A stretch of 64,000 nucleotides of DNA, from the NCBI RefSeq assembly GCF_016026235.1, contig NZ_CP065613.1. One strand, written 5' to 3'. Origin of the DNA: Escherichia coli (GTDB lineage: Bacteria; Pseudomonadota; Gammaproteobacteria; Enterobacterales; Enterobacteriaceae). How positions within the stretch are numbered: position 1 is the first letter of the stretch; the number at the start of each line of letters is the position of its first letter. Below are positions 1 to 64,000 of this stretch, piece by piece. The position numbers were made by a program, and so were the translations under genes. A model generated the notes under the pieces. That model saw only the letters and a program-made list of their open reading frames with translations, had not been told where the DNA came from and ran no database searches.

Positions 1-1013
1 ACTTTGTCGTTCTCCATCACTTTCATAGAACGGAACTTCCACACTTTGATCGGCTTGCCATCCATGCCGTAGCGAGTCTGGCGGAAAATAACCGGCCCCG
101 GTGAGCTCAGTTTCACCGCCAGCGCAATGCAGCACAGCACCAGGGAGATCAGCAGCAGGATAAGCGTCGCCAGCACAATGTCTTCTGCACGTTTTATCAG
201 GCGGTTAACCCCGGAAAGCGGCGTGTCATACAGCGGCACCACCGGTACGCCATTCATCTCTTCGAGGCGTGAATGGAGAATGTTGAAGGTAAAGACATCG
301 GGGATCAGCAGCACCGAACAGGTGGTGTCCGCCAGTTGATGGACCAGTTTTTTCACTCGCGCGCCGTCGCACATCTGCATCGCGATATAGACGTTATGAA
401 TCTTGCCCGCTTTCGCATCCTCGACCAGTTGTTGCAGATTGCCCGCCCAGTCGTTAGAAACGCCACCCGGTTTCAGGTCGTGGTAAACGCCCACCACTTC
501 AAACCCTAACCACGGCTGATTACGGAAGCTCTCCATCAGCATTTGTCCGGCGGCTAAATCCCCCGCCACCGCGACCATGCGCTTGTTATAGCCATGATTA
601 CGCAGCCAGCCCGCCCCAATGCGAATACACGAACGGCAAACCACCAGTCCGATGCTGGTCAGCCCATACCACGCCAGCCAGATTTTCAGTTGCGTGTCGA
701 AATCATTGTTGAACGCCGCCAGTCCGGCGCTGAAAATCACGCTTATGGTCCAGTTTTGTAGCAACAGGGCAAATTCTGTCGCTGCCCGAACACCGCGCCA
801 TGAGCGATAAAAGTCGGTGATGCCGCCCAGCATCTGGAACACCACCAGCGTAATCAGCGCCACCAACAGGTGCATGTAGAGGAATGACAGTCCGCTCACT
901 TCGCAAACCAGCCATAGTCCGGCAAACATGATGGTGATATCTGAAAAGCGTTGCACCATAGAGATTAACGATGCATTGGTTTTCGCTCGCTCGCGCTTTT
1001 TTAGATTTGTCAT
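1..1013 (-). CDS. wcaJ: Undecaprenyl-phosphate glucose phosphotransferase WcaJ, N-terminal part (C-terminus lies beyond the window start)
   Basis: Minus-strand ATG at 1011-1013; manual translation gives MTNLKKRERAKTNASLISMVQRF... followed by hydrophobic TM segments. Not in the ORF track because it has no in-window stop. Lies immediately downstream of cpsG, as in the K-12 wca operon. Confidence 0.8.
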   Translation of the reverse strand, partial: MTNLKKRERAKTNASLISMVQRFSDITIMFAGLWLVCEVSGLSFLYMHLLVALITLVVFQMLGGITDFYRSWRGVRAATEFALLLQNWTISVIFSAGLAAFNNDFDTQLKIWLAWYGLTSIGLVVCRSCIRIGAGWLRNHGYNKRMVAVAGDLAAGQMLMESFRNQPWLGFEVVGVYHDLKPGGVSNDWAGNLQQLVEDAKAGKIHNVYIAMQMCDGARVKKLVHQLADTTCSVLLIPDVFTFNILHSRLEEMNGVPVVPLYDTPLSGVNRLIKRAEDIVLATLILLLISLVLCCIALAVKLSSPGPVIFRQTRYGMDGKPIKVWKFRSMKVMENDK

Positions 1014-1067
1014 CGTTGTTCCTGTTTTTAGCCCCTTACCCGCAGTGGGGTAAGGGAAGATCCGACA

Positions 1068-2438
1068 TTACTCGTTCAGCAACGTCAGCAGAGTTCGCGT
1101 TCGCGCTTCCATCAGCGGCACATCACCGCGTGATTCCACATTCAGGCGCACCACCGGTTCGGTGTTGGAGGAGCGCAGATTAAAGCGCCAGTCGGCAAAG
1201 GTCATGCTGATGCCATCGGTACGATCCACCGCCAGCGCCTCGCGGCTAAAGTGCTGTTCCACGCGGTTAATCGCCTCAACGGGTTGTGCCAGTTTGCTGT
1301 TGATCTCACCGCTTGCCGGAAACGCTGACATCCGGTCGCACACCAGTTCGCCCAGCGTTTTTCCTTTCAGGCACACCAGTTCGGCGACCAGCAGCCACGG
1401 GATCATGCCGCTGTCGCAGTAAGCGAAATCACGGAAGTAATGGTGGGCGCTCATTTCGCCACCGTAGATAGCGTCTTCCTTGCGCATACGTTCTTTAATA
1501 AAGGCGTGTCCGGTTTTCGACATTACCGGGGTGCCGCCTGCGGCAGTCACCACATCAACGGTGTTCCAGGAGAGACGTGGATCGTGGATGATCTTCGCGC
1601 CGGGATTTTTTTCGAGGAACGCTTCTGCCAGCAGGCCGACAATGTAGTAGCCCTCAATAAACTGCCCTTTTTCGTCAAACAGGAAACAGCGGTCAAAATC
1701 GCCATCAAAGGCAATGCCCATATCCGCGCCGTGTTTAATGACCGCATTGCGGGTATCGTCGCGACATTCCGGCAGCAACGGGTTAGGAATACCGTTGGGG
1801 AAATTGCCGTCCGGCGTGTTATGCACTTTGATCAATTCCACCGGTGCGCCGAGGGCTTTAAAGCGGGCTTCAATGGCGTCCACCACCGGACCCGCCGCGC
1901 CGTTCCCGGAGTTAATCACCAGCTTGAGCGGCGTGAGGTTTTTGACGTTGATATAACCGAACAGGTGATCAACGTATGCATCACGCAGGTTGATTTGCTG
2001 ATAGCAACCGCGTTTGGTTTCATCGACGGGAGGAAAGTCGTTGGCTTCTGCCAGACGCTGGACGTCGCGCAGTCCGGTATCGCCGCTGATCGGGCGAGCC
2101 CCTTCGCGCACCAGTTTCATGCCGTTGTAATCCATCGGGTTATGGCTGGCGGTAACTTCAATGCCGCCATCCACGCCAAGATGGAACGTGGCGAAATAGA
2201 TTTCTTCGGTGCCGGACATACCAATATCCAGCACGTCGACGCCCGCATCCTGTAAACCTTTTGCCAGCGCCAGTTTTAAGGTTTCGCTGGTGAGGCGGAC
2301 ATCACCGCCTAACACAATGGTTTTCGGTTTGAGAAATTCGCCATAAGCGCGACCAATGCGCCAGGCAATATCTTCATTCAGTTCTTCGCCTAATTTCCCG
2401 CGAATATCATAGGCTTTAAAGCAGGTTAATTTTTTCAT
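1068..2438 (-). CDS. cpsG: Phosphomannomutase
   Basis: ORF track 1068..2486; start trimmed to [14 protein letters not shown]. Active-site motif TASHNP is present. Confidence 0.92.
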
Positions 2439-2527
2439 ATCGTTACCCTTTTTCAGGCAATAGTTGGCCCTGACCGAAGCGGCCAATTTTATTTTTGTCG
2501 TTATTTACACCGCGGTTTCGCATTCAT

Positions 2528-2628
<101 letters not shown>

Positions 2629-2630
2629 GT

Positions 2631-4067
2631 TTACACCCGTCCGTAGCGATCCGCGAAGCGCACCACATCATCCTCTTCGAGATAAGAGCCGGAGCGCACT
2701 TCAATTAAATCGAGCGGAATTTTCCCCGGGTTTTCCAGGCAGTGCGTCGCCCCCAGCGGAATATAAATCGACTCGTTTTCACCAAGCAGTTTGATATCAC
2801 CATCGATAGTGACTTTTGCCGTTCCCGCGACCACCACCCAGTGTTCCGCGCGGTGATGGTGCATCTGTACCGACAAGCCTTCGCCCGGTTTCACGGTGAT
2901 GCGTTTCACCTGGTAGCGGTCGCCCGCGTCGATAGAGTCATATTTGCCCCACGGACGATACACTTCGCGATGCACCCGATGCTCATGGCGACCATCGGCT
3001 TTGATCTGCTCGACCACTTTTTTCACATCCTGCACCGCGTTACGGTCGGCAATCAGCACCGCATCTTTGGTCTGCACTACCACCAAATCTTTCACCCCGA
3101 CGGTGGTGACCAGGCCAGATTCGGCATACACATAGCTGTTTTCGGTTTTGTGATTAATCACATCGCCGTGGCAAACGTTGCCCTCGGCGGTGTGGGCGCT
3201 GATTTCCCATAAAGAGGACCAGGAGCCAACATCGCTCCAGCCCGCATCCATCGGCACCACAACAGCATCTGCCGTACGTTCCATGACCGCGTAATCCACC
3301 GACTCTTCCGGGCAGGCCAGAAACGCTTCTTCATCCACGCGAATAAAATCGAGATCCGGATCGACGGCGCTCATCGCTTGTTCACAGGCGTCGAGAATAT
3401 CCGGGCGATATTTTTTCAGTTCTTCGAGATAGCGTCCGGCGCGGAACAGGAACATGCCGCTGTTCCAGTAATATTCGCCGCTTGCCACATAGGCCTGGGC
3501 GGTTTCCAGATTCGGTTTTTCGACAAACTGCGCCACTTCAAAGGCCACCGTATCCTGCTCACCCGCCGACACTTCACCGCGACGAATATAGCCATATCCG
3601 GTTTCAGGTAGATCCGGCACAATGCCGAAGATCACCAGCTTGCCCGCTTCGGCATACGGCATGGCATTACGCACGGCGGCACGGAACGCGTCTTCATCGG
3701 CAATCACATGATCCGCCGCCAGCACCAGCATTAACGGGTCGCTCTCCGGGCTATGACGTTTTGCCGCCAGCGCCGCCAGTGCAATGGCAGGTGCAGTGTT
3801 ACGCCCTGCCGGTTCGAGAATAATGTTCTCGGTGAGTTTGTTCAGTTGACGCAGCTGTTCCGCGACAATAAAGCGGTGCTGCTCATTGCAAATCACCACT
3901 GGGCTTTCGCACTCCACGCCGTTCAGGCGGCAGATGGTGGTTTGCAGCATGGTGAGATCGCCTTTCAGGCATAAAAACTGCTTGGGGTAAAGTACGCGGG
4001 AAAGCGGCCATAAGCGGCTACCGGAGCCACCTGCCATCACAACTGGATAGAGTTTCGACTGCGCCAT
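2631..4067 (-). CDS. cpsB: Mannose-1-phosphate guanylyltransferase
   Basis: 478 aa; N-terminal nucleotidyltransferase motif [16 protein letters not shown] and C-terminal cupin-like region. Confidence 0.92.
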
Positions 4068-4069
4068 AA

Positions 4070-5293
4070 TTATCCCCGAATATCATTTATAAATTGACGT
4101 AACACGTTCTCTTTATCGAGTGTGCGTTCGGCATATTCACGTGCCACCGTGTTGTGTTTGGGCAGCAGGAGCGCCTGACGGATCCCCGCCACCAGCGCCT
4201 CGACCGATTCCGGTTCTACGCAAACCGCAATGCCCGGAAAGGTTTCGCAAAGCTGCCCCAGTTCTGTGTGGGCCTCTGCGGTAATCACCGCGTTACCGCC
4301 TACCGCCAGAATATTGGTCAGTTTCGACGGCAATACGGCATCTGCCGCACCGCGTTTTTGCACCACCAGATGGCAATCGCCCATCTTCAGCAGTGCGGGT
4401 AAAGCGTCATACGATTGCAGCGGGAAAAATTGCATGTTGCGCAGTCCACGCTGCTGCGCCATTTTTTCCAGCCGCGCTTTGCCGCCGCCCTGCCCGACAA
4501 TGGCAAAAATCAGCGGTTCATCGCGCAGACGATCGGCAGCTTCAATAACGTTTTCCAGCCCCTGCTTTTCACCAATATTGCCGGAGTAAAGAATGATTTT
4601 TTTGTTATCCGGCAGGTCAAGCTGGTTACGAAGGGCGTCAACATCGGCATCTGCAACATGCTGAAAACGGGCAATTTCCGACCAGTTGGGGAAGAAGATG
4701 ACGTTTTCCGCCGCCACGCCTTTTTCGATGGCTTTATTCATCATCGAACGCGAAATCGTGGAGACGTTATCGACGTTATGCAGTCCGCTACGTTCGAACG
4801 CCGTTGCCAGCTGTGCCACTTTGCCGCCTTTGCCTTTTCCGGCAAGGCCCAGCCCCAGCATGGCGTCCACTTCGTAATCCTGAATATGCAGCACGGTACG
4901 CGCACCAGAGAGCTTCGCCAGCAGGCGCATTCCCGGCGTGCAAAACAGCGTTGGCACTACGCCGATAATGCGATCCGGCTTCCAGCGACGTTGCGCCATC
5001 AGTGGAAAGAAACTGCTGACGGCAAAACTGCCGAGATGCAACAAGCGTTTCAGGGTGCTCGGCTGTTTTGGCACGTACAGCGGGCAGCGCCACACCGTGG
5101 CGGCCCCCTCTTCTCGTTTGTAGCGCCAGGCGGAATAGTTCTCACCCACCTGCCATTGCGGGTAGTAAGGCGGTGCGGTAATGACCCGCACCTCATGACC
5201 TTGTGCCGCCAGCCATTCCACCATCTCGCCGGTGTATTTGCCGATGCCGGTTAACTCCGGCGAGTAGTTAATGCCGTAGACCAGTATTTTCAT
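4070..5293 (-). CDS. wcaI: Colanic acid glycosyltransferase (GT1/GT4 type)
   Basis: 407 aa; glycosyltransferase-like; 4-nt overlap with gmm; position in wca operon. Confidence 0.85.
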
Positions 5294-5772
5294 AATCCGG
5301 GTACTCCGGCACGCTTCTCAGCGAGAAAATAGGCGCGGCTGTTAGCGTGAACATCGTTACTGGCGAGCAGCGCGTCCGGCGTCAGCCAGCGGTAATCGTC
5401 ATGCTGCTCATCCGGCAGTAACAGCTCTTCTTCCGCTACTCTGAAGCGAAAACCGAGCACCACATAGTGAGTGGTGAAATCCGTGCCGGAGAAGTTATCG
5501 TCATAAAAGTGCTGCCAGACACCGTAAAACTGGCCTGCTGTTATCGGCAGACGCAGCCCCAGTTCCGCCATCGTCAGCCGCTCAAATGCGGCTTCCAGCG
5601 TTTCGTCTTTCTGCACGCGCCCTCCCGGCACAAACCAGTAACCCTGCGCCGGGCGGTTGGTTCTTTTGCCAAGCAGAAACTCGCCGCGACTGTTCTCGAC
5701 AATAAAGTCGAGAGAGACAAGCGGTGTGGAGCGCACTACCGTGGCAAAGTCTTCCTGACGTAAAAACATCAT
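5290..5772 (-). CDS. gmm: GDP-mannose mannosyl hydrolase (Nudix)
   Basis: 160 aa; Nudix-like box [23 protein letters not shown]. Confidence 0.88.
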
Positions 5773-6737
5773 TACCCCCGAAAGCGGTCTTGATTCTCAA
5801 GGAACCACTGGTAAGTGCTGGCAAGCCCCGCTTCCAGTGAGATTTCGTGATACCAGCCAAGCTGATGCAGCCGCGTCACATCCAGCAGTTTGCGCGGCGT
5901 GCCATCCGGTTTGCTGGCATCAAAAACTACCCGACCTTTGTAACCCACCACTTTGGCGATGGTTTGCGCCAGCTCACGGATAGTGCAGTCAACGCCCGTG
6001 CCGACGTTAATGTGCGACAGCATCGGCTGGGTGTTCTCCTGCCAGACTTCGTGCGCCAGCTCCATCACATGAATGCTCGCCGCTGCCATATCATCAACGT
6101 GTAGAAATTCGCGCATCGGCGTACCGCTGCCCCACACCACCACGTCCGGCGCATTCTGTGCCGTCGCCTCATGGAAGCGACGCAGCAATGCTGGGATCAC
6201 ATGCGAATTACTCGGGTGGAAGTTGTCGTGTGGCCCGTACAGGTTGGTTGGCATGACTGAGCGGTAATCCCGTCCGTACTGGCGGTTGTATGATTCACAC
6301 AGTTTGATCCCGGCGATTTTGGCAATGGCATAAGGCTCGTTGGTCGGCTCCAGCGTGCCCTGCAACAACTCGCTTTCTGCCATCGGCTGTTTTGCCAGTT
6401 TCGGGTAGATGCAGGACGATCCGAGAAACAGCAGTTTGTTCACGTCGTTCTGATGCGCGGCGTGAATGATGTTGCTCTCAATCATCATGTTCTGGTAGAT
6501 GAAATCTGCCGGATACGTGTTGTTGGCAACAATGCCGCCCACTTTCGCCGCCGCCAGATAGACCTGGTCAATACGTTCGCTGGCAAAGAAATCATGCACC
6601 GCGCGGCTGTCCAGCAGGCTCAGCTCGTCGCGGGTGCGTAATACCAGTTCCACATCACCGCGCTGTTCGAGCTGTCGCCTGATGGCGGAACCGACCATCC
6701 CGCGATGGCCAGCGATAAAAATGCGTTGTTTACTCAT
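5772..6737 (-). CDS. fcl: GDP-L-fucose synthase
   Basis: 321 aa; N-terminal Rossmann motif [13 protein letters not shown] (SDR/epimerase fold). Confidence 0.92.
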
Positions 6738-6739
6738 GC

Positions 6740-7861
6740 TTATGACTCCAGCGCGATCGCCACGTCGTAGCCGTGAGATTTCAGCAGAGAGTGTTTTTTC
6801 GCCGCTTCGAGGTCATTAGCCACCATTTCAGACACCATCTCTCTGAGGGTGATTTCCGGTTTCCAGCCCAGTTTTTCGTGCGCTTTGGTCGGGTCACCGA
6901 GCAGCGTTTCAACTTCAGCCGGACGGAAGTAGCGCGGGTCAACGGCGATAATCACATCACCCGGTTTAACGCCCGGCGCGTCATGCCCGGTGACGGAAAC
7001 CACAATGCCCTTCTCTTCAACACCCGTGCCTTCAAAGCGCAGTTTGATACTCAGCTGTGCCGCCGCCATTTCCACGAACTGACGCACGGAGTACTGAACG
7101 CCGGTAGCAATAACGAAATCTTCCGGTTGTTCCTGTTGCAGCATCATCCACTGCATTTTTACGTAGTCTTTGGCGTGGCCCCAGTCACGCAGGGAATCCA
7201 TATTGCCGAGATACAGGCACGACTCCAGCCCCTGGGCGATGTTGGCGATTGCGCGGGTGATTTTGCGGGTAACGAAAGTCTCGCCACGGCGCGGGGATTC
7301 ATGGTTGAAGAGAATACCGTTACAGGCGTACATGTCGTAGGATTCGCGGTAGTTAACGGTGATCCAGTAGGCGTACAGTTTGGCGACCGCATACGGAGAG
7401 CGTGGGTAGAACGGCGTGGTCTCTTTCTGCGGAATTTCCTGCACCAGACCGTACAGTTCAGAAGTAGAAGCCTGATAGAAACGGGTTTTCTTTTCCAGAC
7501 CGAGGAAGCGGATCGCCTCGAGCAGGCGCAGCGTACCCATCGCATCGACGTCTGCGGTATATTCCGGTGACTCAAAAGAAACCGCAACGTGGCTCATTGC
7601 GCCCAGGTTGTACACTTCATCCGGCTGCACTTCACGCAAAATGCGCGTCAGGTTGGAGGTATCACTCAGGTCGCCATAATGCAGATGGAATTTCTGGTTG
7701 CAGGTGTGCGGATCCTGATAAATGTGATCCACGCGCTCGGTGTTGAATGACGATGCACGACGCTTAATACCATGCACTTCGTAACCTTTTTCCAGCAGAA
7801 ACTCTGCCAGGTAAGAACCGTCTTGTCCGGTTACACCGGTGATGAGAGCGACTTTTGACAT
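6740..7861 (-). CDS. gmd: GDP-mannose 4,6-dehydratase
   Basis: 373 aa; N-terminal [22 protein letters not shown](P)-binding motif. Confidence 0.93.
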
Positions 7862-7887
7862 GTCTTATTCCTCTGTATTTTTTGAAT

Positions 7888-8436
7888 TTATTCAGTTTCA
7901 ACGCGTTTGCGTATCACCACTGCGGGGTTCCCCCGACAAACCACATTTGCCGGAAGCGATTTAAAAACACTGCTTCGCGCACCCACGACGGTGCCGTCGC
8001 CGATCGTGACGCCAGGGGCAACAAAGACATCGGTTGCCAGCCAGCATTTCTCGCCAATCACAATAGGCGTGGCGTTAATGGTGAAATGTTGACTTGCATG
8101 GTCGTGGCTACCGGTGCATAAATAACTTTTTTGCGATATCACCGAATGTGCGCCAATGGTTATTTCACCGAGGGTATATAAATTGACCTCATCGCCGACC
8201 CACGCGTAATCACCTAAGGTTAATTTCCACGGATAGGTAATTTTTACTGACGGACGAATAACTACGTTTTTACCTATTTTTGCCCCGAATAAACGTAATA
8301 AAAATGCCCGCCAGCGATACAATACTTGTGGCGACCAGGCAAATATTGTTGCCTGTACTGCCCACCACAATTGCACTTTAATAGCGTTGCCACCCCGGAA
8401 CCCTTTCGGCACCGAGAAACCACTTAAATCCTGCAT
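7888..8436 (-). CDS. wcaF: Colanic acid acetyltransferase (hexapeptide-repeat family)
   Basis: 182 aa; left-handed beta-helix hexapeptide repeats (IGDGTVVGARSSV...). Confidence 0.85.
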   Translation of the reverse strand: MQDLSGFSVPKGFRGGNAIKVQLWWAVQATIFAWSPQVLYRWRAFLLRLFGAKIGKNVVIRPSVKITYPWKLTLGDYAWVGDEVNLYTLGEITIGAHSVISQKSYLCTGSHDHASQHFTINATPIVIGEKCWLATDVFVAPGVTIGDGTVVGARSSVFKSLPANVVCRGNPAVVIRKRVETE

Positions 8437-8451
8437 CGTTTTCCCTTATAT

Positions 8452-9198
8452 TCAGATTTTGTTATATAAGGCTTTCGTCTTTGAGGTAGTACGTTGGCGT
8501 AAATGCCAGGATAATTCTGCCCAGAAACCAGGCACATGTAATATCTGCCGTTGGACTTTTTTGGCGTCAGCACATAATTCCATATTATTGGTGGTAGATA
8601 CTCCACCCATAGAAAATTCAGACACCAGGCCATTGAGTTTTCTAAATGCATAACCGGCTTTATACATTTTGGCTGCCAGCGCGTAATCGGAAGAAACTTT
8701 ATATTCCAGGTCATAACGCCATTTTTTCAAGCCGGATACCGGAAAAAATATCGCCTGATGACTGGCGGGCAGGCTGTGATAAATATACCAGCCCGGTTTG
8801 GCGCTACGTTTAATTTTATGCCCGTCGCCAAAATCCAGCAGCGCATCGCCAGTGATCATCACGTTATCTTTTTGTACTTTTAACTTACGGACAAAATTTG
8901 CGGCATCCTGATGAAAAATATCACCTGAGTTGAGAAACAACGCGAACTTGCCTTGTGCCATCGCAATGCCTTTGTTCATGGCGTCGTAGATACCGTTATC
9001 TGGCTCGCTGACAAAACGTAGGTTATAGATACCCTTGAGATTTTCCAGGTACTCACGGGTGCCGTCATTGGAACCGCCATCGACAACAATCCATTCGAAG
9101 CTGATATCGTCCGCCTGCGCCAGATGCGCCAGCGAGGCGTGTGTTTTGACTATCCCTGCGAGGTTACGAAACGCGACAGTGATTATGCTAAGCAACAT
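8452..9198 (-). CDS. wcaE: Colanic acid glycosyltransferase (GT2)
   Basis: 248 aa; GT2-type N-terminus (ITVAFRN...[12 protein letters not shown]). Confidence 0.85.
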
Positions 9199-9208
9199 GT
9201 TCTTATTC

Positions 9209-10426
9209 TTACCTCGTAATATTTAACGCTTTTCGCAAAATAAACGGACAGACGATTAAAAATGCATATTCCGGGCTAAATATCGAACCGGTAAAAAACA
9301 GCGATACCGGAGTAAAAAGATATAATTGCACGCGAAAATTGCGGTTATCACCAAAAGCGTTGATCATCATTTTTATCACTTTCCCCATGTACCACAGCGA
9401 TAAAAACACTGCGAACCAGGAAAAATAAATAATCAGCAGATACAAACCATTGTCTATGGTTTTTCCGACATCCGCACCGTTAAATATTCCGAATGATGCG
9501 ACGTATTCATAAAGTGAGCCAAATCTGACTACACCGTCAATATGGGTCAAAGAATAACCGACCATCACCAGCGGACCGACAATACGATAATACGATGACG
9601 ATCCTTCCGTACCTAAATCGCCCAGACGGGTGGAAATATAAGGAAACGCGATTACCACACCAACCAGGAATACAGCCAGAGAAATCAATGCCAACGGTAA
9701 CTTTTTCTTAATCGCCTCTTTATTCAGATATTGAAATGCCCACTCCAGCAAATAAAACAGGATAAAGGTCATAACCCCTGAAAACGATCCGGATAATATT
9801 ATCCCTGCGAGAATCATAGCATCGGTTTTAGGCGTTTTGATACCAAACTGTTTGATGCTGAGCCAAATTGAGATTAATGCCAGAGCGAAAAATGCCGGTT
9901 CGAAATAAAGTGCTGTCGTGCGCTTGCCGCCGAATTTAATGAAATTCAGTACATAGCTGTTGCTGTAAATCAGATATTTCGAAATCGACTCCATAATACT
10001 GCTGCCACCGGTGAGGATAATTTGCGCCATCTCCACCGCCGCCAGCGCCACCACCAGCCCGACCACCAGATAAAAGAAACGTAATATCTTGCGATGGTTG
10101 TGTGGCGAAATCGTTTTAAAGCGAATACTCCACACCATGCCAATAATGATCACAATATAGACAAACAGCATGGTTGAAGTGACGTATTTACTGGCATCCA
10201 GCGACTGACCAAACAGATAGTTAAACGCCGTGAGTCCCGCACCAATCCCTAAGGCAATCATCAATTTTTTAACGCTGATGCGTTCTAAAAACAGCAGTAA
10301 CAAGACAGGTAAAAAAGTGACGATGGTGATGGGGAAACTTTCGCCAAGCTGGGCGATTTTGACGTTAACCAGCAGGTAGATCAGCGGCAGCAGCAGGTAG
10401 CTACAGATTCTGATAGAAGTTGACAT
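9209..10426 (-). CDS. wcaD: Colanic acid polymerase (Wzy-like multi-pass membrane protein)
   Basis: ORF track 9209..10498; start trimmed to [19 protein letters not shown]. Many TM helices. Overlaps the wcaC 3' end. Confidence 0.8.
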
Positions 10427-11618
10427 ACTCCTCCAGCATCTGTTGTCCACTGTAGGCCGCGCGGCTGCGTTGGCTGAACTCAGCCAGCGTGGTACCAAAT
10501 ATCGCCTGCGCGATTTCCGGTTTGCTTAACTGCACCAGTTGCAGCACGTCTTCTTCGCTGACGGTTTTACCGCCGGATTTTTGCAGCACTTCCCGCGCCG
10601 CGTCGCTATGGGTGGCAATCACCGGCACGCCAATCGATAGCGCCTCACACAAAATCAGCGGGTAGTTATCGACGCGAGAACTGAACACCAGCGCATCCAT
10701 CTGATTGAGCGCGCTCATCAACTTGCGCTTGTCAGTTTCAAAGCAGTGATTAACCACGTTGCCAGCGGTGAACGGCGAGAACTTACCAAAGGTATGCAGT
10801 TCGATTTTGTCGCCCAGCGCCATCATCTCACGCACCAGTTGCTGGTTAGTTTTGCCGTCGTAACGCAGGTCATGCGCCACCACCGCGATTTTCGGCTTAC
10901 CCTGGGTTTCGCGCACCGGGGGCAGATCCGCCAGAATCGCTTCGGTTGCCATATCAATACCATTATTGATAATCCGGCAACGCCCTGGCCCGTACAGACT
11001 ATTGAAAGCGTCAGCCACATGCTGGCTGGGGGAAATAAACTGACAGCCCAGCGCCAGCATCTCGCGGAATAACTGGCGTTTGCCCGCCACCAGCTGGTGC
11101 GCGCGATCAATCTTCACCGGCGGATAGTTATTTAAGGTCGGGCATTTCTGGCAGCCCGTTTTCCAGCCTTCGCAACCGTCGGTAAAGGCGCAGCGTCCGG
11201 TAACGCTCCAGTGGTCGTGTAACGTCCAGACCAGAGTGACGTCCGGTTTATGGTTTTTCACCTTCTCGCAAAAGCGCACCACGCTCTTAAGATTCAACCA
11301 GTAGCTGTGCAGCACATGCAAATGCAGGACCACCGGGCCCGGTGTGCGAGTAATGGTGCGATATAACTCATTGAAATTGCCAAACAGATCGTGATTAAAC
11401 AGACGAAACAGGGCAATATTCGCCATCGCGGTCATCCGCGGCGTATGTTTGATGACCTGCGGATAGTTCTGATGGCTGACGCTCTCTTTGCCGCCTTTGC
11501 CGTAGCCATAGACAAAATGTGACGCCAGCCCCTGTTGCAGCGCACGCTGGTGGAGATCTAACGCCACACCTGCTGCCCCGCCTTCCGCCAGTCGCACATT
11601 AAATTGCAAAATATTCAT
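10401..11618 (-). CDS. wcaC: Colanic acid glycosyltransferase (GT1)
   Basis: 405 aa; GT1-like; position in wca operon. Confidence 0.85.
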   Translation of the reverse strand: MNILQFNVRLAEGGAAGVALDLHQRALQQGLASHFVYGYGKGGKESVSHQNYPQVIKHTPRMTAMANIALFRLFNHDLFGNFNELYRTITRTPGPVVLHLHVLHSYWLNLKSVVRFCEKVKNHKPDVTLVWTLHDHWSVTGRCAFTDGCEGWKTGCQKCPTLNNYPPVKIDRAHQLVAGKRQLFREMLALGCQFISPSQHVADAFNSLYGPGRCRIINNGIDMATEAILADLPPVRETQGKPKIAVVAHDLRYDGKTNQQLVREMMALGDKIELHTFGKFSPFTAGNVVNHCFETDKRKLMSALNQMDALVFSSRVDNYPLILCEALSIGVPVIATHSDAAREVLQKSGGKTVSEEDVLQLVQLSKPEIAQAIFGTTLAEFSQRSRAAYSGQQMLEEYVNFYQNL

Positions 11619-12103
11619 TTAATTACCTTCACTCGCGCTTTTTCTCCCACCACCAGCGCGTTGTCCGAGACAGAGTCGAGCACCACGCTGCCCGCGCCCA
11701 CGGTGACGTTGTTACCAAGCGTGATATCACCAAGAATAATGACGTTGGCACCGAGTTCGACGCCGTTGCCAATGTGTGGACATGCCATGTTATCGGCACC
11801 ACGATTGCCGATAGTGACGCCGTGGCGAATGGTGAAATCATCCCCCGCTACCACGTTTTTATTGATCACTACGGCGTAACCGTGATGGATAGTAAAGCGG
11901 CGGCCAATGGTCGCGGCTGCCTGGATTTCATAACCGAAAAAGCATTCGGTGATAATGCGATACAGCACCAGCAGCGGGGCCGCCCACAGATTGTTGAGGA
12001 CGTTCTTTTTGCGCCACACCGAACAAAAATGAGCGACGCGATAGGCAAGAACCATGCAGCACGGGCGTAAACTCCAGCTGTTGGCGCGTAGATCTTCCAG
12101 CAT
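11615..12103 (-). CDS. wcaB: Colanic acid acetyltransferase (hexapeptide-repeat family)
   Basis: 162 aa; hexapeptide repeats (IGNGVELGANVIILGDITLGNNVTVGAGSVV). Confidence 0.85.
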   Translation of the reverse strand: MLEDLRANSWSLRPCCMVLAYRVAHFCSVWRKKNVLNNLWAAPLLVLYRIITECFFGYEIQAAATIGRRFTIHHGYAVVINKNVVAGDDFTIRHGVTIGNRGADNMACPHIGNGVELGANVIILGDITLGNNVTVGAGSVVLDSVSDNALVVGEKARVKVIK

Positions 12104-12105
12104 CT

Positions 12106-12945
12106 TTAGCGCCCCCGAATACCATCAGCCAGACGTTTGCCGTTACGCACCGACAGCAGCGTCAGCAAAGTGCGCCAGGTCATACGTTTATTGCGGATCT
12201 GGTAGAGGGTAAACAGCTGATATTTTTTACTGGCACGGTCGAATTTGTCTTTGTGCTTGCGGTAAAAGTGGAAGTATCCGGAGAATTTTTTCGGTGACGA
12301 GGTGATCTGCATTTCACCGTGATTGATATGCAGGATCTGCGTCGCCTCTTCCACTTTCCACGGTTCGCCATACTCCACCACCATCCGCAGGAAGATGTCG
12401 TAATCCTGTGCCGCTTTCAGTTCGGTATCGAACAAACACTCTTTGAAACGCCATGCCCAGGTAAAGACCTGATTGCCAATGATATTGCGTTTATAGAACA
12501 GGCGGCGTGAATACGGCGATTTGGGATACAGCGGCAAGCTTGCCGGTTGGGAATAGACTTCGCCCTGGCAAACGTAGTCGTTAGCGTACAAAAAGGCGTG
12601 AGTGACCAGTTGCTGTTTATGGGCGAGGAAGACGCTCAGACGGTTGGGTGTCCATTCATCATCATCATCGATCCCGGTGATGTATTCCCCTTGCGCCAGC
12701 ATAATCGCCTGGTTACGTACCGCGCACGCCCCGCTGTTAATGTCGTTGTGAATGTAAGTGATACGCGGATCGTTGAGGGCGGTGACGTACTGTTGCAGTT
12801 GTTCCCAGGAGGTGGAGCAATCATCCACGATGATCATCTCCCAGTTGCTGTAGTCCTGGCGCAGGACCGATTTTATCGCCCGAATCGCCAGTTGTTGGCG
12901 GTTCCAGGTCGGCATATAGATTGAAATCAGCGGATTGTCTTTCAT
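12106..12945 (-). CDS. wcaA: Colanic acid glycosyltransferase (GT2)
   Basis: 279 aa; GT2 motifs (ISIYMPTWNRQ...IIVDDCS). Confidence 0.85.
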   Translation of the reverse strand: MKDNPLISIYMPTWNRQQLAIRAIKSVLRQDYSNWEMIIVDDCSTSWEQLQQYVTALNDPRITYIHNDINSGACAVRNQAIMLAQGEYITGIDDDDEWTPNRLSVFLAHKQQLVTHAFLYANDYVCQGEVYSQPASLPLYPKSPYSRRLFYKRNIIGNQVFTWAWRFKECLFDTELKAAQDYDIFLRMVVEYGEPWKVEEATQILHINHGEMQITSSPKKFSGYFHFYRKHKDKFDRASKKYQLFTLYQIRNKRMTWRTLLTLLSVRNGKRLADGIRGR

Positions 12946-13007
12946 TGGTTGTTCTCCCGGAGTGTCGAGATGTTCTGCCGGTTTATAAGCTTGTTTACGG
13001 GTTCTGT

Positions 13008-13120
13008 TGCCGGATGCGGCGTGAGCGCCTTATCCGGCCTACGGAGCTGGTTTGCTTGCCGGATGCGGCGTGAAGGTAGGTCGGATAAGATGCGTCAGCA
13101 TCGCATCCGACAGCGGATGT
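13008..13120. repeat. REP/BIME cluster between wcaA and wzc
   Basis: Repeated GCCGGATGCGGCGTGA...CCTTATCCGGCCTAC type units. Confidence 0.8.
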
Positions 13121-13122
13121 CG

Positions 13123-15285
13123 TTATTTCGCATCCGACTTATATTCGTATTCGTAATAGCCATAATCCTGATACGCGCTGGCGCGGCGGAAGATGGAGTT
13201 CAGAATCACCCCTTTCACCGGAATACCGTTTTGCTCAAAGCGGCTCAGACTGGTTTCCACTTCTTTCAAGGTGTTGACCGCATAACGCGCCACCATTAAC
13301 GTGGTTCCGACATGACGACCAACAATTGCGGCATCGGTCACTGCCAGAATCGGCGGCGTATCAATCAACACCAGGTCGTAGTTTTTACTCGCCCAGTTCA
13401 CCAGTTCGGCAAAGCGTTCGCTCATCAACAGTTCAGAAGGATTTGGCGGCACCTGACCGCGCGGGATCAGGTCAAATTTGGCAATAGAGGTCGGTTTAGC
13501 TGCGGTAGTAATATCGCCCTGACCAATCAGAATTTCCGACAGGCCATTGACGTTATTGGTACCCAACAGCTCGTGGGTGTAGCCTTTGCGCATATCGCAG
13601 TCGATCAACAACACCCGTTTATTGGTCTGACTGATCACCGCCGCCAGGTTGGCGCAGACAAAGGTTTTACCAATTGACGGGCTAACCCCGGTCATCATCA
13701 ACACATTGTTCTGCGCCTGCATCATCGCGAAGTGCAGACTGGTACGCAGACTGCGGATGGCTTCAATCGCCAGATCGGTTGGATTCCCCACCGCCAGTAG
13801 CTGGCTCTGTTTATAGCGTTTAATCCCTTTGATGGTTTTGACGCTATCGCGCGCTTTCTGCCATTCCGACAGCGGGATGCTGGCATAGACGCTGATACCA
13901 TGTTCTTCCAGCACCTGCGGGCTTTCGATGCCGCGATTAAACAACGAGCGCAGCAGCACACCCACGATAGAGAGCATCAGGCCAAGGATAATCGCGCCGA
14001 GGATAATCAGTCCTTTCTTCGGTTTCAGCACGCCAGGCTGGGTGATTGCCGGGTCAACAATGCGCACATCGCCGACGGTGCTGGCTTCGGTGATTTTCAG
14101 CTCCTGCTCTTTATTCAGCAGTTGCATATAGACCTGCTGACCAGACTCGACATCGCGGGTCAGGCGCACAATCTCCTGCTGGGTTTTCGGCATCGCCGTT
14201 ACGCGACCGTTAAGTTTGGCTTTCTCTTCTTCCAGCGCCTGACGTTTCTCCAGCAGCGTGCGGTACGCCGGGTGAACTTTGGTGTACAGCTTGGAGATTT
14301 CCGCCTCTTTAAAGGTCAGTTCGTTCAACTGCGCGTCGATGTTCACCATCGAATCGAGCACCGCTTTCGCTTCAAGCGGCAGATCAACAGAATCTTTATC
14401 CTGACGGAAGGCATTCAGTTTGTTTTCGGCAACATCGAGGCGGCTACGTACTTCCGGTAACTGTTGCGCGAGGAAAGCGAGGCTTTTCGACGCTTCCGCC
14501 GATTTGCGCTCAATATTTTGTTCCTGATAGTTACGGGCGATGCTGTTAAGAATGTCGCGGATCTGTTCGCGATCTTCACCGGTATAAGTCAGGCTCAGTA
14601 CGCCTGCGTCTTTGCCGTTCTCCGTTACCGTCAGGCTGTTTTGCAGTTGGTTGATCATCCCCAACGTGGAGTATTTGGTGACGGTAAACTCACTGCCCGG
14701 GCGGGCGTGAATGGCTTCAACCATCAGCGTGACGCCTTCTTTTTTCAGCATCTGGCCCGCTTGCCCACGGGCGCTAAAGCCGCCATCACTGCTCAGGGTG
14801 TAGTTTTTATTGTCCAGCACATTAAGCGTAAACACCTGGTCCGCCATCTCTTTCGGGCGGTTAAAGGTAGTCACTTTCACCGTCTCGTTCTGGCGTCCCA
14901 TCAGTCGATCCCAGCCCGCCCCGAAAATCGGGAACGTGTTTTTGCTCACTGCAATATCGAGGTCGAGATCGTCCACCGTTTTACCAAGCACCAGACGCGA
15001 ACGAATCAACTGGATCTCGGCGTCCGATGCAGGCGGTTTGTTGGCTAATGCCGAACCAATGTCCTGCACTAACGAATTGCCGATGTTTTGCTCGATTTGT
15101 ACCAGTGCGTCGGCACTATAAATCGGCGTGGCGAAGAAGGTGTAAACCACGGCACAGAGGGCAAATACAGCGGTGATGCCAATCACCCACCAGCGCGCTT
15201 CAATGACGGTGCCGACCAGGCGACCAATATCGATTTCATCACTGCCCGTTACCGGAGCGGCATGTTGTTTTACTTTTTCTGTCAT
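13123..15285 (-). CDS. wzc: Tyrosine autokinase / polysaccharide co-polymerase
   Basis: ORF track 13123..15321; start trimmed to MTEKVKQHAAPVTG. Walker A GVSPSIGKT and C-terminal Tyr cluster YQDYGYYEYEYKSD. Confidence 0.93.
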   Translation of the reverse strand: MTEKVKQHAAPVTGSDEIDIGRLVGTVIEARWWVIGITAVFALCAVVYTFFATPIYSADALVQIEQNIGNSLVQDIGSALANKPPASDAEIQLIRSRLVLGKTVDDLDLDIAVSKNTFPIFGAGWDRLMGRQNETVKVTTFNRPKEMADQVFTLNVLDNKNYTLSSDGGFSARGQAGQMLKKEGVTLMVEAIHARPGSEFTVTKYSTLGMINQLQNSLTVTENGKDAGVLSLTYTGEDREQIRDILNSIARNYQEQNIERKSAEASKSLAFLAQQLPEVRSRLDVAENKLNAFRQDKDSVDLPLEAKAVLDSMVNIDAQLNELTFKEAEISKLYTKVHPAYRTLLEKRQALEEEKAKLNGRVTAMPKTQQEIVRLTRDVESGQQVYMQLLNKEQELKITEASTVGDVRIVDPAITQPGVLKPKKGLIILGAIILGLMLSIVGVLLRSLFNRGIESPQVLEEHGISVYASIPLSEWQKARDSVKTIKGIKRYKQSQLLAVGNPTDLAIEAIRSLRTSLHFAMMQAQNNVLMMTGVSPSIGKTFVCANLAAVISQTNKRVLLIDCDMRKGYTHELLGTNNVNGLSEILIGQGDITTAAKPTSIAKFDLIPRGQVPPNPSELLMSERFAELVNWASKNYDLVLIDTPPILAVTDAAIVGRHVGTTLMVARYAVNTLKEVETSLSRFEQNGIPVKGVILNSIFRRASAYQDYGYYEYEYKSDAK

Positions 15286-15287
15286 TC

Positions 15288-15731
15288 TTATACCTGCTCT
15301 GCGTTCAATGCCTGCGCCCACTGGCGGGCAGACCGTTCAAGTAATGTGTACACCGCTGCAAACGTTTCCCGGCTTTTGCGATACGGATCGGGGATTTCAC
15401 ATTCGTTATCCCAGTGACCAAACAGCATCACTTTGCCGCGCATCTCAGGTGCCATCTCGCATAAGCGTTCGATATGGCGCTTTTCCATGGTCAAAATCAG
15501 GTCATAGTTGCGACACAGGCGGCGGCTGATTTGTCGTGCACAGTGGCCTTCCAGAGACAGTTGATGTTCTGCGGCGACGCTGATAGCGGTAGGATCAGCG
15601 CCCTTACCGACCAGCGCGCCGAGTCCAGCGGACTCCACTTTCAGTTCCGGGTGATAACGTTGCAGTAAGCGTTCCGCCGTCGGGGAACGGCAAATATTGC
15701 CGACACAGACAACTAATATGTTGTTAAACAT
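15288..15731 (-). CDS. wzb: Low-molecular-weight protein-tyrosine phosphatase
   Basis: 147 aa; CX5R P-loop motif VCVGNICRSP. Confidence 0.93.
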   Translation of the reverse strand: MFNNILVVCVGNICRSPTAERLLQRYHPELKVESAGLGALVGKGADPTAISVAAEHQLSLEGHCARQISRRLCRNYDLILTMEKRHIERLCEMAPEMRGKVMLFGHWDNECEIPDPYRKSRETFAAVYTLLERSARQWAQALNAEQV

Positions 15732-15736
15732 GACGA

Positions 15737-16876
15737 TTACCAGTTATGAATGTCGCTGGCTGTATCCGTCATGTAACGGACACCGCTAATAGTTGGCAGC
15801 AACTGATTGATCAGACGGTTCCAGCGGGAAACCGGGGCGGTGGTGACATACACCACGTCATAAGGTTGCAGGCGGAATTCTGTCGCCATCACCAGCGACG
15901 TGGCATCGGACATATCCAGCTGGTAGATATTGGCAATCTTGCCATTACGCCCGCCCTCGCCTTTCAGCGGACGAATGACAAAGATGCCGCTGGCGTTGGA
16001 GGTGGTCATGTCGATACCTTCAGCATTGCCCAGAGCTTCAGTCAGGGTCATGCCGCTAAAGTCCATTTTCAGGGTGCTCTGTTTCTTCACTTCACCCATC
16101 ACAAATACTTTCAGATCATCATTACGGGGCACGTAGAGAATATCGCCGGGATAAAGCAGTCGGTTCTGATTGAGGTCGCCGTTTTGCATCAGCGCCTGTA
16201 AAGAAATGCGTTCTTCACGACCATTGTGTGTTAGCACTACGTTGCGCCAGTCAGCGGTGTCGGTCAGGCCACCTGCGGCGTTGATGGCGTCGAGAATAGT
16301 CAGTGGCACGTTGGTGATCGCCTGTTGACCGGATTTATTCACCTGACCGGAGATATAGGCCTTTTGTGAGCGGAAGGCGGCGATATTAACGTCCACCTGC
16401 GGGTCAGCGATGTACGTCGCTAAGCGCCCGGTAATATCACTGCGGATTTCAGCGAGCGTTTTCCCGACTACGTGAACCTTGCCGATATACGGGTAAAACA
16501 TAGTGCCGTCAGGCTGTACCCAGTTGCCGGTGTCGCTGGAGCTGCGGTACTGACCGGCTGGCGTGGTGAGTTCCGGGTGATCCCAGACGGTGACATTAAG
16601 AACGTCCCCCGGCCCGACGCGATACTGGTAATTCGCGATCTCGCTTTCCAGCGTCATATTGGGGCGCGCTACATTCGGGCGTGGGCGTAATTGGTCAATC
16701 AGGCGCGGGGTCAGCGGATAAACATTCACCATTTTGTCGAGATCGAAATCAGCGTCCTGCTGTTTGATGACGTCTTTGCCCATCGTCGACATATTGCTGC
16801 CCGGAAGTACTGTGCAACCGCTTATCAAGGTTACTGACACCAATAATGGCATCAATTTCATTTTGGATTTCATCAT
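15737..16876 (-). CDS. wza: Outer-membrane polysaccharide export lipoprotein
   Basis: 379 aa; lipoprotein signal peptide ...LISGC; first gene of the capsule operon. Confidence 0.93.
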
Positions 16877-17054
16877 TGTTTATTTATCACTTTGGCAGAG
16901 TAATTATCCTGTGCACTATTAATAGCAATGTCGCCATGCACATTTACCTTGCAGTTAATTGAATAAAAATTTAACTGGCATCAGTCCTAAAAAAATTGAT
17001 TTCATCCGCAGGCTATTGACAGAATAATTCAGACTGGTCTTTCAGGCATCCAGA

Positions 17055-17066
17055 CACGCTACCGCC
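17055..17066 (-). promoter_or_regulatory. ops element (RfaH recruitment site) within a JUMPStart-type leader upstream of wza
   Basis: Plus strand reads CACGCTACCGCC, so the minus-strand transcript carries GGCGGTAGCGTG, the ops consensus, about 180 nt upstream of the wza start codon. Confidence 0.7.
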
Positions 17067-17534
17067 CCTGGCTTTTTAGCTACCAATACACTGATTTAGA
17101 TTAATTTTTCAAACCCTCTCTGCATACAATCGTTGATGAGAAAGGGTTATTGCGGAAATTAACTTCCGAATATAAGGTGACATTATGGTAATTGAATATT
17201 GGCTCTCCAATAATGCAGGAGGAAGTGTTACAGCTAACGGAATAGCAGGCAAGGTAACAATTCGGCAATTGGCTATTTTTAAGAATTATATTAAGTGTCA
17301 TTCAATATGGTTTTTAGGAGTTTCTTTAGGTTGACAATATTTAATATTGCGCCTCCACATGCGATATTTCTTAAATAATGTTTTATTATTACCACTTTTA
17401 ATTCAGGGATAATGTGAGGTTATTACCCTCAAATAATATGAGATAAATAGTGCTGCAACATTGCATTTTTTCCCCGATTTATCCATGATCGAATTGTGAC
17501 ATTTGTCATACAACGAATAGGTTTTGTACTTACT

Positions 17535-19118
17535 ATGGAATGGATTGCCGATCCGTCTATCTGGGCCGGGTTAATCACGCTGATTGTGATCGAACTGGTC
17601 CTCGGCATTGATAACCTGGTCTTTATTGCCATCCTCGCCGAAAAACTACCGCCGAAGCAGCGCGACCGCGCACGGGTTACCGGGCTGCTGCTGGCGATGT
17701 TAATGCGCCTGTTACTGCTGGCGTCAATCTCCTGGCTGGTCACCCTGACTCAACCGCTGTTCAGCTTCCGCTCGTTTACCTTTAGCGCCCGCGACTTAAT
17801 CATGCTGTTTGGTGGTTTCTTCCTGTTGTTCAAAGCCACGATGGAGCTGAACGAACGGCTGGAAGGGAAAGACAGCAATAATCCCACACAACGCAAAGGT
17901 GCGAAGTTCTGGGGCGTGGTGACGCAAATTGTGGTACTGGACGCCATCTTCTCACTCGACTCAGTGATTACCGCCGTCGGGATGGTCGACCATTTACTGG
18001 TCATGATGGCCGCCGTGGTTATCGCTATCAGCCTGATGTTGATGGCCAGCAAGCCGTTAACGCAATTTGTTAACAGTCACCCGACGATCGTTATTCTCTG
18101 CTTAAGCTTCCTGTTGATGATTGGCTTTAGCCTGGTGGCAGAAGGTTTCGGCTTCGTCATTCCGAAAGGCTACCTGTACGCTGCCATTGGTTTCTCGGTG
18201 ATGATCGAGGCGCTCAATCAGTTGGCTATCTTTAACCGGCGACGTTTTCTTTCCGCTAACCAGACGCTGCGCCAGCGGACTACCGAAGCGGTAATGCGCC
18301 TGCTTAGCGGGCAAAAAGAAGATGCGGAACTGGACGCCGAAACCGCGTCCATGCTGGTGGATCATGGTAACCAGCAGATCTTTAATCCGCAGGAACGGCG
18401 GATGATTGAGCGGGTACTTAATCTTAACCAGCGTACCGTCAGCAGCATTATGACGTCGCGCCACGATATTGAGCATATCGATCTCAACGCGCCGGAAGAA
18501 GAAATCCGCCAGTTGCTGGAGCGAAATCAGCATACGCGGCTGGTGGTTACCGACGGTGATGACGCAGAAGATTTGCTCGGTGTTGTTCACGTTATCGACC
18601 TGCTACAACAGTCTCTGCGCGGCGAACCGCTCAACCTGCGGGTGTTGATTCGCCAGCCGCTGGTGTTCCCGGAAACCTTGCCGTTGTTACCTGCCCTGGA
18701 GCAGTTCCGTAATGCCCGCACGCACTTTGCTTTTGTGGTGGATGAGTTTGGCTCGGTGGAAGGGATTGTGACATTAAGTGACGTCACTGAAACCATTGCC
18801 GGTAACTTACCGAACGAAGTGGAAGAGATCGACGCCCGCCATGATATTCAGAAGAATGCGGACGGTTCCTGGACGGCGAATGGTCATATGCCGCTGGAAG
18901 ATCTGGTGCAATATGTGCCGCTGCCGCTGGATGAAAAACGTGAATATCACACCATTGCCGGGCTGTTGATGGAATATTTACAGCGTATTCCAAAACCTGG
19001 CGAAGAAGTTCAGGTGGGGGATTATTTGCTTAAAACGTTGCAGGTGGAAAGCCATCGCGTGCAGAAGGTGCAGATTATTCCGCTGCATAAGGATGGCGAG
19101 TTGGAGTACGAGGTGTGA
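17535..19118 (+). CDS. yegH: TerC-family membrane protein with CBS and CorC/HlyC transporter-associated domains
   Basis: ORF track 17496..19118; start trimmed to [14 protein letters not shown]-terminal TM helices, C-terminal CBS pair. Confidence 0.85.
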
Positions 19119-19332
19119 TGGTATCGGTCATTTTACCCGATAGCCGAAAGGAATAAGATGAGGGAACCGCGCCAGCGGCGATTTACCGCCGGGAGCCCGG
19201 GTTGCCAGGGTGGTGGCGATTGAGCCACCCTGGCACGTTCACCGGCTTGAGCGTTCCATAGTAGTGAGGAACATCAAGTGAACGGAACAGCCTTCGATCT
19301 TACATATTCAGAATATAATGGTGCCGCCGCGA

Positions 19333-19375
19333 ACGCCTGATGCGACGCTTTACGCGTCTTATCAGGCCTACAGGA
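19333..19375. repeat. REP element between yegH and asmA
   Basis: GCCTGATGCGACGCTTTACGCGTCTTATCAGGCCTAC. Confidence 0.75.
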
Positions 19376-19391
19376 CAGGTCACCTGGTAAC

Positions 19392-21245
19392 CTACATCTT
19401 CTCCAGCAACTTCTTCACATCCTTGCCATTGCGGGAATCTTTATTCCGCTCGGCCCAGTCATTCAGGCGACGTTTCGCTTCGTCCTGTAGATGTTTGCGC
19501 AGTAACTGATCCACTTGCAGACTGTAATTGAGTTGCTGCCAGTTGCCATAAACCCGCAGCGGTACTGGCGTTTCTTTGAGGAAATCAATCAGTTTGCTTT
19601 CCCCGTTCCAGCCACCCACGACCCGAATATCAAACTGGGTGTCGCAGGTTTGATCTGCCAGATTCAACATGCCTTCCCCTGTCAGCGCCAGCACAGGCGA
19701 TTGACCTTGCATGTCGTTTAACGTCACGACGCCATCCTTCAACGTCAAATCGGTGGTAAAGCGGTCAAGCCGCGTCACGTTATCAAAGTTTTCAGCGGCC
19801 TTCACATCACCGCCATTACGCTCTACCGCTTGCTGAATCATCTGCTGGAAGTTCATCCCTTCCATGCGCGTGTCGGTCATTTCGACATGTGCCTGTCCTT
19901 GCCAGTTGTGGCGGAATGCGTCGGCATCTATGTCAGCACCGGAGAAATCACCAGCCAGTGACATTTTTCCGGTCAACGAAATCGGATAGTTAAACGCCTT
20001 CAGAATGGTACCAATCTCAACGTTTTCCAGCCGTGGCTGGAAGTTTATCCGCGGATTTATTGATGTCGCGTCCAGCGTGCCCGGCAGTGAAACCTGTCCA
20101 CCGTTAAGTTTGCCCTGCAGTTGAGTAATTTCCAGCAAACCCGACTTGTTGGTCATTTGCGTGGCAACATCTGTAAAATTCATTCCGCGCCAGCGCACGT
20201 TACTGGCCTGCAACAAAATATCAGCCGTAAAGCCTTGCAGTCCCTGATAGGCCGGTTCATCAATACGCGAAGAAATGACCGGGCGCGGCAACGTTGATTG
20301 GCTCTGCCCCTGCTGCGCGGCACCGTTTTCACCATTCGCGGTTTCATTAAGCGGGATGAGGTTGTCAAGATTCAGTTGCGGGAATTGCAGTCTCAGCTGC
20401 CATTCCGGTTTCTCTGTCAGCGTGACCTGTGCTTGCCCGCTCAGCGTACTGTCATTGGCGGTCAAGCTGATTTGGTTAAATGAAAGGCGTTTATGTGACT
20501 CCTGCCACTGGGCCTGGAAACTCCCCTGCCCCTGAATACCTTGTTTGGGTAAATCGGCACCCTGCAACTGCCAGTTAATTTGTTCAATAGCCGCCGTTAA
20601 ATCATGCGGATAATCAGAAGCATCTACCGTACCGTTAAGGGATATTGTGAGATCGCGCTGATCGCGATTAACCCGCCCGGAGAACTCAAATGAGCCACGA
20701 TGTTGGGGATCTTGTTCCATTTGCAGGCGGATATTGCGGATTGTCACCTGCTCGTCATCTTCATGCTGGAACACCAGCACGCTGTCCGCCACCTTAAGAC
20801 TGGATATATCAAACGACCATCCGCGATCGTCTGACAGATCCGGCAAGGTATTGTCGCGCGGTGCAACCGGAGCGTCTTCACTGCGCACCGCTTCCGTCTG
20901 CGGCGTCAGTTGGATCACTGCCCCTTTTAGCATCACCTGCTTAACGCTCAGTTGATGACTCAGTAGTGGTAAAAGCGCCACGTCCAGACGCATGTTGTCG
21001 GCGCGAACCAGTGGCTGGCTTGCGCCCTGGGCGGTGAGAGACATTCGCCCAGAGAGGATACTAAGCTGCGGCCAGACGTGCCAACGCAGTGGCCCGTCGA
21101 GCTGCAATTGATAACCGCTACGTGCAGCAACTTGCTTGACCATATAGTCGCGGAAATCATTCGGATTCACCAGCAACACTAACGCAGATAACCCGGCCAC
21201 CAGCACGACCAGGAGTATCATCAGCGTCGTCAGAAATCGTCTCAT
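19392..21245 (-). CDS. asmA: AsmA outer-membrane assembly protein
   Basis: 617 aa; N-terminal signal-anchor MRRFLTTLMILLVVLVAGLSAL; large periplasmic domain. Confidence 0.9.
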   Translation of the reverse strand: MRRFLTTLMILLVVLVAGLSALVLLVNPNDFRDYMVKQVAARSGYQLQLDGPLRWHVWPQLSILSGRMSLTAQGASQPLVRADNMRLDVALLPLLSHQLSVKQVMLKGAVIQLTPQTEAVRSEDAPVAPRDNTLPDLSDDRGWSFDISSLKVADSVLVFQHEDDEQVTIRNIRLQMEQDPQHRGSFEFSGRVNRDQRDLTISLNGTVDASDYPHDLTAAIEQINWQLQGADLPKQGIQGQGSFQAQWQESHKRLSFNQISLTANDSTLSGQAQVTLTEKPEWQLRLQFPQLNLDNLIPLNETANGENGAAQQGQSQSTLPRPVISSRIDEPAYQGLQGFTADILLQASNVRWRGMNFTDVATQMTNKSGLLEITQLQGKLNGGQVSLPGTLDATSINPRINFQPRLENVEIGTILKAFNYPISLTGKMSLAGDFSGADIDADAFRHNWQGQAHVEMTDTRMEGMNFQQMIQQAVERNGGDVKAAENFDNVTRLDRFTTDLTLKDGVVTLNDMQGQSPVLALTGEGMLNLADQTCDTQFDIRVVGGWNGESKLIDFLKETPVPLRVYGNWQQLNYSLQVDQLLRKHLQDEAKRRLNDWAERNKDSRNGKDVKKLLEKM

Positions 21246-21266
21246 GGTATCCTCAATGGGCCTGAA

Positions 21267-21848
21267 TTAGTCTTTATCGATTCGGCTGGCTACCGCGCCC
21301 TGCTGGTTGCGATATTTCGCATCTTCACGGCGGTTGTAAGGTCGCGCCGCCGGGCCGGAAAGCGGCTCAAAGCTCAGCGCACCAATTAACATGCCCGGAC
21401 GCAGCGCCAGCGGCAGCTTACCGGAGTTGTAGAACTCCAGCACAATGCAACCAGACCAGCCCGGATCGATACGGTGCGCGGTGACGTGCACCATCAGCCC
21501 CAGACGCGCCAAAGAGGAACGCCCGTCCAACCAGCCCACCAGATCGGCTGGCAGCGTCACCGACTCCAGCGTCACCGCCAGCGCCAGCTCTCCTGGGTGA
21601 AGATAGAACGCCTCGCCCTCGTCGAGAACGATCTCATCGCTCATCACGCGGTCAAGCGCGGCGCTCACTTCATCTTTGGGACCGCTCAGATCGATAAACG
21701 CTGCCGTGTGACCACGGAAGGTACGAAATTTATTGCCCAAGCGTACATCCACCGTCGCGCCGTTAATACGCTCCACTGGCGGACGTGGGTTGATCGACAA
21801 ACGGCCTTCATCAAGCCAGGCTTCAATATCTCGGTCACACAGACGCAT
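21267..21848 (-). CDS. dcd: dCTP deaminase
   Basis: 193 aa; [19 protein letters not shown]... Confidence 0.92.
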
Positions 21849-21939
21849 GGCATTTTCTCCTTTCGCGCATCACTCCCTTAACGCCAATTACGTCAAGGGC
21901 ATACCAGGTTATCACTGAACGGTACACAATTTATCAAGC

Positions 21940-22581
21940 TTATTCAAAGAACTGACTTATTTTCGCTTTCAATATATCGATCGCGATGCGGTTTTTCCCG
22001 CCGCGCGGCACGATAATGTCCGCATATTGTTTAGAAGGCTCAATGAATTGCAGGAACATCGGGCGCACGGTTTTTTGATATTGCGCCATCACGGAATCCA
22101 TTGAACGCCCACGCTCGTTAACGTCACGCTTGATGCGGCGCATCAGGCAGATATCCAGCGGGGTATCAACGAAAATGGAGAAGTTAAGTTCGTCACGCAA
22201 ACGCGCATCCGTCAGCAACAAAATGCCTTCGAGAATGATGACCTTCTTCGGCTCAACCGTCACCGTTTCTTTCATACGCGTATGTTCAACATAGCTGTAA
22301 ACCGGCAGGTCAATTGCCGAGCCACGTTTCAACGCTTGTAAATGCTCAAGCAACAGGCTGTGATCCATCGCGCTGGGATGGTCGTAGTTGGTCTTAACGC
22401 GTTCTTCCATCGACAGATGGCTTTGATCTTTGTAATAGCAGTCTTCGGGAATTACGCCGATGTGTTCATCACCGACTTGCTCACGTAATTCACGATAAAG
22501 GGTACTGGCAATAAGACTCTTGCCGGAAGCCGATGCGCCAGCGATACCGATAATGACGCACTGATGAGACTGATCAGTCAT
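21940..22581 (-). CDS. udk: Uridine/cytidine kinase
   Basis: ORF track 21940..22644; start trimmed to [22 protein letters not shown] (P-loop). Confidence 0.92.
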
Positions 22582-22898
22582 ATATTTAGCGACCTGATTA
22601 ACCTGGATGTTAGGAAGGGGGCGACGAAGCGCCAAACGCGGCAATTATAGGGATTTCATCCGTCTGATACCAGTCGAATAGCGTTGCCGCGCGCTCAGAG
22701 TTAATTGTTGACAAAGAATTCCCGGTGGCAAATTACGTTGATCAGTTTTATGTAAGGTAAAAAATGTTATACGCAGTTGCGCAAATTATCCGCCTTTACG
22801 TCACTTTATGAGCAATTCGCATATAAAATGTAAAACTTTTGTACTAGCATAAACACAGAAACGAATACTGGCGACCTGGTCTTGCGGATAAAGCGGTA

Positions 22899-25800
22899 AT
22901 GAGCAAACAATCACAGCATGTATTAATTGCCCTGCCCCACCCGCTGCTTCACCTGGTCAGTTTAGGTTTAGTCTCGTTTATCTTTACCCTTTTCTCGCTT
23001 GAGCTTTCGCAGTTTGGCACCCAACTCGCCCCACTGTGGTTCCCGACGTCCATCATGATGGTGGCGTTTTATCGCCATGCCGGGCGCATGTGGCCGGGAA
23101 TTGCGCTGAGCTGTTCGCTGGGAAATATCGCCGCATCCATCCTGCTTTTTTCCACCAGCTCGCTGAACATGACCTGGACGACCATCAATATTGTTGAAGC
23201 CGTGGTCGGGGCAGTGCTGCTACGTAAATTGCTGCCGTGGTATAACCCCTTGCAAAATCTGGCTGACTGGCTGCGTCTGGCACTCGGCAGCGCCATTGTT
23301 CCGCCTCTGTTGGGGGGTGTTCTGGTTGTCCTGCTGACGCCCAGAGACGATCCTCTCAGGGCATTTTTGATATGGGTACTGTCAGAATCCATCGGCGCTC
23401 TGGCACTGGTGCCGCTGGGATTGTTATTTAAACCACACTATCTGCTGCGCCATCGCAACCCACGGTTGCTTTTTGAGTCGCTGCTCACGTTAGCCATCAC
23501 ACTGACGTTAAGCTGGCTTTCGATGCTGTATCTGCCGTGGCCTTTTACTTTCATTATTGTGCTGTTGATGTGGAGCGCCGTGCGCCTGCCACGAATGGAA
23601 GCCTTTTTGATCTTCCTTACCACGGTGATGATGGTGTCGCTGATGATGGCCGCGGATCCCTCCCTGCTTGCTACGCCGCGTACGTACCTGATGAGCCATA
23701 TGCCGTGGCTACCGTTTTTGCTGATCCTGCTGCCCGCCAATATCATGACGATGGTGATGTATGCCTTTCGTACTGAACGAAAGCATATTTCCGAAAGCGA
23801 AACCCGTTTTCGGAACGCCATGGAGTATTCCGCCATCGGCATGGCTCTTGTGGGAACGGAAGGACAATGGCTGCAAGCCAATAAAGCCTTATGTCAGTTT
23901 CTCGGTTACAGTCAGGAAGAGCTGCGCGGACTCACCTTTCAGCAACTGACCTGGCCGGAGGATCTCAATAAAGATCTCCAACAGGTTGAAAAGCTGATAA
24001 GCGGTGAAATAAACACCTATTCAATGGAAAAACGCTACTACAACCGTAATGGCGATGTTGTCTGGGCGTTGCTTGCCGTCTCACTGGTGCGCCACACGGA
24101 TGGCACGCCGCTCTATTTTATCGCTCAGATTGAAGACATTAACGAGCTAAAACGCACCGAACAGGTGAATCAGCAACTGATGGAACGCATCACGCTGGCT
24201 AACGAAGCGGGCGGGATTGGCATCTGGGAGTGGGAGTTGAAGCCGAATATTTTTAGCTGGGATAAGCGGATGTTCGAGCTGTATGAAATTCCTCCACATA
24301 TCAAACCGAACTGGCAGGTGTGGTACGAGTGCGTGCTGCCGGAAGATCGCCAGCATGCCGAAAAAGTGATTCGTGATTCGTTGCAATCACGCTCGCCCTT
24401 TAAACTGGAATTTCGCATTACCGTAAAAGACGGTATTCGCCATATCCGCGCCCTCGCCAACCGGGTACTGAATAAAGAAGGCGAAGTCGAACGCCTGCTC
24501 GGCATTAATATGGATATGACTGAGGTTAAACAGCTTAACGAGGCATTGTTTCAGGAAAAAGAGCGCCTGCACATTACGCTGGACTCCATCGGCGAAGCCG
24601 TGGTCTGTATTGATATGGCAATGAAAATTACCTTTATGAATCCAGTGGCGGAGAAGATGAGAGGCTGGACGCAGGAAGAAGCATTAGGTGTTCCGCTCCT
24701 GACGGTGTTGCATATTACCTTTGGCGACAATGGTCCCCTGATGGAGAACATTTACAGTGCCGACACCTCACGTTCCGCGATTGAACAAGATGTGGTGTTG
24801 CACTGCCGGAGCGGCGGCAGCTACGACGTGCATTACAGTATTACGCCGTTAAGTACTCTGGACGGCAGCAATATTGGTTCGGTTCTGGTGATTCAGGACG
24901 TTACCGAATCACGCAAAATGCTGCGCCAGCTGAGCTACAGCGCCTCCCATGATGCACTGACGCATCTCGCCAATCGCGCCAGTTTTGAGAAACAACTGCG
25001 TATCCTGCTGCAAACGGTAAACAGTACACATCAGCGACATGCCCTGGTGTTTATCGATCTTGATCGCTTTAAAGCGGTGAATGACAGCGCCGGGCATGCG
25101 GCGGGTGACGCTTTGCTGCGCGAACTGGCGTCGTTAATGCTGAGTATGCTGCGTTCCAGCGACGTGCTGGCGCGACTCGGTGGGGATGAATTTGGTCTGC
25201 TGCTACCAGACTGTAATGTTGAAAGCGCGCGTTTTATCGCTACACGCATTATCAGTGCCGTGAATGACTATCACTTTATCTGGGAAGGACGTGTACATCG
25301 GGTAGGTGCCAGTGCCGGGATTACCTTGATTGATGACAACAATCATCAGGCGGCTGAAGTGATGTCGCAGGCTGATATCGCCTGTTATGCCTCCAAAAAT
25401 GGTGGCCGGGGCCGGGTGACGATTTACGAACCGCAGCAAGCTGCCGCACATAGCGAGCGGGCAGCGATGTCGCTTGATGAACAGTGGCGGATGATTAAAG
25501 AGAATCAGTTGATGATGATCGCCCACGGTGTCGCTTCGCCACGGATCCCGGAAGCACGTAATTTGTGGCTGATTTCACTTAAGCTCTGGAATTGCGAAGG
25601 CGAGATTATTGATGAACAAACATTTCGTCGTAGCTTCAGCGATCCGGCACTTAGCCATGCTCTTGACCGACGGGTATTCCACGATTTTTTCCAGCAGGCC
25701 GCCAAAGCGGTTGCCAGTAAAGGCATAAGCATCGCCCTCCCTCTTTCCGTTGCCGGTTTGAGTAGCGCCACGCTGGTGAATGATCTGCTTGAGCAGCTGG

Positions 25801-26216
25801 AAAATAGCCCTCTACCACCACGGTTATTACATCTGATTATTCCGGCTGAAGCGATTTTAGATCACGCAGTAAGCGTGCAAAAACTGCGGCTGGCGGGATG
25901 TCGGATAGTGCTCAGCCAGGTGGGCCGCGATCTGCAAATCTTCAACTCGCTGAAAGCGAATATGGCAGATTACCTGCTACTTGATGGTGAGTTATGCGCC
26001 AACGTGCAGGGTAATTTGATGGATGAGATGCTGATTACGATTATTCAGGGGCACGCTCAGCGACTCGGGATGAAAACCATCGCCGGGCCAGTCGTTTTAC
26101 CCTTAGTGATGGATACGCTTTCTGGCATCGGCGTCGATCTGATTTATGGTGATGTGATTGCCGATGCCCAACCGCTGGATTTGCTGGTGAATAGCAGTTA
26201 TTTCGCGATTAACTGA
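22899..26216 (+). CDS. dgcE: Diguanylate cyclase DgcE (N-terminal membrane domain, PAS domains, GGDEF, degenerate EAL-like C-terminus)
   Basis: 1105 aa; multi-TM N-terminus; GGDEF motif in RLGGDEFGLLLPD; C-terminal region lacks an obvious E-A-L catalytic motif. Confidence 0.9.
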   Translation: MSKQSQHVLIALPHPLLHLVSLGLVSFIFTLFSLELSQFGTQLAPLWFPTSIMMVAFYRHAGRMWPGIALSCSLGNIAASILLFSTSSLNMTWTTINIVEAVVGAVLLRKLLPWYNPLQNLADWLRLALGSAIVPPLLGGVLVVLLTPRDDPLRAFLIWVLSESIGALALVPLGLLFKPHYLLRHRNPRLLFESLLTLAITLTLSWLSMLYLPWPFTFIIVLLMWSAVRLPRMEAFLIFLTTVMMVSLMMAADPSLLATPRTYLMSHMPWLPFLLILLPANIMTMVMYAFRTERKHISESETRFRNAMEYSAIGMALVGTEGQWLQANKALCQFLGYSQEELRGLTFQQLTWPEDLNKDLQQVEKLISGEINTYSMEKRYYNRNGDVVWALLAVSLVRHTDGTPLYFIAQIEDINELKRTEQVNQQLMERITLANEAGGIGIWEWELKPNIFSWDKRMFELYEIPPHIKPNWQVWYECVLPEDRQHAEKVIRDSLQSRSPFKLEFRITVKDGIRHIRALANRVLNKEGEVERLLGINMDMTEVKQLNEALFQEKERLHITLDSIGEAVVCIDMAMKITFMNPVAEKMRGWTQEEALGVPLLTVLHITFGDNGPLMENIYSADTSRSAIEQDVVLHCRSGGSYDVHYSITPLSTLDGSNIGSVLVIQDVTESRKMLRQLSYSASHDALTHLANRASFEKQLRILLQTVNSTHQRHALVFIDLDRFKAVNDSAGHAAGDALLRELASLMLSMLRSSDVLARLGGDEFGLLLPDCNVESARFIATRIISAVNDYHFIWEGRVHRVGASAGITLIDDNNHQAAEVMSQADIACYASKNGGRGRVTIYEPQQAAAHSERAAMSLDEQWRMIKENQLMMIAHGVASPRIPEARNLWLISLKLWNCEGEIIDEQTFRRSFSDPALSHALDRRVFHDFFQQAAKAVASKGISIALPLSVAGLSSATLVNDLLEQLENSPLPPRLLHLIIPAEAILDHAVSVQKLRLAGCRIVLSQVGRDLQIFNSLKANMADYLLLDGELCANVQGNLMDEMLITIIQGHAQRLGMKTIAGPVVLPLVMDTLSGIGVDLIYGDVIADAQPLDLLVNSSYFAIN

Positions 26217-26225
26217 GGGAGCGTT

Positions 26226-26262
26226 TGCCCATTGCCTGATGCGACATATCAGGCCTACAATT
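26226..26262. repeat. REP-like element between dgcE and alkA
   Basis: GCCTGATGCGACATATCAGGCCTAC (short variant). Confidence 0.6.
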
Positions 26263-27112
26263 CGTCCGTTCCGTCTGGTTGCCAGCCTTCCGTATACCAG
26301 ATATGCAACAGCGCATAAGAACGCCAGGGCTTCCAGCGCTCGGCATAACGGCGGATTTGTGCCGGTGTCATCCCCGGAAATCGCTGTTTAATCAGATAAT
26401 CATCCGGCAGAAAAACATCTTTCGCCTGCCAGCCACGCAAAGCGAAATAATTCGCCGTCCAGCGCCCAATACCCGGAAAAGTTTGCAGCGTTTTCATCGC
26501 CTGCTCCACATCGCCCGGAATTGTCATTGGTAAGCTGCCCTCCAGCGCCGCATTTGCCAGATGAATCAGTGCCTCTGCCCGTTTCAACGGCATGCCTAAC
26601 GCTTTTAATGCCTGCGGGTCGGCTGCTGCCAGCCGCTGAGGCGTGGGGAAGCAGATATACTCCGGAAAATCATCCAGCCGTTCGCCATAAAGCTGTACAA
26701 CTTTGGCAGTCAATTTTGCCGCCATCGCCACGCTCACCAGTTGGCCTAAAATCGCCCGCACACCCTGCTCAAAAGCATCAATACAGCCGGGTAAACGCAA
26801 TCCGGGCCGCGCCGCGCCTAACTTGCCCAACGCACCGTTAACAATCTGCGGGTTACATTGCAGATCAAACAGGCGGCTCATTTTCGCCAGACACTCAGCG
26901 GCAACGGGTTCTAAACCTGCACTTAAATTTATGTGCAGAGTATGGCGGGCTATATCCGGAATAGCAGTCACCACGCCGCGATATTCGCCCACCGCCAGAC
27001 TACGGGCATAATAATCCTCAGCGACCGTTTCCACACCACTCACTGCACGGGCGGCGAGAAATCCCAACATCCACGACCAGTCATACGGCGGCTGCCAGTT
27101 CAGGGTATACAT
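26255..27112 (-). CDS. alkA: DNA-3-methyladenine glycosylase II
   Basis: 285 aa; MYTLNWQPPYDWSWMLGFLAARAV...; HhH-GPD fold. Confidence 0.9.
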   Translation of the reverse strand: MYTLNWQPPYDWSWMLGFLAARAVSGVETVAEDYYARSLAVGEYRGVVTAIPDIARHTLHINLSAGLEPVAAECLAKMSRLFDLQCNPQIVNGALGKLGAARPGLRLPGCIDAFEQGVRAILGQLVSVAMAAKLTAKVVQLYGERLDDFPEYICFPTPQRLAAADPQALKALGMPLKRAEALIHLANAALEGSLPMTIPGDVEQAMKTLQTFPGIGRWTANYFALRGWQAKDVFLPDDYLIKQRFPGMTPAQIRRYAERWKPWRSYALLHIWYTEGWQPDGTDEL

Positions 27113-27245
27113 CGCATCTCCTTATTCATCCGCTTTCAGCATAAACGTTATTCAGACGCTACGCTTTGCTTTCATATTCCGGTTGTCGCGACGGCAACAT
27201 TTCGCTAAAGTCACGCCCCTTCTTCACCGGCATGGGGATTAATTC

Positions 27246-28586
27246 GTGTTTATTGGTTTTGATTACGGTACAGCAAACTGTTCAGTGGCGGTCATGCGTG
27301 ACGGTAAACCGCAATTACTGAAAATGGAAAACGACAGCACGCTGCTGCCTTCAATGCTTTGCGCGCCAACGCGTGAAGCAGTAAGTGAATGGCTGTACCG
27401 CCATCATGATGTTCCGGCAGACGACGATGAAACGCAGGCGCTGTTACGTCGGGCGATTCGTTATAACCGCGAAGAAGATATCGATGTTACGGCGAAAAGC
27501 GTGCAGTTCGGTCTTTCCTCACTGGCACAGTACATTGATGATCCAGAAGAAGTGTGGCTTGTGAAATCACCAAAATCGTTCCTCGGTGCCAGCGGCTTAA
27601 AACCGCAGCAGGTAGCGCTGTTTGAGGATCTGGTCTGCGCAATGATGTTGCACATTCGCCAGCAGGCGCAGGCGCAGCTGCCAGAAGCGATTACTCAGGC
27701 GGTGATTGGTCGCCCGATCAACTTCCAGGGGCTGGGCGGCGATGAAGCAAACGCCCAGGCGCAAGGGATTCTGGAACGCGCGGCGAAGCGTGCCGGATTC
27801 AGGGACGTGGTATTCCAGTACGAGCCGGTCGCGGCTGGGCTGGATTACGAGGAAGAAAAACGGGTGCTGGTGGTGGATATCGGCGGTGGTACGACTGACT
27901 GTTCATTGCTGCTGATGGGACCGCAGTGGCGTTCGCGTCTCGATCGTGAAGCCAGCCTGCTGGGTCACAGTGGTTGTCGTATTGGCGGTAACGATCTGGA
28001 TATCGCCCTGGCGTTTAAAAACCTGATGCCACTGCTGGGTATGGGTGGCGAAACCGAAAAAGGCATCGCCCTGCCGATCCTGCCGTGGTGGAATGCGGTT
28101 GCCATCAACGACGTACCTGCGCAGAGTGATTTCTACAGTAGTACCAACGGTCGTCTGCTTAACGATCTGGTACGCGATGCCCGCGAACCGGAAAAAGTGG
28201 CCCTGTTACAGAAAGTCTGGCGTCAGCGTTTAAGCTATCGCCTAGTGCGTAGCGCAGAAGAGTGCAAAATTGCTCTTTCAAGCGTAGCGGAAACCCGCGC
28301 CTCACTGCCGTTTATCAGCAATGAACTGGCTACGCTGATTAGCCAGCGAGGGCTGGAAAGCGCCCTCAGCCAGCCACTGGCGCGGATTCTGGAACAGGTG
28401 CAACTGGCCCTGGATAACGCCCAGGAAAAACCGGACGTTATCTACCTGACCGGCGGTAGCGCCCGTTCTCCGCTGATTAAAAAAGCGCTGGCAGAACAGT
28501 TGCCGGGCATTCCGATTGCAGGCGGCGATGACTTTGGCTCCGTCACCGCCGGGCTGGCACGCTGGGCGGAAGTGGTGTTTCGTTAA
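27246..28586 (+). CDS. yegD: Hsp70-family (actin-fold ATPase) protein YegD
   Basis: 446 aa; N-terminal phosphate-1 motif IGFDYGTANCSVAV and later DIGGGTTDCSL. Confidence 0.88.
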   Translation: MFIGFDYGTANCSVAVMRDGKPQLLKMENDSTLLPSMLCAPTREAVSEWLYRHHDVPADDDETQALLRRAIRYNREEDIDVTAKSVQFGLSSLAQYIDDPEEVWLVKSPKSFLGASGLKPQQVALFEDLVCAMMLHIRQQAQAQLPEAITQAVIGRPINFQGLGGDEANAQAQGILERAAKRAGFRDVVFQYEPVAAGLDYEEEKRVLVVDIGGGTTDCSLLLMGPQWRSRLDREASLLGHSGCRIGGNDLDIALAFKNLMPLLGMGGETEKGIALPILPWWNAVAINDVPAQSDFYSSTNGRLLNDLVRDAREPEKVALLQKVWRQRLSYRLVRSAEECKIALSSVAETRASLPFISNELATLISQRGLESALSQPLARILEQVQLALDNAQEKPDVIYLTGGSARSPLIKKALAEQLPGIPIAGGDDFGSVTAGLARWAEVVFR

Positions 28587-28598
28587 TTGAAAAATGGC

Positions 28599-30548
28599 TC
28601 AGCAGCGGCTTAAATCTGCCTGCGCCTGAGCCAGTTTTTCTGCTGCCTGACGTAACGGTTCCATCAACGGCATGGTCCGTGCTGGAGCATGAAGGCGGAA
28701 TCGCTGCAACTCTGTCGCGCCGACTGTCAACGCCGATTCCAGCCGATGTCGTTTGGCGGTCATTTTCGCCATTACCGCTTGTCTGTCTGCTGGCGTTATC
28801 GCTTCATTCGGCCTGAACACAAAACGGCGTTCACAGCTCGCTTTCCAGTCGATAACCGCCTGGGTCAGATGGTCGCCAAACCCTTTCACTTGCTTAACAC
28901 CACGACGGGTAACATCTGCCGCTGTTTCAATACCAAAGGACCGTAACGCCGCTTTACGCGCAGGGCCAACGCCGGGAATAGAGGCAACATCAATAAAAAA
29001 TCCCTCCAGAAACTTCTGCTTCTGCCGTTCCCTTGCGGTGTCGTGAAGTGCTGCCAGAGCGCGTTTCTCTTCTTCCGGTAACCCGAGAATTTCGTCTTTC
29101 ATTTTTTCGAGCATCGCCCGTTTGGCGATAAAACCTTCCAGCCCGCCCAACTGTTGGATCTGGTTGACTAAATGGTCATAGTCCATTTTCGCGCGATTAA
29201 ATGCCTCACGGCGTTGCTGGATTTCTGCTTTATAAGCTTTGCTTGTCAGACTGCCAATAATCCAGATAGCCGCCAGCACAGGAACCAAAATAATATAACG
29301 CGGTTCTGCCTGAAGGCCGCAAAGCAACAGCGATAACGCTGACAGTGCGATCTCAATCAGAATGATGTATTCGCGCCGTAACAGGCCTAAAGGAAGCGGC
29401 CGGCCAGTCGGTTGGAAATGATCGGGTAATGGCAATTGCAATGCTGGCGGTGCTACTGACGCCATCACCATCGCCCAGACTTTCGCCAGCACAAAATCAC
29501 CGCTGGTGGTAATGACCTCTTCGCCGAGATCAATAAAATAGATAACGCCTTGATTATCCAGCGCACACCACGGGCAGTCAGTCAAATGAGCGGGGTAAAC
29601 ATGCATTGCTGAAACGGTACATTTCTTTAAATGTTGGCGTAGAGAGTCCAGTGCCGCTACCCACGCTTTAGCCGTCGGACGCCCGGTTGCCACGCCACTT
29701 TCCGTGAATGCCTGCTGAAACATGGCTTCAACATCACTCGGTAACATCGACAGCGGAATCGATCGTGGCGGCGGTTTTAAACCACGCCGCTGATTATCTG
29801 ACGCGTAGGCATAACGGAAATGGGCAATATCCGTCTCCAGCGCATTCCCCGCATCAGAGATAAGCGGCACACCGGAATAAGGATGCCGGCCACCAAACAA
29901 GACGTGAAAAATCAGCAAGGCAAGGCCAAAATTATCGTGATTTTCTGTGCGTTCAAAGCCGACAAATGACGACAAGGTTTGTAGCTCTGGCGGCGTAAAA
30001 TGCGACACGCCGACTTCGCATAAATGCAGTGTGCCATTGGCGTTAATCTGAAAGGAGTCGCTATCAATCAACACCACTTTGCTGTCGCGACCTACCATAA
30101 AGCTGTTCTGGTTTACGTCACCCACGACGTGCCCGTGCTCGTGAACCGTAGCAAAAGATAAAGCAATATTGCGCGCAACATAGAGTAGAAAATCCCACGC
30201 ATAATGAGGGTAACTCTGGCGACGATGTGCCGGGCTATAGATCATATGAATCGGTTCTTTACCAGAAACTTTTGGCATCATAAAACCGATAACTTTTCCG
30301 CCTCGTCCACCGTGAAGCGTTGCCTGCGGCCAGGCGACATAATTCAACAACTGCGCGTCAGCTGTCGCAGCCATAAAGGCAAGTTTGTCCTGTTTTAAGG
30401 CGGGTGGCGGCGTGTGATAAATCTTGGCGACGCTATCGACAAACTCATTGATATCATAAACCGCGCCTTCACCGCCTTTGCCCAGTTCACGGCCTGGCGT
30501 AACGCACTCACCAGTAGCAGTATATAAAGTGGGTTTCATGGTAACCAC
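28599..30548 (-). CDS. yegI: Eukaryotic-like Ser/Thr protein kinase-like membrane protein YegI
   Basis: 649 aa; N-terminal kinase-like domain, central hydrophobic helices, C-terminal helix-hairpin-helix-like motifs (IPGVGPARKAALRSFG, VKGFG). Confidence 0.85.
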   Translation of the reverse strand: MVTMKPTLYTATGECVTPGRELGKGGEGAVYDINEFVDSVAKIYHTPPPALKQDKLAFMAATADAQLLNYVAWPQATLHGGRGGKVIGFMMPKVSGKEPIHMIYSPAHRRQSYPHYAWDFLLYVARNIALSFATVHEHGHVVGDVNQNSFMVGRDSKVVLIDSDSFQINANGTLHLCEVGVSHFTPPELQTLSSFVGFERTENHDNFGLALLIFHVLFGGRHPYSGVPLISDAGNALETDIAHFRYAYASDNQRRGLKPPPRSIPLSMLPSDVEAMFQQAFTESGVATGRPTAKAWVAALDSLRQHLKKCTVSAMHVYPAHLTDCPWCALDNQGVIYFIDLGEEVITTSGDFVLAKVWAMVMASVAPPALQLPLPDHFQPTGRPLPLGLLRREYIILIEIALSALSLLLCGLQAEPRYIILVPVLAAIWIIGSLTSKAYKAEIQQRREAFNRAKMDYDHLVNQIQQLGGLEGFIAKRAMLEKMKDEILGLPEEEKRALAALHDTARERQKQKFLEGFFIDVASIPGVGPARKAALRSFGIETAADVTRRGVKQVKGFGDHLTQAVIDWKASCERRFVFRPNEAITPADRQAVMAKMTAKRHRLESALTVGATELQRFRLHAPARTMPLMEPLRQAAEKLAQAQADLSRC

Positions 30549-31297
30549 AGCGCCAGTGCCAACGTTTTATCATCATCCGTACGCTCGTTTACCGCCGGGC
30601 TGGACAAAAACTGCTTTAACAATTCAGGTAATAAATCGAGTTGTTCCTGCGTTGCTGACGCCAGTCCATTGAAAAACGGGGTAAAGAAAGGCACATGCGG
30701 AGAATTATCCAACATATTTAACGCCAGTCGCTGGATACCATCCGTAAATGCTGCAACTTTATGCACACGCTCAGTGCTGGTGAAAGTTTCCAGTCTGGAA
30801 ACGGCATCTTCATCGGTAATGAAGTGCGTCATATTGGCATATTCACCCACCATCGGCGTAAGCGGCAATTGCAGACCGTGACCAAAATCCACCACCACGC
30901 CGCCATCGCCAATCTGCATAATCAAGGTGCCATTAGCCGATGAAATCAATCCCAGAAACGTGCAGGCAAAATCGCGAACTGCTAATTCTTTGGCTTCCGC
31001 CTCGGCAAAAAGTCGCTGACGAACGGTCAGCACAATATCCGTGGCGAGGATATCATTAAGCCCCAATTCCCCACCCTGCACTTTTTGCGACATATAAGCC
31101 ATCGCTTCATTGACGGCGAGCGTCGCGCCTTCTCCTCCCTGCGAAACGCTACCTGCGCCATCAGCAAGGAACATCACCAGTAATGGCTGCTGGTCATTTA
31201 GCCAGGCAACCTGCATCTGGCAGGCATCCTGGCAAGGCAAGTCCGCGCTGATGTGCGACGTTCCAACAGCGGATGCATAAACCAGACGCCAGCTCAC
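30536..31297 (-). CDS. pphC: PP2C-family Ser/Thr protein phosphatase
   Basis: 253 aa; PP2C-like aspartate motifs ([18 protein letters not shown]); overlaps yegI by 13 nt. Confidence 0.85.
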
Positions 31298-31953
31298 ACT
31301 GACGTCCAGCCTTTTGGCGCTTCCAGCACAACTTCCGTTCCCGGCGTGGAGCGGGAAACCGAACGCAGCGAACTGGATAACCAGCTAAACAGTTCACGGA
31401 ATTGTAATCCTTGCAGAGGCAAAGGCTGACGAACGCTGATTTGTGCCAGAGTCTTCATATCCGCCCCCTGAACACCGATGGAAAAGAAAGCAAACCTTTT
31501 ATCTTCTTCCCCCCGAAACACTTTGTTGGCTGCAGCCTGCCACTCATCGGTTGGTGCACCATCGGTAATCAGGAAAATCCACGGGCGATAATACGAAATA
31601 CCATTTGCACGATACTCACGTTTCCGCTCCTCTACCATATCCAGGGCTTTGGTAATGGCCGCACCCATTGGTGTATCGCCCTGGGCAAACAGGATGGGCG
31701 GAAAAAAATTAGCGGCGCTGGTAAAGGGTTGTTCCACATGCACCGGGCCGAACGTCACAATGCCGAGTTCCACTCTTTTTAAAGCCAGCGAATCGGCAAG
31801 CAGCTCATCGCGAAAGGTAACCAATCCGGTGTTAAGTTCATTAATAGGTCTGCCACTCATCGAGCCAGAAACATCCAGCAGCAGAATGCAGGGGCAACGT
31901 GGTTCCGGGTTACTGGCAAAATCGCTGGTGGCAAACGTGATTTGTTCGCTCAT
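31294..31953 (-). CDS. yegL: von Willebrand factor A (vWA) domain protein
   Basis: 219 aa; MIDAS motif [10 protein letters not shown]; overlaps pphC by 4 nt. Confidence 0.85.
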
Positions 31954-32134
31954 AAGAAATCCTTTCTTAGAGAATTATTGAGGTCCGGTATCATACCGAC
32001 TGCAATAATGAAATAAGAGCAAACGAAGAAACTTTCAGAATTAGTCCCGGCGGCGCAGAAAATTTTGCTATTCGCCTCGCAAGAACGGAGAGCCGTCGAT
32101 TGACACTAAGGGCGGAGTGACATAATTTCAGGAG

Positions 32135-32278
32135 TGAGGGTTAGGGAGAGGTTTCCCCCTCCCCCTGGTGTTCTTAGTAAGCCTGGAAGCTAATCACTAA
32201 GAGTATCACCAGTATGATGACGTGCTTCATCATAACCCTTTCCTTATTAAAAGCCCTCTTCTCCGGGAGAGGCTTTCC
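32135..32278 (+). ncRNA. sibA: SibA antisense sRNA (type I antitoxin); coordinates approximate
   Basis: Sigma70-like promoter TTGACA(32100-32105)-17-TAATTT(32123-32128); transcript region fully antisense to the ibsA ORF; imperfect hairpin plus T-rich tail near 32251-32278. Confidence 0.6.
32174..32233 (-). CDS. ibsA: Ibs-family type I toxin peptide (19 aa)
   Basis: Minus-strand ORF ATGATGAAGCACGTC... translates to MMKHVIILVILLVISFQAY; too short for the ORF track. Confidence 0.65.
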   Translation of the reverse strand: MMKHVIILVILLVISFQAY

Positions 32279-32492
32279 CGTTTCAGCGTCCCGCTGAAAT
32301 CATCGGCTTACCTCCTTTCGCCCTGAATGCAGTCTATCGCTAACGCGTGAATAAAATAGTTTCCTCTGTGATTATTGCGTAACGACTCGCAAAGAATATT
32401 TGCTGGCAGGATCGCAGACTACAAAGCCTACGGATTGACAATCTTATCGTGAAGGCATACTTTCAGGAGTGAGGGTAGAGCGGGGTTTCCCC

Positions 32493-33786
32493 CTGAGGAA
32501 TCCCCAGAAAACAAGACAGGCATAGTGAGATGTGATCTAATTGATTGTGCTAACAATTTCAAGGAGATCACCACTATGCCTGCACGTTCATTATGCCAAA
32601 ATTTCCTTAACAACATACTGGCCCCTTTGCATCTTTACCGTCAAAAATCACTGATTGACGCAACTAATGCTGTAATAAATGGCGCTTCCCTCACACTTAC
32701 CAGTATCGGGCGTCATTTAACCGGTACGGCATCAGTTAAAAACAAAATAAAGCGGGTGGATCGACTGTTGGGGAATCGACATTTGCAAAATGAGGTTTCC
32801 ACCATTTTTCAGCGAATTACCCAAAAGATTACGCGGGGAATGTCTCGTGTTGTGATACTCATTGACTGGAGTGCTTATCATGCCTCTCGTTTTCAGCTTT
32901 TGCGGGCAAGCCTGGCATGTGACGGGCGTTCTTTACCGTTGATGAGTTGTGTCGTTCCATCATCACAGACAGCGAATGCAGATGTACATGAGCGTTTTCT
33001 GGAATCGCTTGCTGAGTGCTTTTCCCCCGGGACTGATGTCATTGTTATTACAGATGCCGGTTTTCAGGGGCGATGGTTCCAACAGCTCCGCTCCCGTGGC
33101 TGGACCTATATTTGCCGGGTACTGGGCAATCATTATTACAATGTTGGTAATGGCTGGGAAAAGGTGTCGGACTCAGGCACAAAAGCATCAACGACAGCAA
33201 TTTATTTAGGTGAAGGCCTGCTGGGTCGAGATAAAAATGCACAACATGAAGGGCATTTTTATCTTTATAAAAGTAAGCCTAAAGGTCGTAGATTTAAACG
33301 CTCGAAGGAAAGAGCAACCAGACCATCGGTGACGGCTAAAGCTCGTACTGCCGGGAAATCACCATGGTTTATTTTCACAAACAGTACTGAGTTCTCGCCA
33401 AAACAGGTAATGAAATTATACAGCCGTAGAATGCAAATTGAGCAAAATTTCAGGGATGAAAAAAATCCTCGCTGGGGATTTGGACTACGGTTTGGTGCCA
33501 GTCATTCATCCGGGCGGGTCACGGTATTGAGTCTGATCGCAACATTAGCCAGTATCATTATGTGGTTAAGCGGTTTCAGTCTGGAAAACAAAGGGATACA
33601 TCATAAATATCAGGCAAATACAGTGAAGCACAGGCGAGTCATCTCGTTATTAAAACTGGCGGAGAATGTGATTCGACATTCTCCACTCATACTAAACACA
33701 CTGTCACTTGACGCAGGGCTGAAAGTTCTACAGCAACGGTATACCAATATGATAATGGTTTACTAAATTTTCTGGGGATCCCTCAG
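32493..33786 (+). mobile_element. IS10-like insertion sequence (IS4 family), copy 1, 1294 bp
   Basis: Imperfect terminal inverted repeats CTGAGGAATCCCCAGAAAAC / CTGAGGGATCCCCAGAAAAT; flanking direct repeat GGGTTTCCCC (32483-32492 and 33787-33796; 10-12 bp depending on end assignment); encodes an IS10-like DDE transposase. Confidence 0.9.
32525..33766 (+). CDS. IS4-family (IS10-like) DDE transposase
   Basis: 413 aa; recognisable similarity to the IS10 transposase (KRVDRLLGNRHL, YSRRMQIEQNFRDEKN, HKYQANTVKHR); alternative start at MPARSL (32576). Confidence 0.9.
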   Translation: MRCDLIDCANNFKEITTMPARSLCQNFLNNILAPLHLYRQKSLIDATNAVINGASLTLTSIGRHLTGTASVKNKIKRVDRLLGNRHLQNEVSTIFQRITQKITRGMSRVVILIDWSAYHASRFQLLRASLACDGRSLPLMSCVVPSSQTANADVHERFLESLAECFSPGTDVIVITDAGFQGRWFQQLRSRGWTYICRVLGNHYYNVGNGWEKVSDSGTKASTTAIYLGEGLLGRDKNAQHEGHFYLYKSKPKGRRFKRSKERATRPSVTAKARTAGKSPWFIFTNSTEFSPKQVMKLYSRRMQIEQNFRDEKNPRWGFGLRFGASHSSGRVTVLSLIATLASIIMWLSGFSLENKGIHHKYQANTVKHRRVISLLKLAENVIRHSPLILNTLSLDAGLKVLQQRYTNMIMVY

Positions 33787-33912
33787 GGGTTTCCCCCGCC
33801 CTGGTAGCCTTAGTAAGCTGGCCAGCTAATGACTAAGAGCACCACGATGATGAGTAGCTTCATCATGACCCTTTCCTTATTTATGGCCCCTTCCTCGGGA
33901 GGGGCTTTCCCG
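33787..33912 (+). ncRNA. sibB: SibB antisense sRNA, 3' portion; promoter and first ~25 nt are separated by the IS (5' fragment about 32465-32492)
   Basis: Second copy of the Sib repeat unit: promoter TTGACA(32435-32440)-17-TACTTT(32458-32463), then the IS, then the remainder antisense to ibsB, ending in a hairpin plus T tail near 33885-33912. Confidence 0.55.
33810..33866 (-). CDS. ibsB: Ibs-family type I toxin peptide (18 aa)
   Basis: Minus-strand ORF translates to MMKLLIIVVLLVISWPAY. Confidence 0.65.
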   Translation of the reverse strand: MMKLLIIVVLLVISWPAY

Positions 33913-34144
33913 TTTCAGCGTCCCGCTGAAATCGGCGGCTTACCTCCTTTCGCCATGCAAGCAGTCTATCGCTAACGCGTAGATAAAATAGTTTCCTGTG
34001 TTATTACTGGATGCGTGCTCGCAAATGTGCCCGTCATTCAGACGATTCCCGACAGTGTTTCATAATTCCTCCATTTTTCTCCCTTATTGGCTGGCTACAC
34101 TAGTATCATTCCGCGAAACGTTTCAGGAAGAGAAACTCTTAACG

Positions 34145-35392
34145 ATGAAAGGCAGTTATAAATCCCGTTGGGTAATCGTAATCGTGGTGGTTATCGCCGC
34201 CATCGCCGCATTCTGGTTCTGGCAAGGCCGCAATGACTCCCAGAGTGCAGCCCCAGGGGCGACGAAACAAGCGCAGCAATCGCCAGCGGGTGGTCGCCGT
34301 GGTATGCGTTCCGGCCCATTAGCCCCGGTTCAGGCGGCGACCGCCGTAGAACAGGCAGTTCCGCGTTACCTCACCGGGCTTGGCACCATTATCGCCGCTA
34401 ATACTGTTACGGTGCGCAGCCGCGTGGACGGTCAACTGATGGCGTTACATTTCCAGGAAGGCCAGCAGGTCAAAGCAGGCGATTTACTGGCAGAAATTGA
34501 CCCCAGCCAGTTCAAAGTTGCATTAGCACAAACCCAGGGCCAACTGGCAAAAGATAAAGCCACGCTTGCTAACGCCCGCCGTGATCTGGCGCGTTATCAG
34601 CAACTGGCAAAAACCAATCTCGTCTCCCGTCAGGAGCTGGATGCCCAACAGGCGCTGGTCAGTGAAACCGAAGGCACCATTAAGGCTGATGAAGCAAGCG
34701 TCGCCAGCGCGCAGTTGCAACTCGACTGGAGCCGCATCACCGCACCAGTCGATGGTCGCGTTGGTCTCAAGCAGGTTGATGTTGGTAACCAAATCTCCAG
34801 TGGTGATACCACCGGAATTGTGGTGATCACCCAGACGCATCCTATCGATTTAGTCTTTACCCTGCCGGAAAGCGATATCGCTACTGTAGTGCAGGCGCAA
34901 AAAGCCGGAAAACCGCTGGTGGTAGAAGCCTGGGATCGCACCAATTCGAAGAAATTAAGTGAAGGCACGCTGTTAAGCCTCGATAACCAAATCGATGCCA
35001 CAACCGGTACGATTAAAGTGAAAGCACGCTTTAATAATCAGGATGATGCGCTGTTTCCCAATCAGTTTGTTAACGCGCGCATGTTAGTCGACACCGAACA
35101 AAACGCCGTAGTGATCCCAACAGCCGCCCTGCAAATGGGCAATGAAGGCCATTTTGTCTGGGTGCTGAATAGCGAAAACAAGGTCAGCAAACATCTGGTG
35201 ACGCCGGGCATTCAGGACAGTCAGAAAGTGGTGATCCGTGCAGGTATTTCTGCGGGCGATCGCGTGGTGACAGACGGCATTGATCGCCTGACCGAAGGGG
35301 CGAAAGTGGAAGTGGTGGAAGCCCAGAGCGCCACCACTCCGGAAGAGAAAGCCACCAGCCGCGAATACGCGAAAAAAGGAGCACGCTCCTGA
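34145..35392 (+). CDS. mdtA: RND efflux membrane fusion protein
   Basis: ORF track 33998..35392; start trimmed to [16 protein letters not shown] (signal-anchor); periplasmic adaptor family. Confidence 0.9.
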
Positions 35393-38300
35393 TGCAGGTG
35401 TTACCCCCGAGCAGCACAGGCGGCCCGTCGCGCCTGTTTATTATGCGTCCTGTCGCCACCACGCTGCTGATGGTGGCGATCTTACTCGCCGGGATTATCG
35501 GTTATCGCGCCCTGCCCGTTTCGGCGCTGCCGGAAGTGGACTATCCGACCATTCAGGTGGTCACGCTCTACCCAGGTGCCAGCCCGGATGTCATGACCTC
35601 TGCCGTTACCGCGCCGCTCGAACGCCAGTTCGGGCAGATGTCTGGCCTGAAACAGATGTCGTCGCAAAGTTCCGGCGGTGCGTCAGTTATCACTTTGCAG
35701 TTCCAGCTAACATTACCGCTCGATGTCGCCGAGCAGGAAGTGCAGGCCGCGATTAACGCTGCGACCAACTTGTTGCCGAGCGATCTGCCTAACCCGCCGG
35801 TTTACAGCAAAGTGAACCCGGCAGATCCGCCGATCATGACGCTCGCCGTCACCTCAACCGCCATGCCGATGACGCAAGTGGAAGATATGGTGGAAACCCG
35901 CGTCGCGCAGAAAATCTCGCAGATTTCCGGCGTCGGCCTGGTGACGCTTTCCGGCGGTCAGCGTCCGGCTGTTCGCGTCAAACTTAACGCTCAGGCGATT
36001 GCCGCCCTCGGCCTGACCAGCGAAACCGTGCGCACCGCCATTACCGGCGCTAACGTTAACTCGGCAAAAGGTAGCCTCGACGGCCCTTCCCGTGCGGTCA
36101 CGCTTTCCGCGAACGACCAGATGCAATCCGCCGAAGAGTATCGCCAGCTAATCATCGCCTACCAGAACGGCGCGCCAATTCGTCTGGGCGATGTCGCAAC
36201 TGTAGAGCAAGGTGCAGAAAACAGCTGGCTCGGCGCGTGGGCGAACAAAGAACAGGCCATTGTGATGAATGTTCAGCGCCAGCCCGGTGCTAACATTATC
36301 TCCACCGCCGACAGCATTCGGCAGATGCAGCCACAGCTCACTGAGAGTCTGCCGAAATCGGTGAAGGTGACAGTGCTTTCCGATCGCACCACCAATATCC
36401 GCGCATCCGTCGATGATACTCAGTTTGAATTGATGATGGCTATCGCGCTGGTAGTCATGATTATCTACCTGTTTTTGCGCAATATTCCGGCGACCATCAT
36501 TCCCGGTGTTGCTGTACCGCTGTCGTTAATCGGCACTTTCGCGGTTATGGTGTTTCTCGATTTTTCAATCAATAACCTGACACTGATGGCGTTAACTATC
36601 GCCACCGGATTCGTGGTCGATGACGCCATCGTGGTGATCGAAAACATTTCCCGCTATATCGAAAAAGGCGAAAAACCGTTGGCGGCGGCGCTCAAGGGCG
36701 CAGGTGAAATCGGCTTTACCATTATCTCGCTGACCTTCTCACTGATTGCGGTGTTGATCCCACTGCTGTTTATGGGCGATATCGTCGGGCGACTGTTCCG
36801 CGAATTTGCTATTACCCTGGCGGTAGCGATTTTGATCTCAGCGGTGGTGTCGCTGACCCTGACACCGATGATGTGCGCGCGGATGCTCAGCCAGGAGTCG
36901 TTGCGTAAACAGAACCGCTTCTCCCGTGCCTCGGAAAAAATGTTCGACAGGATAATCGCCGCCTATGGTCGTGGACTGGCGAAAGTGCTGAATCATCCGT
37001 GGCTGACCTTAAGCGTGGCACTCAGCACGCTGCTGCTTAGCGTGCTGCTGTGGGTGTTCATTCCGAAAGGTTTCTTCCCGGTACAGGACAATGGCATTAT
37101 TCAGGGCACTTTGCAGGCACCGCAATCCAGCTCCTTTGCCAATATGGCCCAGCGACAACGCCAGGTCGCGGACGTGATTTTGCAGGATCCGGCAGTGCAA
37201 AGCCTGACCTCATTTGTTGGCGTTGATGGCACTAACCCGTCGCTGAATAGTGCACGTTTACAAATCAACCTCAAACCGTTGGATGAACGTGATGATCGGG
37301 TGCAAAAAGTCATCGCCCGTCTGCAAACGGCGGTAGATAAAGTGCCGGGCGTCGATCTCTTCCTGCAACCAACGCAGGATCTGACTATTGATACTCAGGT
37401 CAGCCGCACCCAGTACCAGTTTACCTTGCAGGCCACCTCACTGGATGCGCTCAGTACCTGGGTGCCACAGTTGATGGAAAAACTCCAGCAACTGCCACAG
37501 CTTTCTGATGTCTCCAGCGACTGGCAGGACAAAGGGCTGGTGGCGTATGTCAATGTTGATCGCGACAGCGCCAGCCGTCTGGGGATCAGCATGGCGGATG
37601 TCGATAACGCCCTGTACAACGCGTTTGGTCAGCGACTGATTTCCACTATTTATACTCAGGCTAACCAGTATCGCGTGGTGCTGGAGCACAACACCGAAAT
37701 TACCCCGGGCCTCGCGGCGCTGGATACCATTCGCCTGACCAGTAGCGACGGCGGCGTGGTGCAGTTAAGCTCAATTGCCAAAGTTGAACAGCGTTTTGCG
37801 CCGCTTTCCATCAACCATCTGGATCAGTTCCCGGTAACGACCATCTCCTTTAACGTGCCGGATAACTATTCGCTGGGCGATGCGGTGCAGGCGATTATGG
37901 ACACCGAAAAGACGCTGAATCTGCCGGTGGATATCACCACGCAGTTCCAGGGCAGCACCCTCGCCTTCCAGTCGGCGCTGGGCAGCACTGTCTGGCTGAT
38001 TGTCGCGGCGGTGGTGGCGATGTATATCGTGCTCGGCATTCTGTACGAGAGCTTTATTCACCCGATCACCATTCTCTCGACGCTACCCACCGCAGGAGTC
38101 GGCGCACTGCTGGCGTTAATGATTGCCGGTAGCGAACTGGATGTGATTGCGATTATCGGCATTATTTTGCTGATCGGTATCGTGAAGAAGAACGCCATCA
38201 TGATGATCGACTTCGCGCTGGCTGCTGAGCGCGAGCAAGGCATGTCGCCGCGCGATGCCATCTACCAGGCTTGTCTGTTGCGTTTTCGTCCGATCCTGAT

Positions 38301-38514
38301 GACCACTCTGGCGGCTCTGCTTGGCGCGCTGCCGCTGATGTTGAGTACCGGGGTCGGCGCGGAACTGCGTCGTCCGTTAGGTATCGGCATGGTCGGCGGC
38401 CTGATTGTCAGCCAGGTGCTGACGCTGTTTACCACGCCGGTGATTTATCTGCTGTTCGACCGCCTGGCATTGTGGACCAAAAGTCGCTTTGCTCGCCATG
38501 AAGAGGAGGCGTAA
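35392..38514 (+). CDS. mdtB: RND multidrug efflux transporter subunit
   Basis: 1040 aa; 12-TM RND permease; start overlaps the mdtA stop (TGATG). Confidence 0.93.
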
Positions 38515-41500
38515 GTGAAGTTTTTTGCCCTCTTCATTTACCGTCCGGTGGCGACGATTTTACTGTCGGTTGCCATTACCCTGTGCGGCATACTGGGCTT
38601 CCGTATGCTGCCGGTCGCCCCGCTGCCGCAGGTCGATTTTCCGGTGATTATGGTCAGCGCCTCGCTGCCCGGTGCGTCACCAGAAACAATGGCGTCTTCC
38701 GTTGCCACGCCGCTGGAGCGCTCACTTGGGCGCATTGCCGGAGTCAGTGAAATGACCTCCAGCAGTTCGCTCGGCAGCACGCGTATTATTTTGCAGTTTG
38801 ATTTTGACCGGGATATCAACGGCGCGGCGCGCGATGTGCAGGCGGCGATCAACGCTGCACAAAGTTTGCTGCCCAGCGGGATGCCCAGCCGTCCGACCTA
38901 TCGCAAAGCTAACCCGTCGGATGCGCCAATTATGATCCTCACGCTGACATCCGATACTTATTCGCAGGGTGAACTGTACGATTTCGCCTCGACGCAGCTG
39001 GCTCCGACGATTTCGCAAATCGACGGTGTTGGTGATGTCGATGTCGGCGGCAGCTCACTGCCCGCCGTACGCGTCGGGCTGAATCCGCAGGCGCTGTTTA
39101 ATCAGGGCGTCTCGCTGGACGACGTACGCACTGCCATCAGCAATGCCAACGTGCGTAAACCGCAGGGGGCGCTGGAAGATGGCACTCACCGCTGGCAGAT
39201 CCAGACCAATGATGAGCTAAAAACCGCCGCCGAATATCAGCCGCTGATTATTCATTACAACAACGGCGGCGCGGTTCGTCTGGGCGATGTGGCGACAGTG
39301 ACCGACTCTGTACAGGATGTACGTAACGCCGGGATGACCAATGCCAAACCGGCTATTTTGCTGATGATCCGCAAGCTGCCGGAAGCCAATATTATCCAGA
39401 CGGTTGACAGCATCCGGGCAAAATTACCGGAGTTGCAGGAAACCATTCCGGCGGCGATTGATCTGCAAATTGCCCAGGATCGCTCCCCCACCATTCGCGC
39501 CTCGCTGGAAGAAGTCGAGCAAACGCTGATTATCTCGGTGGCGCTGGTGATTCTGGTGGTGTTTTTATTCCTGCGCTCGGGTCGCGCCACTATTATTCCC
39601 GCCGTTTCGGTGCCGGTTTCGCTGATTGGTACGTTTGCGGCGATGTACCTGTGCGGATTCAGTCTCAATAACCTTTCGTTAATGGCGCTCACCATCGCTA
39701 CTGGTTTCGTGGTGGATGACGCCATCGTGGTGCTGGAAAACATTGCCCGTCATCTGGAAGCGGGAATGAAACCGTTGCAAGCCGCACTGCAAGGTACTCG
39801 CGAAGTCGGTTTTACGGTGCTGTCGATGAGTCTGTCACTGGTGGCGGTGTTCCTGCCGCTGCTGTTGATGGGCGGATTGCCGGGCCGACTGTTACGCGAG
39901 TTTGCCGTGACGCTTTCTGTCGCCATTGGTATTTCGTTGCTGGTTTCCCTGACGCTAACGCCAATGATGTGCGGCTGGATGCTAAAAGCCAGCAAGCCGC
40001 GTGAGCAAAAGCGACTGCGTGGTTTTGGTCGCATGTTGGTTGCCCTGCAACAAGGCTACGGCAAGTCACTGAAATGGGTGCTCAATCATACCCGTCTGGT
40101 GGGCGTAGTGCTGCTTGGCACCATTGCGCTGAATATCTGGCTATATATCTCGATCCCGAAAACCTTCTTCCCGGAGCAGGACACTGGCGTGTTGATGGGC
40201 GGGATTCAGGCGGATCAGAGTATTTCGTTTCAGGCGATGCGCGGTAAGTTGCAGGATTTCATGAAAATTATCCGTGACGATCCGGCAGTGGATAATGTCA
40301 CCGGCTTTACAGGCGGTTCGCGAGTGAACAGCGGGATGATGTTTATCACCCTCAAGCCACGCGACGAACGCAGCGAAACGGCGCAGCAAATTATCGACCG
40401 TCTGCGCGTAAAACTGGCGAAAGAACCGGGGGCGAATCTGTTCCTGATGGCGGTACAGGATATTCGCGTTGGTGGGCGTCAGTCGAACGCCAGCTACCAG
40501 TACACGTTGTTATCCGACGACCTGGCGGCACTGCGAGAATGGGAGCCGAAAATCCGCAAAAAACTGGCGACGTTGCCGGAACTGGCGGACGTGAACTCCG
40601 ATCAGCAGGATAACGGCGCGGAGATGAATCTGGTTTACGACCGCGACACCATGGCACGGCTGGGAATCGACGTACAAGCCGCCAACAGTCTGTTAAATAA
40701 CGCCTTCGGTCAGCGGCAAATCTCGACCATTTACCAGCCGATGAACCAGTATAAAGTGGTGATGGAAGTGGATCCGCGCTATACCCAGGACATCAGTGCG
40801 CTGGAAAAAATGTTCGTTATCAATAACGAAGGCAAAGCGATCCCGCTGTCGTATTTCGCTAAATGGCAACCGGCGAATGCCCCACTATCGGTGAATCATC
40901 AGGGATTATCGGCGGCCTCGACCATTTCGTTTAACCTGCCGACCGGAAAATCGCTCTCGGACGCCAGTGCGGCGATCGATCGCGCAATGACCCAGCTTGG
41001 GGTGCCTTCGACGGTGCGCGGCAGTTTTGCCGGCACGGCGCAGGTGTTCCAGGAGACGATGAACTCGCAGGTGATCCTGATTATCGCCGCCATCGCCACG
41101 GTGTATATCGTGCTGGGTATCCTTTACGAGAGTTACGTACATCCGCTGACGATTCTCTCCACCCTGCCCTCGGCGGGCGTTGGAGCGCTGTTGGCGCTGG
41201 AGCTGTTCAATGCCCCGTTCAGCCTAATCGCCCTGATAGGGATCATGCTATTAATCGGCATCGTGAAGAAAAACGCCATTATGATGGTCGATTTTGCGCT
41301 TGAAGCCCAACGGCACGGTAACCTGACGCCGCAGGAAGCTATTTTCCAGGCCTGTCTGCTGCGTTTTCGCCCGATTATGATGACCACCCTGGCGGCGCTG
41401 TTTGGTGCGCTGCCGCTGGTATTGTCGGGCGGCGACGGCTCGGAGCTGCGGCAACCCCTGGGGATCACCATTGTCGGCGGACTGGTAATGAGCCAGCTCC

Positions 41501-41592
41501 TTACGCTGTATACCACGCCGGTGGTGTATCTCTTTTTCGACCGTCTGCGGCTGCGTTTTTCGCGTAAACCTAAACAAACGGTAACCGAGTAA
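38515..41592 (+). CDS. mdtC: RND multidrug efflux transporter subunit
   Basis: 1025 aa; paralogous to mdtB; GTG start immediately after the mdtB stop. Confidence 0.93.
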
Positions 41593-43008
41593 ATGACAGA
41601 TCTTCCCGACAGCACCCGTTGGCAATTGTGGATTGTGGCTTTCGGCTTCTTTATGCAGTCGCTGGACACCACCATCGTAAACACCGCCCTTCCCTCAATG
41701 GCGCAAAGCCTCGGGGAAAGTCCGTTGCATATGCACATGGTCATTGTCTCTTATGTGCTGACCGTGGCGGTGATGCTGCCCGCCAGCGGCTGGCTGGCGG
41801 ACAAAGTCGGCGTGCGCAATATTTTCTTTACCGCCATCGTGCTGTTTACTCTCGGTTCACTGTTTTGCGCGCTTTCCGGCACGCTGAACGAACTGTTGCT
41901 GGCACGCGCGTTACAGGGCGTTGGCGGCGCGATGATGGTGCCGGTCGGCAGATTGACGGTGATGAAAATCGTACCGCGCGAGCAATATATGGCGGCGATG
42001 ACCTTTGTCACGTTACCCGGTCAGGTCGGTCCGCTGCTCGGTCCGGCGCTCGGCGGTCTGCTGGTGGAGTACGCGTCGTGGCACTGGATCTTTTTGATCA
42101 ACATTCCGGTGGGGATTATCGGTGCGATCGCCACATTGCTGTTAATGCCGAACTACACCATGCAGACGCGGCGCTTTGATCTCTCCGGATTTTTATTGCT
42201 GGCGGTTGGCATGGCGGTATTAACCCTGGCGCTGGACGGCAGTAAAGGTACAGGTTTATCGCCGCTGACGATTGCAGGCCTGGTCGCAGTTGGCGTGGTG
42301 GCACTGGTGCTTTATCTGCTGCACGCCAGAAATAACCACCGCGCTCTTTTCAGTCTGAAACTGTTCCGCACTCGTACCTTTTCGCTGGGCCTGGCGGGGA
42401 GCTTTGCCGGACGTATTGGCAGTGGCATGTTGCCCTTTATGACACCGGTTTTCCTGCAAATTGGCCTCGGTTTCTCGCCTTTTCATGCCGGACTGATGAT
42501 GATCCCGATGGTGCTCGGCAGCATGGGGATGAAGCGAATTGTGGTACAGGTGGTGAATCGCTTTGGCTATCGTCGGGTACTGGTGGCAACCACGCTTGGC
42601 CTGTCGCTGGTCACCCTGTTGTTTATGACTACCGCCCTGCTGGGCTGGTACTACGTTTTGCCGTTCGTCCTGTTTTTACAAGGGATGGTCAACTCGACGC
42701 GTTTCTCCTCCATGAACACCCTGACGCTGAAAGATCTCCCGGACAATCTGGCGAGCAGCGGCAACAGCCTACTGTCGATGATTATGCAATTGTCGATGAG
42801 TATCGGCGTCACTATCGCCGGGCTGTTGCTGGGACTTTTTGGTTCACAGCATGTCAGCGTCGACAGCGGCACCACACAAACCGTCTTTATGTACACCTGG
42901 CTTAGCATGGCGTTGATCATCGCCCTTCCGGCGTTCATCTTTGCCAGAGTGCCGAACGATACGCATCAAAATGTAGCTATTTCGCGGCGAAAAAGGAGCG
43001 CGCAATGA
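41593..43008 (+). CDS. mdtD: MFS transporter
   Basis: 471 aa; 14-TM MFS-like protein. Confidence 0.9.
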
Positions 43009-44408
43009 AGTTCTGGCGACCCGGTATTACCGGCAAACTGTTTCTGGCGATTTTCGCCACCTGCATTGTCTTGCTGATCAGTATGCACTGGGCGGTGCGT
43101 ATCAGTTTTGAGCGTGGCTTTATTGATTACATCAAGCATGGTAATGAACAGCGATTACAACTGTTAAGTGATGCGCTTGGCGAGCAGTATGCGCAGCATG
43201 GCAACTGGCGCTTCCTGCGCAACAATGATCGCTTTGTCTTTCAGATCCTGCGTTCATTTGAACACGATAATTCGGAAGATAAACCCGGCCCGGGTATGCC
43301 ACCGCACGGCTGGCGTACCCAGTTCTGGGTGGTTGATCAAAACAACAAAGTGCTGGTTGGTCCGCGAGCGCCGATTCCACCTGACGGTACACGGCGACCC
43401 ATTCTGGTCAACGGTGCGGAAGTTGGCGCGGTGATCGCCTCCCCCGTTGAGCGGTTAACGCGCAATACTGATATCAATTTCGATAAACAACAGCGGCAAA
43501 CCAGCTGGTTGATTGTCGCCCTGGCAACGTTACTCGCGGCACTTGCCACTTTTCTGCTGGCGCGCGGTTTACTGGCACCGGTAAAACGACTTGTCGATGG
43601 CACGCACAAACTGGCGGCGGGCGATTTCACTACCCGCGTAACGCCCACCAGTGAAGATGAACTGGGCAAACTGGCGCAAGACTTCAACCAGCTTGCCAGC
43701 ACACTGGAGAAAAACCAGCAAATGCGGCGCGATTTTATGGCCGATATTTCTCACGAACTGCGTACGCCATTAGCGGTGCTGCGCGGTGAACTGGAAGCCA
43801 TTCAGGATGGCGTGCGTAAATTCACGCCGGAGACGGTGGCGTCTTTACAGGCGGAGGTCGGTACACTGACCAAACTGGTTGACGATCTCCATCAGTTGTC
43901 GATGTCTGATGAAGGCGCTCTCGCCTATCAAAAAGCACCGGTAGATTTGATCCCACTGCTGGAAGTGGCGGGCGGCGCATTTCGCGAACGATTCGCCAGT
44001 CGTGGCCTGAAACTGCAATTTTCCCTGCCAGACAGTATTACCGTATTTGGCGATCGCGACCGTTTAATGCAGTTATTCAATAACTTACTTGAAAACAGCC
44101 TGCGCTATACTGACAGCGGCGGCAGCCTGCAAATCTCTGCCGGGCAGCGCGACAAAACGGTGCGCCTGACCTTTGCCGACAGTGCGCCAGGTGTCAGTGA
44201 CGATCAGCTACAAAAATTGTTTGAACGTTTTTATCGCACCGAAGGTTCCCGCAACCGTGCCAGCGGCGGTTCCGGGCTGGGGCTGGCGATTTGCCTGAAC
44301 ATTGTTGAAGCACATAATGGTCGCATTATTGCTGCCCATTCGCCTTTTGGCGGGGTAAGCATTACAGTAGAGTTACCGCTGGAACGGGATTTACAGAGAG
44401 AAGTATGA
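43005..44408 (+). CDS. baeS: Envelope-stress sensor histidine kinase
   Basis: 467 aa; two TM segments, HAMP, H-box [12 protein letters not shown], ATPase G-box GGSGLGLAI. Confidence 0.93.
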
Positions 44409-45127
44409 CCGAGTTACCAATCGACGAAAACACACCGCGTATTTTGATCGTGGAAGATGAACCGAAGCTGGGGCAGTTGCTCATTGATTATCTGCGTGCT
44501 GCGAGCTATGCGCCGACGCTTATCAGCCACGGCGATCAGGTACTGCCGTATGTGCGCCAGACACCACCGGATCTGATCCTGTTAGATCTGATGCTCCCTG
44601 GCACCGATGGCCTGACGCTGTGCCGGGAAATTCGTCGTTTTTCTGACATTCCGATCGTGATGGTGACGGCAAAAATCGAAGAGATCGATCGCCTGCTGGG
44701 GCTGGAGATTGGCGCAGATGACTACATCTGCAAGCCGTACAGCCCACGGGAAGTGGTAGCGCGCGTCAAAACCATTTTGCGCCGTTGCAAACCGCAGCGC
44801 GAGTTGCAGCAACAGGATGCTGAAAGCCCGTTGATTATCGACGAAGGTCGTTTTCAGGCTTCATGGCGCGGTAAAATGCTTGACCTGACGCCTGCGGAAT
44901 TTCGTCTGCTGAAAACGCTCTCTCATGAACCAGGAAAAGTGTTCTCCCGCGAGCATTTGCTCAATCATCTTTATGACGACTACCGCGTAGTAACCGACCG
45001 CACCATCGACAGCCACATTAAAAACCTGCGCCGCAAGCTGGAATCTCTCGACGCCGAACAGTCATTTATCCGCGCCGTTTACGGCGTCGGTTACCGCTGG
45101 GAAGCCGACGCCTGCCGCATCGTTTAG
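44405..45127 (+). CDS. baeR: OmpR-family response regulator
   Basis: 240 aa; receiver motif [11 protein letters not shown] and winged-helix C-terminus. Confidence 0.93.
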
Positions 45128-45281
45128 TTTTAGCGACATTATTTTGTTAGCCGGAGATGGCGTTCAGACCCGATCCGGCCACATTATCCCACGCATGGTC
45201 AGCAAACTGACATTATCTCTCCGCCCTGGCAGGCATCAGAAAATCGCTCATACTTTAATCGGTAAACAGCACCTTTAGATG

Positions 45282-46707
45282 TAATGCCAGTCAGTTAAGC
45301 AACTGACTGGCTCTTTTTCGGGGCTGTGGGGTATTTCCAGGGCCTCTCCTTTACCACTCTCGGGAAGGCCCTTCCCCTTCTCGTCGGTAATTTCACAAGT
45401 TGTCCCATACTTGCAAGATCGCGCATCAGCTCCGGTATACGTCCCGGTGAAGCGCCCTGCAATGTCATCAGCATTCTCATCACCATTCCGCATGATTCTG
45501 AGAAACTCAGTTGATTCGGCCAGTAACCTTTCAGATGTTCCGCCATTTTAATCATCTGATATCTCACCAGATTATAAGCCAGTAAGACACCCCACAGCTC
45601 TTGCTCCACAAGCTCCGGCTTTTTACTTCTCAGCGTCAGCCTGCTCAGTTGCATCGTCTGTTTTATCTCCCTGTATCCCAGTTCGATTTCCCAGCGATGA
45701 CTGTACAGATCCGCCATTTCTCCTCCGGGGAAGCGCATGGCGTCCGTCATCGACGTCAGCAGATGGCAGACTTTTCCTTTGCGCGTCACGGTCAGCAGGC
45801 GGGCTGTCACTTCATTTCCCAGTCCCGGCCACTTTTTTCGTGCCTGCGGGCTGGTTTTCAGCTTCACCAGATGATCGCCTTTACCCAGTTTTCTGAGCTC
45901 TTCATATTGCGCTCCCTTTCTGAGAGGTATCATCCAGTGGCGGTGTTCTCCCGCCAGGCTCCAGGCATTTAACAGTCCCAGTGAGTAATAACCTTTATCC
46001 ATTAACGTCAGAGTGTTATCGCCGGTTTGTTCTATAAGTTGCTCAGCAAGCTCATTTTCGCTGTTCTTCATCGTGCCGAAGGCTGCAGCCGTCAGCAGAT
46101 GGCTGGTCAGTTCCATCTGGCAGACCATTTTGACCTGCGGGTAGAGCGCCGGGTTCCCGGCATGTGTCTGGCGGGGGAAGGCTGCATCGTTCTCTGGTGT
46201 ATCCGGTGTGCGCCAGAACACACCATCGATGGCCAGCAGGGTCAGGCCGCACCAGTGCGGATGCGGCGTGGCGTTATGCCAGAGCTGCGCTGTTTTCGTG
46301 AACACGCGGCGGACAGCCTCACTTCCCAGGCGCTGGCGGGCCTGAATAACGGCACTGGGGGCAACGAAGGGGCGATTGCCCGGCAGCATGATGTCCAGGC
46401 GATTCACAATCTGGTGAAGAGGTTCTTTACGCTCAAGCGCCATGCCAACAATACACCAGACCATCATTTCGAGGGGAAGACGGCGCTTGCGTAGCGTTAC
46501 AGTACCTGATTCGGCAAGGCAACGAGAGATGAGTTCGGGGTCGAGGTAATCCCCCAGAGAAGTCAGTGGGTTACGCAGAGAATCGTAACGGGATACCAGA
46601 TCAAGAGCCTGTCCAATGTGCATAAAAAAATCCGGAAACAAGTGAGCGTTTCCGGATTCTTACACAGCCACTGGATCGGTCAACTGATCCTTAACTGATC
46701 GGCATTA
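45282..46707 (-). mobile_element. IS4 insertion sequence, 1426 bp
   Basis: 18-bp imperfect terminal inverted repeats TAATGCCAGTCAGTTAAG / TAATGCCGATCAGTTAAG; 12-bp target-site duplication CACCTTTAGATG at 45270-45281 and 46708-46719; length matches IS4. Confidence 0.93.
45295..46641 (-). CDS. insG: IS4 DDE transposase
   Basis: 448-aa ORF (likely start at [13 protein letters not shown]); DDE motifs [30 protein letters not shown]. Confidence 0.92.
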
Positions 46708-46755
46708 CACCTTTAGATGCTGTTTTCGATACACAATTTCAATCAAGGAGTCATT

Positions 46756-47088
46756 ATGGCTGGTTGGTTTGAACTCAGTAAGAGCAGTGATAATCAGTTC
46801 CGGTTTGTGCTAAAAGCGGGCAATGGTGAGACTATCCTCACCAGCGAGCTGTATACCTCAAAAGCCTCTGCGGAAAAGGGCATCGCGTCGGTGCGTAGCA
46901 ACAGCCCGCAAGAAGAACGCTATGAGAAAAAAACGGCAAGTAACGGCAAATTCTATTTCAATCTGAAAGCCGCTAATCATCAAATTATCGGCTCCAGCCA
47001 GATGTACGCCACCGCGCAATCTCGTGAAACCGGAATTGCCTCCGTTAAAGCCAATGGCACAAGCCAGACGGTGAAAGACAATACGTAA
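46756..47088 (+). CDS. yegP: YegP (UPF0339/DUF1508 tandem-repeat protein)
   Basis: ORF track 46717..47088; start trimmed to MAGWFEL with SD AAGGAG at 46745-46750; two DUF1508-like repeats. Confidence 0.85.
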   Translation: MAGWFELSKSSDNQFRFVLKAGNGETILTSELYTSKASAEKGIASVRSNSPQEERYEKKTASNGKFYFNLKAANHQIIGSSQMYATAQSRETGIASVKANGTSQTVKDNT

Positions 47089-47240
47089 TTACGATGCCGG
47101 GCGTGGGTTGTTGGCGTCCGGCTTTATATCCAAATAACGCTTAGTTATTAATAATTAAGAGTAACCGCCGCCATTAAAATAGTGGGCACTGACGAGCACT
47201 CGTTGTGCTTTCTTTGTTTACCATCCCATACTTATCCTCC

Positions 47241-47252
47241 TGAACATGTTCA
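47241..47252. promoter_or_regulatory. Perfect 12-bp palindrome TGAACATGTTCA, candidate operator upstream of parDE
   Basis: Palindrome sits about 90 bp upstream of the parD start, within a likely promoter region. Confidence 0.35.
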
Positions 47253-47341
47253 TGTGCCAAAATATCTTCTAATACTTTCGTGACGCTATCCGGTTTATGA
47301 CATACACTGATGTAAGATTTTTACTTACAGGCGGGCGTAAA

Positions 47342-47593
47342 ATGGCCAGAACGATGACGGTTGATCTCGGCGATGAGTTGCGTGAATTTATCGAGTCCTT
47401 AATTGAATCCGGCGACTATCGCACCCAAAGCGAAGTGATCCGTGAGTCACTGCGATTACTTCGAGAAAAGCAAGCAGAGTCTCGCCTGCAAGCGTTACGT
47501 GACATGCTCGCAGAAGGGTTGAGTAGTGGTGAAGCTCAGCCGTGGGAAAAGGACGCGTTCTTACGGAAGGTGAAAGCAGGGATAAGGAAATAA
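47342..47593 (+). CDS. parD: ParD-family antitoxin (ribbon-helix-helix)
   Basis: ORF track 47297..47593; likely start at MARTMTV; resembles ParD/COG3609 antitoxins (TQSEVIRESLRLLREKQ); immediately upstream of a ParE-like ORF. Confidence 0.8.
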   Translation: MARTMTVDLGDELREFIESLIESGDYRTQSEVIRESLRLLREKQAESRLQALRDMLAEGLSSGEAQPWEKDAFLRKVKAGIRK

Positions 47594-47594
47594 T

Positions 47595-47891
47595 GTGCGT
47601 ATTATTAAACTCATGCCAAAAGCCAATGAGGATTTAGAAGGCATCTGGTATTACAGCTATCACCATTTCGGCGAACCACAAGCCGACAGATATGTGGAAC
47701 ATCTTTCAGACGTTCTCCAGATTCTGAGTAACAATAATATAGGTACGCCCAGACCTGAATTAGGCGAAGGTATTTTTGTTCTTCCTTTTGAACGCCACGT
47801 CATTTATTTCCTGCAATCACCAGGGGAAATTATCGTCATTCGTATCCTTAACCAAAACCAGAACGCCACCAGACATTTACACTGGAGCTAA
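47595..47891 (+). CDS. parE: ParE-family toxin (RelE/ParE superfamily)
   Basis: 98 aa; GTG start 1 nt after the parD stop, preceded by SD AAGGA; N-terminal EDLEGIWYYS and C-terminal IIVIRILNQNQNATRHL resemble ParE toxins. Confidence 0.8.
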   Translation: MRIIKLMPKANEDLEGIWYYSYHHFGEPQADRYVEHLSDVLQILSNNNIGTPRPELGEGIFVLPFERHVIYFLQSPGEIIVIRILNQNQNATRHLHWS

Positions 47892-47993
47892 ACCCGCCGA
47901 TTGCGCTACAATGCCCGCCCTTAAAGTGGGGGCACTCCCCTAACCGCTTCATCAGGTGAAGCGGATCTGACCTGTCATCAGAACGAGAGAATT

Positions 47994-49355
47994 ATGTTTA
48001 AACCGGAACTCCTTTCCCCGGCGGGAACGCTGAAAAATATGCGTTACGCTTTCGCTTATGGCGCAGATGCTGTTTATGCGGGCCAGCCGCGTTATTCCCT
48101 GCGTGTGCGCAACAACGAATTCAACCACGAAAATCTTCAGCTCGGCATCAATGAAGCCCACGCGCTGGGGAAAAAGTTTTATGTCGTGGTCAACATTGCA
48201 CCGCACAACGCCAAGCTGAAAACCTTTATCCGTGACCTGAAACCGGTGGTGGAAATGGGGCCGGATGCGCTGATTATGTCCGATCCAGGGCTGATTATGC
48301 TGGTGCGTGAGCACTTCCCTGAAATGCCGATCCACCTTTCGGTGCAGGCTAACGCCGTGAACTGGGCGACGGTGAAATTCTGGCAGCAAATGGGCCTGAC
48401 CCGCGTGATCCTCTCTCGCGAGCTGTCGCTGGAAGAGATTGAAGAGATCCGCAATCAGGTGCCGGATATGGAGATCGAGATCTTCGTTCACGGCGCGCTG
48501 TGCATGGCCTACTCCGGTCGCTGCCTGCTCTCTGGCTATATCAACAAGCGCGACCCGAACCAGGGCACCTGCACCAACGCCTGCCGCTGGGAGTACAACG
48601 TCCAGGAAGGGAAAGAAGATGATGTTGGCAACATCGTACACAAGTACGAGCCGATTCCGGTGCAAAATGTTGAGCCGACGCTGGGTATCGGCGCACCAAC
48701 CGACAAAGTGTTTATGATCGAAGAGGCCCAGCGTCCGGGCGAGTATATGACCGCGTTTGAAGATGAGCACGGCACTTACATCATGAACTCGAAAGATCTG
48801 CGCGCCATCGCCCATGTAGAACGCCTGACCAAAATGGGCGTGCATTCGCTGAAAATCGAAGGTCGTACCAAATCTTTCTACTATTGTGCACGCACCGCAC
48901 AGGTTTACCGCAAAGCTATCGATGACGCCGCTGCGGGAAAACCGTTCGATACCAGCCTGCTGGAAACTCTGGAAGGTCTGGCGCATCGTGGCTATACCGA
49001 AGGTTTCCTGCGTCGTCATACTCACGACGATTATCAGAACTACGAATACGGTTATTCAGTTTCTGACCGCCAGCAGTTTGTTGGTGAGTTTACCGGTGAG
49101 CGCAAGGGGGACCTCGCGGCGGTAGCGGTGAAAAATAAATTCTCCGTTGGCGACAGCCTTGAGCTGATGACGCCGCAAGGCAACATTAATTTTACCCTTG
49201 AGCACATGGAAAACGCCAAAGGCGAAGCTATGCCGATAGCACCAGGCGATGGTTATACTGTGTGGCTCCCGGTCCCGCAGGATCTTGAGCTCAATTACGC
49301 GCTGCTGATGCGTAATTTCTCCGGGGAAACCACGCGTAATCCCCACGGTAAGTGA
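47994..49355 (+). CDS. trhP: Peptidase U32-family protein YegQ/TrhP (tRNA hydroxylation)
   Basis: 453 aa; MFKPELLSPAGTLKNMRYAFAYGADAVY...; U32 family, with a Cys-rich segment. Confidence 0.9.
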   Translation: MFKPELLSPAGTLKNMRYAFAYGADAVYAGQPRYSLRVRNNEFNHENLQLGINEAHALGKKFYVVVNIAPHNAKLKTFIRDLKPVVEMGPDALIMSDPGLIMLVREHFPEMPIHLSVQANAVNWATVKFWQQMGLTRVILSRELSLEEIEEIRNQVPDMEIEIFVHGALCMAYSGRCLLSGYINKRDPNQGTCTNACRWEYNVQEGKEDDVGNIVHKYEPIPVQNVEPTLGIGAPTDKVFMIEEAQRPGEYMTAFEDEHGTYIMNSKDLRAIAHVERLTKMGVHSLKIEGRTKSFYYCARTAQVYRKAIDDAAAGKPFDTSLLETLEGLAHRGYTEGFLRRHTHDDYQNYEYGYSVSDRQQFVGEFTGERKGDLAAVAVKNKFSVGDSLELMTPQGNINFTLEHMENAKGEAMPIAPGDGYTVWLPVPQDLELNYALLMRNFSGETTRNPHGK

Positions 49356-49385
49356 TTAATTTCGATTATTTTTCCCGGATGGAAA

Positions 49386-49407
49386 ATTCTTAGAAACCGA
49401 TCACATA
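49386..49407 (+). promoter_or_regulatory. Candidate CRP binding site in the cyaR promoter
   Basis: AATTCTTAGAAACCGATCACAT contains the TCACA half-site centred about 43 nt upstream of the cyaR 5' end; -10 TATCAT at 49428-49433. Confidence 0.4.
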
Positions 49408-49439
49408 CAGCTGCATTTATTAAGGTTATCATCCGTTTC

Positions 49440-49526
49440 GCTGAAAAACATAACCCATAAAATGCTAGCTGTACCAGGAACCACCTCCTTAGCCTGTGTA
49501 ATCTCCCTTACACGGGCTTATTTTTT
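49440..49526 (+). ncRNA. cyaR: CyaR (RyeE) sRNA
   Basis: Sequence GCTGAAAAACATAACCCATAAAATGCTAGCTGTACCAGGAACCACCTCCTTAGCCTGTGTAATCTCCCTTACACGGGCTTATTTTTT matches CyaR as recalled; terminal hairpin plus T6. Confidence 0.9.
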
Positions 49527-49684
49527 ATGCATAAGCCCTATCCCTGGTCACCGTCTTCCATTGACCACATCGATAGAATCTCCCTTCATAGCACGATGCC
49601 TTTCACGTAACGGCATCGTGCTCGCACAGGTTCCGGCTAAGCACAACCAGAACGCGCATGTTTGACGCTTACCAAAAAATATTC

Positions 49685-50002
49685 TCACTCTCCACATTTG
49701 AATGTCAGACGAGCGACGCCATGTAATCCTGCACCTTCTGTCTTCAGGTCAACTATCTGCATTTTTTTGCCCTGAGTAACACAGAAATGGGCTGCATCAT
49801 TTTTTACTATATTTTCTGCACCAGATATTCTGCCCCTGGCTAAAGAAGCTTCGGCTTCGGTGTAGTATTGGTTATCGAGTTTACGCTGAATATTACTTTT
49901 ATATGCAAGACCAAATTTACCGATACTTGTCTCATCATTATGCACAGCACAACCAGACATAATAAAAATACTAATTAATGATATAGCAGCTATCTTTTTC
50001 AT
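49685..50002 (-). CDS. yegR: Small lipoprotein YegR
   Basis: ORF track 49685..50062; start trimmed to MKKIAAISLISIFIMSGC (lipobox). Confidence 0.8.
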   Translation of the reverse strand: MKKIAAISLISIFIMSGCAVHNDETSIGKFGLAYKSNIQRKLDNQYYTEAEASLARGRISGAENIVKNDAAHFCVTQGKKMQIVDLKTEGAGLHGVARLTFKCGE

Positions 50003-50407
50003 CTCACCTTCCCCCATTAAATACCAACGACACTCTCTAGTGTTTAAATATAATAATGGCATGATTATTATAATTGAATAGGATTATAATAAATGTTCTG
50101 TACAACATTTCCTACATAAGTAGGAATTACGGACATTGAGGCCCTTCAGGGTAACTCCATGGGGGCTTTAATATATTATATTGAAGATGCCACTGTTTAG
50201 TTGAATATTAGGTATATGCTCTTTTTTGAAATTTATCGGTGGCAGCCGTTAGTATTCGCTGTCCCCATTGCAAGCTCCTGGTGGTAACCACTGAATCCTC
50301 CATACTTGAACTGACTTTTTATCCTCCGACTTTCATCCTGTTCTGACTCCACCTTTTGTTTTCTGCTCTACACTATCTACAGACCAATCATAAAGGCACA
50401 TACGATC

Positions 50408-51307
50408 ATGGCAGAATTTCCCGCCAGCTTACTGATTCTTAATGGCAAAAGTACTGACAATCTACCCTTGCGCGAAGCAATTATGCTGTTGCGTGAGGAA
50501 GGAATGACGATCCATGTGCGGGTCACCTGGGAGAAAGGCGATGCCGCACGATATGTAGAGGAGGCCCGGAAGTTGGGCGTCGCAACGGTGATTGCCGGTG
50601 GTGGCGATGGCACCATTAATGAAGTTTCTACGGCGTTGATTCAGTGTGAGGGGGATGACATACCCGCGCTGGGAATTTTGCCATTAGGAACCGCCAATGA
50701 TTTTGCCACCAGTGTAGGGATTCCTGAGGCACTGGATAAGGCGCTGAAACTGGCAATTGCCGGTAATGCCATTGCGATAGATATGGCGCAGGTCAACAAA
50801 CAAACCTGTTTTATTAATATGGCGACAGGCGGGTTTGGGACGCGTATTACCACAGAAACGCCGGAAAAATTAAAAGCCGCGCTGGGTGGCGTCTCATACA
50901 TCATTCATGGCTTAATGCGTATGGATACTCTGCAACCGGACCGTTGTGAAATCCGCGGTGAAAACTTTCACTGGCAAGGTGACGCCCTGGTCATTGGTAT
51001 TGGTAACGGGCGTCAGGCCGGTGGCGGTCAACAATTGTGCCCGAACGCGTTAATTAACGATGGCTTGCTGCAACTGCGCATTTTTACCGGCGATGAAATT
51101 CTTCCGGCTCTCGTATCAACCTTAAAATCTGACGAAGATAACCCGAATATTATCGAAGGCGCTTCGTCGTGGTTTGATATACAAGCCCCACACGAAATCA
51201 CTTTTAATCTTGATGGCGAACCGTTGAGTGGACAAAACTTTCATATTGAAATACTTCCGGCGGCGTTGCGTTGTCGATTACCACCAGATTGTCCATTATT
51301 GCGTTAA
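50408..51307 (+). CDS. yegS: Lipid kinase YegS (diacylglycerol-kinase catalytic family)
   Basis: 299 aa; GGDGT motif in [13 protein letters not shown]. Confidence 0.9.
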
Positions 51308-51344
51308 TCAAACTATTCTCTCTTGAACCAGGGAGAATCCGTAA

Positions 51345-51378
51345 TGCCGGATGCGGTGTAAATACCTTATCCGGCATA
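51345..51378. repeat. REP element between yegS and gatR
   Basis: GCCGGATGCGGTGTAAATACCTTATCCGGCATAC. Confidence 0.75.
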
Positions 51379-51388
51379 CAGAACAATA

Positions 51389-52168
51389 CTACACCGTAAT
51401 TAATTTCACCCGTGTCTTCTGCAATGCCAGTTTATCCACCTCAGACACAGCATCATCGGTAATAATAATGTCAATTTTTTCGATTGGCAGTACCTGATTA
51501 AAACCGCGACGGTTAAATTTCGATGAATCGAGAACGGCAATCACTTTATTAGCGGCTGTGACCATCGCACCGCTAACGGAATAACCCTCATTAAAGGTCG
51601 TAATACCATTAACCGCATCAATACCATCAGCACCGACAAACATTAAATCGGCATTAATATCCTGCAGGGAACGTTCAGCAATAGATCCATGCATAGATCG
51701 CGTTTTATGGCGGACCGTGCCACCGCAGACGACCAGAGTAATGTCTTTATTTTCGGAAAGGGCAAACGCAGCCGGGAGACTGTTGGTAATCACCGTGATA
51801 TTTTTGGCGGTCATTAATCCTTCGGCGATAAGCATTGTGGTACTTCCGCTGTCGAGAATAACGGTCATCCCTTCATGGATCATTTTGACTGCCGCCTGCG
51901 CTATTCTGTTTTTCGGCGCGCTGGCGAGCTGAAATCGCTCTTTAAACCCGACTTCCTGGGTCTCGGTTTCACTATTACCGGACATTATTTTCGCCGCACC
52001 GCCATGAAAGCGCGTAACCACGCCTTTTTGTTCGAGAAAGCGCAAATCGGCACGGATTGTCGCTTCCGAGGCAGCAAATACTCCCGCCAGATCCTGAACA
52101 AGCACGGTTCCCTGTTCATTCACTAATTGGATGATCTTATTCCTTCGCTCGAATGAATTCATCGTCAT
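51389..52168 (-). CDS. gatR: DeoR-family repressor of the galactitol operon (intact)
   Basis: 259 aa; N-terminal HTH and C-terminal DeoR sugar-binding domain; uninterrupted here. Confidence 0.88.
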   Translation of the reverse strand: MTMNSFERRNKIIQLVNEQGTVLVQDLAGVFAASEATIRADLRFLEQKGVVTRFHGGAAKIMSGNSETETQEVGFKERFQLASAPKNRIAQAAVKMIHEGMTVILDSGSTTMLIAEGLMTAKNITVITNSLPAAFALSENKDITLVVCGGTVRHKTRSMHGSIAERSLQDINADLMFVGADGIDAVNGITTFNEGYSVSGAMVTAANKVIAVLDSSKFNRRGFNQVLPIEKIDIIITDDAVSEVDKLALQKTRVKLITV

Positions 52169-52267
52169 TTACCCATATTCAATTGTGGCTAGTGTAAACG
52201 AAGGGGGACCATTGGTGAATGATCTGTTTTGCACAATACCGGGCCAGCATCACGCTGGCCCGCGGTT

Positions 52268-53308
52268 TCAGGGAATGAGCAACACTTTGCCCGGCATGGC
52301 ATTACGAGCGATGTCACGCACCGCCTGGGCGAAGCTTTCAAAGCTTCCACGGTGAGCGATTAATGGCTCCAGGCTTAACTTACGTTCTGTCAGCAACCGG
52401 CTCGCCGTTTCCCACTCCTGCCCCGGCCAAGGGCTGGAGTAGTTCATCCAACTGCCGATAACCGTCAGCTCTTTACGCAATATTTTGCCAAACGTTGCCG
52501 ATGTTAAATGCAGATCCTGATGCAACGTGCCCACCAGCGCCAGTTGGGCATGAGGACCGGCAATCTCTACCGCCAGTTCGACAGTTTGCGGTACGCCAGC
52601 CGTCTCGAGGATAAGCTGATTAAAGCGCAGTTCGCGTAAAACGCTCTGCATTTGCGGCGCGCTCATTTCGCTACTGTTAAATGTTTGCATCGCACCGAAA
52701 GATTTTGCCAGTGCCAGTTTTTCTGAGCTAATGTCGATAGCCGTCACACTCTTTGCTCCCAGCGCGACAGCGCACTGAATAGCCAGCAGGCCAATGGTTC
52801 CGGCACCAATAATAATAACGTTTTTATTCTCACAACCTTGCGCTAAATGAAAAGCATGCAGTCCAACGGTAATCGGCTCAATAAAAGCCCCATCCTCAAT
52901 AGGCATATCCGTGGGTAGAGCAAAGACATTTTTTCGCTTAACGACAATATATTCAGCAAATCCACCATCACGCCGCGAGCCAATAAAATCATATTTTGCG
53001 CACTGGGAATAAAACCCTTTCAAACACTCTGGACAAGTAAAACAGGGTAATAACGGCACACAGGCAACCGCATCGCCAAGGTGTAAATCATCAACACCGG
53101 ATCCCACCGCATCAATATAGCCGCTAAATTCATGGCCTAACGTTATTGGATAATAATGTGCACCATTTTTAAATATCCTGGGTAAATCGGAACCACATAA
53201 GCCCGAGCTGGCAATTTTTACCCGTACCTCATCCTGATGTTTAATTTCAGGAATGACGCTTTCTGCAACGCGCACGATACCATCAGTATCATTCACCACT
53301 GATTTCAT
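52268..53308 (-). CDS. gatD: Galactitol-1-phosphate 5-dehydrogenase (Zn-dependent)
   Basis: 346 aa; Zn-ADH motifs GHEFSG and GAGTIGL. Confidence 0.92.
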   Translation of the reverse strand: MKSVVNDTDGIVRVAESVIPEIKHQDEVRVKIASSGLCGSDLPRIFKNGAHYYPITLGHEFSGYIDAVGSGVDDLHLGDAVACVPLLPCFTCPECLKGFYSQCAKYDFIGSRRDGGFAEYIVVKRKNVFALPTDMPIEDGAFIEPITVGLHAFHLAQGCENKNVIIIGAGTIGLLAIQCAVALGAKSVTAIDISSEKLALAKSFGAMQTFNSSEMSAPQMQSVLRELRFNQLILETAGVPQTVELAVEIAGPHAQLALVGTLHQDLHLTSATFGKILRKELTVIGSWMNYSSPWPGQEWETASRLLTERKLSLEPLIAHRGSFESFAQAVRDIARNAMPGKVLLIP

Positions 53309-53340
53309 AAAAACTCCTGATTGTTAAGGGGGATAAACTC

Positions 53341-54634
53341 CTGAGGAATCCCCAGAAAACAAGACAGGCATAGTGAGATGTGATCTAATTGATTGTGCTA
53401 ACAATTTCAAGGAGATCACCACTATGCCTGCACGTTCATTATGCCAAAATTTCCTTAACAATATACTGGCCCCTTTGCATCTTTACCGTCAAAAATCACT
53501 GATTGACGCAACTAATGCTGTAATAAATGGCGCTTCCCTCACACTTACCAGTATCGGGCGTCATTTAACCGGTACGGCATCAGTTAAAAACAAAATAAAG
53601 CGGGTGGATCGACTGTTGGGGAATCGACATTTGCAAAATGAGGTTTCCACCATTTTTCAGCGAATTACCCAAAAGATTACGCGGGGAATGTCTCGTGTTG
53701 TGATACTCATTGACTGGAGTGCTTATCATGCCTCTCGTTTTCAGCTTTTGCGGGCAAGCCTGGCATGTGACGGGCGTTCTTTACCGTTGATGAGTTGTGT
53801 CGTTCCATCATCACAGACAGCGAATGCAGATGTACATGAGCGTTTTCTGGAATCGCTTGCTGAGTGCTTTTCCCCCGGGACTGATGTCATTGTTATTACA
53901 GATGCCGGTTTTCAGGGGCGATGGTTCCAACAGCTCCGCTCCCGTGGCTGGACCTATATTTGCCGGGTACTGGGCAATCATTATTACAATGTTGGTAATG
54001 GCTGGGAAAAGGTGTCGGACTCAGGCACAAAAGCATCAACGACAGCAATTTATTTAGGTGAAGGCCTGCTGGGTCGAGATAAAAATGCACAACATGAAGG
54101 GCATTTTTATCTTTATAAAAGTAAGCCTAAAGGTCGTAGATTTAAACGCTCGAAGGAAAGAGCAACCAGACCATCGGTGACGGCTAAAGCTCGTACTGCC
54201 GGGAAATCACCATGGTTTATTTTCACAAACAGTACTGAGTTCTCGCCAAAACAGGTAATGAAATTATACAGCCGTAGAATGCAAATTGAGCAAAATTTCA
54301 GGGATGAAAAAAATCCTCGCTGGGGATTTGGACTACGGTTTGGTGCCAGTCATTCATCCGGGCGGGTCACGGTATTGAGTCTGATCGCAACATTAGCCAG
54401 TATCATTATGTGGTTAAGCGGTTTCAGCCTGGAAAACAAAGGGATACATCATAAATATCAGGCAAATACAGTGAAGCACAGGCGAGTCATCTCGTTATTA
54501 AAACTGGCGGAGAATGTGATTCGACATTCTCCACTCATACTAAACACACTGTCACTTGACGCAGGGCTGAAAGTTCTACAGCAACGGTATACCAATATGA
54601 TAATGGTTTACTAAATTTTCTGGGGATCCCTCAG
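53341..54634 (+). mobile_element. IS10-like insertion sequence (IS4 family), copy 2, 1294 bp
   Basis: Same element as copy 1, with at least two single-base differences (offsets 121 and 1087); flanking direct repeat GGATAAACTC (53331-53340 and 54635-54644). Confidence 0.9.
53373..54614 (+). CDS. IS4-family (IS10-like) DDE transposase
   Basis: 413 aa, protein identical to the copy-1 transposase. Confidence 0.9.
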   Translation: MRCDLIDCANNFKEITTMPARSLCQNFLNNILAPLHLYRQKSLIDATNAVINGASLTLTSIGRHLTGTASVKNKIKRVDRLLGNRHLQNEVSTIFQRITQKITRGMSRVVILIDWSAYHASRFQLLRASLACDGRSLPLMSCVVPSSQTANADVHERFLESLAECFSPGTDVIVITDAGFQGRWFQQLRSRGWTYICRVLGNHYYNVGNGWEKVSDSGTKASTTAIYLGEGLLGRDKNAQHEGHFYLYKSKPKGRRFKRSKERATRPSVTAKARTAGKSPWFIFTNSTEFSPKQVMKLYSRRMQIEQNFRDEKNPRWGFGLRFGASHSSGRVTVLSLIATLASIIMWLSGFSLENKGIHHKYQANTVKHRRVISLLKLAENVIRHSPLILNTLSLDAGLKVLQQRYTNMIMVY

Positions 54635-54659
54635 GGATAAACTCCCCCTCAGTTAAAAA

Positions 54660-56015
54660 TTATTCTGCGAGAACGGCTTTCTCTTGTTTAATAAAACCAC
54701 GCGCTCTACGCCAGGTAATGAAAATACCGGTCAGATAAATTGCGCCGATAATAATGAAACCGGGAATATTTTGCGGGGAGAAAACCTGAATCAGTAACCA
54801 GGTAATGGGAGAACCGCCCTGATCCATTGAAGCCACCATACCCCCGGCTTTTAACGCCCCAGCATTAGCCGCCAGTTGGGTGTGCAAACCAATAGTTTGC
54901 GTCGCGATCCACAGAGTGATGCTCATGATGATGACACCCGAGATTAAGGTGCGGAACAGATTTCCACGATGCACGGCGACTGCCATCGCCACAAAGAAGC
55001 CGATGGTGGCAAGATCGCCAAACGGCAGCACCTGATTACCCGGAACACAAACAGCAATTAAAATGGTGAGCGGGATAAAAATCAGGCTTGCCGATACCAC
55101 CGCCGTATGCCCCAGCAGTAATGCGGGATCCAGGCCAATCAGGAACTCCTGACCGCCGAACTTCGCCTGTAAACGACTACGGGCCTGCTTAGCGATGGGC
55201 GTTAAACCATCCATGATGGGTTTAATCACCCGTGGCATTAGCAGCATCACTGCCGCCGTTTTTACCGCCAGCTGCAATACACCTTTGACATCGTAACCCG
55301 CGAGGATGCCGATAATCAGCCCCATCACAAAACCCACGGTGACAGGCTCGCCAAATGGACCAAATTTGCGCTGAATATCGTCGGCGCTAAATTTAATTCG
55401 GTTAACGCCTGGGATTTTCTCGATGATAGCATCGACCAGCACCGCAATCGGCCCCATATACGCCGACGTACCGTGCGGAATAGCAATACCTTCCAGCTCA
55501 AAGAAATTTCGGGTATCGCGGGCAAACCAGTCGCCGAGCTTATAAACAAACGCCGCGTGAATTACCACACCTGCCATCCCTATCATCCATGAACCGGTTG
55601 CCAGATGCAGCAACGCGCCGGTGAAGGTCATATGCCAGATATTCCAGATATCAACATTTACCACCCGCGTCATACGGGTCAGTAACATCGCCACGTTAAC
55701 CAGAATCGCAATCGGAATCGCCACCAGCGCAATTTGCGACGCCCAGGTCATTGGTGAAGAGCCCGGCCAGCCGACATCGACCACATGCAGATTCAGGTCG
55801 AAATTTTCCGCCATCGCTTTCGCCGCCGGACCAATGGAATCCAGCATTAAGCCAATCACAAGGCCAATGCCAACAAAGCCAATCCCGATATGCAGACCCG
55901 CTTTAAAGCAATCGCCTGCCTTCATGCCTAATATTTTAGAAAAAATAATGATGACAATCGGAAGCATCACCGTAGGGCCGAGGTCGAGAATATAACGCAT
56001 GACTTCTGAAAACAT
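54660..56015 (-). CDS. gatC: PTS galactitol-specific EIIC
   Basis: 451 aa; polytopic membrane protein. Confidence 0.92.
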   Translation of the reverse strand: MFSEVMRYILDLGPTVMLPIVIIIFSKILGMKAGDCFKAGLHIGIGFVGIGLVIGLMLDSIGPAAKAMAENFDLNLHVVDVGWPGSSPMTWASQIALVAIPIAILVNVAMLLTRMTRVVNVDIWNIWHMTFTGALLHLATGSWMIGMAGVVIHAAFVYKLGDWFARDTRNFFELEGIAIPHGTSAYMGPIAVLVDAIIEKIPGVNRIKFSADDIQRKFGPFGEPVTVGFVMGLIIGILAGYDVKGVLQLAVKTAAVMLLMPRVIKPIMDGLTPIAKQARSRLQAKFGGQEFLIGLDPALLLGHTAVVSASLIFIPLTILIAVCVPGNQVLPFGDLATIGFFVAMAVAVHRGNLFRTLISGVIIMSITLWIATQTIGLHTQLAANAGALKAGGMVASMDQGGSPITWLLIQVFSPQNIPGFIIIGAIYLTGIFITWRRARGFIKQEKAVLAE

Positions 56016-56018
56016 AGG

Positions 56019-56303
56019 TCACCCCTGTAAGATAGTCAGAATTTTATTTTGTAATGCTTCGATACCGACACCAGAAATAAAAGGCATGCCGTGAACTAAC
56101 GGAATATCGCCAAAACTACGATCCACTTTGGCAGTGGTGCATATCAAATGCACACCATCCATATAGGTTTCTATTTCATTAACCCGACACTGGATTAATT
56201 CAACAGGAATATTATGATTCTGACACAACTCTTTAATTTCTTCTGCCGCCATCGTAGAGGTCGCAACCGCGCCTCCGCAAGCGACAATAATCTTGCGTTT
56301 CAT
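56019..56303 (-). CDS. gatB: PTS galactitol-specific EIIB
   Basis: 94 aa; [16 protein letters not shown] with phospho-Cys. Confidence 0.92.
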
Positions 56304-56333
56304 AAATAGTCCTTTTTATTGTTACAGAGGGAT

Positions 56334-56786
56334 TTATTCGTCTGAATCTAAAACATACTTTGTGAAGTATTCCTTTAACTGGGTTTCAGGAAGAGTGATT
56401 AGTGTCTCGACGATATCGGGCTGTTGTAACTTGCCAAATAAACAGCGTAAAAGTTTCAATTGCTGCTGCGGATTTTCCACAATCAACGCAATAACCAACG
56501 ATACCTCCACGTCGTTATCATCATCCGCTTGCTGAAAATGAACTTTATTTGTTGGCCTTAACAGATAAATGGCTGACGACTTAGCATGAATCGCCTCACA
56601 ATGCGGTATTGCAATGGCGTGCTGCTCAAGCATTATCCCGGTAGGGAATTCTGCTTCTCTGGCAATTAATGCCTGTGGCCAGGTATCATGAACCACACCT
56701 TTGGCGAGCATCTCATTACCGATATGGGTTAAAACTTCGCTACGATCGACAAAAGAAATTCCGCTACGAACAAACAGGTTAGTCAT
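56334..56786 (-). CDS. gatA: PTS galactitol-specific EIIA
   Basis: 150 aa; EIIA (mannitol/fructose type). Confidence 0.92.
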   Translation of the reverse strand: MTNLFVRSGISFVDRSEVLTHIGNEMLAKGVVHDTWPQALIAREAEFPTGIMLEQHAIAIPHCEAIHAKSSAIYLLRPTNKVHFQQADDDNDVEVSLVIALIVENPQQQLKLLRCLFGKLQQPDIVETLITLPETQLKEYFTKYVLDSDE

Positions 56787-56795
56787 ATACCGTCC

Positions 56796-58995
<2,200 letters not shown>

Positions 58996-59108
58996 TTAAA
59001 TATCGAGATAACGATCACAAAAACGACAATATGAAAATTGTTCGAGGAGTGAAAGGCAAAAAAACGGCCTCCCGATAGGGAAGCCGTAGCAAAGTGCGCG
59101 TGTTTTTA

Positions 59109-59222
59109 TGCCGGATGCGGTGTAAACATACGTGGCAGTGCTATGTAGGCATGATAAGACGCTTCCGCGTCGCATCAGGCATAGGTTGCCGGATGCAGTG
59201 TAAACGCCTTATCCGTCCTACG
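59109..59222. repeat. REP/BIME cluster between gatY and fbaB
   Basis: Three REP-like units (GCCGGATGCGGTGTAAAC..., CGCATCAGGCATAGG..., GCCGGATGCAGTGTAAACGCCTTATCCG). Confidence 0.8.
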
Positions 59223-59248
59223 GGGTGGTGTTGTTCGTATAAGGCGTA

Positions 59249-60301
59249 TCAGGCAATAGTAATTTTGCTATCGAGATAAACGTCCTGCACGGCGTTAATC
59301 AGTTTCACGCCGTCAGCCATCGATTTCTTGAACGCCTTACGTCCAAGAATCAGCCCCATTCCGCCAGCGCGTTTGTTGATAACCGCAGTACGCACTGCAT
59401 CACTGAGGTCAGTTTCACCGCCTGCAGCACCGCCGGAGTTTATCAACCCAGCCCGGCCCATATAGCAGTTAGCTAACTGATAACGCACCAGATCAATCGG
59501 GTTTTCGCTGGTTAACTTGCTGTACACGCGATCGTCGGTATAACCGTAATTAATCGCTTTATAGCCGCCGTTATTTTCCGCCATTTTTTGTTTGACGATA
59601 TCTGCGCCGATGGTTGCCGCCAGATGGTTTGCCTGACCGGTCAGGTCGGCGGAAACATGGTAATCAACGCCATCTTTCTTAAAGGCGGAGTTACGCAAAT
59701 AGGCCCACAGCACGGTCACCATGCCCAGCTCATGCGCACGTTCAAAAGCCGCAGAAATTTCTTCAATCTGGCGACGTGACTCTTCCGAGCCAAAATAGAT
59801 AGTCGCACCAACCGCCACCGCGCCCATGTTGAAAGCCTGCTCCACGCTGGCATACAGCGTTTGATCGTAGGTATTCGGGTAACTTAGCGTCTCGTTGTGA
59901 TTAAGTTTGACGAGAAATGGAATGCGATGCGCATAGCGCCGCGATACCGACGCCAACACGCCGTAAGTTGATGCCACACAGTTACAGCCCGCTTCGATCG
60001 CCAGTTCAACAATGTTTTTCGGGTCAAAGTAGAGCGGGTTAGCAGCAAATGAAGCTCCGGCAGAGTGCTCAACGCCCTGGTCAACCGGCAGAATAGAAAG
60101 ATATCCTGTGCCAGCCAGACGCCCGGTGTTGTACAACGTCTGCATATTACGTAACACCGCTGGCGGGCGATTATTGTCAATCATTACGCGGTCTACGTAG
60201 TCATGTCCGGGGAGATAAAGCTGGTCAGAAGGAATTGTCATACAACGGTGCTGTAAAAGGTTGTCGGCGTCTTTGCCAAGCAACTGCGCAATATCTGTCA
60301 T
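59249..60301 (-). CDS. fbaB: Fructose-bisphosphate aldolase class I
   Basis: ORF track 59249..60373; start trimmed to [16 protein letters not shown]. Confidence 0.9.
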
Positions 60302-60557
60302 TACTATGCTCCCGTAAATTCCGATTGGATATCGGCTATGGATTGTCCTGGCCCGCCTTTTGCGGGCAATCATAATCCTGGTCGTTACGGGCGAGTTTTT
60401 CCATCTTTTGGATGTTTTTTCAGCGTTTTCTGTTGGCTCGATTCATCAGAAAAAATGTTAGCGCGGTCAAGTTTTCACCGTAAAGGCATTTAAAAGGTAT
60501 TATTAAGTGGTATTGTCATCGCGTACCTTACATTACCTGTCATGAAGGAATTAAAAG

Positions 60558-61835
60558 ATGAAAACAACAGCAAAGCTGTCGTTCATGATGTTTGTTGAAT
60601 GGTTTATCTGGGGCGCGTGGTTTGTGCCATTGTGGTTGTGGTTAAGTAAAAGCGGTTTTAGTGCCGGAGAAATTGGCTGGTCGTATGCCTGTACCGCCAT
60701 TGCGGCGATCCTGTCGCCAATTCTGGTTGGCTCCATCACTGACCGCTTTTTCTCGGCGCAAAAAGTGCTGGCGGTATTGATGTTCGCAGGCGCGCTGCTG
60801 ATGTATTTCGCTGCGCAACAGACCACTTTTGCCGGGTTCTTTCCGTTACTGCTGGCTTACTCTCTAACCTATATGCCGACCATTGCGCTGACTAACAGCA
60901 TCGCTTTTGCCAACGTGCCGGATGTGGAGCGTGATTTCCCGCGCATTCGTGTGATGGGCACTATCGGCTGGATTGCCTCCGGTCTGGCATGTGGTTTCTT
61001 GCCGCAAATACTGGGGTATGCCGATATCTCACCGACTAACATCCCGCTGCTGATTACCGCCGGAAGTTCTGCTCTGCTCGGTGTGTTTGCGTTTTTCCTG
61101 CCCGACACGCCACCAAAAAGCACCGGCAAAATGGATATTAAAGTCATGCTCGGCCTGGATGCGCTGATCCTGCTGCGCGATAAAAACTTCCTCGTCTTTT
61201 TCTTCTGTTCATTCCTGTTTGCGATGCCACTGGCGTTCTATTACATCTTTGCCAACGGTTATCTGACCGAAGTCGGCATGAAAAATGCCACCGGCTGGAT
61301 GACGCTCGGCCAGTTCTCTGAAATATTCTTTATGCTGGCATTACCGTTTTTCACTAAACGCTTTGGTATCAAAAAGGTATTATTTCTTGGTCTGGTCACC
61401 GCTGCGATCCGCTATGGCTTCTTTATTTACGGTAGTGCGGATGAATATTTCACCTACGCGTTACTGTTCCTCGGTATTTTGCTTCACGGCGTAAGTTACG
61501 ATTTTTACTACGTTACCGCTTACATCTATGTCGATAAAAAAGCCCCCGTGCATATGCGTACCGCCGCGCAGGGGCTGATCACGCTCTGCTGCCAGGGCTT
61601 CGGCAGTTTGCTCGGCTATCGTCTTGGCGGTGTGATGATGGAAAAGATGTTCGCTTATCAGGAACCGGTAAACGGACTGACTTTCAACTGGTCCGGGATG
61701 TGGACTTTTGGCGCGGTGATGATTGCCATTATCGCCGTGCTGTTCATGATTTTTTTCCGCGAATCCGACAACGAAATTACGGCTATCAAGGTCGATGATC
61801 GCGATATTGCGTTGACACAAGGGGAAGTTAAATGA
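60558..61835 (+). CDS. yegT: MFS nucleoside transporter family protein
   Basis: 425 aa; 12-TM MFS. Confidence 0.88.
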   Translation: MKTTAKLSFMMFVEWFIWGAWFVPLWLWLSKSGFSAGEIGWSYACTAIAAILSPILVGSITDRFFSAQKVLAVLMFAGALLMYFAAQQTTFAGFFPLLLAYSLTYMPTIALTNSIAFANVPDVERDFPRIRVMGTIGWIASGLACGFLPQILGYADISPTNIPLLITAGSSALLGVFAFFLPDTPPKSTGKMDIKVMLGLDALILLRDKNFLVFFFCSFLFAMPLAFYYIFANGYLTEVGMKNATGWMTLGQFSEIFFMLALPFFTKRFGIKKVLFLGLVTAAIRYGFFIYGSADEYFTYALLFLGILLHGVSYDFYYVTAYIYVDKKAPVHMRTAAQGLITLCCQGFGSLLGYRLGGVMMEKMFAYQEPVNGLTFNWSGMWTFGAVMIAIIAVLFMIFFRESDNEITAIKVDDRDIALTQGEVK

Positions 61836-62836
61836 AAACAGAACGTATTCTCGGTGCTCTTTATGGGCAGGCGTTAGGGGATGCGATGGGGATGCCCTCC
61901 GAGCTTTGGCCACGCAGCCGCGTTAAAGCACACTTTGGCTGGATTGACCGTTTTCTGCCTGGACCAAAGGAGAATAACGCGGCCTGTTATTTTAACCGCG
62001 CCGAATTCACCGACGATACCTCGATGGCGCTGTGTCTGGCGGATGCGTTGCTGGAACGTAAAGGCAAGATCGATCCGGATCTGATTGGGCGTAATATCCT
62101 CGACTGGGCGCTGCGTTTCGACGCCTTCAACAAAAACGTGCTAGGTCCGACCTCGAAGATTGCGCTTAACGCCATTCGCGACGGTAAACCCGTTGCTGAA
62201 CTGGAAAACAACGGCGTAACCAACGGCGCAGCGATGCGCGTCTCGCCATTAGGTTGTTTGCTTCCGGCGCGCGATGTTGATTCCTTTATTGATGATGTGG
62301 CGCTGGCGTCGAGCCCGACCCATAAATCCGATCTGGCAGTTGCAGGTGCGGTAGTCATCGTATGGGCGATTTCTCGTGCTATTGACGGAGAAAGCTGGTC
62401 AGCGATTGTTGATTCACTGCCTTCAATTGCGCGACATGCCCAGCAAAAACGCACCACCACGTTCAGCGCCTCACTGGCGGCGCGGCTGGAGATTGCGCTG
62501 AAAATTGTGCGCAATGCCGACGGCACCGAATCCGCCAGCGAACAGCTTTACCAGGTCGTTGGCGCAGGTACCAGCACTATTGAGTCCGTTCCGTGCGCCA
62601 TTGCGCTGGTTGAACTGGCACAAACCGACCCGAACCGTTGCGCCGTCCTCTGCGCTAACCTTGGCGGCGATACAGACACCATCGGTGCTATGGCGACGGC
62701 AATCTGCGGCGCGTTGCATGGCATTAACGCTATCGATCCTGCGTTAAAGGCGGAGCTGGATGCGGTAAATCAGCTTGATTTCAACCGCTATGCCACAGCG
62801 CTGGCGAAATATCGTCAACAACGGGAGGCGGTATGA
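61832..62836 (+). CDS. yegU: ADP-ribosylglycohydrolase-family protein
   Basis: 334 aa; N-terminal GQALGDAMGMPSE typical of the ADP-ribosylglycohydrolase fold. Confidence 0.85.
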   Translation: MKTERILGALYGQALGDAMGMPSELWPRSRVKAHFGWIDRFLPGPKENNAACYFNRAEFTDDTSMALCLADALLERKGKIDPDLIGRNILDWALRFDAFNKNVLGPTSKIALNAIRDGKPVAELENNGVTNGAAMRVSPLGCLLPARDVDSFIDDVALASSPTHKSDLAVAGAVVIVWAISRAIDGESWSAIVDSLPSIARHAQQKRTTTFSASLAARLEIALKIVRNADGTESASEQLYQVVGAGTSTIESVPCAIALVELAQTDPNRCAVLCANLGGDTDTIGAMATAICGALHGINAIDPALKAELDAVNQLDFNRYATALAKYRQQREAV

Positions 62837-63798
62837 GCGGCGCTCGATTACACACGCTGCTGCCTGAATTAACCACGCGTCAGTCGGTGATGGTCGTCGG
62901 CGCGGCGGTCATTGACGTGATCGCCGACGCTTATGCCCTCCCCTGGCGTGGGTGCGATATCGAACTGAAACAGCAGAGCGTTAACGTTGGCGGCTGCGCA
63001 CTGAATATTGCCGTGGCGTTAAAGCGCCTCGGCATCGAAGCGGGTAATGCCTTGCCGCTCGGTCAGGGGGTATGGGCGGAGATTATTCGCAACCGGATGG
63101 CGAAAGAGGGGTTAATCAGCCTGATCGATAACGCCGAAGGCGATAACGGCTGGTGTCTGGCGCTGGTTGAGCCGGATGGCGAACGTACTTTTATGTCATT
63201 CAGCGGTGTGGAAAATCAGTGGAATCGCCAGTGGCTGGCGCGATTAACCGTTGCGCCTGGCAACCTGCTCTATTTTTCCGGTTATCAACTGGCCTCGCCC
63301 TGCGGCGAATTGTTAGTGGAATGGCTGGAAGAGCTGCAAGACGTGACGCCGTTTATCGATTTTGGCCCACGTATTGGCGATATCCCGGACGCATTACTGG
63401 CGCGGATCATGGCCTGTCGACCTTTAGTGTCACTCAATCGTCAAGAGGCTGAGATTGCCGCCGAACGTTTTGCTTTATCCGCAGAGATAACAACACTTGG
63501 CAAGCAATGGCAGGAGAAATTTGCCGCGCCGTTGATCGTTCGTCTCGATAAAGAAGGCGCATGGTATTTCAGCAACGACGCTTCTGGCTGCATTCCGGCA
63601 TTTCCAACGCAAGTTGTCGACACCATTGGGGCGGGCGACAGTCATGCCGGTGGCGTACTTGCCGGGCTGGCCTCTGGTCTGCCACTGGCGGATGCCGTAT
63701 TACTGGGCAATGCAGTGGCGTCGTGGGTTGTCGGGCATCGGGGCGGTGATTGTGCGCCAACGCGCGAGGAACTACTCCTCGCACACAAAAACGTATAG
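62833..63798 (+). CDS. yegV: PfkB-family sugar/nucleoside kinase
   Basis: 321 aa; C-terminal PfkB motif DTIGAGDSHAGG. Confidence 0.85.
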   Translation: MSGARLHTLLPELTTRQSVMVVGAAVIDVIADAYALPWRGCDIELKQQSVNVGGCALNIAVALKRLGIEAGNALPLGQGVWAEIIRNRMAKEGLISLIDNAEGDNGWCLALVEPDGERTFMSFSGVENQWNRQWLARLTVAPGNLLYFSGYQLASPCGELLVEWLEELQDVTPFIDFGPRIGDIPDALLARIMACRPLVSLNRQEAEIAAERFALSAEITTLGKQWQEKFAAPLIVRLDKEGAWYFSNDASGCIPAFPTQVVDTIGAGDSHAGGVLAGLASGLPLADAVLLGNAVASWVVGHRGGDCAPTREELLLAHKNV

Positions 63799-64000
63799 AT
63801 CGCTGCGACAGTGGCTAATGCTGTACTCAATAGGCCGTTGCTGTTGGTCAAGCGCCACTTGCTTGATCACCAGCACCGGTATTTTGCTATCTAACTGAAT
63901 ATGTGACTGAAACTCGGCATCCGGCATCCGGGCGCTAACGCGGGAACGCGTACGTTGTGGGTAAATGTGCTGGCTGCGGAAATAGTCATAAAGTGAAATC
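63772..64000 (-). CDS. yegW: GntR/HutC-family transcriptional regulator, C-terminal part (N-terminus beyond window end)
   Basis: Minus-strand frame ends ...YSISHCRSDLYVFVCEE with stop at 63772-63774; overlaps the yegV 3' end by 27 nt. Not in the ORF track because the start is outside the window. Confidence 0.65.
   Translation of the reverse strand, partial: ISLYDYFRSQHIYPQRTRSRVSARMPDAEFQSHIQLDSKIPVLVIKQVALDQQQRPIEYSISHCRSDLYVFVCEE

Follow-up and report, generated by a model that had tools for sequence, protein, structure and literature searches.

An ISEc60 insertion in a hairpin target splits the antitoxin gene sibB and leaves the ibsB toxin ORF intact in Escherichia coli

The yegL-mdtA interval of the E. 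coli genome analyzed here carries Sib/Ibs units, reportedly described by Fozo et al. in 2008 as type I toxin-antitoxin repeats of E. coli. In the second unit an insertion sequence splits the antitoxin gene sibB, and the toxin ORF ibsB on the opposite strand is whole. How does a cell carry a toxin gene when the gene for its cognate antitoxin RNA has been cut in two? We examined this locus in a window of 64,000 nucleotides (the whole stretch of contig NZ_CP065613.1 under analysis) and compared it with other E. coli genomes. The explanation that we moderately favor is that the element, ISEc60, hit a preferred hairpin in sibB, that normal SibB was thereby lost, and that the orphan ibsB is tolerated since its native toxin output is too low to do harm.

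The split sibB gene

The locus resembles other Sib/Ibs repeats of E. coli in its gene order (yegL-sibA/ibsA-sibB/ibsB-mdtA), promoter, SIB_RNA matches and opposite-strand 18-aa Ibs ORF, and TRD1 and TRD2 lie in hypervariable patches. Against the Rfam model SIB_RNA (RF00113, gathering score 56 bits) both sibA and the sibB 3' fragment scored above the gathering score (Table 1), whereas the sibB 5' fragment alone reached only 27.8 bits. Each unit has a hydrophobic ORF of 18-19 aa opposite the small RNA and fully overlapped by it (ibsB, ibsA), and RefSeq labels ORFs homologous to these as Ibs family toxins. The sibA score bears out the first-pass annotation in its view that the first unit is intact. 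Unlike its relatives, sibB is split at +22 by the 1294-bp element, which uncouples the antitoxin from its promoter and leaves no unbroken sRNA gene of about 140 nt equipped with promoter and terminator. Unit 2 is a disrupted member of the Sib/Ibs type I toxin-antitoxin units.

Table 1. Coordinates of the features of the sibA-sibB locus and of the second ISEc60 copy in the window.
Feature	Position	Strand	Basis or remark
sibA promoter, TTGACA	32100	+	
sibA, intact antitoxin RNA of unit 1	32136..32279	+	Rfam SIB_RNA 149.5 bits; coordinates transferred from K-12 annotation
ibsA, opposite sibA	32174-32233	-	IbsA = MMKHVIILVILLVISFQAY
sibB promoter, TTGACA (32435-32440), 17-nt spacer, TACTTT (32458-32463)	32435..32463	+	read from sequence; identical to K-12 sibB promoter
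SibB 5' fragment, +1 to +22 (P1 5' strand and first half of P2 hairpin)	32471..32492	+	K-12 annotation mapped; fold of intact SibB
Target-site duplication, left copy, 10 bp	32483..32492		GGGTTTCCCC
ISEc60, IS4-family, IS10-like, 1294 bp	32493..33786	+	99.9% identical to RefSeq-annotated ISEc60 copies
Long inverted repeat over transposase SD and AUG	32516..32583	-	predicted folds
ISEc60 transposase gene, 396 aa, co-directional with sibB	32576..33766	+	ORF; NCBIfam NF033591 transpos_IS4_2
Weak promoter-like site TCTACA-18-GATAAT, IS right end	33727..33756	+	consensus scan, 9/12 matches
Target-site duplication, right copy, 10 bp	33787..33796		GGGTTTCCCC
SibB 3' fragment, +13 to +136 including duplicated bases	33787..33910	+	SIB_RNA 72.3 bits
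ibsB toxin ORF, 18 aa, MMKLLIIVVLLVISWPAY, intact	33810..33866	-	read from sequence
Second ISEc60 copy, 2 nt different from first	53341..54634	+	gatC-gatD intergenic hairpin

The K-12 annotation of sibB (b4437, 2153646-2153781) was mapped onto the window, which puts +1 at 32471. The insertion lies 22 nt downstream of this annotated 5' end, hence within the SibB transcript and not in the spacer; the earlier placement inside the RNA is upheld, and the promoter-side remnant is 22 nt instead of about 25 nt. The promoter, correctly recognized in the first reading and matching that of K-12, is cut off together with nt +1-22 from nt +23-136 by the IS and the 10-bp duplication. As arranged, it drives transcription into the left end of the IS. 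The promoter-less SibB 3' fragment keeps TRD1 (+42-64), TRD2 (+92-111) and the terminator hairpin (TRD positions mapped from SibC; Han 2010, PMC2943612). In its predicted fold the TRD1 stem-loop and terminator are retained, and the duplicated GGGUU can re-form a P1-like stem. A 136-nt SibB could no longer arise from its own promoter.

The direct repeat said to flank the element is indeed present on both sides as a target-site duplication. The length of the IS as first given was right, and its coordinates were off by one base: with a G before the repeat and a C after it, the boundary can be set one base to either side. The proposed comparison with an uninterrupted allele was carried out: the site is empty in K-12 and in VL40, where GGGTTTCCCC occurs as a single copy, and the flanks in VL40 match the window with 100% and 99.97% identity. 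Since the empty site exists in both strains, the arrangement results from a genuine insertion and is no fortuitous similarity. An error of assembly was rejected as an explanation, given that other, independent complete genomes show both junctions, the duplication and this structure.

ISEc60 and its choice of target

The ends of the element were set from the two copies in the window and more than 10 other copies. In sibB it runs from CTGAGGAATCCCCAGAAAAC to ATTTTCTGGGGATCCCTCAG, with inverted repeats at 32493-32512 and 33767-33786 (18/20 matched). The assignment to ISEc60 follows from near-identity at the DNA level (99.9% over 1294 bp) to RefSeq copies labeled "ISEc60 family transposase", which served as the reference, and from an IS4-family DDE transposase, terminal inverted repeats and a target-site duplication. 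The transposase matched NF033591 transpos_IS4_2 with 360.5 bits (cut-off 152) over residues 39-390; a PDB sequence search with it returned nothing at E ≤ 0.01. Duplications measure 10 bp at both window copies (GGATAAACTC at 53331-53340 and 54635-54644 for the second) and 10-11 bp at other copies. For distant ISEc60 relatives automated end-finding worked only with the shared CTGAGGAATCCCC terminus, and the other loci were left out. The papers found in a literature search on ISEc60 treat neither sib nor target choice.

The label "IS10-like" is apt insofar as ISEc60 is a distant IS4-family relative of IS10, with a DDE transposase of the same IS4 branch. Identity with IS10 itself was rejected, as the proteins share about 36% identity (computed against an IS10 transposase sequence), the duplications are 10-11 bp and not 9 bp, and the targets are of the G-run…C-run type. 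The two elements differ further in length (1329 bp for IS10 versus 1294 bp) and in target, NGCTNAGCN for IS10 versus a G-run/loop/C-run hairpin for ISEc60. What they would share, by prediction, is an RNA-IN/RNA-OUT-like layout with fold-back protection against read-in transcripts. The termini of both also start CTGA-GAATCCCC.

The location of ISEc60 in sibB is not random. Ten of the 11 independent ISEc60 sites fit a hairpin of G3-5, N3-7 and C3-5, an edge rule that random 10/11-mers satisfy at a frequency of 3.3e-4. When the window was reconstructed without IS, it held four G4-N3-7-C4 sites, two of which are occupied by ISEc60. In sibB the target motif GCGGGGTTTCCCCCGC encodes the 5' stem-loop P2 of SibB, which makes the gene a recurrent hot spot for the element. 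Among the Sibs of K-12, SibB alone has a hairpin of this kind (GGGGTTTCCCCC); the corresponding sibA hairpin is GAGGTTTCCCCC.

This preference, far above chance, is a target specificity of the IS186 type (G-run, N3-7, C-run), for which SaiSree et al. in 2001 reportedly gave the consensus (G)≥4(N)3-6(C)≥4. ISEc60 and IS186 share the kind of target and the hot-spot behavior; they differ in transposase branch and termini (CATAAGCGC… versus CTGAGGAAT…). We checked in the K-12 sequence that IS186A sits in GGCGGGGATCACTCCCCGCC with a 10-bp duplication, 19 nt 3' of hokC. The hok/sok loci, which Pedersen and Gerdes are said to have found interrupted by IS elements in the K-12 chromosome in 1999, are thus similar in having an IS with a GC-hairpin target inside a type I toxin-antitoxin locus. 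There, however, the IS strikes the toxin mRNA at its 3' end and probably inactivates the toxin, whereas in sibB the antitoxin RNA gene is cut and the toxin ORF and its upstream signals are whole. Two further placements were seen: in FDAARGOS_943 an ISEc60 copy lies just 3' of hokB, and on pINV one copy shares its hairpin with an IS421 end, which it directly adjoins. We know of no report of IS186 in sibB, and literature searches turned up no relevant account of IS insertions in Sib/Ibs loci.

Full-length ISEc60 is rare, occurring in 14 of 5426 complete E. coli genomes and mainly in invasive E. coli carrying pINV. Five of these 14 have it in sibB, including one genome with ISEc60 in two tandem sib units and one with the opposite orientation. 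The latter, FDAARGOS_943, has the same sibB site and duplication with ISEc60 inverted and further split by IS66, and its ibsB is intact. Sib unit 3 is empty in VL46 and filled in CFSAN029787. These strains and RMDEC364 represent intermediate states, and VL40 is an empty-site relative. A single ancestral insertion followed by recombination was rejected as the sole explanation in view of the FDAARGOS_943 orientation and of unit 3 in VL46 and CFSAN029787; the sibB site has been struck independently in several invasive E. coli strains. They belong to EIEC or Shigella-like lineages rich in IS, where an insertion that does slight harm can survive. We counted this IS-rich background against the view that ibsB is a tolerated orphan.

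Fate of the ibsB toxin and its antisense RNA

The segment 33797-33990 (194 nt, comprising the ibsB ORF and upstream region) is 100% identical to that of IS-free strains such as LD27-1, and the …SWPAY ending of the peptide is a natural variant of …SFPAY in K-12. An inactive ibsB, one outcome that had been predicted from the insertion, finds no support in this sequence, and its lack of decay was counted in favor of a tolerated orphan gene. When the minus strand was inspected by eye for an ibsB promoter (33930-34000), no confident assignment could be made. The ORF and upstream region are untouched as first claimed; the whole transcription unit probably is not. The ibsC mRNA of about 159 nt covers all of SibC with an 18-nt 5' overhang (Han 2010, PMC2943612), and by this analogy the 3' end of the ibsB mRNA probably falls in the displaced region, with the transcript running into the IS. 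Such an altered 3' end might render the mRNA unstable or poorly translated, so that the toxin would be disabled at the RNA level and no antitoxin needed. A terminator-like hairpin for minus-strand transcripts, at 33686 to 33659 and about 100-127 nt inside the IS, fits this idea, which we nevertheless consider unlikely: the ORF, SD and 5' UTR of ibsB are unchanged, a longer 3' UTR with a strong end hairpin could equally stabilize the mRNA, and the ends of ibs mRNAs are not well defined, even in the case of ibsC (Han 2010, PMC2943612).

Repression of ibsB in trans, by the neighboring SibA or another Sib paralogue in the genome, appears still less credible. An intact SibA lies 335 bp upstream, and ibsA can be recognized by non-cognate Sibs (Han 2010, PMC2943612). 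Otherwise Sib repression is cognate-specific, and SibC and SibD, which differ at only 4 TRD1 positions, do not cross-react (Han 2010, PMC2943612). In the window SibA and SibB differ at 5 of 23 TRD1 and 4 of 20 TRD2 positions, and K-12 SibC, SibD and SibE are even more different from this SibB than SibA is. The compensation by SibA cross-talk that the first-pass annotation had suggested is therefore very improbable.

An antisense RNA may still be made, because the transposase gene and the SibB 3' fragment point the same way as the sibB promoter and no strong terminator was predicted between the promoter and the fragment, with none convincing before 33886. A chimeric RNA of this type would cross the right end of the IS, stop at the Sib terminator, carry TRD1 and repress ibsB; it could start from the sibB promoter at 32471, from the transposase promoter near 32548 or from the weak site at the IS right end near 33763. 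We regard this, which includes the antisense read-out from the IS listed in the first-pass annotation, as a real but lesser possibility. The SibB 3' fragment has both TRDs and the terminator, and its predicted fold and the undecayed ibsB fit such an RNA. Moreover, SibC retains full activity without nt 1-29, and its TRD1 (+46-68) suffices by itself (Han 2010, PMC2943612). If active, the right-end site would yield an RNA that starts about 23 nt short of the IS end and continues into the SibB 3' fragment. The promoter consensus scan of 32000-34150 returned 6 sites against 3.4 ± 2.1 in shuffled sequences, which is not significant alone and does not justify calling this weak site a promoter. The known sibB promoter also escaped the scan, since its TACTTT makes a poor -10. 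Promoters of IS transposase genes tend to be weak, which we likewise counted against a chimeric antitoxin.

Read-in from the sibB promoter faces another obstacle. The plus-strand fold of such RNA is predicted at -51 kcal/mol (z -6.0) with the transposase SD and AUG hidden, and transcripts that go untranslated would be exposed to Rho termination. On the minus strand an RNA-OUT-like antisense hairpin followed by a U-tract is predicted (-37.4 kcal/mol, z -6.5), preceded by the extended -10 TGgCATAAT (32598 to 32590). An Rfam scan of the IS for an RNA-OUT homologue gave no match at E ≤ 1, and this hairpin is accordingly a structural prediction only. In FDAARGOS_943 the inverted, IS66-interrupted element next to an intact ibsB indicates that the chimeric route is not required there. 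That ISEc60 is tolerated in either orientation speaks against a need for one particular transcript leading out of the IS.

Loss of canonical SibB with tolerance of an orphan ibsB thus remains our best reading, held with somewhat more confidence than doubt. ISEc60 would have transposed into its preferred short G-run/loop/C-run hairpin, leaving the sibB promoter and nt +1-22 on one side and TRD1, TRD2 and the terminator 1.3 kb away. Transcripts from this promoter would enter the IS, fold and hide the transposase start codon. The ibsB gene would be left as an orphan toxin gene, its mRNA too extending at the 3' end into the IS, and it would be tolerated mainly by virtue of too little toxin from a single-copy native gene, not through compensation. 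For other pairs, mainly ibsC/SibC, experiments have shown that Ibs is toxic and that the cognate Sib represses it (Han 2010, PMC2943612). A strain without ibsC/sibC could not be transformed even with an uninduced ibsC plasmid (Han 2010, PMC2943612). Even weakly expressed Ibs is thus toxic, and an ibsB left unrepressed on the chromosome is less easy to accept for that reason.

Significance for type I toxins and ISEc60

The split of sibB by ISEc60 is a natural knockout of an antitoxin gene. Whether chromosomal type I toxins are dangerous at native levels without their antitoxin RNA is still debated, with evidence coming mostly from overexpression. The strains described here offer natural alleles in which SibB is cut from its promoter and ibsB and its signals are unchanged, with empty-site and intermediate relatives as controls. 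The analysis also yields a clear target rule for ISEc60, which predicts landing in small GC-clamped hairpins such as those in sRNA genes, 3' of hok genes and in gaps between genes of an operon, for example gatC-gatD.

A bolder and rather doubtful proposition is that sibB offers ISEc60 an inbuilt landing site in its hairpin, and that the resulting alleles in EIEC, a natural series from the empty site through one IS and two IS to an inverted IS, could show either antitoxin-free IbsB or antitoxin transcription run by the IS. If the former were true, the chromosomal type I toxin IbsB would need no cognate antitoxin at native expression. If the latter, transposase mRNA and SibB antisense would form one transcript ending at the Sib terminator, and expression of the IS would be coupled to toxin control.

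An ISEc60 insertion within the SibB RNA

The yegL-mdtA interval of E. coli, with two Sib/Ibs repeat units, is present in the window. The first unit is intact and the second is interrupted by an insertion sequence (IS), the terminal inverted repeats of which match at 18 of 20 positions (CTGAGGAATCCCCAGAAAAC / CTGAGGGATCCCCAGAAAAT). The first-pass annotation had described an IS10-like element splitting sibB and leaving ibsB whole, a reading that was essentially right, and the insertion in sibB is real. In that annotation the ends of the IS are set one base too far to the right; as GGGGTTTCCCCC recurs across 12 nt, the junction can be fixed only to within one base. The other Rfam matches in the window (CyaR, JUMPstart and the algC motif) are ordinary features for this chromosomal region.

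Features of the window (coordinates in nt)
Feature	Coordinates	Strand	Remarks
algC RNA motif	2443-2492	minus	Rfam, 76.6 bits
JUMPstart element	17055-17093	minus	Rfam, 57.3 bits
sibA	32136-32279		unit 1, intact; Rfam SIB_RNA, 149.5 bits
ibsA	32174-32233	minus	opposite sibA, unit 1
sibB promoter	32435-32463		start of unit 2; TTGACA-17-TACTTT
Direct repeats	32483-32492, 33787-33796		perfect, 10 bp, GGGTTTCCCC
ISEc60, first copy	32493-33786		1294 bp, interrupts unit 2
Predicted hairpin unit	32516-32598	minus	extended -10 TGgCATAAT, then 68-nt near-perfect hairpin and U-tract; predicted fold -37.4 kcal/mol, z -6.5
Transposase ORF	32576-33766		396 aa
Weak promoter-like site	33727-33756		TCTACA-18-GATAAT
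sibB remainder	33787-33910		Rfam SIB_RNA, 72.3 bits
ibsB ORF	33810-33866	opposite to sibB	18 codons, MMKLLIIVVLLVISWPAY
CyaR	49438-49523		Rfam, 100.7 bits
gatD	52268-53308	minus	
ISEc60, second copy	53341-54634		gatC-gatD spacer
gatC	54660-56015	minus	

To locate the insertion within the RNA, the K-12 annotation of sibB (2153646-2153781) was transferred via the identical promoter. This placed +1 at 32471, leaving 22 nt of SibB on the promoter side, so that the IS lies inside the RNA; a SibB 5' end downstream of 33787, which had been named as the outcome that would speak against this, does not agree with the K-12 annotation. The target GCGGGGUUUCCCCCGC forms the 5' stem-loop P2 when intact SibB is folded in silico. 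The target-recognition domains defined experimentally in SibC (TRD1, +46-68; TRD2, +99-115; Han et al. 2010, PMC2943612) map to +42-64 and +92-111 of the window SibB. Thus TRD1, TRD2 and the terminator all reside in the promoter-less 3' fragment, and the promoter and antisense body of sibB are uncoupled by the IS.

The element is 99.9% identical to RefSeq copies named "IS4-like element ISEc60 family transposase". Its transposase scored 360 bits against NCBIfam transpos_IS4_2 (cut-off 152) and shared 36% identity over 375 residues with an IS10 transposase sequence. The term IS10-like is therefore fair for the family only; the element is ISEc60, not IS10 itself. By prediction, its regulatory layout is similar in look to that of IS10. 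The Shine-Dalgarno sequence (SD) and AUG lie between the arms of a perfect 11-bp inverted repeat, which inner pairs lengthen, and RNA entering from the sibB promoter was predicted to fold at -51 kcal/mol (z -6.0) with SD and AUG paired; RNA starting at ~32548 was predicted to be unstructured. The minus-strand 68-nt hairpin is antisense to the same SD and AUG and in these models looks like an RNA-OUT analogue, and the repeat behind it would also conceal the AUG in transcripts arriving from outside; Rfam gave no match to an RNA-OUT homologue in ISEc60.

Target choice of ISEc60

ISEc60 junctions were gathered from the window, four chromosomes of invasive E. coli (EIEC), several plasmids and strain FDAARGOS_943, and the empty sites were reconstructed. 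These were GCGGGGTTTCCCCCGC in sibB, GGGGGATAAACTCCCCC in the gatC-gatD spacer, GCGCGGGGATTTTCCCCGCGC just 3' of hokB (FDAARGOS_943, locus L007 2343-2530), CCGGGGACAATCTCCCC in mppA, CAGGGATATCCCCCTG in mscL, the plasmid site GGCGGGGATTTTCCCCGCC, occupied in both orientations, and the plasmid or chromosomal sites GGCGGGGATTTACCCC, CCGGGGATTTACCC and GGGAGGGCTACCCCTCCC. Target duplications were 10 or 11 bp. GGG at one edge with CCC at the other has a frequency of 3.3e-4 among random window 10/11-mers, and only four G4-N3-7-C4 sites occur in the IS-free window reconstruction, two of them occupied. Of the five Sib RNAs in K-12, SibB alone contains a G4-loop-C4 hairpin; the equivalent is GAGGTTTCCCCC in SibA and GGAGGATT..TCC in SibC, SibD and SibE. 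The target rule accounts for the position of ISEc60 in sibB and for its recurrence there.

The second window copy (53331-54644 including repeats; duplication GGATAAACTC) differs from the first by 2 nt and is probably polar on gatD, and hence on galactitol use. On plasmids, GGCGGGGATTTTCCCCGCC is a hairpin in the leading region adjoining an antirestriction gene (loci L005 2490-3840, L006, L091, L092 and L093), and ISEc60 orientation there differs between plasmids. Relatives with ~50% protein identity and common CTGAGGAATCCCC termini occur in Photorhabdus spp. (L017, L027, L071) and E. coli E69 (L031). Their 10-bp duplications (CCCGACAGGG, CCCCACGGGG, CCCTGTAGGG) form C-run…G-run hairpins and in this mirror the targets of ISEc60.

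IS186 has a target of the same kind, which SaiSree and colleagues reportedly described in 2001 as (G)>=4(N)3-6(C)>=4. In K-12, IS186A occupies GGCGGGGATCACTCCCCGCC, 19 nt 3' of hokC, and is flanked by a 10-bp duplication (K-12 sequence, L101 588-1960), and on pINV of RMDEC332 the end of the IS186-like IS421 directly abuts ISEc60 in the hairpin GGCGGGGATTTTCCCCGCC. GC-clamped hairpins at type I toxin loci (hokB, hokC) seem to attract this IS class repeatedly. The sibB case is a new instance; IS4-family elements targeting GC hairpins and IS in type I loci (hokC in K-12) were already known.

Recurrence in sibB

ISEc60 is rare: among 5426 complete E. coli genomes, 14 have copies covering at least 80% of the element, and in five of these 14 it occupies sibB. 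In one lineage, defined by common YegI, YegL and MdtA proteins, VL46 has three sib units, the second with ISEc60 and the third empty; CFSAN029787 carries ISEc60 at the identical position in both its second and third units; and RMDEC364 has a single ISEc60 with the unit-2 promoter on one side and the unit-3 ibs on the other, as expected if two direct copies like those of CFSAN029787 had recombined and deleted the DNA between them. In RMDEC332 the ISEc60 insertion is in a different ibsB allele. FDAARGOS_943 shares both position and duplication, but its copy is inverted and split by an IS66 element; ibsB is intact. In its two flanks the window matches VL40, a close relative with an empty site, at 100% and 99.97% identity, whereas the left flank is only 97.5-98.5% identical to those of RMDEC332 and CFSAN029787. 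From the unit states, the inverted copy and the flank identities it is certain that ISEc60 inserted into sibB several times independently.

The comparison with VL40 also revealed ~10 clustered differences in the 3' part of ibsB/SibB (33797-33940), in the TRD1 patch and as F15W in IbsB, although the 2.9 kb to either side are 100% identical. This part is 100% identical to that of unrelated strains, e.g. LD27-1, a pattern pointing to gene conversion or recombination that was limited to the sib unit.

Fate of antitoxin and toxin

The ibsB gene shows no decay: across ibsB and the surrounding 194 nt, identity to IS-free strains is 100%. For SibC, nt 1-29 are dispensable, TRD1 on its own is enough for repression and TRD2 depends on the P1 stem; the ibsC mRNA (~159 nt) covers all of SibC, and a strain lacking ibsC/sibC could not be transformed with ibsC on a plasmid, even uninduced (Han 2010, PMC2943612). 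By analogy, the 3' end of the ibsB mRNA would likewise be displaced by ISEc60. We infer that canonical SibB is lost.

Compensation by SibA cross-talk had been proposed. Repression by non-cognate Sibs is absent, ibsA excepted (Han 2010, PMC2943612), and SibA differs from the window SibB at five TRD1 and four TRD2 positions, more in TRD1 than the four by which the non-cross-reacting SibC and SibD differ. Judged from these alignments, substitution by SibA is unlikely.

Any antisense cover of ibsB would need transcripts running across the right end of the IS and ending at the Sib terminator. Transcription of this kind into the SibB 3' fragment may occur, as the transposase gene and the fragment are co-directional with the sibB promoter, no convincing terminator was found between them, and the weak promoter-like site lies near the IS right end. 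An IS-driven chimeric antitoxin covering ibsB is the less likely of two readings, since the split state persists in both IS orientations, including the copy broken by IS66. The same persistence leads us to lean modestly towards the other, in which a weakly expressed orphan ibsB toxin would simply be tolerated.

Beyond the initial annotation, the analysis provides the identity of the element, a target rule and a natural allelic series. The interest of the insertion is modest and lies chiefly in its use as a ready-made genetic resource for testing if natively expressed IbsB depends on SibB.

Follow-up and report, generated by a model that had tools for sequence, protein, structure and literature searches.

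Several described insertion sequences (ISs) provide points of comparison for the locus studied here. IS10 is 1329 bp long, generates a 9-bp target duplication and has the target consensus NGCTNAGCN. Other ISs aim at palindromic or structured sites, including IS30, with its hot spots, and IS1397 and ISKpn1, which insert into REP/BIME sequences. The closest named relative of the element described below is ISSfl1 from the Shigella flexneri pINV, with 52% amino-acid and ~70% nucleotide identity.

We analysed a stretch of 64,000 nucleotides from an Escherichia coli contig (NZ_CP065613.1), henceforth referred to as the window. Two copies of a single IS4-family element bracket the genes mdtABCD-baeSR and their neighbours. 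The reading we hold with high confidence is that two ISEc60 copies inserted independently into a native chromosome, and that the segment between them is now open to deletion. The features of the locus are listed in Table 1.

Table 1. Features of the ISEc60-bracketed locus, in window coordinates
Feature	Position	Strand	Remarks
sibA antitoxin RNA	32100..32248	+	intact; Rfam SIB_RNA 149.5 bits
ibsA toxin ORF	32174-32233	-	intact
sibB antitoxin RNA gene	32435..33881	+	split by copy 1: 5' part 32435-32492, 3' part 33787-33881
Target duplication 1	left 32483-32492, right 33787-33796		GGGTTTCCCC; perfect 10-bp direct repeat around copy 1
ISEc60 copy 1	32493..33786	+	1294 bp; from copy-versus-copy alignment and match to RefSeq-named copies
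Candidate RNA-OUT-like antisense hairpin	32510..32590	-	over transposase RBS and ATG; putative function
Transposase CDS, copy 1	32576..33766	+	396 aa from ATG 32576; RefSeq annotation WP_001111632.1 of identical copies
Interval between copies	33787..53340	.	19,554 bp of native chromosome
ibsB-like toxin ORF	33810-33866	-	intact; ORF MMKLLIIVVLLVISWPAY
IS4	45282-46707		within interval
cyaR	49438-49523		within interval
gatD	52268-53308	-	parted from gatC by copy 2
Target duplication 2	left 53331-53340, right 54635-54644		GGATAAACTC; perfect 10-bp direct repeat around copy 2
ISEc60 copy 2	53341..54634	+	1294 bp; CDS 53424-54614
gatC	54660..56015	-	NCBIfam EIIC-GAT, PRK10309; annotation of homologous loci

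Identity of the element

Both copies are 99.9% identical over 1294/1294 bp to many RefSeq copies labelled "IS4-like element ISEc60 family transposase". Examples are those of EIEC CFSAN029787 and E. coli FDAARGOS_943, which have an identical 396-aa transposase and the terminal repeats seen here. Going by this RefSeq/PGAP label, which stands in for the ISfinder reference, the element is ISEc60, a member of the IS4 family. The transposase scores 360 bits against the NCBIfam IS4-family model NF033591 (cutoff 152) and matches Pfam DDE_Tnp_1 (PF01609). We aligned it with the transposases of ISSfl1 and IS10A, the IS10A reference sequence being taken from L017. D97, D160 and E289 are invariant across the three proteins, and the Y-2-R-3-E-6-K signature, which fits the YSRRMQIEQNFRDEK stretch of ISEc60, is kept in the other two. 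The element thus combines the features that define the IS4 family, namely the DDE and Y-2-R-3-E-6-K motifs, short inverted repeats and a target duplication within ~9-13 bp. A sequence search among PDB structures returned no relative of the transposase. ISEc60 is already catalogued and little studied, and it is not a new element; we found no paper characterising it in the literature searched. Full-length copies are present in 14 of 5426 complete E. coli genomes, and a scan of species representatives did not find the 29-nt left end of the IS.

The initial annotation had reported identical 413-aa transposases. The maximal ORFs, which start at GTG 32525 in copy 1 and at GTG 53373 in copy 2, do translate identically over 413 aa. 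A protein of 396 aa is nevertheless likely, because the RefSeq start at ATG 32576 lines up with the starts of the ISSfl1 and IS10A transposases in the alignment.

The element had also been described as resembling IS10 while clearly diverged from it, which agrees with the amino-acid identity of 35-36% to the IS10A/ISVsa5 transposase. Like IS10, IS10A and ISVsa5, ISEc60 has a single ORF, the DDE and Y-2-R-3-E-6-K motifs, and termini that begin CTGA-GAATCCCC in the same register. GATC occurs in one terminal repeat and again close to the start of the transposase, the RBS and ATG are covered by a stable hairpin at the position of RNA-OUT in IS10, and the target preference is symmetric in both. ISEc60 differs from IS10 in being 1294 bp long, in duplicating 10 bp (sometimes 11) rather than 9 bp, and in its GGGG-W4-CCCC-like target; together with the low protein identity, these differences show that it is not IS10. 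The termini of ISEc60 and its GATC-containing 5' hairpin are conserved in ISSfl1, with compensatory changes, although ISSfl1 is a distinct element. A match on the Salmonella plasmid pESI (L016), considered as a possible IS10, was rejected as a decayed relative.

The candidate antisense hairpin folds with -33.4 kcal/mol (z = -6.4). An alignment of four sequences contains 23 conserved pairs, including two compensatory ones, and one-sided changes give G-U pairs on the - strand. The Rfam RNA-OUT model (RF00240) matches weakly at 32513-32583 on the same strand (16.8 bits vs a gathering score of 41), and a consensus scan near the left end identified no convincing pIN- or pOUT-like promoter. The hairpin stem contains two GATC (Dam) sites and the right terminal repeat a third; these sites are conserved in ISSfl1. 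By analogy with IS10, ISEc60 may be regulated by an antisense RNA and by Dam.

Extent and boundaries of the two copies

Pairwise alignment showed that the two copies are co-linear, on the same strand and 99.85% identical. There are exactly two mismatches over the 1294 bp, at offset 122 (C at 32614, T at 53462) and at offset 1088 (T at 33580, C at 54428). Both fall at third-codon positions and are synonymous (AAC/AAT and AGT/AGC). Such similarity between two 1.3-kb stretches cannot be due to chance. It ends 1-2 bp beyond the element edges, and a repeat search found no third ISEc60 copy within the 64-kb window. Each copy has one private nucleotide. The T at offset 1088 places copy 1 a single nucleotide from the sequence common to the EIEC strains and FDAARGOS_943, and the T at offset 122 places copy 2 a single nucleotide from the common ISEc60 sequence. 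The initial annotation had described near-identical, co-linear copies of equal length and orientation that differ only at synonymous positions and have separate target duplications, and we reproduced each of these points. Its mismatch coordinates were also right; the offsets that it gave, 121 and 1087, are 0-based.

The terminal inverted repeats of copy 1 pair at 18 of the first 19 positions (CTGAGGAATCCCCAGAAAA / CTGAGGGATCCCCAGAAAA). The CTG terminus, in the register of IS10, favours an element of 1294 bp with a 10-bp duplication over the alternative of 1295 bp with a 9-bp duplication. We also considered an IS of 1296 bp with an 8-bp duplication, as a C precedes and a G follows the element at both sites in the window. 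This boundary was rejected because the gat site of FDAARGOS_943 has A on the right, and G and C at these positions fit the wider target consensus.

Insertion sites and target preference

Copy 1 lies in the sib/ibs locus between yegL and mdtA. Partial Rfam SIB_RNA matches to sibB were detected on each side of the IS, and the locus has the arrangement of a Sib/Ibs type I toxin-antitoxin system, in which an 18-19-aa ibs ORF is overlapped in antisense by a Sib RNA gene. Target duplication 1 sits in the hairpin GCGGGG-TTT-CCCCCGC, and the site matches GGGG-N4-CCCC perfectly, as does only one other position in the pre-insertion window. As its antitoxin RNA gene is split, the function of sibB is probably altered by copy 1. 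Two further loci considered as breaks at this site (L020 and L021) were rejected, since sibB is intact in them and foreign DNA begins ~150 bp further right.

Copy 2 lies between gatC and gatD in the galactitol operon. The insertion point follows the gatC stop by 25 bp and precedes the gatD ATG by 32 bp, and the copy probably uncouples gatD from the operon promoter. Target duplication 2 sits in the hairpin GGGGG-ATAAACT-CCCCC. The gat site agrees with the linear consensus (see below) at only six of eight positions, yet it was struck twice. Judging from this site, the target determinant may be hairpin structure rather than sequence.

We examined 20 complete ISEc60 copies. The perfect flanking repeat is 10 bp in 14 of them and 11 bp in two. 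The remaining four are L009 and L011, which have unmatched flanks and belong to a multi-copy genome, and the two copies of a tandem dimer (L006) whose outer flanks match each other. The 14 empty sites that we reconstructed have the near-palindromic consensus G-GGG-(A/T-rich 4)-CYC-C, and most of them form a GC hairpin whose loop is spanned by the duplication. In the tandem dimer, the inner spacer GGGATTTACC is identical to the pINV site of another copy (L026), and the outer duplication is GGGATTTTCC. The 10-bp spacer of ISEc60 dimers is the target duplication, whereas the abutted-end junction of IS30-type intermediates is 2-3 bp. IS30, IS1397 and ISKpn1 belong to families other than that of ISEc60 but resemble it in their short palindromic intergenic targets, with parallel insertions in unrelated strains as a consequence, and in their tandem dimers.

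A more general reading, to which we give somewhat less than an even chance, is that ISEc60 seeks hairpin tips. Its targets would be short palindromes with a GC stem and an AT loop, such as those of intrinsic terminators or the stems in sib/ibs and hok loci, possibly recognized by structure and not by sequence alone. The same positions would be struck in unrelated lineages and in either orientation, and the duplicated target would stay attractive, giving dimers that could move as a unit. Type I antitoxin RNA genes would be split repeatedly while the toxin ORF is spared. The general understanding of IS elements is unchanged by these findings.

Origin of the two insertions

The interval between the copies contains ibsB, mdtABCD, baeSR, IS4, yegP, parDE, yegQ/trhP, cyaR, yegR, yegS, gatR and gatD; family matches and homologous annotation agree with the gene list drawn up initially. 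Apart from IS elements, the interval is co-linear with RMDEC364 and FDAARGOS_943. A segment bracketed by two ISs of the same type could in principle be a 22-kb composite transposon that brought in mdtABCD-baeSR and neighbours as cargo. The outer ends (left of copy 1 and right of copy 2) form a proper end pair, and elsewhere the two copies of the tandem ISEc60 dimer seem to have moved together. However, the outer flanks share no duplication (GGGTTTCCCC vs GGATAAACTC), there being one duplication per copy, and the order yegL-sib-mdtABCD-baeSR-...-gatD-gatC is native in thousands of IS-free E. coli genomes. A composite transposon as the origin of the locus is already refuted by these observations, and we regard it as extremely improbable; the initial annotation had likewise favoured independent insertions over one composite event. 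Still less probable is that assembly created one of the copies, for instance by placing a repeat a second time. IS elements often cause misassembly and nothing more specific speaks for an artefact here, whereas the two copies are told apart by private SNPs, by separate perfect duplications and by flanks unique to each, and both sites are independently occupied in other finished genomes.

The insertions might instead have been inherited from an ancestor common to the EIEC clade and FDAARGOS_943, or carried in with flanking DNA by recombination. Site 1 is occupied in RMDEC364, RMDEC332, VL46 and CFSAN029787 at the same position, in the same orientation and with the same duplication as in the window. 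Although this likeness is what common descent would produce, several comparisons make such a history unlikely. The flanks differ from those of RMDEC364 and FDAARGOS_943 by 1.25-2.1%, with divergence setting in within 22 bp of the IS, whereas the IS itself differs by 0.08% (1/1294). In FDAARGOS_943 both sites are occupied, but by the IS in the opposite orientation, and the gat duplication is shifted by 1 bp. The gat insertion is absent from the EIEC strains, and CFSAN029787 was struck a second time, in the corresponding hairpin of the sib unit that follows. Among RMDEC332, RMDEC364, VL46 and CFSAN029787, the copy at the fimbrial site is also seen flipped, which may have come about through re-insertion after loss or through a fault of assembly. 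The strong preference of ISEc60 for hairpin-type targets explains why particular sites are used repeatedly in unrelated strains; a shared ISEc60 insertion site is therefore a poor marker of common descent.

In the reading that we prefer, two separate ISEc60 insertions took place in a native chromosome of the E. coli/Shigella type. Copy 1 entered the sibB antitoxin RNA gene and copy 2 the gatC-gatD spacer, each in the loop of a hairpin with a GC stem and an AT loop, and each insertion created its own 10-bp duplication. By homology, the single DDE transposase gene of ISEc60 is expected to support cut-and-paste movement.

Predicted recombination between the copies

Homologous recombination between the copies had been proposed to delete or invert the intervening segment. 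Between direct repeats such as these, recombination should delete the segment or, through unequal sister exchange, duplicate it in tandem; no inversion is expected. RecA-dependent recombination would remove 20,848 bp, comprising one IS and mdtABCD-baeSR through gatD, and the one IS left behind would be a hybrid whose flanks do not match. In a single step, the chromosome could thus lose or amplify the MdtABCD efflux pump, the BaeSR envelope-stress system, cyaR, the parDE module and gatD, and genome stability is the practical point for this locus. We sought the yegL-sibA-IS-gatC junction as matches of ~72% coverage and found it in no complete E. coli genome, so the 20.8-kb deletion is a prediction only.

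A related EIEC series shows what appears to be a deletion of this kind on a small scale. The sib units are arranged as U1-IS-U2-U3 in VL46, as U1-IS-U2-IS-U3 in CFSAN029787 and as U1-IS-U3 in RMDEC364. The arrangement in RMDEC364 could also reflect a short-homology (~29 bp) deletion with no two-IS intermediate. It is nonetheless the product expected if two direct ISEc60 copies had recombined, and RMDEC364 is identical to the right flank of CFSAN029787 at 358/358 positions.

The finding holds up but is unremarkable: ISEc60, an insertion sequence already catalogued, inserted twice and independently into the native chromosome. The initial annotation was largely right, save on inversion and protein length. 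Beyond it, our analysis adds a hairpin-type target preference, recurrent parallel hits, and disruption of sibB and the gat operon.

Identity of the element

We searched 5,426 complete E. coli genomes for the element by megablast and obtained full-length matches at 99.9% identity, labeled in RefSeq as "IS4-like element ISEc60 family transposase" (WP_001111632.1, 396 aa). Only 14 of these genomes carry full-length ISEc60. Among these are CFSAN029787, RMDEC332, RMDEC364 and VL46, all enteroinvasive (large plasmids included), as well as FDAARGOS_943, where the element occupies at least 38 chromosomal places. The ISEc60 end was absent from all species-representative genomes scanned, and in the literature searched ISEc60 is mentioned only by name in tables of mobile elements.

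Protein sequence evidence places the element in the IS4 family. The transposase scores 360 bits against the NCBIfam IS4 model NF033591 (cutoff 152), matches Pfam DDE_Tnp_1, and conserves D97, D160, E289 and the Y-2-R-3-E-6-K signature; no sequence-level relative was found in the PDB. Its amino-acid identity is 52% to ISSfl1 and 35-36% to IS10A/ISVsa5, in agreement with the initial description of an IS10-like but clearly diverged element. The terminal repeats agree at 18 of their first 19 positions, open with CTGAGG[A/G]ATCCCC, and are in register with the CTGA-GAATCCCC of IS10. A 413-aa transposase had been reported for both copies; this is the maximal ORF, from GTG 32525. A 396-aa product is more likely because its annotated start codon, ATG 32576, lines up with those of ISSfl1 and IS10A.

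A long inverted repeat surrounds the ribosome binding site and start codon. The minus-strand RNA of this segment folds at -33.4 kcal/mol (z = -6.4), and the Rfam RNA-OUT model matches its exact place and strand below threshold (16.8 bits, gathering score 41). We compared the hairpin in four sequences (ISEc60 and its 85% variant, ISSfl1, and a decayed Salmonella relative). There are 23 conserved pairs; in two of these both partners have changed, and every change confined to one partner leaves a G-U pair on the minus strand. The stem contains two GATC sites, both also conserved in ISSfl1, and the right terminal repeat contains a third. This anatomy fits antisense and Dam control in the style of IS10, a candidate that four sequences and a sub-threshold match do not prove.

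Two independent insertions in native backbone

The two copies had been described as near-identical, of equal length and orientation, with synonymous differences, and pairwise comparison bears this out. There are exactly two mismatches (32614 C/53462 T and 33580 T/54428 C), both at third-codon positions, and the ORF translations are identical; the sites first reported were correct, their offsets being 0-based. Identity stops 1-2 bp beyond the element coordinates. Each copy differs by one private synonymous change from the sequence common to the carrier strains (C at offset 122, C at offset 1088). A repeat search of the whole window found no further copy.

Coordinates of features at the two ISEc60 insertions and between them
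Feature	Position	Strand	Details
sibA	32100-32248		intact
Copy 1 target duplication	32483-32492 and 33787-33796		GGGTTTCCCC; perfect 10-bp direct repeat
ISEc60 copy 1	32493-33786	+	1294 bp
Long inverted repeat around RBS and ATG	32510-32590		IS positions 18-98
ibsB-like toxin ORF	33810-33866	-	intact, antisense to sibB
IS4 between baeR and yegP	45282-46707	-	full, 1426 bp; 12-bp duplication CACCTTTAGATG
parD/parE toxin-antitoxin pair	47297-47891		between yegP and yegQ, within deletable interval
gatR	51389-52168		intact
Copy 2 region of galactitol operon	53309-54659
Copy 2 target duplication	53331-53340 and 54635-54644		GGATAAACTC; perfect 10-bp direct repeat
ISEc60 copy 2	53341-54634	+	1294 bp

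On either side of the copies, and across the 19,554 bp between them, the sequence is co-linear with IS-free E. coli, in the order yegL, sibA/ibsA, copy 1, ibsB, mdtABCD, baeSR, IS4, yegP, parDE, yegQ/trhP, cyaR, yegR, yegS, gatR, gatD, copy 2, gatC; from mdtABCD to gatD this is the order first listed. By this co-linearity we take the interval to be native backbone. Since the two target duplications also differ, arrival of the 22-kb unit as a composite transposon is excluded, and the earlier proposal of separate insertions stands.

The IS4 copy occupies the same baeR-yegP intergenic site in six complete E. coli genomes. Identity to other genomes is mosaic along the window: for the colanic-acid region (1-12000) it does not exceed 98.8% with any complete E. 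coli genome in RefSeq, and 99.9% is attained only at the gatD-gatC flanks. The lineage of the window is without a representative among these genomes.

Target preference and recurrence

Further insertions were gathered by exact-protein lookup and RefSeq matches. Among 20 complete copies, perfect flanking repeats were of 10 bp in 14 and 11 bp in two; of the remaining four, two (L009, L011) have unmatched flanks and two make up a chromosomal dimer (L006) whose outer flanks match each other. The 14 reconstructed empty sites give the target consensus G / GGG-(A/T-rich ×4)-C-Y-C / C; of 13 sites, 12 have G at position 1, 12 have C at position 11, and all 13 have C at position 10. Most of the 14 fold into a hairpin with a GC stem, in which the duplication spans the loop, and several are terminator-like with a T run. 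The 85% variant likewise sits in GCGGGG-TAGG-CCCCGC. Perfect GGGG-N4-CCCC occurs at only two sites in the pre-insertion window, one of them the copy 1 target. Structure may matter in target choice, because the gat site, which agrees with the linear consensus at no more than 6 of 8 positions, is nevertheless a G5-N7-C5 hairpin.

The copy 1 site is occupied in the same orientation in RMDEC364, RMDEC332, VL46 and CFSAN029787, the last with a second ISEc60 in the corresponding hairpin of the following sib unit. In FDAARGOS_943 both window sites are filled by inverted copies, with the gat-site duplication displaced by 1 bp. Shared ancestry would account for common positions, but the flanks diverge from those of the window by 1.25-2.1%, beginning within 22 bp of the IS, whereas the elements differ at 1 of 1294 positions. 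Shared ancestry is therefore rejected, and these insertions are, as judged from this comparison, recent independent hits on preferred sites.

The FDAARGOS_943 copy at the first site (L001, 1-2932) is itself truncated by an IS66-family element, and mdtD of this strain, annotated as frameshifted, lacks the stretch equivalent to window 41930-42168. RMDEC332 and RMDEC364, which are closely related, carry ISEc60 in opposite orientations at one fimbrial-operon site (L027 and L028, IS at 1501-2794 in each), with identical flanks and a shared 10-bp duplication, GGGGTAGCCC; two plasmid loci (L029, L030) show the same flipped pattern with an 11-bp duplication. Either a fresh insertion at a preferred site or some other way of flipping the element might explain this.

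Recombination between copies

Recombination between copies 1 and 2 would delete 20,848 bp (one IS plus the interior), and unequal sister exchange would duplicate the same length. Of the "delete or invert" first proposed, deletion stands; inversion does not, the copies being direct repeats. The predicted deletion junction was absent from all complete E. coli genomes searched. Loss of the segment would take the parD/parE addiction module along, and such deletions might be counter-selected.

The sib repeats (units U1-U3) may hold a small-scale natural example. VL46 has U1-IS-U2-U3 and CFSAN029787 has U1-IS-U2-IS-U3, matching VL46 at 338/338 positions in the middle segment and 358/358 in the right. 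RMDEC364 has U1-IS-U3, identical to the CFSAN029787 right flank (358/358), which is the exact product expected of recombination between two IS copies. Alternatively, a VL46-like arrangement could have given rise to it by deletion across 29 bp of short homology. The unmatched flanks of L009 and L011 (IS at 2918-4211 in each; GCA_031665325.1, a multi-copy genome) are consistent with IS-mediated rearrangement; their partner junctions were not found.

Tandem dimers occur on the CFSAN029787 pINV-type plasmid (L026, 1501-4098), as GGGATTTACC-IS-GGGATTTACC-IS-GGGATTTACC, and in the L006 chromosome (2918-5515), with exactly one 10-bp copy of the target between the two elements of each. The L006 inner spacer is the pINV site GGGATTTACC but its outer duplication is GGGATTTTCC, which suggests that directly repeated ISEc60 pairs can transpose as a composite unit. 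IS10 transposition is length dependent, and given this a 22-kb unit would be far less likely to move than the dimer.

Effects on the gat operon and sibB

Copy 2 interrupts the 47-bp spacer between gatC and gatD at 32 bp upstream of the gatD start codon (ATG). It therefore severs gatD from the operon promoter, unless the IS gives outward transcription, and the insertion is probably polar on gatD. With its left end towards gatD, the IS would send transcription into that gene from any pOUT-like outward promoter.

sibB is interrupted by copy 1, the Rfam SIB model matching its 5' part at 32435-32492 and its 3' part at 33787-33881; sibA and ibsA are both intact. The break falls about 58 model positions from the 5' end of the antitoxin RNA gene. 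With sibB split, toxin silence could reflect readthrough or outward IS transcription, or weak ibsB expression.

The spacer between yegL and mdtA seems to be a hot zone for insertions in general. In two other E. coli with the same YegL allele (L020, L021), a foreign element begins just past the sibB 3' end (reverse complement, from about 5290) and, within the retrieved locus, takes the place of the mdtA side; this element encodes an NleG-type effector and a 413-aa ORF without a Pfam match.

Follow-up and report, generated by a model that had tools for sequence, protein, structure and literature searches.

IS4 insertion between the promoter and the coding region of yegP in Escherichia coli: a recurrent target site with a predicted polar effect

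In the Escherichia coli contig NZ_CP065613.1, an insertion sequence lies between baeR and yegP, and the locus raises the question of what still drives transcription of yegP. The window, meaning the whole stretch of DNA analysed, was 64,000 nucleotides long. A first-pass annotation had described a complete 1426-bp IS4 with 18-bp inverted ends and a 12-bp duplication, an intact yegP Shine–Dalgarno (SD) sequence and a displaced native promoter. It had proposed that yegP probably depended on IS4-derived or read-through transcription. The features from baeR to yegP are listed below by coordinates and strand, with the basis of each assignment in brackets.

44405–45127, + strand: baeR (ORF list; annotated baeR in matching genomes)
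45226–45254, + strand: native yegP promoter, −35 CTGGCA at 45226–45231, 17-bp spacer, −10 CATACT at 45249–45254 (prediction of Shimada 2014; consensus scan)
45261, + strand: equivalent of the K-12 yegP transcription start site (TSS), G = +1 (Kim 2012 supplement mapped onto the window)
45270–45281, no strand: left target-site duplication CACCTTTAGATG, leader +10 to +21 (direct-repeat search)
45282–46707, − strand: IS4, 1426 bp, transposase reading from the yegP side toward baeR (inverted repeats; K-12 comparison)
45286–45320, + strand: terminator-like element at the baeR-side IS4 end (terminator scan; RNA fold)
45295–46623, − strand: insG transposase, 442 aa, intact (ORF list; profile matches)
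46619–46661, − strand: 14-bp hairpin plus U7, 5′ of and overlapping the transposase ATG (inverted repeat; RNA fold)
46656–46683, − strand: transposase promoter-like TTGACC-16-(TG)AAGAAT, facing away from yegP (promoter scan)
46708–46719, no strand: right target-site duplication CACCTTTAGATG (direct-repeat search)
46720–46755, + strand: residual 36 nt of the yegP leader, with SD AAGGAG at 46745–46750 (identical to K-12)
46756–47088, + strand: yegP, 110 aa, two DUF1508 repeats, intact (profile matches; K-12 comparison)

The anatomy of the element was observed directly and agreed with the annotated structure. A complete IS4 of 1426 bp occupied 45282–46707 on the minus strand between baeR and yegP. 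Its ends, TAATGCCAGTCAGTTAAG (45282–45299) and the reverse complement TAATGCCGATCAGTTAAG (46690–46707), formed 18-bp inverted repeats that paired at 16 of 18 positions, and the inverted-repeat pattern of IS4 gave 2 matches in the window, with 0.02 expected by chance. The exact 12-bp direct repeat CACCTTTAGATG was found on either side, at 45270–45281 and 46708–46719. Compared with the IS4 of K-12 (NC_000913.3, 4502090–4503515), 6 of 1426 bases differed, giving an identity of 99.6%. The K-12 copy has the same length, 18-bp imperfect ends, a 442-aa transposase and a 12-bp target duplication; it differs in its chromosomal site and in four transposase residues.

The insG frame contained no frameshift. 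It extends to an upstream TTG at 46641, where the RefSeq start gives a 448-aa product; the ATG used for K-12 insG gives 442 aa. The transposase matched the profiles Nterm_IS4 PF13006 (E 3e-33) and DDE_Tnp_1 PF01609 (E 8e-32), and its score with the IS4 family transposase model NCBIfam NF033592 was 303.8 bits (cut-off 115). The Y-x2-R-x3-E-x6-K motif was read in the translation, consistent with the Y(2)R(3)E(6)K signature (PMC2266710). The element is IS4 itself, an IS4-family type element of the IS4 subgroup, and every defining feature tested was present: a length of about 1426 bp, 18-bp imperfect inverted repeats, an 11–13-bp duplication, a single ORF, near-identity to the K-12 copy and conserved target arms.

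The genes on both sides of IS4 were intact. baeR closes the mdtABCD-baeSR operon, and 154 bp separated its end from IS4. yegP carried one substitution relative to K-12, and its product had the accession WP_000929408.1 in all six other carrier genomes. The SD AAGGAG (46745–46750) was intact ahead of the ATG at 46756, as annotated. The right end of IS4 had been placed 36 bp before this ATG. The close upstream position was correct; the distance of 36 bp counts from the end of the duplication (46719), and the end of IS4 itself (46707) is 48 bp away.

The empty site was reconstructed by removing IS4 and one repeat copy, which left a baeR-yegP spacer of 190 bp. The 285-nt reconstructed site, extending into yegP, was 100% identical to one E. 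coli genome, and of 5426 complete E. coli genomes, 5384 carried it contiguously. The spacer differed from that of K-12 MG1655 at 2 positions, both upstream of the promoter −35. Only 6 of the 5426 complete genomes, scattered among them, had IS4 at the baeR-yegP site. In a far bigger set of assemblies, the ten loci that encode the same BaeS protein all had an uninterrupted 190-bp spacer. When one-genome-per-species contigs were searched for an exact match to the left IS4 junction, there was none. An assembly artefact was rejected on the basis of the exact duplication and the same structure in six independent assemblies. The baeR-yegP insertion is real and rare, and it is already annotated in six RefSeq genomes as an IS4 transposase between baeR and yegP.

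The target-site preference of IS4 was investigated with 19 distinct copies and their flanks. The common pattern was an A-run, a few bases, a duplication, a few bases and a T-run, with a duplication of 11–13 bp in 18 of the 19 copies. An AAA-N20-TTT rule is known for IS4 targets. The yegP leader, gtAAACag[CACCTTTAGATG]ctGTTTTcg, reads as AAAC-N2-duplication-N2-GTTTT and fits the pattern of the 19 copies. Members of the IS4 subgroup have a striking specificity in the target arms (De Palmenaer 2008, PMC2266710). Many targets were terminator-like palindromes, such as aaaacggCAGCCTTGAGCTGccgttttttt between bamD and raiA, and many resembled bidirectional terminators; the target in the yegP leader folded as a weak RNA hairpin. 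The sites at bamD-raiA, mdoH-yceK, adhE-tdk, aroA-ycaL and elsewhere had the same target architecture as the yegP leader, with the duplication set in a short palindrome. Both orientations were found in different genomes at mdoH-yceK (L018/L023), adhE-tdk (L020/L026) and aroA-ycaL (L024/L028), whereas the yegP site was occupied in one orientation only. The yegP-site insertion would have a regulatory consequence because this target lies in the 5′ leader, between promoter and gene. One other copy (L010, rraA-yhjB, strain GN02350) had no target duplication, its flanks being caccgcaaggtg and cttcaggaggag, a structure that may have arisen when two IS4 copies rearranged with each other.

The six other carriers had IS4 at the identical position, in the identical orientation and with the identical duplication. 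Their flanks represented three backgrounds: L001, L002 and L006; L003 (strain NN5); and L004 and L005. Compared with the window, L004 and L005 differed at 175 of 2800 flanking bases (6.2%) and at 9 of 1426 IS bases (0.6%), and the first flank differences were 46 bp from IS4 on the left and 26 bp on the right. The nearest relatives of L004 and L005 with an empty site were 99.1% identical to them. The left flank of the window was closest to empty-site genomes (99.8% identity), and no carrier was as similar. Since the flanks are far more divergent than the element and each lineage is closer to empty-site relatives, the comparison indicates that IS4 inserted independently in at least three lineages, each time at this position and in this orientation. 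A single ancestral insertion was rejected on the 6.2% flank against 0.6% IS divergence, the flank differences within 26–46 bp and the closer empty-site relatives.

The constant orientation was considered as a possible sign of selection. All seven occupied sites had the same orientation, a synthetic junction query found the opposite one in 0 of 5426 genomes, and other hot spots show both. There is a slight chance that this recurrence reflects selection for a regulatory outcome, either silencing of yegP or its RpoS-independent rewiring; yegP homologues have recently been seen next to the capK/capS stress/immune regulators. However, only about 3–4 independent events are involved, for which the chance of a shared orientation is about 1/4 to 1/8. 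With so few events, the orientation bias is not significant. The carriers are also rare (6/5426) and scattered, and the IS4 target pattern alone explains the recurrence. Adaptive silencing or rewiring acting beyond the target preference of IS4 is therefore very improbable.

The position of the native promoter relative to IS4 was determined from published data for K-12. The yegP TSS of MG1655 was experimentally mapped at 2163156, with a 57-nt 5′ UTR, and the upstream sequence given for it ends ...CATACTTTAATCG / ...CTGGCAGGCATCAGAAAATCGCTCATACTTTAATCG (Kim 2012, PMC3415461, supplementary file 2). It maps to G45261 in the window, just 3′ of the −10 CATACT, with IS4 beginning 21 nt further on. 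Independently of that map, the baeR>yegP spacer is reported to hold an RpoD-holoenzyme SELEX site with the promoter CTGGCA-17-CATACT (Shimada 2014, PMC3946193). This was the best + strand consensus match in the spacer, yet it scored only 8/12. The start site rests on one dataset (Kim 2012) and a SELEX-based promoter prediction; the supplement of Ettwiller 2016 gave no match for its coordinates or for the gene. With the TSS at G45261, IS4 interrupts the 57-nt leader between nucleotides +21 and +22 and displaces the entire promoter. IS4 begins at 45282, between the TSS (45261) and the ATG (46756), and both the TSS and CTGGCA-17-CATACT lie at 45226–45261, on the baeR side. The annotated displacement of the native promoter was thereby supported. 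The opposite arrangement, a native promoter wholly inside the 36 bp before the ATG, was looked for and was not the case.

yegP is strongly dependent on RpoS in K-12. In stationary phase, its log2 expression was 13.3/14.1/13.4 in the wild type and 7.0/7.0/7.5 in the ΔrpoS mutant, the latter being about the level of unexpressed genes (Cho 2014, PMC3923258, Table S7). yegP is also among the RpoS-dependent genes of EDL933 (PMC2907692). Stationary-phase expression of yegP in K-12 is almost entirely RpoS-dependent, via the mapped promoter.

Transcription signals were then compared at the two ends of IS4. At the baeR side, an 11-bp perfect hairpin, GCCAGTCAGTT-AAGC-AACTGACTGGC, was found at 45286–45311, four bases into the element. 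The terminator scan found a U-run on its 3′ side, TCTTTTTCG / UCUUUUUCG (UCUUUUU in RNA). Folding of the RNA from the native TSS gave an MFE of −29.3 kcal/mol with a z of −4.1, a stability equalled by 0 of 200 shuffles. At the yegP side, a minus-strand 14-bp hairpin followed by U7 (46661–46619) had an MFE of −23.5 kcal/mol (z −6.3). Because the −10 of the transposase promoter lies within its 5′ arm, this hairpin would form only in transcripts that start outside IS4. The hairpin near the transposase start would, judging from this layout, spare the transcripts of IS4 itself and stop read-in transcripts. In IS10 and IS50, a hairpin that takes in the promoter region shields the transposase gene from read-in transcription, and a similar arrangement is predicted for IS4, with the −10 in the 5′ arm of the hairpin at 46619–46661. 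With inward-facing terminator-like hairpins at both ends, IS4 seems insulated from read-in transcription.

Continued expression of yegP, from an internal or outward promoter of IS4 or by read-through over 1.4 kb, would leave the gene rewired and off RpoS. In all seven carriers, the ORF and SD of yegP were intact, consistent with the gene still being in use, although decay would be hard to detect in 333 bp. Weak + strand matches were found inside IS4, at 46555–46583 (7/12) and at 45880–45908, where TTTACC-17-CATATT scored 8/12, equal to the native promoter. Since the native promoter itself scores only 8/12, weak internal promoters of this kind are possible. A + strand hairpin at 46629–46658 has no U-run and so need not terminate transcription. 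IS10 has an outward promoter, pOUT. Outward promoters (Pout) are also reported for other IS4-family elements, namely ISAba1, IS1999 and ISPa12 (PMC9330008). These share the transposase family of IS4, but nothing comparable was visible in IS4, where neither a spaced outward −35/−10 nor a complete Pout near the end was found. The same review of TE-borne promoters gives no outward promoter for IS4 (PMC9330008), and a literature search on IS4 target consensus, polarity and outward promoter returned nothing specific to IS4 itself. No + strand promoter-like site facing yegP exceeded the threshold of the promoter scan, and the relaxed scan of the last 450 bp of IS4 gave no σ70-like + strand match of at least 8/12, the best scoring 7/12. 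The candidate at the junction, TTAACT-17-TAGATG, has a −10 without the invariant final T. An Rfam scan of 44900–47300 (E ≤ 1) gave no match, so the region contains none of the known antisense or leader RNAs. Together with the strong terminator-like hairpin at the entry end, these results make IS4-driven or read-through expression unlikely.

Basal expression might instead come from a minor native promoter in the retained 48 bp, with only the RpoS induction lost. The candidate −10 CACAAT (46732–46737) has the conserved A2 and T6 (4/6), and transcription beginning near 46744 would still start ahead of the SD. The candidate has no usable −35 or TG extension, however, and nothing in this segment scored above 5.5 in the relaxed scan. 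Its hexamer is CGCAAT in carriers L004 and L005. The K-12 data point the same way, with a single yegP TSS, at −57 (PMC3415461), and the fall to about the unexpressed level in ΔrpoS (PMC3923258). A minor promoter of this kind is quite improbable, more so than transcription driven from IS4.

The preferred reading is an ordinary polar IS4 insertion at a recurrent hot spot, by which yegP would be turned down; on the sequence evidence, this is probably the case, and a promoter swap is not. IS4 transposed into a preferred target, an A-run, short palindrome and T-run at +4 to +30 of the yegP leader, duplicating +10 to +21. The promoter remained on the baeR side together with nucleotides +1 to +21 of the leader, and the SD and ORF are 1438 bp further on. 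Transcripts that start at the yegP promoter or continue from baeR would enter the end of IS4 with the inward-facing hairpin and U-run, and most of them should stop within about 30–60 nt. At the yegP-proximal end, the transposase promoter faces the other way, and no consensus-like outward promoter was found. The expected outcome is strong down-regulation of yegP and its uncoupling from RpoS. Because a hairpin and U-run stand at the entry end and no outward promoter was found, we infer a probable loss of RpoS-driven expression of yegP. The annotated dependence on IS4-derived or read-through transcription was not supported, given the entry hairpin with UCUUUUU and the lack of a + strand match of at least 8/12 in the last 450 bp. 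The termination efficiency at 45286–45320 is itself a prediction, which counts against the down-regulation reading.

The effect belongs to a long-known class, the polar IS insertion between promoter and gene. IS insertions in the gal operon are the classical polar insertions, and IS4 is strongly polar in gal. As in those cases, the promoter is split from the coding region by an IS with terminator-like signals. Unlike in those cases, the polarity at yegP is predicted only, and yegP is monocistronic and of unknown function.

Further mobile elements were found around the locus. Two ISEc60 copies (IS4 family, 1292 bp, ends CTGAGGrATCCCCAGAAAA) lay at 32494–33785 and 53342–54633 in direct orientation with 99.85% identity, each with its own duplication of about 11–12 bp in a G-run ... 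C-run site. Between the two copies lie 19.5 kb with mdtABCD-baeSR, IS4, yegP, parDE and yegQ through gatD; as the flanking copies are direct repeats, recombination between them could remove this segment. Full-length ISEc60 was present in only 14 of the 5426 complete genomes, including RMDEC332, RMDEC364, VL46, CFSAN029787 and FDAARGOS_943. A tandem-type repeat of 230 bp with 85% identity (32147–32374 and 33785–34006) corresponded to ibs toxin loci annotated in a matching genome, and ISEc60 was inserted between its two units. A ParD antitoxin/ParE toxin pair was found at 47339–47891, between yegP and yegQ (trhP). parDE was absent from K-12 and several IS4 carriers and present in NN5, 0H26 and several drafts; from this patchy occurrence, it is a presence/absence polymorphism. 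Compared with the 5426 complete RefSeq E. coli genomes, the window had best local identities of 98.6–99.8%. It held three IS4-family insertions in 64 kb, and the exact IS4 transposase protein had at least nine copies in GCA_016026215.1, an assembly outside that genome set. The three insertions and the multicopy transposase suggest an IS-rich genome.

The significance of the insertion is mainly local: yegP in the carrier strain is probably outside the RpoS stationary-phase response. The seven strains represent natural promoter-uncoupled alleles of yegP, a highly expressed and strongly RpoS-dependent gene of unknown function. The locus is also a clean example of how the strong target preference of IS4 puts the same insertion, independently, into divergent E. 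coli backgrounds, and shared IS positions may accordingly mislead when they are used as markers of common descent.

Follow-up and report, generated by a model that had tools for sequence, protein, structure and literature searches.

A chromosomal ParD/ParE-type toxin–antitoxin pair between yegP and yegQ of Escherichia coli and its candidate operator

Introduction

The closest solved relatives of the gene pair analysed here are PrpA/PrpT, encoded on plasmid pMBL6842 of Pseudoalteromonas rubra (7YCS/7YCU; PMC7848731, PMC9731233), followed by ParD1/ParE1 of Caulobacter crescentus (3KXE). PrpA footprints on the motif TTTG(T/A)AAT and represses its own operon, and it also sets plasmid copy number through binding to iterons (PMC7848731). 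The word "gyrase" is absent from the two papers on PrpTA, and the target of PrpT is not given there (PMC7848731, PMC9731233). For other toxins of this family, poisoning of DNA gyrase was shown experimentally, namely for ParE2 of V. cholerae (VcParE2), in the context of which a Phe at the position of Trp25 lowered toxicity (bioRxiv 10.1101/2025.07.24.666505), and for ParE of RK2 (Jiang et al. 2002, as cited in PMC7167474). There are also ParE homologues of low activity, such as PaParE1, described as weakly toxic or non-toxic where it is cited in the VcParE2 work (bioRxiv 10.1101/2025.07.24.666505).

Here we describe a parDE pair of this already known kind, located between yegP and yegQ (also named trhP) in a 64-kb stretch of E. 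coli DNA that was analysed as a whole and is called the window below. The pair is an ordinary one, already annotated as ParD/ParE in RefSeq. We consider it probable that it forms a chromosomal type II toxin–antitoxin operon of the ParD(PF03693)/ParE class, which is autorepressed through the inverted repeat TGTAAG-N7-CTTACA and is an old, polymorphic resident of its site. A literature search on the WP accessions of both proteins, and on parDE together with yegP, returned nothing specific to this E. coli pair and no experimental work on it.

Results

Gene arrangement and family assignment

The features of the locus are collected in Table 1. The original prediction had proposed an 83-aa ParD followed, after 1 nt (47594), by a 98-aa ParE that starts at GTG with its own Shine–Dalgarno sequence, and every coordinate of this proposal was confirmed. 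The layout is that of a type II toxin–antitoxin operon, with small, co-oriented neighbours, the antitoxin gene first and cognate families paired, and it would allow the translation of parD and parE to be coupled. Homologous loci retain both genes, separated by 1 nt or overlapping by 14 nt.

Table 1. Features of the parDE locus, with positions in the window
Feature	Position	Strand	Remarks
Presence/absence segment, 780 bp	47123..47902	.	21 unrelated bp in its place in K-12 BW25113
Palindrome TGAACATGTTCA	47241..47252	.	Probably not the ParD operator
Putative -35 GTGACG	47280..47285	+	Read from sequence; 17 nt before the -10
RefSeq/PGAP ParD N-terminal extension, 15 codons	47297..47341	+	98-aa ParD WP_001307279; probably untranslated
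Putative -10 TACACT	47303..47308	+	Directly upstream of the candidate operator
Inverted repeat TGTAAG-N7-CTTACA	47311..47329	.	Best ParD operator candidate, from comparative conservation; overlaps the transcription start predicted at about 47314..47317
parD	47342..47593	+	83-aa ORF; ATG 47342, TAA 47591..47593
parE Shine–Dalgarno AAGGA	47584..47588	+	Inside the end of parD, 6 nt before GTG; read from sequence
parE	47595..47891	+	98-aa ORF; GTG 47595, TAA 47889..47891

Profile searches agree with the ParD/ParE-type assignment that had been made from the letters of the DNA. ParD is placed in PF03693 (CC2985 type; 4.7e-19, model positions 1-76 of 81) and in TIGR02606 (88.4 bits, cutoff 46.2), with weak RHH_1 and NikR N-terminal matches, and ParE in PF05016 (3e-13, residues 4-90 on model positions 1-88 of 89); the NCBIfam models gave no match for ParE. 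ParD aligns from end to end with PrpA, VcParD2 and CcParD1, each solved as a ribbon-helix-helix antitoxin, and is predicted to comprise an N-terminal ribbon-helix-helix DNA-binding domain and a C-terminal toxin-binding part. Its N-terminal stretch MARTMTVDLGDELR, the predicted DNA-contacting strand, is nearly invariant across the 16 loci that were compared for the operator (see below).

The likeness to Caulobacter ParD1/ParE1, initially judged by eye, is recovered in the PDB sequence search, where 3KXE matches ParD at 3.4e-11 and ParE at 4.5e-8. Other matches of ParE are PrpT (1.1e-11), 8C24 (deposited as ParE1, of M. tuberculosis ParDE1; 2.8e-7) and 7R5A (deposited as "Toxin", from the V. cholerae ParD2:ParE2 complex; 2.2e-6). 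The AlphaFold2 model of ParE (pLDDT 89.9) has helices at residues 8-25 and 27-46, followed by three strands. In a Foldseek comparison with the PDB, ranks 1-23 are all ParE-type toxins (TM 0.64-0.87), 22 of them from ParDE or PaaA2-ParE2 complexes and the other being PfiT, and RelE, YoeB and YafQ rank after them (TM 0.5-0.67). The model thus predicts a ParE-type fold, with an N-terminal alpha-hairpin packed on a beta-sheet, that is nearer to ParE structures than to the RNases RelE, YoeB and YafQ.

The RefSeq form of ParD begins at ATG 47297, which falls between the putative -35 and -10 hexamers. As this start lies inside the putative promoter and is not conserved, we prefer the 83-aa form, in agreement with the original prediction, and the RefSeq start is probably 15 codons too long. 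The extension is broken in E. whittamii and Pseudocitrobacter (orthologous loci L005 and L011) by in-frame stop codons upstream of the position of ATG 47342, gene calls at other loci begin with MARTMTVD, and the match of ParD to PrpA (7YCS; 1.9e-27) begins at residue 2.

The cassette (47123..47902) has a GC content of 43.8%, against 54.1% for yegQ, 48.6% for yegP and 51.8% for the window, and so the impression that it is AT-richer than its neighbours is modestly true. The defence-system models of PADLOC gave no match for ParD or ParE at E <= 0.01, the PHROGs matches were to generic antitoxin and unknown-function families only, and a phage collection gave a single partial match. An Rfam scan of positions 46600..48100 at E <= 1 returned zero matches. 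A small ORF or sRNA was sought in 47123..47240, where just one 16-codon minus-strand ORF is present; 5 of its 16 residues differ in E. whittamii (by eye), and it was judged not to be real.

Distribution and history of the cassette

In a BLAST comparison of the yegP-yegQ spacer of K-12 BW25113 (146 bp) with the window, the flanks are 100% identical up to 47122 and again from 47903. The pair is absent from K-12, as had been suspected, and the segment in between is replaced by the 21 bp listed in Table 1. The accompanying view of a small, strain-specific accessory insertion does not hold: the cassette is carried by 1843 of 5426 complete E. coli genomes (34%), the K-12-type empty allele being found in 3182 (59%), and Escherichia whittamii and Pseudocitrobacter have the cassette at the same site. 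Given this frequency and the same site in two other taxa, the cassette is an old, polymorphic resident upstream of yegQ (trhP), and not a recent insertion.

For the K-12-type empty allele, loss of the cassette appears the more likely origin. Local alignment of the 21-bp filler with the cassette, taken whole or as head or tail separately, gave scores no better than those of shuffles (p about 0.5-0.7); as the filler shows no trace of the cassette, the direction of the change in K-12 is read from synteny only. A 30-nt remnant of the parE 3' end persists in one strain whose cassette was replaced by an island.

Both genes are under purifying selection. Relative to E. whittamii, dN/dS is 0.023 for parD and 0.133 for parE; relative to Pseudocitrobacter, where synonymous sites are saturated, dN is 0.05 and 0.14, respectively.

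Promoter and candidate operator

The putative promoter of the operon, GTGACG-N17-TACACT, is also present in E. whittamii and Pseudocitrobacter. Its hexamers agree with the consensus at just 8 of 12 positions, which is why a simple promoter scan did not list it. The inverted repeat that follows the -10 occurs once in the 64-kb window, and GTAAG-N7-CTTAC is found at the matching position in 15 of 16 non-redundant loci, the sixteenth having one mismatch. These loci, whose ParD proteins are 65-99% identical to the one described here, come from Escherichia, Pseudocitrobacter, Buttiauxella, Cedecea, Pantoea, Enterobacter, Rahnella, Rep3 plasmids and a Yersinia prophage. The distance from the repeat to the ParD ATG is 11-19 nt across loci, and the chance expectation for the repeat is ~7e-4 per locus. 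Eleven of the 16 loci have a hexamer of the form TAnACT or TATAGT whose end lies 3-5 nt upstream of the repeat, and in three more CAGAAT or TAAGAT abuts it.

Over the 16 loci, the arms reach an information content of 1.97 bits, compared with 0.96 for the spacer and 0.42 for the flanks, both of which vary freely. Since the loci were anchored on the motif, the 2-bit values of the arms are partly circular, and the evidence proper is the presence and position of the motif. Nucleotide homology between the chromosomal and plasmid cassettes begins at query 180-190 (window 47302-47312), exactly where the -10/operator lies, and extends as far as the parE stop. The comparative data supply a specific 19-bp sequence, TGTAAG-N7-CTTACA, as the best candidate for the ParD operator.

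From these elements a mechanism may be proposed. A weak sigma-70 promoter (47280..47308) would produce a single parD-parE mRNA, on which translation of parE would be coupled to that of parD through the parD stop placed 1 nt before the GTG and the Shine–Dalgarno sequence within parD. Dimers of ParD would bind the inverted repeat via the N-terminal ribbon-helix-helix strand (MARTMTVD) and, because the repeat sits immediately after the -10, would shut off transcription of their own operon. The C-terminal half of ParD would wrap around and neutralise ParE, and once degradation of ParD outpaced its replacement, ParE set free would arrest growth; DNA gyrase, which other ParE toxins were shown to poison, would be the most likely target. 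The binding of ParD to DNA, its protease dependence, the toxicity of ParE and its neutralisation by ParD, as well as gyrase as the target, are here inferred from the family only.

Discussion

Alternative explanations

The pair could be read, as it was originally, as a recent strain-specific ParDE insertion with the palindrome TGAACATGTTCA as its autoregulatory operator, which we regard as very unlikely. The palindrome is exact in position and symmetry, K-12 is without the cassette, and the palindrome is kept in E. coli alleles and in E. whittamii, between which the surrounding stretch 47225..47302 is 92% identical and 47123..47224 75% (Fisher p = 0.003), indicating that something in 47225..47302 is constrained within Escherichia. 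However, neither Pseudocitrobacter nor any of the plasmid, prophage and other-genus loci compared has the palindrome, although the predicted DNA-contacting N-terminus of ParD is the same there; the palindrome also precedes the -10 by ~50 nt and is not part of the segment that the plasmid cassettes share. With its conservation limited to Escherichia, it is probably not the ParD operator, whereas TGTAAG-N7-CTTACA is kept across genera. By itself a palindrome of this kind is weak evidence, because perfect 12-nt palindromes number 21 in the window, where 15.6 are expected, and one arises in 7.5% of the sequences obtained by shuffling the upstream region of 219 nt; the recent-insertion part is opposed by the share of E. 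coli genomes that carry the cassette and by its site in the two other taxa. The palindrome was also considered as a LexA box and rejected, as by eye it reads CTG-N10-TGT and not CTG-N10-CAG. It is most improbable that the inverted repeat, for its part, is an RNA hairpin at the 5' end of the mRNA that controls stability or translation instead of a protein-binding operator. It can fold into a 6-bp stem with a 7-nt loop, but at -3.2 kcal/mol the stem is weak, the arms are invariant in sequence with no compensatory change in the 16 loci, the sole variant (L016) breaks a pair, the expected transcription start is inside the left arm and no Rfam family matches; the absent compensatory changes and the weak stem led us to discard it.

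Two further readings accept the ParD/ParE assignment and concern the role of the pair. Its main function might be regulatory or competitive, either as anti-addiction against the ParDE of IncF/Rep3 plasmids or through ParD acting at other DNA sites, as PrpA does at iterons. We find this unlikely, even with ParD being 90-92% identical to Rep3-adjacent ParDs on two plasmid-like contigs (L007 and L010, one of them from Salmonella), with identical operator arms and cognate ParEs that are just 67-68% identical, with a ParE relative encoded on 1206 plasmids (457 of them Escherichia), and with three TGTAAG/CTTACA half-sites in the ~330 nt upstream of the L007 rep gene. This half-site enrichment is small and overlaps, or is confounded by, unrelated TTACAG repeats, the full repeat is unique in the window, and many E. 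coli IncFIA/FIB ParDE copies are already decayed pseudogenes, leaving little for a chromosomal ParD to compete against. It seems quite improbable, too, that the cassette is an inactive or decaying remnant, or that its ParE acts on something other than gyrase or is non-toxic, with no current phenotype. PrpT, the closest characterised toxin, is without a target in its papers, weakly toxic ParE homologues exist, more than half of the E. coli genomes do without the cassette and related plasmid copies are visibly decaying. Yet neither ORF is broken or flagged as a pseudogene in any of ten genomes taken at even intervals down the ranking, dN/dS is well below 1 for parD and parE, and the operator is kept; in a decaying plasmid copy parD and parE are both frameshifted and one operator arm is mutated, and the chromosomal copy has none of these changes. 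An autorepressed toxin–antitoxin operon, long resident at this site, is the reading that we retain.

Context and significance

The cassette ends 4 nt before a -10-like TACAAT upstream of yegQ/trhP, the -35-like TTTACC of K-12 being replaced, and no terminator was found between the cassette and the TACAAT. Expression of yegQ/trhP, a tRNA-modification gene, might thus be tied to the parDE promoter in a third of the strains. Given the shared operator arms and the 90-92% identity, ParD could also repress Rep3-adjacent cassettes and neutralise their toxins, which would amount to anti-addiction. We put forward such an interaction of the cassette with its surroundings, by plasmid cross-talk or by coupling to yegQ/trhP, as tentative and rather doubtful.

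As the pair is missing from K-12 and common in E. coli, work on K-12 says nothing about this ParDE. In an E. coli pangenome study, gains of ParDE, at the family level, tended to precede quinolone-resistance mutations (PMC10575684), and if gyrase is indeed poisoned by ParE, the presence of the cassette could matter for quinolone tolerance. The value of these results is practical, for annotation and experimental design, and the understanding of toxin–antitoxin systems is unchanged.

Comparison with known systems

The PrpA/PrpT system has the same pairing of a ParE with a PF03693-type ParD and is the best PDB sequence match for both proteins; PrpT is also the best structural match to ParE (TM 0.87, rmsd 1.1), and the N-terminal strands of the antitoxins are near-identical (SRTMTVD in PrpA and ARTMTVD in the ParD described here). 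The PrpA motif and the inverted repeat have the TGTAA core in common, but the PrpA half-site ends in T and that of the repeat in G (TGTAAG), and PrpA protects the -35 together with part of the -10, the repeat being located after the -10. In addition, PrpTA is plasmid-borne and controls copy number via iterons, whereas the present pair is chromosomal with no replicon nearby, and PrpT is only ~31% identical to its ParE.

ParD1/ParE1 of C. crescentus is likewise a chromosomal two-gene ParDE with a ribbon-helix-helix ParD (TM 0.84), and its motifs DL..IW.YS and VIR(I/V)L.Q are also found here, at ~27% identity. VcParE2 (7R5A) has the same toxin fold (TM 0.85), but its key Trp25, which contacts gyrase, is not conserved in the present ParE; in a by-eye alignment this position corresponds to Phe25 of ParE and to a Trp in Caulobacter ParE1. 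The antitoxin of RK2 belongs to a different family, PF09386 (PMC7848731). The PaaR2-PaaA2-ParE2 system of E. coli O157:H7 prophages (5CW7) also occurs in E. coli and shares the ParE fold (TM 0.76), but it is prophage-borne and has three components, with an unrelated antitoxin, a separate regulator and a toxin that is 17% identical to the ParE of the yegP-yegQ locus.

Identity and organization of the ParD/ParE pair

The two small genes in the cassette between yegP and yegQ (window 47123..47902) were proposed, from the sequence alone, to encode a ParD antitoxin and a ParE toxin, and profile searches confirm this identification, with ParD matching Pfam PF03693 (4.7e-19) and NCBIfam TIGR02606 (88.4 bits, cutoff 46.2), and ParE matching Pfam PF05016 (3e-13). 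Among proteins of known structure, sequence matches were found to PrpA/PrpT of Pseudoalteromonas rubra (ParD 1.9e-27, ParE 1.1e-11), Caulobacter ParD1/ParE1 (3.4e-11 and 4.5e-8), M. tuberculosis ParDE1 and V. cholerae ParD2/ParE2. The AlphaFold2 model of ParE (pLDDT 89.9) has ParE-type toxins as all of its top 23 Foldseek matches in the PDB (TM ≤ 0.87), with RelE, YoeB and YafQ ranking below them. The pair thus falls, with good support, into a known toxin–antitoxin family, of which it is an ordinary representative; it is already annotated in RefSeq (WP_001307279, 'ParD family antitoxin', and WP_001220181, 'RelE/ParE family toxin'), and we found no experimental work on it in the literature.

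Re-reading the sequence reproduced the ORF coordinates, the 1-base gap, the Shine-Dalgarno sequence and the palindrome position of the original prediction, and parD and parE form a coupled two-gene operon with a conserved architecture of putative promoter and candidate operator. The GC content is 43.8% in the cassette versus 51.8% in the window.

Features of the parDE cassette and its neighbours (window positions)
Feature	Position	Strand	Description
yegP	46756..47088		neighbour of cassette
Palindrome	47241..47252		TGAACATGTTCA, 12 nt
Putative -35-like	47280..47285	+	GTGACG
Putative -10	47303..47308	+	TACACT
Candidate ParD operator	47311..47329		inverted repeat TGTAAG-N7-CTTACA, conserved across loci
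parD	47342..47593	+	83 aa, ATG 47342 to TAA 47591..47593
parE Shine-Dalgarno	47584..47588	+	AAGGA
parE	47595..47891	+	98 aa, GTG 47595 to TAA 47889..47891; 1 base after parD
yegQ (trhP)	47994..49355		neighbour of cassette

RefSeq starts ParD at ATG 47297 (98 aa). The 83-aa ORF originally called is preferable, since the RefSeq start falls within the putative promoter, between its -35 and -10 elements, the frame matching the extension contains stop codons in Escherichia whittamii and Pseudocitrobacter, and all ParD homologues begin with MARTMTVD. This correction, the candidate operator and the evidence for the age of the cassette at the yegQ site are what the analysis usefully adds.

A conserved candidate operator

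Homologous loci were gathered through relatives of ParE, and those whose ParD is 65–99% identical carry the motif T-GTAAG-N7-CTTAC-A 11–19 nt 5' of the ParD ATG. The inverted repeat is exact in 15 of 16 non-redundant loci, spanning seven genera, Rep3 plasmids and one Yersinia prophage, with a single mismatch in one Buttiauxella locus; about 7e-4 occurrences per locus are expected by chance in the 750-nt search region. A -10-like hexamer, TAnACT or TATAGT, ends 3–5 nt 5' of the repeat in 11 of these loci, and CAGAAT or TAAGAT abuts it in three more. Information content falls from 1.97 bits per position in the arms to 0.96 in the spacer and 0.42 in the flanks, and the absence of compensatory arm changes across loci favours recognition by a protein over an RNA hairpin. 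In these loci the N terminus of ParD hardly varies over MARTMTVDLGDELR, the strand predicted to contact DNA. When the chromosomal cassette is compared with 880 plasmid copies, nucleotide homology runs from 47302..47312 to the parE stop, and therefore the conserved module comprises the -10, candidate operator, parD and parE.

The palindrome TGAACATGTTCA, initially suggested as the operator, lies outside this module and is kept only within Escherichia, which argues against that role. It may have some Escherichia-specific role. Identity between E. coli and E. whittamii reaches 92% over the stretch containing it (47225..47302, 5' of the -10), versus 75% over 47123..47224 (Fisher p = 0.003); the former stretch is under constraint within Escherichia and absent from other genera. 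A terminator-like hairpin also lies on the + strand in the non-coding left portion of the cassette (47194..47218; GAGCAC-TCGTT-GTGCTT followed by TCTTTGTTT). It follows the yegP terminator (47110..47122) as another site of this kind, is kept in E. whittamii and gave no Rfam match.

Distribution and age of the cassette

Among 5426 complete E. coli genomes, with the cassette called at ≥ 80% of the 904-nt spacer, 1843 (34%) have the parDE allele, 3182 (59%) the K-12-type empty spacer and, by subtraction, about 400 (about 7%) other alleles. The expected absence from K-12 was borne out, BW25113 having 21 unrelated bp in place of the 780 bp of 47123..47902. The same site is occupied in E. whittamii (baeR-yegP-parD-parE-yegQ; ParE 95% identical) and in Pseudocitrobacter (baeR-parD-parE-yegQ, without yegP; ParD 92% and ParE 79%; genus assigned from exact BaeR and YegQ matches), and the right junction is homologous across all three. 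Thus, the strain-specific insertion first envisaged is not supported, and the cassette is accessory, neither strain-specific nor recent.

In the comparison with Pseudocitrobacter, both parD and parE have saturated synonymous sites and the dS of yegQ is 0.82, so that the cassette is at least as diverged as yegQ. Both genes are under purifying selection (dN 0.05 for parD and 0.14 for parE against Pseudocitrobacter; dN/dS 0.023 and 0.133 against E. whittamii). E. coli A0 34/86 (NZ_CP120567.1; locus L003 1..2621) has a third allele of the site, in which a PcfJ/DUF1266/DUF4034 island lies on the yegP side, on the opposite strand, and abuts yegQ, with no yegP within 2.5 kb. All that remains of the cassette is its last 30 nt, made up of the final 19 nt of parE with its stop codon and the next 11 nt, indicating that this lineage formerly had the cassette. 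The cassette is most simply read as an old resident of the site that was lost repeatedly, the polarity of the K-12 empty allele being inferred, since its 21-bp filler holds no detectable relic.

ParE relatives are encoded on 1206 plasmids, the best true plasmid copies being 62–65% identical, and ParD is 90–92% identical to ParDs of two plasmid-like contigs with adjacent Rep3 initiators (L007, from Salmonella, and L010). E. coli IncFIA/FIB plasmids carry a copy adjoining RepFIB with frameshifted parD and parE and a left operator arm TGTAAA, a picture of decay by contrast with which the chromosomal copy is not decaying. One example (NZ_CP086619.1, locus L061 3000..3600), about 68% identical in nucleotides, lies beside the RepFIB initiator and a tyrosine recombinase, and many E. 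coli plasmids contain similar copies that are unannotated.

Genomic surroundings

Upstream of yegP, between it and baeR, lies a complete IS4 element (45282..46707, 1426 bp), whose minus-strand ORF (448 aa, listed from TTG at 46641) is the IS4 family transposase of RefSeq. It is flanked by a 12-bp target-site duplication, CACCTTTAGATG (45270..45281 and 46708..46719), and ends 48 nt before the yegP ATG. Of the 12 best-matching genomes listed, only 6 have the element between baeR and yegP; its insertion could affect yegP expression.

A -10-like TACAAT (47907..47912) precedes yegQ, 4 nt past the cassette end. In K-12 (comparison locus L001 3037..3065, against window 47884..47912) a -35-like TTTACC lies 17 nt 5' of it, where the cassette allele has the parE 3' sequence GGAGCT. 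With this site replaced, and no terminator-like site found between parE and yegQ in a sequence scan, transcription from the parDE promoter may continue into yegQ in strains that carry the cassette. Both here and in strain E2865, about 330 nt separate yegQ from yegR (49356..49684 in the window), versus about 960 nt in K-12, where the gap holds ogrK and a P2 gpD remnant; this prophage remnant is thus missing here. Around yegR the sequence is markedly rich in A+T (GC 33–38% over 49850..50300).

Proposed mechanism and comparison with known systems

By analogy with the family, dimers of ParD would act at the inverted repeat to repress the promoter, ParE would be neutralised by the C-terminus of ParD, and free ParE would poison gyrase. 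The last is the weakest step of the proposal: PMC7848731 and PMC9731233 give no target for PrpT, and, in an alignment by eye, the position of Trp25, the key residue of V. cholerae ParE2, appears to be taken here by Phe, which in the VcParE2 context lowered toxicity (bioRxiv 10.1101/2025.07.24.666505).

In L007, repeated TTACAG(C) units lie 5' of the Rep3 initiator gene (5719..6100), with three TGTAAG/CTTACA half-sites (5810, 5934 and 6036), a small and unproven enrichment; the arrangement recalls the binding of PrpA to iterons. The PrpA footprint on its own promoter has the motif TTTG(T/A)AAT, sharing a TGTAA core with the repeat described here (PMC7848731), and the PrpA strand SRTMTVD is near-identical to the N-terminal strand of this ParD.

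Follow-up and report, generated by a model that had tools for sequence, protein, structure and literature searches.

We find that a hairpin lying between parE and yegQ in Escherichia coli, here called P2, is under selection for pairing but not for sequence, works as part of the sense-strand RNA, and is chromosome backbone, not a piece of the neighboring parDE cassette; of this we are highly confident. The gene that follows, yegQ, is trhP, which encodes the prephenate-dependent tRNA U34 hydroxylase TrhP. The best overall explanation that we can offer, and one that we advance tentatively, is that P2 is a helix of the trhP leader and that this leader acts as a translational operator like that of thrS. 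The analysis concerns a stretch of 64,000 nucleotides (RefSeq assembly GCF_016026235.1, contig NZ_CP065613.1), which we call the window; the features discussed are collected in Table 1.

Table 1. Features between the 3' end of yegP and trhP, in window coordinates.
Feature	Coordinates	Strand	Basis or remark
yegP 3' hairpin (GCCGGGCG...CGTCCGGC), terminator-like	47096..47122	+	final backbone before cassette
parDE cassette, 780 bp	47123..47902	+	alignment, exact junction mapping, Pfam
parD	47342..47593	+	Pfam ParD_antitoxin
parE	47595..47891	+	Pfam ParE_toxin
-10 hexamer TACAAT, trhP promoter	47907..47912	+	predicted, conserved
GC-rich discriminator GCCCGCCC	47913..47920	+	conserved motif
P1, 5'-proximal hairpin, GGGG/CCCC core	47927..47942	+	in leader MFE
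P2, hairpin under study, 8-9 bp	47944..47964	+	structure kept, sequence variable; covariation
Linker A between P2 and P3	47965..47965	+	at tRNA residue 26 position
P3, UCUGA-CCUGUCA-UCAGA, 5-bp stem/7-nt loop	47966..47982	+	anticodon-arm-like; U34-equivalent at 47973
Shine-Dalgarno-like GAGAG, 2 nt 3' of P3	47985..47989	+	conserved GAGA
trhP (yegQ) CDS, prephenate-dependent tRNA U34 hydroxylase	47994..49355	+	ORF; Pfam Peptidase_U32, Peptidase_U32_C; RefSeq

P2 and the parDE cassette

P2 is a perfect 8-bp inverted repeat composed of CCGCTTCA (47944-47951), TCAGG (47952-47956) and TGAAGCGG (47957-47964), which RNAfold extends to a 9-bp stem with a 3-nt loop (-12.1 kcal/mol; pair probabilities 0.97-1.0). 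It lies 52 nt beyond the parE stop codon (47889-47891) and 29 nt ahead of the trhP ATG (47994), and on its 3' side there is no T-tract, the bases there being ATCTGACC. In these respects the sequence bears out the original prediction, which had described a perfect 8-bp hairpin after parE and before yegQ with no T-tract following. As a bare pattern, P2 is not statistically unusual. Such hairpins are common in the window, where perfect 8-bp stems with loops of 3-8 nt occur 25 times (~17 distinct hairpins) compared with 7.2 +/- 2.9 times in dinucleotide shuffles, and the stability of the intergenic fold relative to shuffles is also not unusual (z = -1.29). The significance of P2 comes instead from comparative data, that is, from its conservation and covariation. 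We also rejected the idea that P2 is an intrinsic terminator, as there is no U-run 3' of the stem and a terminator scan does not report it. Like such a terminator, P2 is a GC-rich perfect hairpin, intergenic and downstream of a stop codon; unlike one, it lacks a U-tract, lies in the predicted 5' UTR of the downstream gene, and is conserved with that gene whatever is upstream.

The original prediction had offered three roles for the hairpin: a mark of the junction of the parDE insertion, a stabilizer of the parDE transcript, or a regulatory element for yegQ, and had suggested alignment with the K-12 yegQ upstream region. We aligned the window with K-12-like, O157:H7 and H105 sequences, all of them empty sites, and with one divergent occupied site. 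P2 and all sequence from GCGCTACAAT on are common to every aligned site, and P2 is identical in the empty sites, so the outcome of the K-12 comparison is that the hairpin is backbone. The left junction of the cassette falls at 47122, at the end of a terminator-like scan match (47110-47122) at the 3' end of yegP, and P2 starts 41 bp inside the backbone, downstream of the cassette end. The insertion lies within the trhP core promoter, and 21 bp of the empty site (GCTTTACCAGAGCCCCCCACA, comprising the -35 hexamer and most of the spacer) have been replaced. Gene identities in the region (YegP, with DUF1508; ParD; ParE; TrhP) are agreed upon by Pfam and by the RefSeq annotation of identical loci.

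Genome counts give the same picture. Of 5,426 complete E. coli genomes, 5,423 are matched by a 1.5-kb query that spans the site. In 1,843 of the 5,426 (~34%) the match includes parDE; in the others yegP and yegQ match separately. With a threshold of 95% identity, the 103 nt of 47903-48005 are found in 5,423/5,426. Because the empty-site alignment, the junction mapping and these leader counts all place P2 in the backbone, we reject both the junction and the stabilizer readings. A purpose in stabilizing parDE finds no support, as P2 is older than the cassette and is also kept by genera and families without it. The third role is supported in kind: P2 is a covarying helix of the conserved yegQ/trhP 5' leader. 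P2 may still be carried within parDE read-through transcripts.

Promoter, leader architecture and covariation

Judged from its sequence, the region upstream of trhP is a conserved promoter of the sigma-70 type. Among 79 distinct sequences, the -35 hexamer is TTTACT or TTTACC in 68, the spacer between -35 and -10 is 17 bp in 72, and the discriminator reads (G/T)CCCGCCC in 73. GC-rich discriminators are of a type linked to growth-rate and stringent control. The conserved promoter (-35, 17-bp spacer, -10, discriminator) lies 31 bp upstream of P2, and its spacing predicts a transcription start at ~47919-47921. In the window, the cassette has removed the native -35, and the best remaining candidate, TGGAGC, matches at 3 of 6 positions. 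A search of the literature found no published experimental transcription start or 3' end for yegQ, and the gene is absent from the 3'-end-mapping supplements that we scanned.

To compare leaders we used 80 orthologous trhP loci, one per species, and since these loci were found through the protein the sample is not biased toward P2. The interval from TACAAT to the ATG is conserved across the Enterobacteriaceae. In its predicted fold the leader has three hairpins (P1, P2 and P3, in this order), after which come ACGAGAGAAUU and the AUG. Tentatively, we describe the trhP leader as an RNA of ~75 nt that would be transcribed from the conserved promoter and in which the hairpins are followed directly by the Shine-Dalgarno sequence and the ATG. 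Per-sequence folding finds a P1 hairpin in nearly every genus, with variant stems such as GAGGA/UCCUC, GUGG/CCAC and CAGGGG/CCCCUG; its covariation in a MAFFT alignment is weak to modest because of indels. The linker between P2 and P3 is a single column, mostly A, in 72 Enterobacteriaceae sequences, and tRNA-Thr(UGU) has A26; in other families the spacer between the two hairpins is 0-8 nt, reaching 6-8 nt in Sodalis and Pantoea.

P3 behaves differently from P2, in that its stem is without variation in 77 distinct sequences and a core of CUGA-C-Y-U-G-W-N-N-UCAGA is kept in six families. On its own P3 is weak (-2.6 kcal/mol; pair probability 0.6-0.7). Its position is fixed relative to the start codon, which it precedes at -28..-12, and in all families that keep P3 it is followed at 1-3 nt by a GAGA and at 11-17 nt by the ATG. 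Losses and departures occur. For instance, the pair equivalent to 27:43 of a tRNA is mismatched in four families (A.A, C.A or G.A), and in one Erwinia the 5' half of P3 is gone. The element is absent from three homologs at 63%, 46% and 43% identity, a small sample from beyond the Enterobacterales.

The covariation of P2 was assessed in two alignments. In a MAFFT alignment of 72 distinct sequences, which is not fitted to any structure, RNAalifold independently predicts P2 and P3, and all 8 pairs of P2 are found changed on both sides. Examples of paired arms are CCGCUUCA/UGAAGCGG, CCGCCUCA/UGAGGCGG, UCGCCGCA/UGCGGCGA, CCGUCCCA/UGGGACGG, UCACCACA/UGUGGUGA and CCGUUUCA/UGAAACGG. We then have a covariance model of P2, P3 and the Shine-Dalgarno sequence, built from Enterobacteriaceae only, which matches leaders in Pantoea, Pectobacterium, Sodalis, Yersinia, Limnobaculum, Providencia and Morganella (E from 2e-13 to 8e-5) and so reaches the Erwiniaceae, Pectobacteriaceae, Yersiniaceae, Morganellaceae and Budviciaceae; the Photorhabdus match is weaker (E = 0.23). 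In eight P3-keeping representatives of these other Enterobacterales families, a helix of unrelated sequence stands at the position of P2. The model-based alignment, with 77 distinct sequences from six Enterobacterales families, again gives double-sided changes in 8/8 pairs, with 92.5% of P2 cells forming standard pairs and 82 compensatory cells compared with 20.7 +/- 3.4 in shuffles (0 of 500 reach the observed value). When the 3' partner is slid by 1-3 columns as a control, the paired cells drop to 29-56%. Because an alignment of this kind is fitted to the structure, it is biased toward pairing; the unfitted alignment gives the same answer. As all 8 pairs show compensatory changes, we conclude that P2 is an RNA helix under selection, free to vary in sequence. 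Read on the sense strand, P2 contains G.U pairs, as in the GAAGTGG variant of E. coli TB06051.

This record bears directly on the idea that the inverted repeats are DNA operators, in which TCTGA-N7-TCAGA, and possibly P2, would bind a dimeric transcription factor that blocks RNA polymerase just past the promoter. P3 does have invariant arms around a more variable center, a classic signature of such sites, and it lies just downstream of a conserved promoter. However, drift in sequence with pairing kept argues against a sequence-specific DNA-binding site, and P2 changes its sequence completely while keeping complementarity, with the G.U pairs on the sense strand. The center of P3 is conserved unevenly, with a C and then T-G kept on its 5' side alone, and the true palindrome is 4 bp, because the outer position of the arms is kept in the 3' arm but not in the 5' arm, four families being mismatched there. 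We therefore consider DNA operators improbable.

The leader also differs from a metabolite riboswitch, for which the obvious ligand would be prephenate, the co-substrate that TrhP needs (PMC6599085), with P2 in the expression platform. The gene thiC, which is named beside yegQ in a study of a rho mutant, is described there as carrying, within its riboswitch region, a Rho-dependent terminator of great strength (PMC9160355). The trhP leader nevertheless consists of three short, independent hairpins and has neither a multi-helix junction nor conserved internal loops from which a pocket could be built. Conserved unpaired nucleotides are confined to the P3 loop and the Shine-Dalgarno region, there is no conserved pairing with the Shine-Dalgarno sequence that would be mutually exclusive with another fold, and Rfam gives no match. 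A riboswitch is, in our estimation, very unlikely, even more so than a DNA operator. A leader peptide was likewise discarded, as the mini-ORF of E. coli (GTG-GGG-GCA-CTC-CCC-TAA) is not conserved; in Klebsiella, for example, its stop codon is lost.

Resemblance of P3 to a tRNA anticodon arm

The hydroxylase encoded downstream acts on U34 of six (m)cmo5U tRNAs, namely Ala1, Ser1, Pro3, Thr4, Leu3 and Val1 (PMC6599085). We compared P3 with positions 26-43 of a sample of K-12 tRNA genes that represents 23 distinct tRNAs. The best of the 23 is thrU, which encodes tRNA-Thr(UGU): its A-ACUGA-CUUGUAA-UCAGU agrees with the leader's A-UCUGA-CCUGUCA-UCAGA at 14/18 positions, and the 27:43 pair is flipped between the two with compensation. 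The next best are Lys(UUU) at 11/18 and Pro(UGG), that is Pro3, at 10/18, and Leu3 reaches 8/18. Agreement at 14/18 is rare. It is reached in 6 of 767,796 position-by-tRNA comparisons when the six substrate arms are run along both strands of the window, and among the 1,183 hairpins in the window with a 5-bp stem and a 7-nt loop the sole one at 14/18 is P3. A degenerate motif derived from the leader, CTGACYTGNNNTCAG, occurs once in the window (P3) and once per P3-keeping trhP locus; in the ~490 kb searched, it otherwise matches only the thrU anticodon arm, with no mismatch. Similarly, the covariance model run against ~35 tRNA genes gives a single match, which is thrU.

The loop has its own pattern of variation. 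Three positions (C32, U34 and G35) never change, position 36 may be U or A, and 37 and 38 vary. In the Enterobacteriaceae the loop carries C33 in place of the universal U33 of tRNAs, as well as C37. Outside this family the loops carry U33 (CUUGUGA, CUUGAAC, CUUGAUA, CUUGACA) and are closer to a real anticodon loop, with an anticodon-equivalent of UGU or UGA; these are the anticodons of Thr4 and Ser1, both of them (m)cmo5U tRNAs. We estimate the chance probability of such a match in a leader of ~80 nt at about 0.004-0.01. Since it was noticed post hoc, we treat the resemblance of P3 to the anticodon arm of tRNA-Thr(UGU), a TrhP substrate, as suggestive and not as proven.

Two other ways of reading the resemblance were set aside. 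A remnant of a tRNA gene or a phage attachment site is ruled out, as the leader resembles thrU in the anticodon arm alone, the likeness stopping short of the variable and T arms, and the element keeps a fixed distance to the ATG across families. Threonyl-tRNA synthetase is unlikely to be the ligand because U36, an identity base, is A in many lineages. No element like that of trhP was found upstream of trhO or of yecD-cmoA-cmoB, where the best match (12/18, not a hairpin) is within chance.

Proposed autoregulation and its main alternative

In the thrS operator, threonyl-tRNA synthetase binds a mimic of an anticodon arm and competes with the ribosome. We propose that trhP may be controlled in a related manner. 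Free TrhP would bind P3 as it binds the anticodon arm of a tRNA, and binding of the 30S subunit would be blocked; the untranslated trhP mRNA would then be exposed to Rho-dependent termination. P2 would form a stacked helical extension of P3, much as the D-stem stacks on the anticodon stem, and so help the weak P3 to form and be recognized. If P2 serves as such a stacked supporting helix, this could explain why its pairing is conserved as its sequence drifts. The outcome would be negative feedback of the thrS kind, with the level of TrhP adjusted to how much unmodified tRNA is available. We hold this mechanism as a whole (binding of P3 by TrhP, translational repression, the link to Rho and the stacking of P2) as a working proposal that stops short of being probable. 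Its more specific form, in which TrhP regulates itself through a decoy resembling the anticodon arm of tRNA-Thr(UGU) or tRNA-Ser(UGA) with P2 as a D-stem-like support, we regard as conceivable but open to considerable doubt. U47973 of the trhP mRNA could possibly be hydroxylated itself.

Several observations fit the proposal. P3 is placed in the landing zone of the 30S subunit, against the Shine-Dalgarno sequence, which speaks to position and not to competition. In addition, yegQ is grouped with the genes raised >30-fold in a rho N340S mutant (PMC9160355), which fits a Rho step; that experiment does not locate the terminator. Other observations count against the involvement of TrhP. Its preferred substrates are tRNA-Leu3 and tRNA-Pro3, and Thr4 is not among them, being only ~50% TrhP-dependent (PMC6599085); the agreement of P3 with Leu3 and Pro3 is the lower one given above. 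To these we add the C33 and C37 of the Enterobacteriaceae loop, the half of P3 lost in one Erwinia, the distant homologs without the element, and the lack of anything similar at trhO and cmoA. Recognition by TrhP does not explain the invariant CUGA/UCAG stem, because the six substrates have different anticodon stems. The analogy to a D-stem is weakened by the spacer of 6-8 nt in Sodalis and Pantoea and by the mismatch at 27:43 in four families.

These difficulties lend weight to the main alternative, which we consider quite possible: the leader is a real structured cis-acting element, TrhP is not its ligand, and the likeness to thrU is coincidental. In such a case P1 and P2 might shield the 5' region of the mRNA from RNase E or RppH-dependent decay, the hairpins might constitutively set translation efficiency or the access of Rho, or P3 might be bound by another tRNA-binding protein or by a small RNA. 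Covariation proves pairing and does not name a ligand, the invariant P3 stem is left unexplained by the varied substrates of TrhP, Thr4 is not a preferred substrate, and a resemblance arising ~1% of the time by chance was seen post hoc; the strong Rho sensitivity of yegQ is also in keeping with a leader of this kind. On the other hand, mere stabilizers need no invariant 15-nt stem-loop held at a fixed distance from the Shine-Dalgarno sequence in six families, and the tRNA that P3 matches is a substrate of the enzyme whose gene follows. For a small RNA, the conserved loop positions (C32, U34 and G35 only) are too few for pairing, and in the literature that we searched for a small-RNA or Hfq link, yegQ is mentioned only as a neighbor of cyaR. 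Weakest of all the alternatives, and in our judgment scarcely credible, is that P2 is a parDE element (a junction scar, a 3' stabilizer or a terminator): its closeness to parE, which has no other terminator behind it and whose stop is 52 nt away, is set against its identity in parDE-less genomes, the 5,423 genomes with the leader versus 1,843 with parDE, the cassette end at 47902, covariation in genera without the cassette, and the lack of a U-tract.

We compared the leader, read as a candidate TrhP-binding operator, with known regulatory systems. By its sequence features it is classified as a lineage-restricted (Enterobacterales) mRNA leader of the autoregulatory type, without an Rfam family. 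A scan of 8 kb with Rfam 15 gave no match in the leader at E <= 1, and the best hit of a focused scan scored 12.8 bits compared with a gathering score of 45. The closest parallel is thrS, in which substrate mimicry and shielding of the ribosome-binding site are established (PMC6524683). Both leaders place a stem-loop with the geometry of an anticodon arm directly upstream of the Shine-Dalgarno sequence, both mimic the arm of tRNA-Thr, and in both the gene product binds the tRNA that is mimicked, with competition against the 30S subunit and negative feedback being proposed here. The two differ in that TrhP is a tRNA-modification enzyme (a U34 hydroxylase of the peptidase U32 family) and not a synthetase, and in that the trhP leader has one mimic and a generic helix, P2, whereas thrS has two anticodon-like domains for a dimer. 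In addition, either UGU or UGA can stand in the trhP loop and position 33 can be C or U, and binding and repression are here only proposed.

Two further classes are similar in part. Autoregulatory leaders of the ribosomal-protein type share with the trhP leader, a putative 5' UTR, its shortness and restriction to a lineage, the covarying helices and the invariant hairpin overlapping the ribosome-binding region; the trhP leader differs from them in having no Rfam family and in that the RNA mimicked would be the anticodon arm of a tRNA and not rRNA. Among 5'-UTR elements that control premature Rho-dependent termination, the riboswitch leaders of thiC and thiM (PMC9160355) are comparable in that yegQ is reported to be strongly Rho-sensitive and in that Rho would gain access to an mRNA whose translation is gated by a structured leader, but the trhP leader lacks the architecture of a ligand pocket. 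Full-text searches of the literature found no description of a trhP/yegQ leader, of its autoregulation, or of any regulation of trhP, and no anticodon-arm mimic for a bacterial tRNA-modification enzyme, such mimicry being described for synthetases.

Little is known about how the levels of bacterial tRNA-modification enzymes are controlled. If the proposal is true, the trhP leader would be, to our knowledge and in the literature searched, the first substrate-mimicry operator for a bacterial tRNA-modification enzyme, and it would carry the thrS paradigm beyond synthetases to modification enzymes. We know of no in vitro reconstitution of tRNA recognition by TrhP, and a leader with an anticodon-arm look-alike offers a cheap handle on it, as a 40-nt RNA could be used instead of a full tRNA. 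The leader also adds to E. coli itself an RNA element that is absent from Rfam and supported by covariation. Lastly, where parDE interrupts the trhP core promoter, as it does in ~34% of E. coli genomes, it may rewire a translation-fidelity factor to a toxin-antitoxin promoter. In these parDE-split strains, one third of E. coli, the proposed feedback, if it exists, would run on toxin-antitoxin read-through transcripts.

The trhP promoter and the parDE cassette

The parDE cassette interrupts the core promoter of trhP, where it takes the place of 21 bp of the empty site (the same locus in genomes without the cassette). Those 21 bp held the -35 hexamer as well as the greater part of the 17-bp spacer. 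There is no terminator 3' of parE. Given this displacement and the lack of a parE terminator, trhP in ~34% of E. coli genomes may be expressed only through transcripts that run on from parDE or from a promoter that has been crippled. The discriminator is nearly invariant between genera at orthologous trhP loci. Promoters subject to stringent control or growth-rate control typically carry such a GC-rich discriminator, and this type fits trhP as a gene of the translation apparatus.

Variants and a lookalike of the trhP leader

Natural variants alter the leader in different ways. In Cedecea sulfonylureivorans, a terminator-like hairpin stands in place of the promoter and P1, while P2-P3 is retained. 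In an Erwinia sp., the 5' half of P3 is missing, and GUCAGA with the Shine-Dalgarno is all that is left. TrhP of Yersinia enterocolitica is 14 residues longer at its N-terminus. Because the upstream ATG of this extension keeps the customary spacing from P3 (here 14 nt), the sequence suggests that the extension is real and that the putative operator shifted together with the start codon.

We also considered AUCGGGCCUGAAAUCAGA, located in the K-12 aspS-yecD intergenic region 5' of the yecD-yecE-yecN-cmoA-cmoB cluster. This sequence matches the tRNA-Thr(UGU) arm at 12/18 positions, a likeness within chance expectation, and has 12 consecutive nt in common with one P3 variant. It forms no P3-type hairpin and was rejected as a P3 counterpart.

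Repeats and neighboring elements

Two perfect hairpins, GGAGAATG...CATTCTCC and TTTCAGCG-TCC-CGCTGAAA, each occur in two identical copies, ~20.8 kb and ~1.6 kb apart, respectively; such recurrence indicates repeated DNA segments within the window. Just 5' of yegP is an IS4-family transposase ORF with perfect inverted repeats close to both ends; in K-12-like, O157 and other loci the baeR-yegP gap is ~190 bp with no IS element. The small RNA CyaR (RyeE) lies directly 3' of trhP.

Positions of the features (window, or within the comparison locus named)
Feature	Position	Strand	Remarks
GGAGAATG...CATTCTCC	33661..33684; 54509..54532		
TTTCAGCG-TCC-CGCTGAAA	32281..32299; 33913..33931		
IS4-family ORF	45295..46641	-	448 aa; Pfam Nterm_IS4, DDE_Tnp_1
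Inverted repeats	45287-45310; 46632-46655		
parDE cassette	47123..47902		
Discriminator	47913..47920		(G/T)CCCGCCC; also orthologous loci
CyaR (RyeE)	49438..49523	+	Rfam RF00112, 100.7 bits
Cedecea leader	L081 1426..1503		
Erwinia leader	L105 ~440..503		
Yersinia leader	L095 471..503		
AUCGGGCCUGAAAUCAGA	L107 ~693..710

Follow-up and report, generated by a model that had tools for sequence, protein, structure and literature searches.

The question raised by this locus is whether the DNA that follows the small RNA gene cyaR in Escherichia coli is simply an empty phage attachment site or is itself the product of an earlier integration. The preliminary description of the 64,000-nt stretch of DNA analyzed here (the window) had noted that cyaR is followed directly by yegR, had concluded that no prophage remnant is present at the 3′ end of the small RNA gene, and had proposed the interval as a reference junction for the detection of P2-like integrations. 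Our best explanation, to which we assign as a whole a probability of roughly 0.85, combines both possibilities. The segment 49440-49526 would be the gene of the Hfq-dependent small RNA CyaR, and its last 27 bp would be the preferred chromosomal attB (locI type) of P2 and its relatives, unoccupied in the window by any recent element, whereas the 794 bp beyond it (49527-50320), including yegR, would be the fossil of an older P2-like prophage. The features on which this explanation is built are collected in Table 1.

Table 1. Coordinates of the features identified at the cyaR-yegR-yegS locus (positions in the window; fossil features are putative assignments).
Feature	Position	Strand	Evidence
cyaR (ryeE) small RNA gene with intact intrinsic terminator	49440-49526	+	RF00112, terminator scan, RNA fold, MG1655 alignment
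P2 attB core (locI type), comprising the loop, 3′ stem arm and T run of the cyaR terminator	49500-49526	+	27/27 to P2 attP core
Fossil P2-type P arm	49527-49573 (47 nt)	+	Alignment to P2 attP and K-12 attL; semi-global test
Hairpin with perfect 11-bp arms, yegR 3′ region	49590-49622	.	Inverted repeat and minus-strand fold, z -3.45
yegR, 105-aa predicted lipoprotein (signal peptide ending ...MSGC)	49685-50002	-	ORF list
Fossil P2-type P′-proximal attP sequence	50261-50293	+	23/33 to P2 (L002 1468-1500)
Decayed second 27-nt core (fossil attR core), AATCCTCCATACTTGAACTGACTTTTT	50294-50320	+	18/27 ungapped
Ancestral cyaR-yegS spacer (B′ side)	50321-50407	+	Homology to L120, L122 and E. albertii L004, 86-90% identity
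yegS (lipid kinase), ancestral downstream neighbor of cyaR	50408-51307	+	ORF list, K-12 annotation

The small RNA gene was recognized by the Rfam model RF00112 (CyaR_RyeE), which matches the plus strand at 49438-49523 over its full length (model positions 1-85 of 85) with 100.7 bits, above the gathering score of 47. The gene boundaries, obtained by carrying the MG1655 annotation over through a pairwise alignment, coincide with those of the preliminary description, and the terminator reported there as intact is indeed present. The terminator scan and the RNA fold place at the 3′ end an intrinsic terminator with an 11-pair stem at 49491-49518 and a 6-nt loop, followed by the U run TATTTTTT. The 84 nt upstream of cyaR are identical to those of K-12.

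The final 27 nt of cyaR (49500-49526, AATCTCCCTTACACGGGCTTATTTTTT) are identical (27/27) to the feature annotated as 'attP' / 'Int, attP core' in the P2 genome AF063097, where it occupies positions 24356-24382 between int and ogr. The earlier suggestion that the 3′ end of the small RNA gene serves as a P2 attachment site was thus borne out by the comparison proposed with it, that of the cyaR 3′ end with the attP cores of the P2 family. Within the 64-kb window, no second copy of the 27-nt core was found at three or fewer mismatches, with zero copies expected by chance. We take this site to be the one named locI, the preferred site of P2 in E. coli C.

The behavior of the site was deduced from occupied E. 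coli genomes. Their similarity to the window is interrupted precisely at 49500, where the core begins. The matches span 49470-49534 at the left junction and 49500-49560 at the right junction, overlapping only in the core region, and the inserted DNA is flanked by two cores with both junctions at the core. In strain JCKP02, a P2-like cox-C-int module (cox, repressor, and integrase) stands directly before the right junction and yegR, which is the geometry expected of P2; prophages of other E. coli strains are likewise flanked by the core with int on the yegR side. By every sequence feature that could be tested, the site belongs to the P2 attB class. The P2 integrase would exchange strands inside the 27-bp core, and because the phage brings an identical copy of it, integration would restore cyaR in full at the left junction. 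The integrated phage would then lie between cyaR and yegR, with int adjoining yegR. With respect to the core at the end of cyaR, close to yegR, the window does not differ from P2 locI. The difference lies in the flank, which at locI is usually taken as plain bacterial DNA, whereas in the window it keeps a decayed P arm, in which one half of the Int arm-site region is well preserved.

Comparison with K-12 clarifies what is missing from the window. In MG1655, cyaR is followed by the cryptic prophage PR-X (629 bp; ogrK and the yegZ pseudogene) and then by yegR, as the preliminary description had stated. A pairwise alignment of the two loci, the comparison suggested there, contains one clean gap that covers just the PR-X block, both sides of it being nearly identical. 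From the end of cyaR to the yegR stop codon we counted 158 bp in the window (49527-49684), close to the earlier estimate of about 160 bp, and neither ogr nor the fragment of gene D is found between the two genes. Thus, instead of the equal spacing that would have spoken against an unoccupied att configuration, the 629-bp block is found in MG1655 alone of the two, and the claim of an unoccupied configuration stands. In K-12, the left junction starts with a perfect core, beyond which lie P2-type IHF and P-arm sequences, the terminator of ogr, ogrK itself, and the fragment of D. The right junction is damaged, with only the 3′ two-thirds of the core left.

A left junction near-identical to that of K-12, together with an E. 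coli-type cyaR, was also observed in a 9.7-kb contig labelled MAG: Collinsella sp. (L116), which is probably a mis-binned Escherichia contig. Differences between the window and K-12 were also observed at neighboring loci. A ParD antitoxin/ParE toxin gene pair (47297-47891; Pfam E 7e-19 and 3e-13) is located between yegP and yegQ (trhP); the yegP-yegQ gap in K-12 is only 146 bp, and the ParD/ParE insert is present in 1843 of the 5426 complete E. coli genomes. The gene gatR (51389-52168), encoding the DeoR-family repressor of the galactitol operon, is intact in the window and split by IS3E in K-12 MG1655. Over 40000-60000, none of the complete genomes follows the window throughout, and the best match covers 94% of this part at 99.3% identity.

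The arrangement taken as ancestral is seen in other species. When species-representative genomes were scanned with a cyaR pattern, 120 loci were obtained, 112 of which had enough downstream sequence. In 58 of these 112 species loci, from many genera, a YegS N-terminal motif occurs within 420 nt of cyaR; in 12 species loci, a P2-like P arm follows cyaR. In two other Escherichia species (L120 and L122), the cyaR terminator is followed by a spacer (…CGACTTTCATCCTGTTCTGAC…) and then by yegS, which in L120 is 86% identical to yegS of the window; in species without yegR, this spacer comes directly after the terminator. The block that separates cyaR from the spacer in the window is absent, with precise boundaries, from these relatives (L120, L122, and many genera). 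Escherichia albertii has the spacer, lacks yegR, and carries a well-preserved P2-type attR exactly at the position homologous to 50294-50320. In E. albertii NBRC 107761 (L004, 4905-8412), approximately 3.4 kb with a P2-like left arm lie between cyaR and yegS. This E. albertii block is an independent P2-family remnant at cyaR.

At its left end, the block begins with sequence of phage-arm type that adjoins the core. The segment 49527-49573 retains the Int arm-site region GGTCAC...CATTGACCACATCGA, with 22 of 28 positions identical to the annotated P arm of P2 and CATTGACCACATCGA perfect, and lacks approximately 16 nt of the IHF-site region. In a semi-global test against the P2 sequence to the right of the core, its score corresponded to a z of 9.7-10.7 (about 10) and was reached by none of 5000 shuffles. 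As a control, the cyaR-side flanks of five species that have cyaR joined directly to yegS were compared with the same P2 arm, and none was significant. A fuller version of the P arm, including the IHF region, is found in an Escherichia lineage (L029) whose yegQ is 92.7% identical. An Int arm-type half-site may thus stand beside the core, the candidate sequence within 49500-49590 being ATTGACCACATCGA. Slightly farther downstream, the string AATCTCCCTT at 49577-49586 was considered as a partial second core and rejected, since K-12 and strain GN05476 read AATCCTCCTT at this position and the next bases do not match the core.

At the right end, a second core and the other phage arm are found in matching orientation. 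In anchored alignments at a position fixed by synteny, to which all significance values for this end refer, the segment 50261-50320 matches P2 attP (P′ and core) at 41 of 60 positions (z 7.0, 0/5000 shuffles). The arm portion alone (50261-50293) reaches z 5.3 against P2 P′ (0/5000) and only z 0.3 against the corresponding cyaR sequence. These 33 nt to the left of the core therefore argue for a phage-type attR. A hint from a three-way MAFFT alignment that 50261-50320 could be a decayed duplicate of the cyaR 3′ end was rejected, as the anchored z against cyaR is only about 3. The right-hand fossil is approximately 32% diverged from P2, homology to the left of about 50261 is ambiguous, and the core at 50294-50320 has lost the ability to fold as a terminator. 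When cyaR was aligned with 50063-50407 by a stringent local method, nothing rose above shuffles, which indicates that the right fossil is too decayed for such an approach. Nevertheless, divergent E. coli lineages, CFT073 among them, keep it in varying form, and the right part of the relic (50003-50345) is present in 5301 of the 5426 E. coli genomes. The identity of this part is between 90 and 95% in 1952 genomes and between 80 and 90% in 265; over the few loci compared, it appears more divergent than the flanking genes.

Taken as a unit, the block 49527-50320 shows three of the four features by which an att-bounded prophage fossil was judged, namely a stretch of phage arm next to the core on the left, a second core with the other arm at the right end, and precise absence from relatives. 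The fourth, recognizable phage genes, was looked for inside 49527-50320 and none was found. The GC content of the block is 0.40, compared with 0.52 for the window, and both fossils are oriented as expected for one prophage. We infer that a single ancient P2-like integration gave rise to both of them and that yegR arrived with that prophage. The left core would have stayed perfect because it is part of the working cyaR terminator, and the right core, being functionless, would have drifted. PR-X and the present-day prophages would be later integrations into the left core of the fossil.

PR-X ('ogr-D′' in K-12) offers the closest comparison. It shares the attachment core, and its left junction (cyaR, core, and P arm) has the same type of structure as the left end of the fossil. 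The two differ in age, content, and distribution. PR-X is young, its 611-bp interior being at least 95% identical to the ogr/D-like sequence in most E. coli genomes that have it, and it keeps ogr and part of D, whereas the fossil has no phage genes and its arms are about 30% diverged. PR-X occurs in 358 of the 5426 genomes, whereas the fossil is nearly universal in E. coli. The conclusion of the preliminary description that no prophage remnant follows cyaR therefore holds for a recent remnant of the K-12 type and fails for the P2-type P and P′ arm fossils around yegR. Since these arms flank yegR, the truly virgin junction, as judged from the species comparison, is cyaR followed directly by yegS. 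The cyaR-yegR interval is valid as a reference junction, as had been proposed; it is commonplace, representing the majority state, and it is not the virgin one.

The only gene inside the block is yegR, with a GC content of 0.38. The ORF in the window is 95-99% identical to proteins named YegR and corresponds to annotated yegR in the matching genomes. YegR homologs carry the domain PF27694 (YegR) and are nearly confined to E. coli and Shigella; a search of the local Pfam copy gave no significant match for YegR. A full-length match to the PHROG family phrog_21109 was considered as a sign of phage origin and set aside, because its source records include host flank. In phage databases, yegR occurs in just two records, a 'partial genome' extending into yegS and gatR and a remnant record of 2.4 kb. 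One of the relevant entries, ON470606.1 (L134, Escherichia phage vB_EcoM-720R8; 3001-5842), is a prophage excerpt that extends beyond the right junction and takes in yegR, yegS, and gatR of the host, and host-flank records of this kind probably explain why YegR has a PHROG family of its own. Thus, no phage homolog of YegR was found, the matches in PHROG and the phage databases all tracing to host flank. Homologs with 47-51% identity (L125-L130) were also inspected as a clue to the origin of the gene. They are located in an IS-rich region by an MFS transporter gene in Enterobacter sp. BIDMC 29 and beside a uracil-DNA glycosylase (UDG) gene in a different enterobacterium. These contexts are unrelated to cyaR or P2 and are uninformative about the origin; they suggest that the small YegR family moves between contexts.

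The sequence around the 3′ end of yegR has features of its own. The hairpin at 49590-49622 corresponds in position to the ogr terminator of P2. A U run is lacking on both strands, and the hairpin is therefore probably a 3′ stem-loop of the yegR mRNA. In strain GN05476, one pair of this hairpin is altered on both sides, from C-G to T-A, and such a two-sided change hints at selection on the structure. Some E. coli, e.g., GN05476, contain an extra AT-rich stretch of approximately 170 bp just 3′ of the yegR stop codon (at 49672/49673 of the window; L123, about 1582-1750). This stretch is also found in the Escherichia lineage L029, where only its start falls within the available sequence, and it is absent from the window and from K-12.

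The absence of a phage homolog and the non-phage contexts of the distant YegR homologs count against yegR as phage cargo, and the gene could have entered separately; similarly, the left and right fossils could stem from different integration events. In the full form of this alternative, yegR and the AT-rich DNA were inserted by other means, and later P2-like prophages were imperfectly deleted, leaving the two scraps independently. The cyaR site has been used repeatedly, with three generations in E. coli (the fossil, PR-X, and intact prophages) and P2-like arms after cyaR in 12 other species loci; the YegR relatives in IS-rich and other non-phage surroundings are readily accommodated, and the K-12 remnant shows that one-sided scraps arise. 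However, a scrap of P′ and core beyond yegR requires that a core was already there, which is what a single relic supplies, and the two fossils are similarly decayed and are both present in essentially all E. coli. We therefore regard separate events as unlikely and retain the single ancient integration.

A different issue is whether the window is empty only secondarily, an ancestor having lost a P2-like prophage or a K-12-type remnant by precise Int/Cox excision. The occupancy of the site was surveyed in the 5426 complete E. coli genomes, contiguity being scored with a 91-nt probe across the junction. The cyaR junction is contiguous, and therefore empty, in 4143 of them (76%), so the empty state is the norm. 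The K-12-specific D′/core junction was found in 358 genomes, many of which are laboratory K-12 derivatives, and in the remaining genomes the core is the point of interruption, as it would be for a full prophage. Excision at a perfect core would leave no scar, and P2-like prophages are common, with ogr/D-like sequence in 2150 of the 5426 genomes, both of which would suit such a loss. Against it, the empty state predominates and is found in every background sampled, the K-12 remnant with its damaged right core and without int and cox could not have been excised, and the window holds no trace of occupation by a recent element; on balance, secondary emptiness seems quite improbable.

The opposite extreme, a truly virgin attB flanked by DNA that resembles the P2 arms by chance or through phage-arm convergence, with yegR as an old resident that was lost elsewhere, is very improbable: the right fossil was not flagged by stringent local alignment, the block is free of phage genes, and the 10-nt repeat at 49577-49586 illustrates that short chance matches do occur, but the anchored z values of 7 to 10 with 0/5000 shuffles stand beside five negative virgin flanks, each of the two matches involves the arm expected at its end, with order and orientation also right, the block stops to the nucleotide at the core on its left side and, on its right, at the T run that precedes the conserved spacer, its GC content is low (0.40), and the cyaR-yegS adjacency across many genera would demand repeated and precise losses.

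That the site can be empty is already known and ordinary. The genome paper of E. coli W (2011) names 'cyaR RNA' as an insertion site of large mobile elements and gives as its occupants Wphi2 (P2) in W, ogr-D′ in K-12, P2*B in B, and none in Crooks (PMC3032704). The older fossil, on the other hand, appears to be undescribed. A link between yegR and a prophage, or the fossil as such, was not found in the literature searched, a scope to which the original P2 locI papers and De Lay and Gottesman 2009 did not belong.

Elements at the 3′ ends of tRNA, tmRNA, and small RNA genes, such as the P2-like phages at ssrA and the elements at sdsR in Salmonella, behave in the same manner, as they carry a copy of the 3′ end and rebuild the gene upon integration. 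At such sites, the displaced copy decays and the locus is repeatedly reused (PMC3448106; PMC3333887). The cyaR case differs from them in that no more than the 27-bp terminator part is duplicated and in that the displaced copy is flanked by phage P′ rather than forming a longer pseudo-gene. Another comparison is provided by cis-mobilizable elements (CIMEs), which are the att-flanked leftovers of integrative elements without an integrase of their own. The fossil resembles them as a short block between attL-like and attR-like sites that contains a single cargo gene and lacks a recombinase. Unlike in CIMEs, its right core retains only 18 of 27 positions and its arms are decayed, so that present-day mobilization is unlikely; neither a circular form nor a second genomic location of the fossil was seen.

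The fossil is thus a small new case of a familiar pattern, in which prophages integrate again and again at the 3′ end of an RNA gene and decay there. The more far-reaching proposal is that the cyaR-yegR-yegS arrangement is a species-wide P2-like fossil that brought yegR, that locI is really the attL of this fossil, and that the arm half-site could aid the preference of P2 for it; we consider this proposal about as probable as its negation. The fossil would explain the origin of the orphan gene yegR and of its AT-rich surroundings, and three generations of P2-family integration would be stacked at the terminator of one small RNA. For comparisons across Escherichia species, cyaR-yegS would be the junction at which integrations should be scored. 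If the proposal is true, the remnant arm site beside the core may affect the use of this site by P2.
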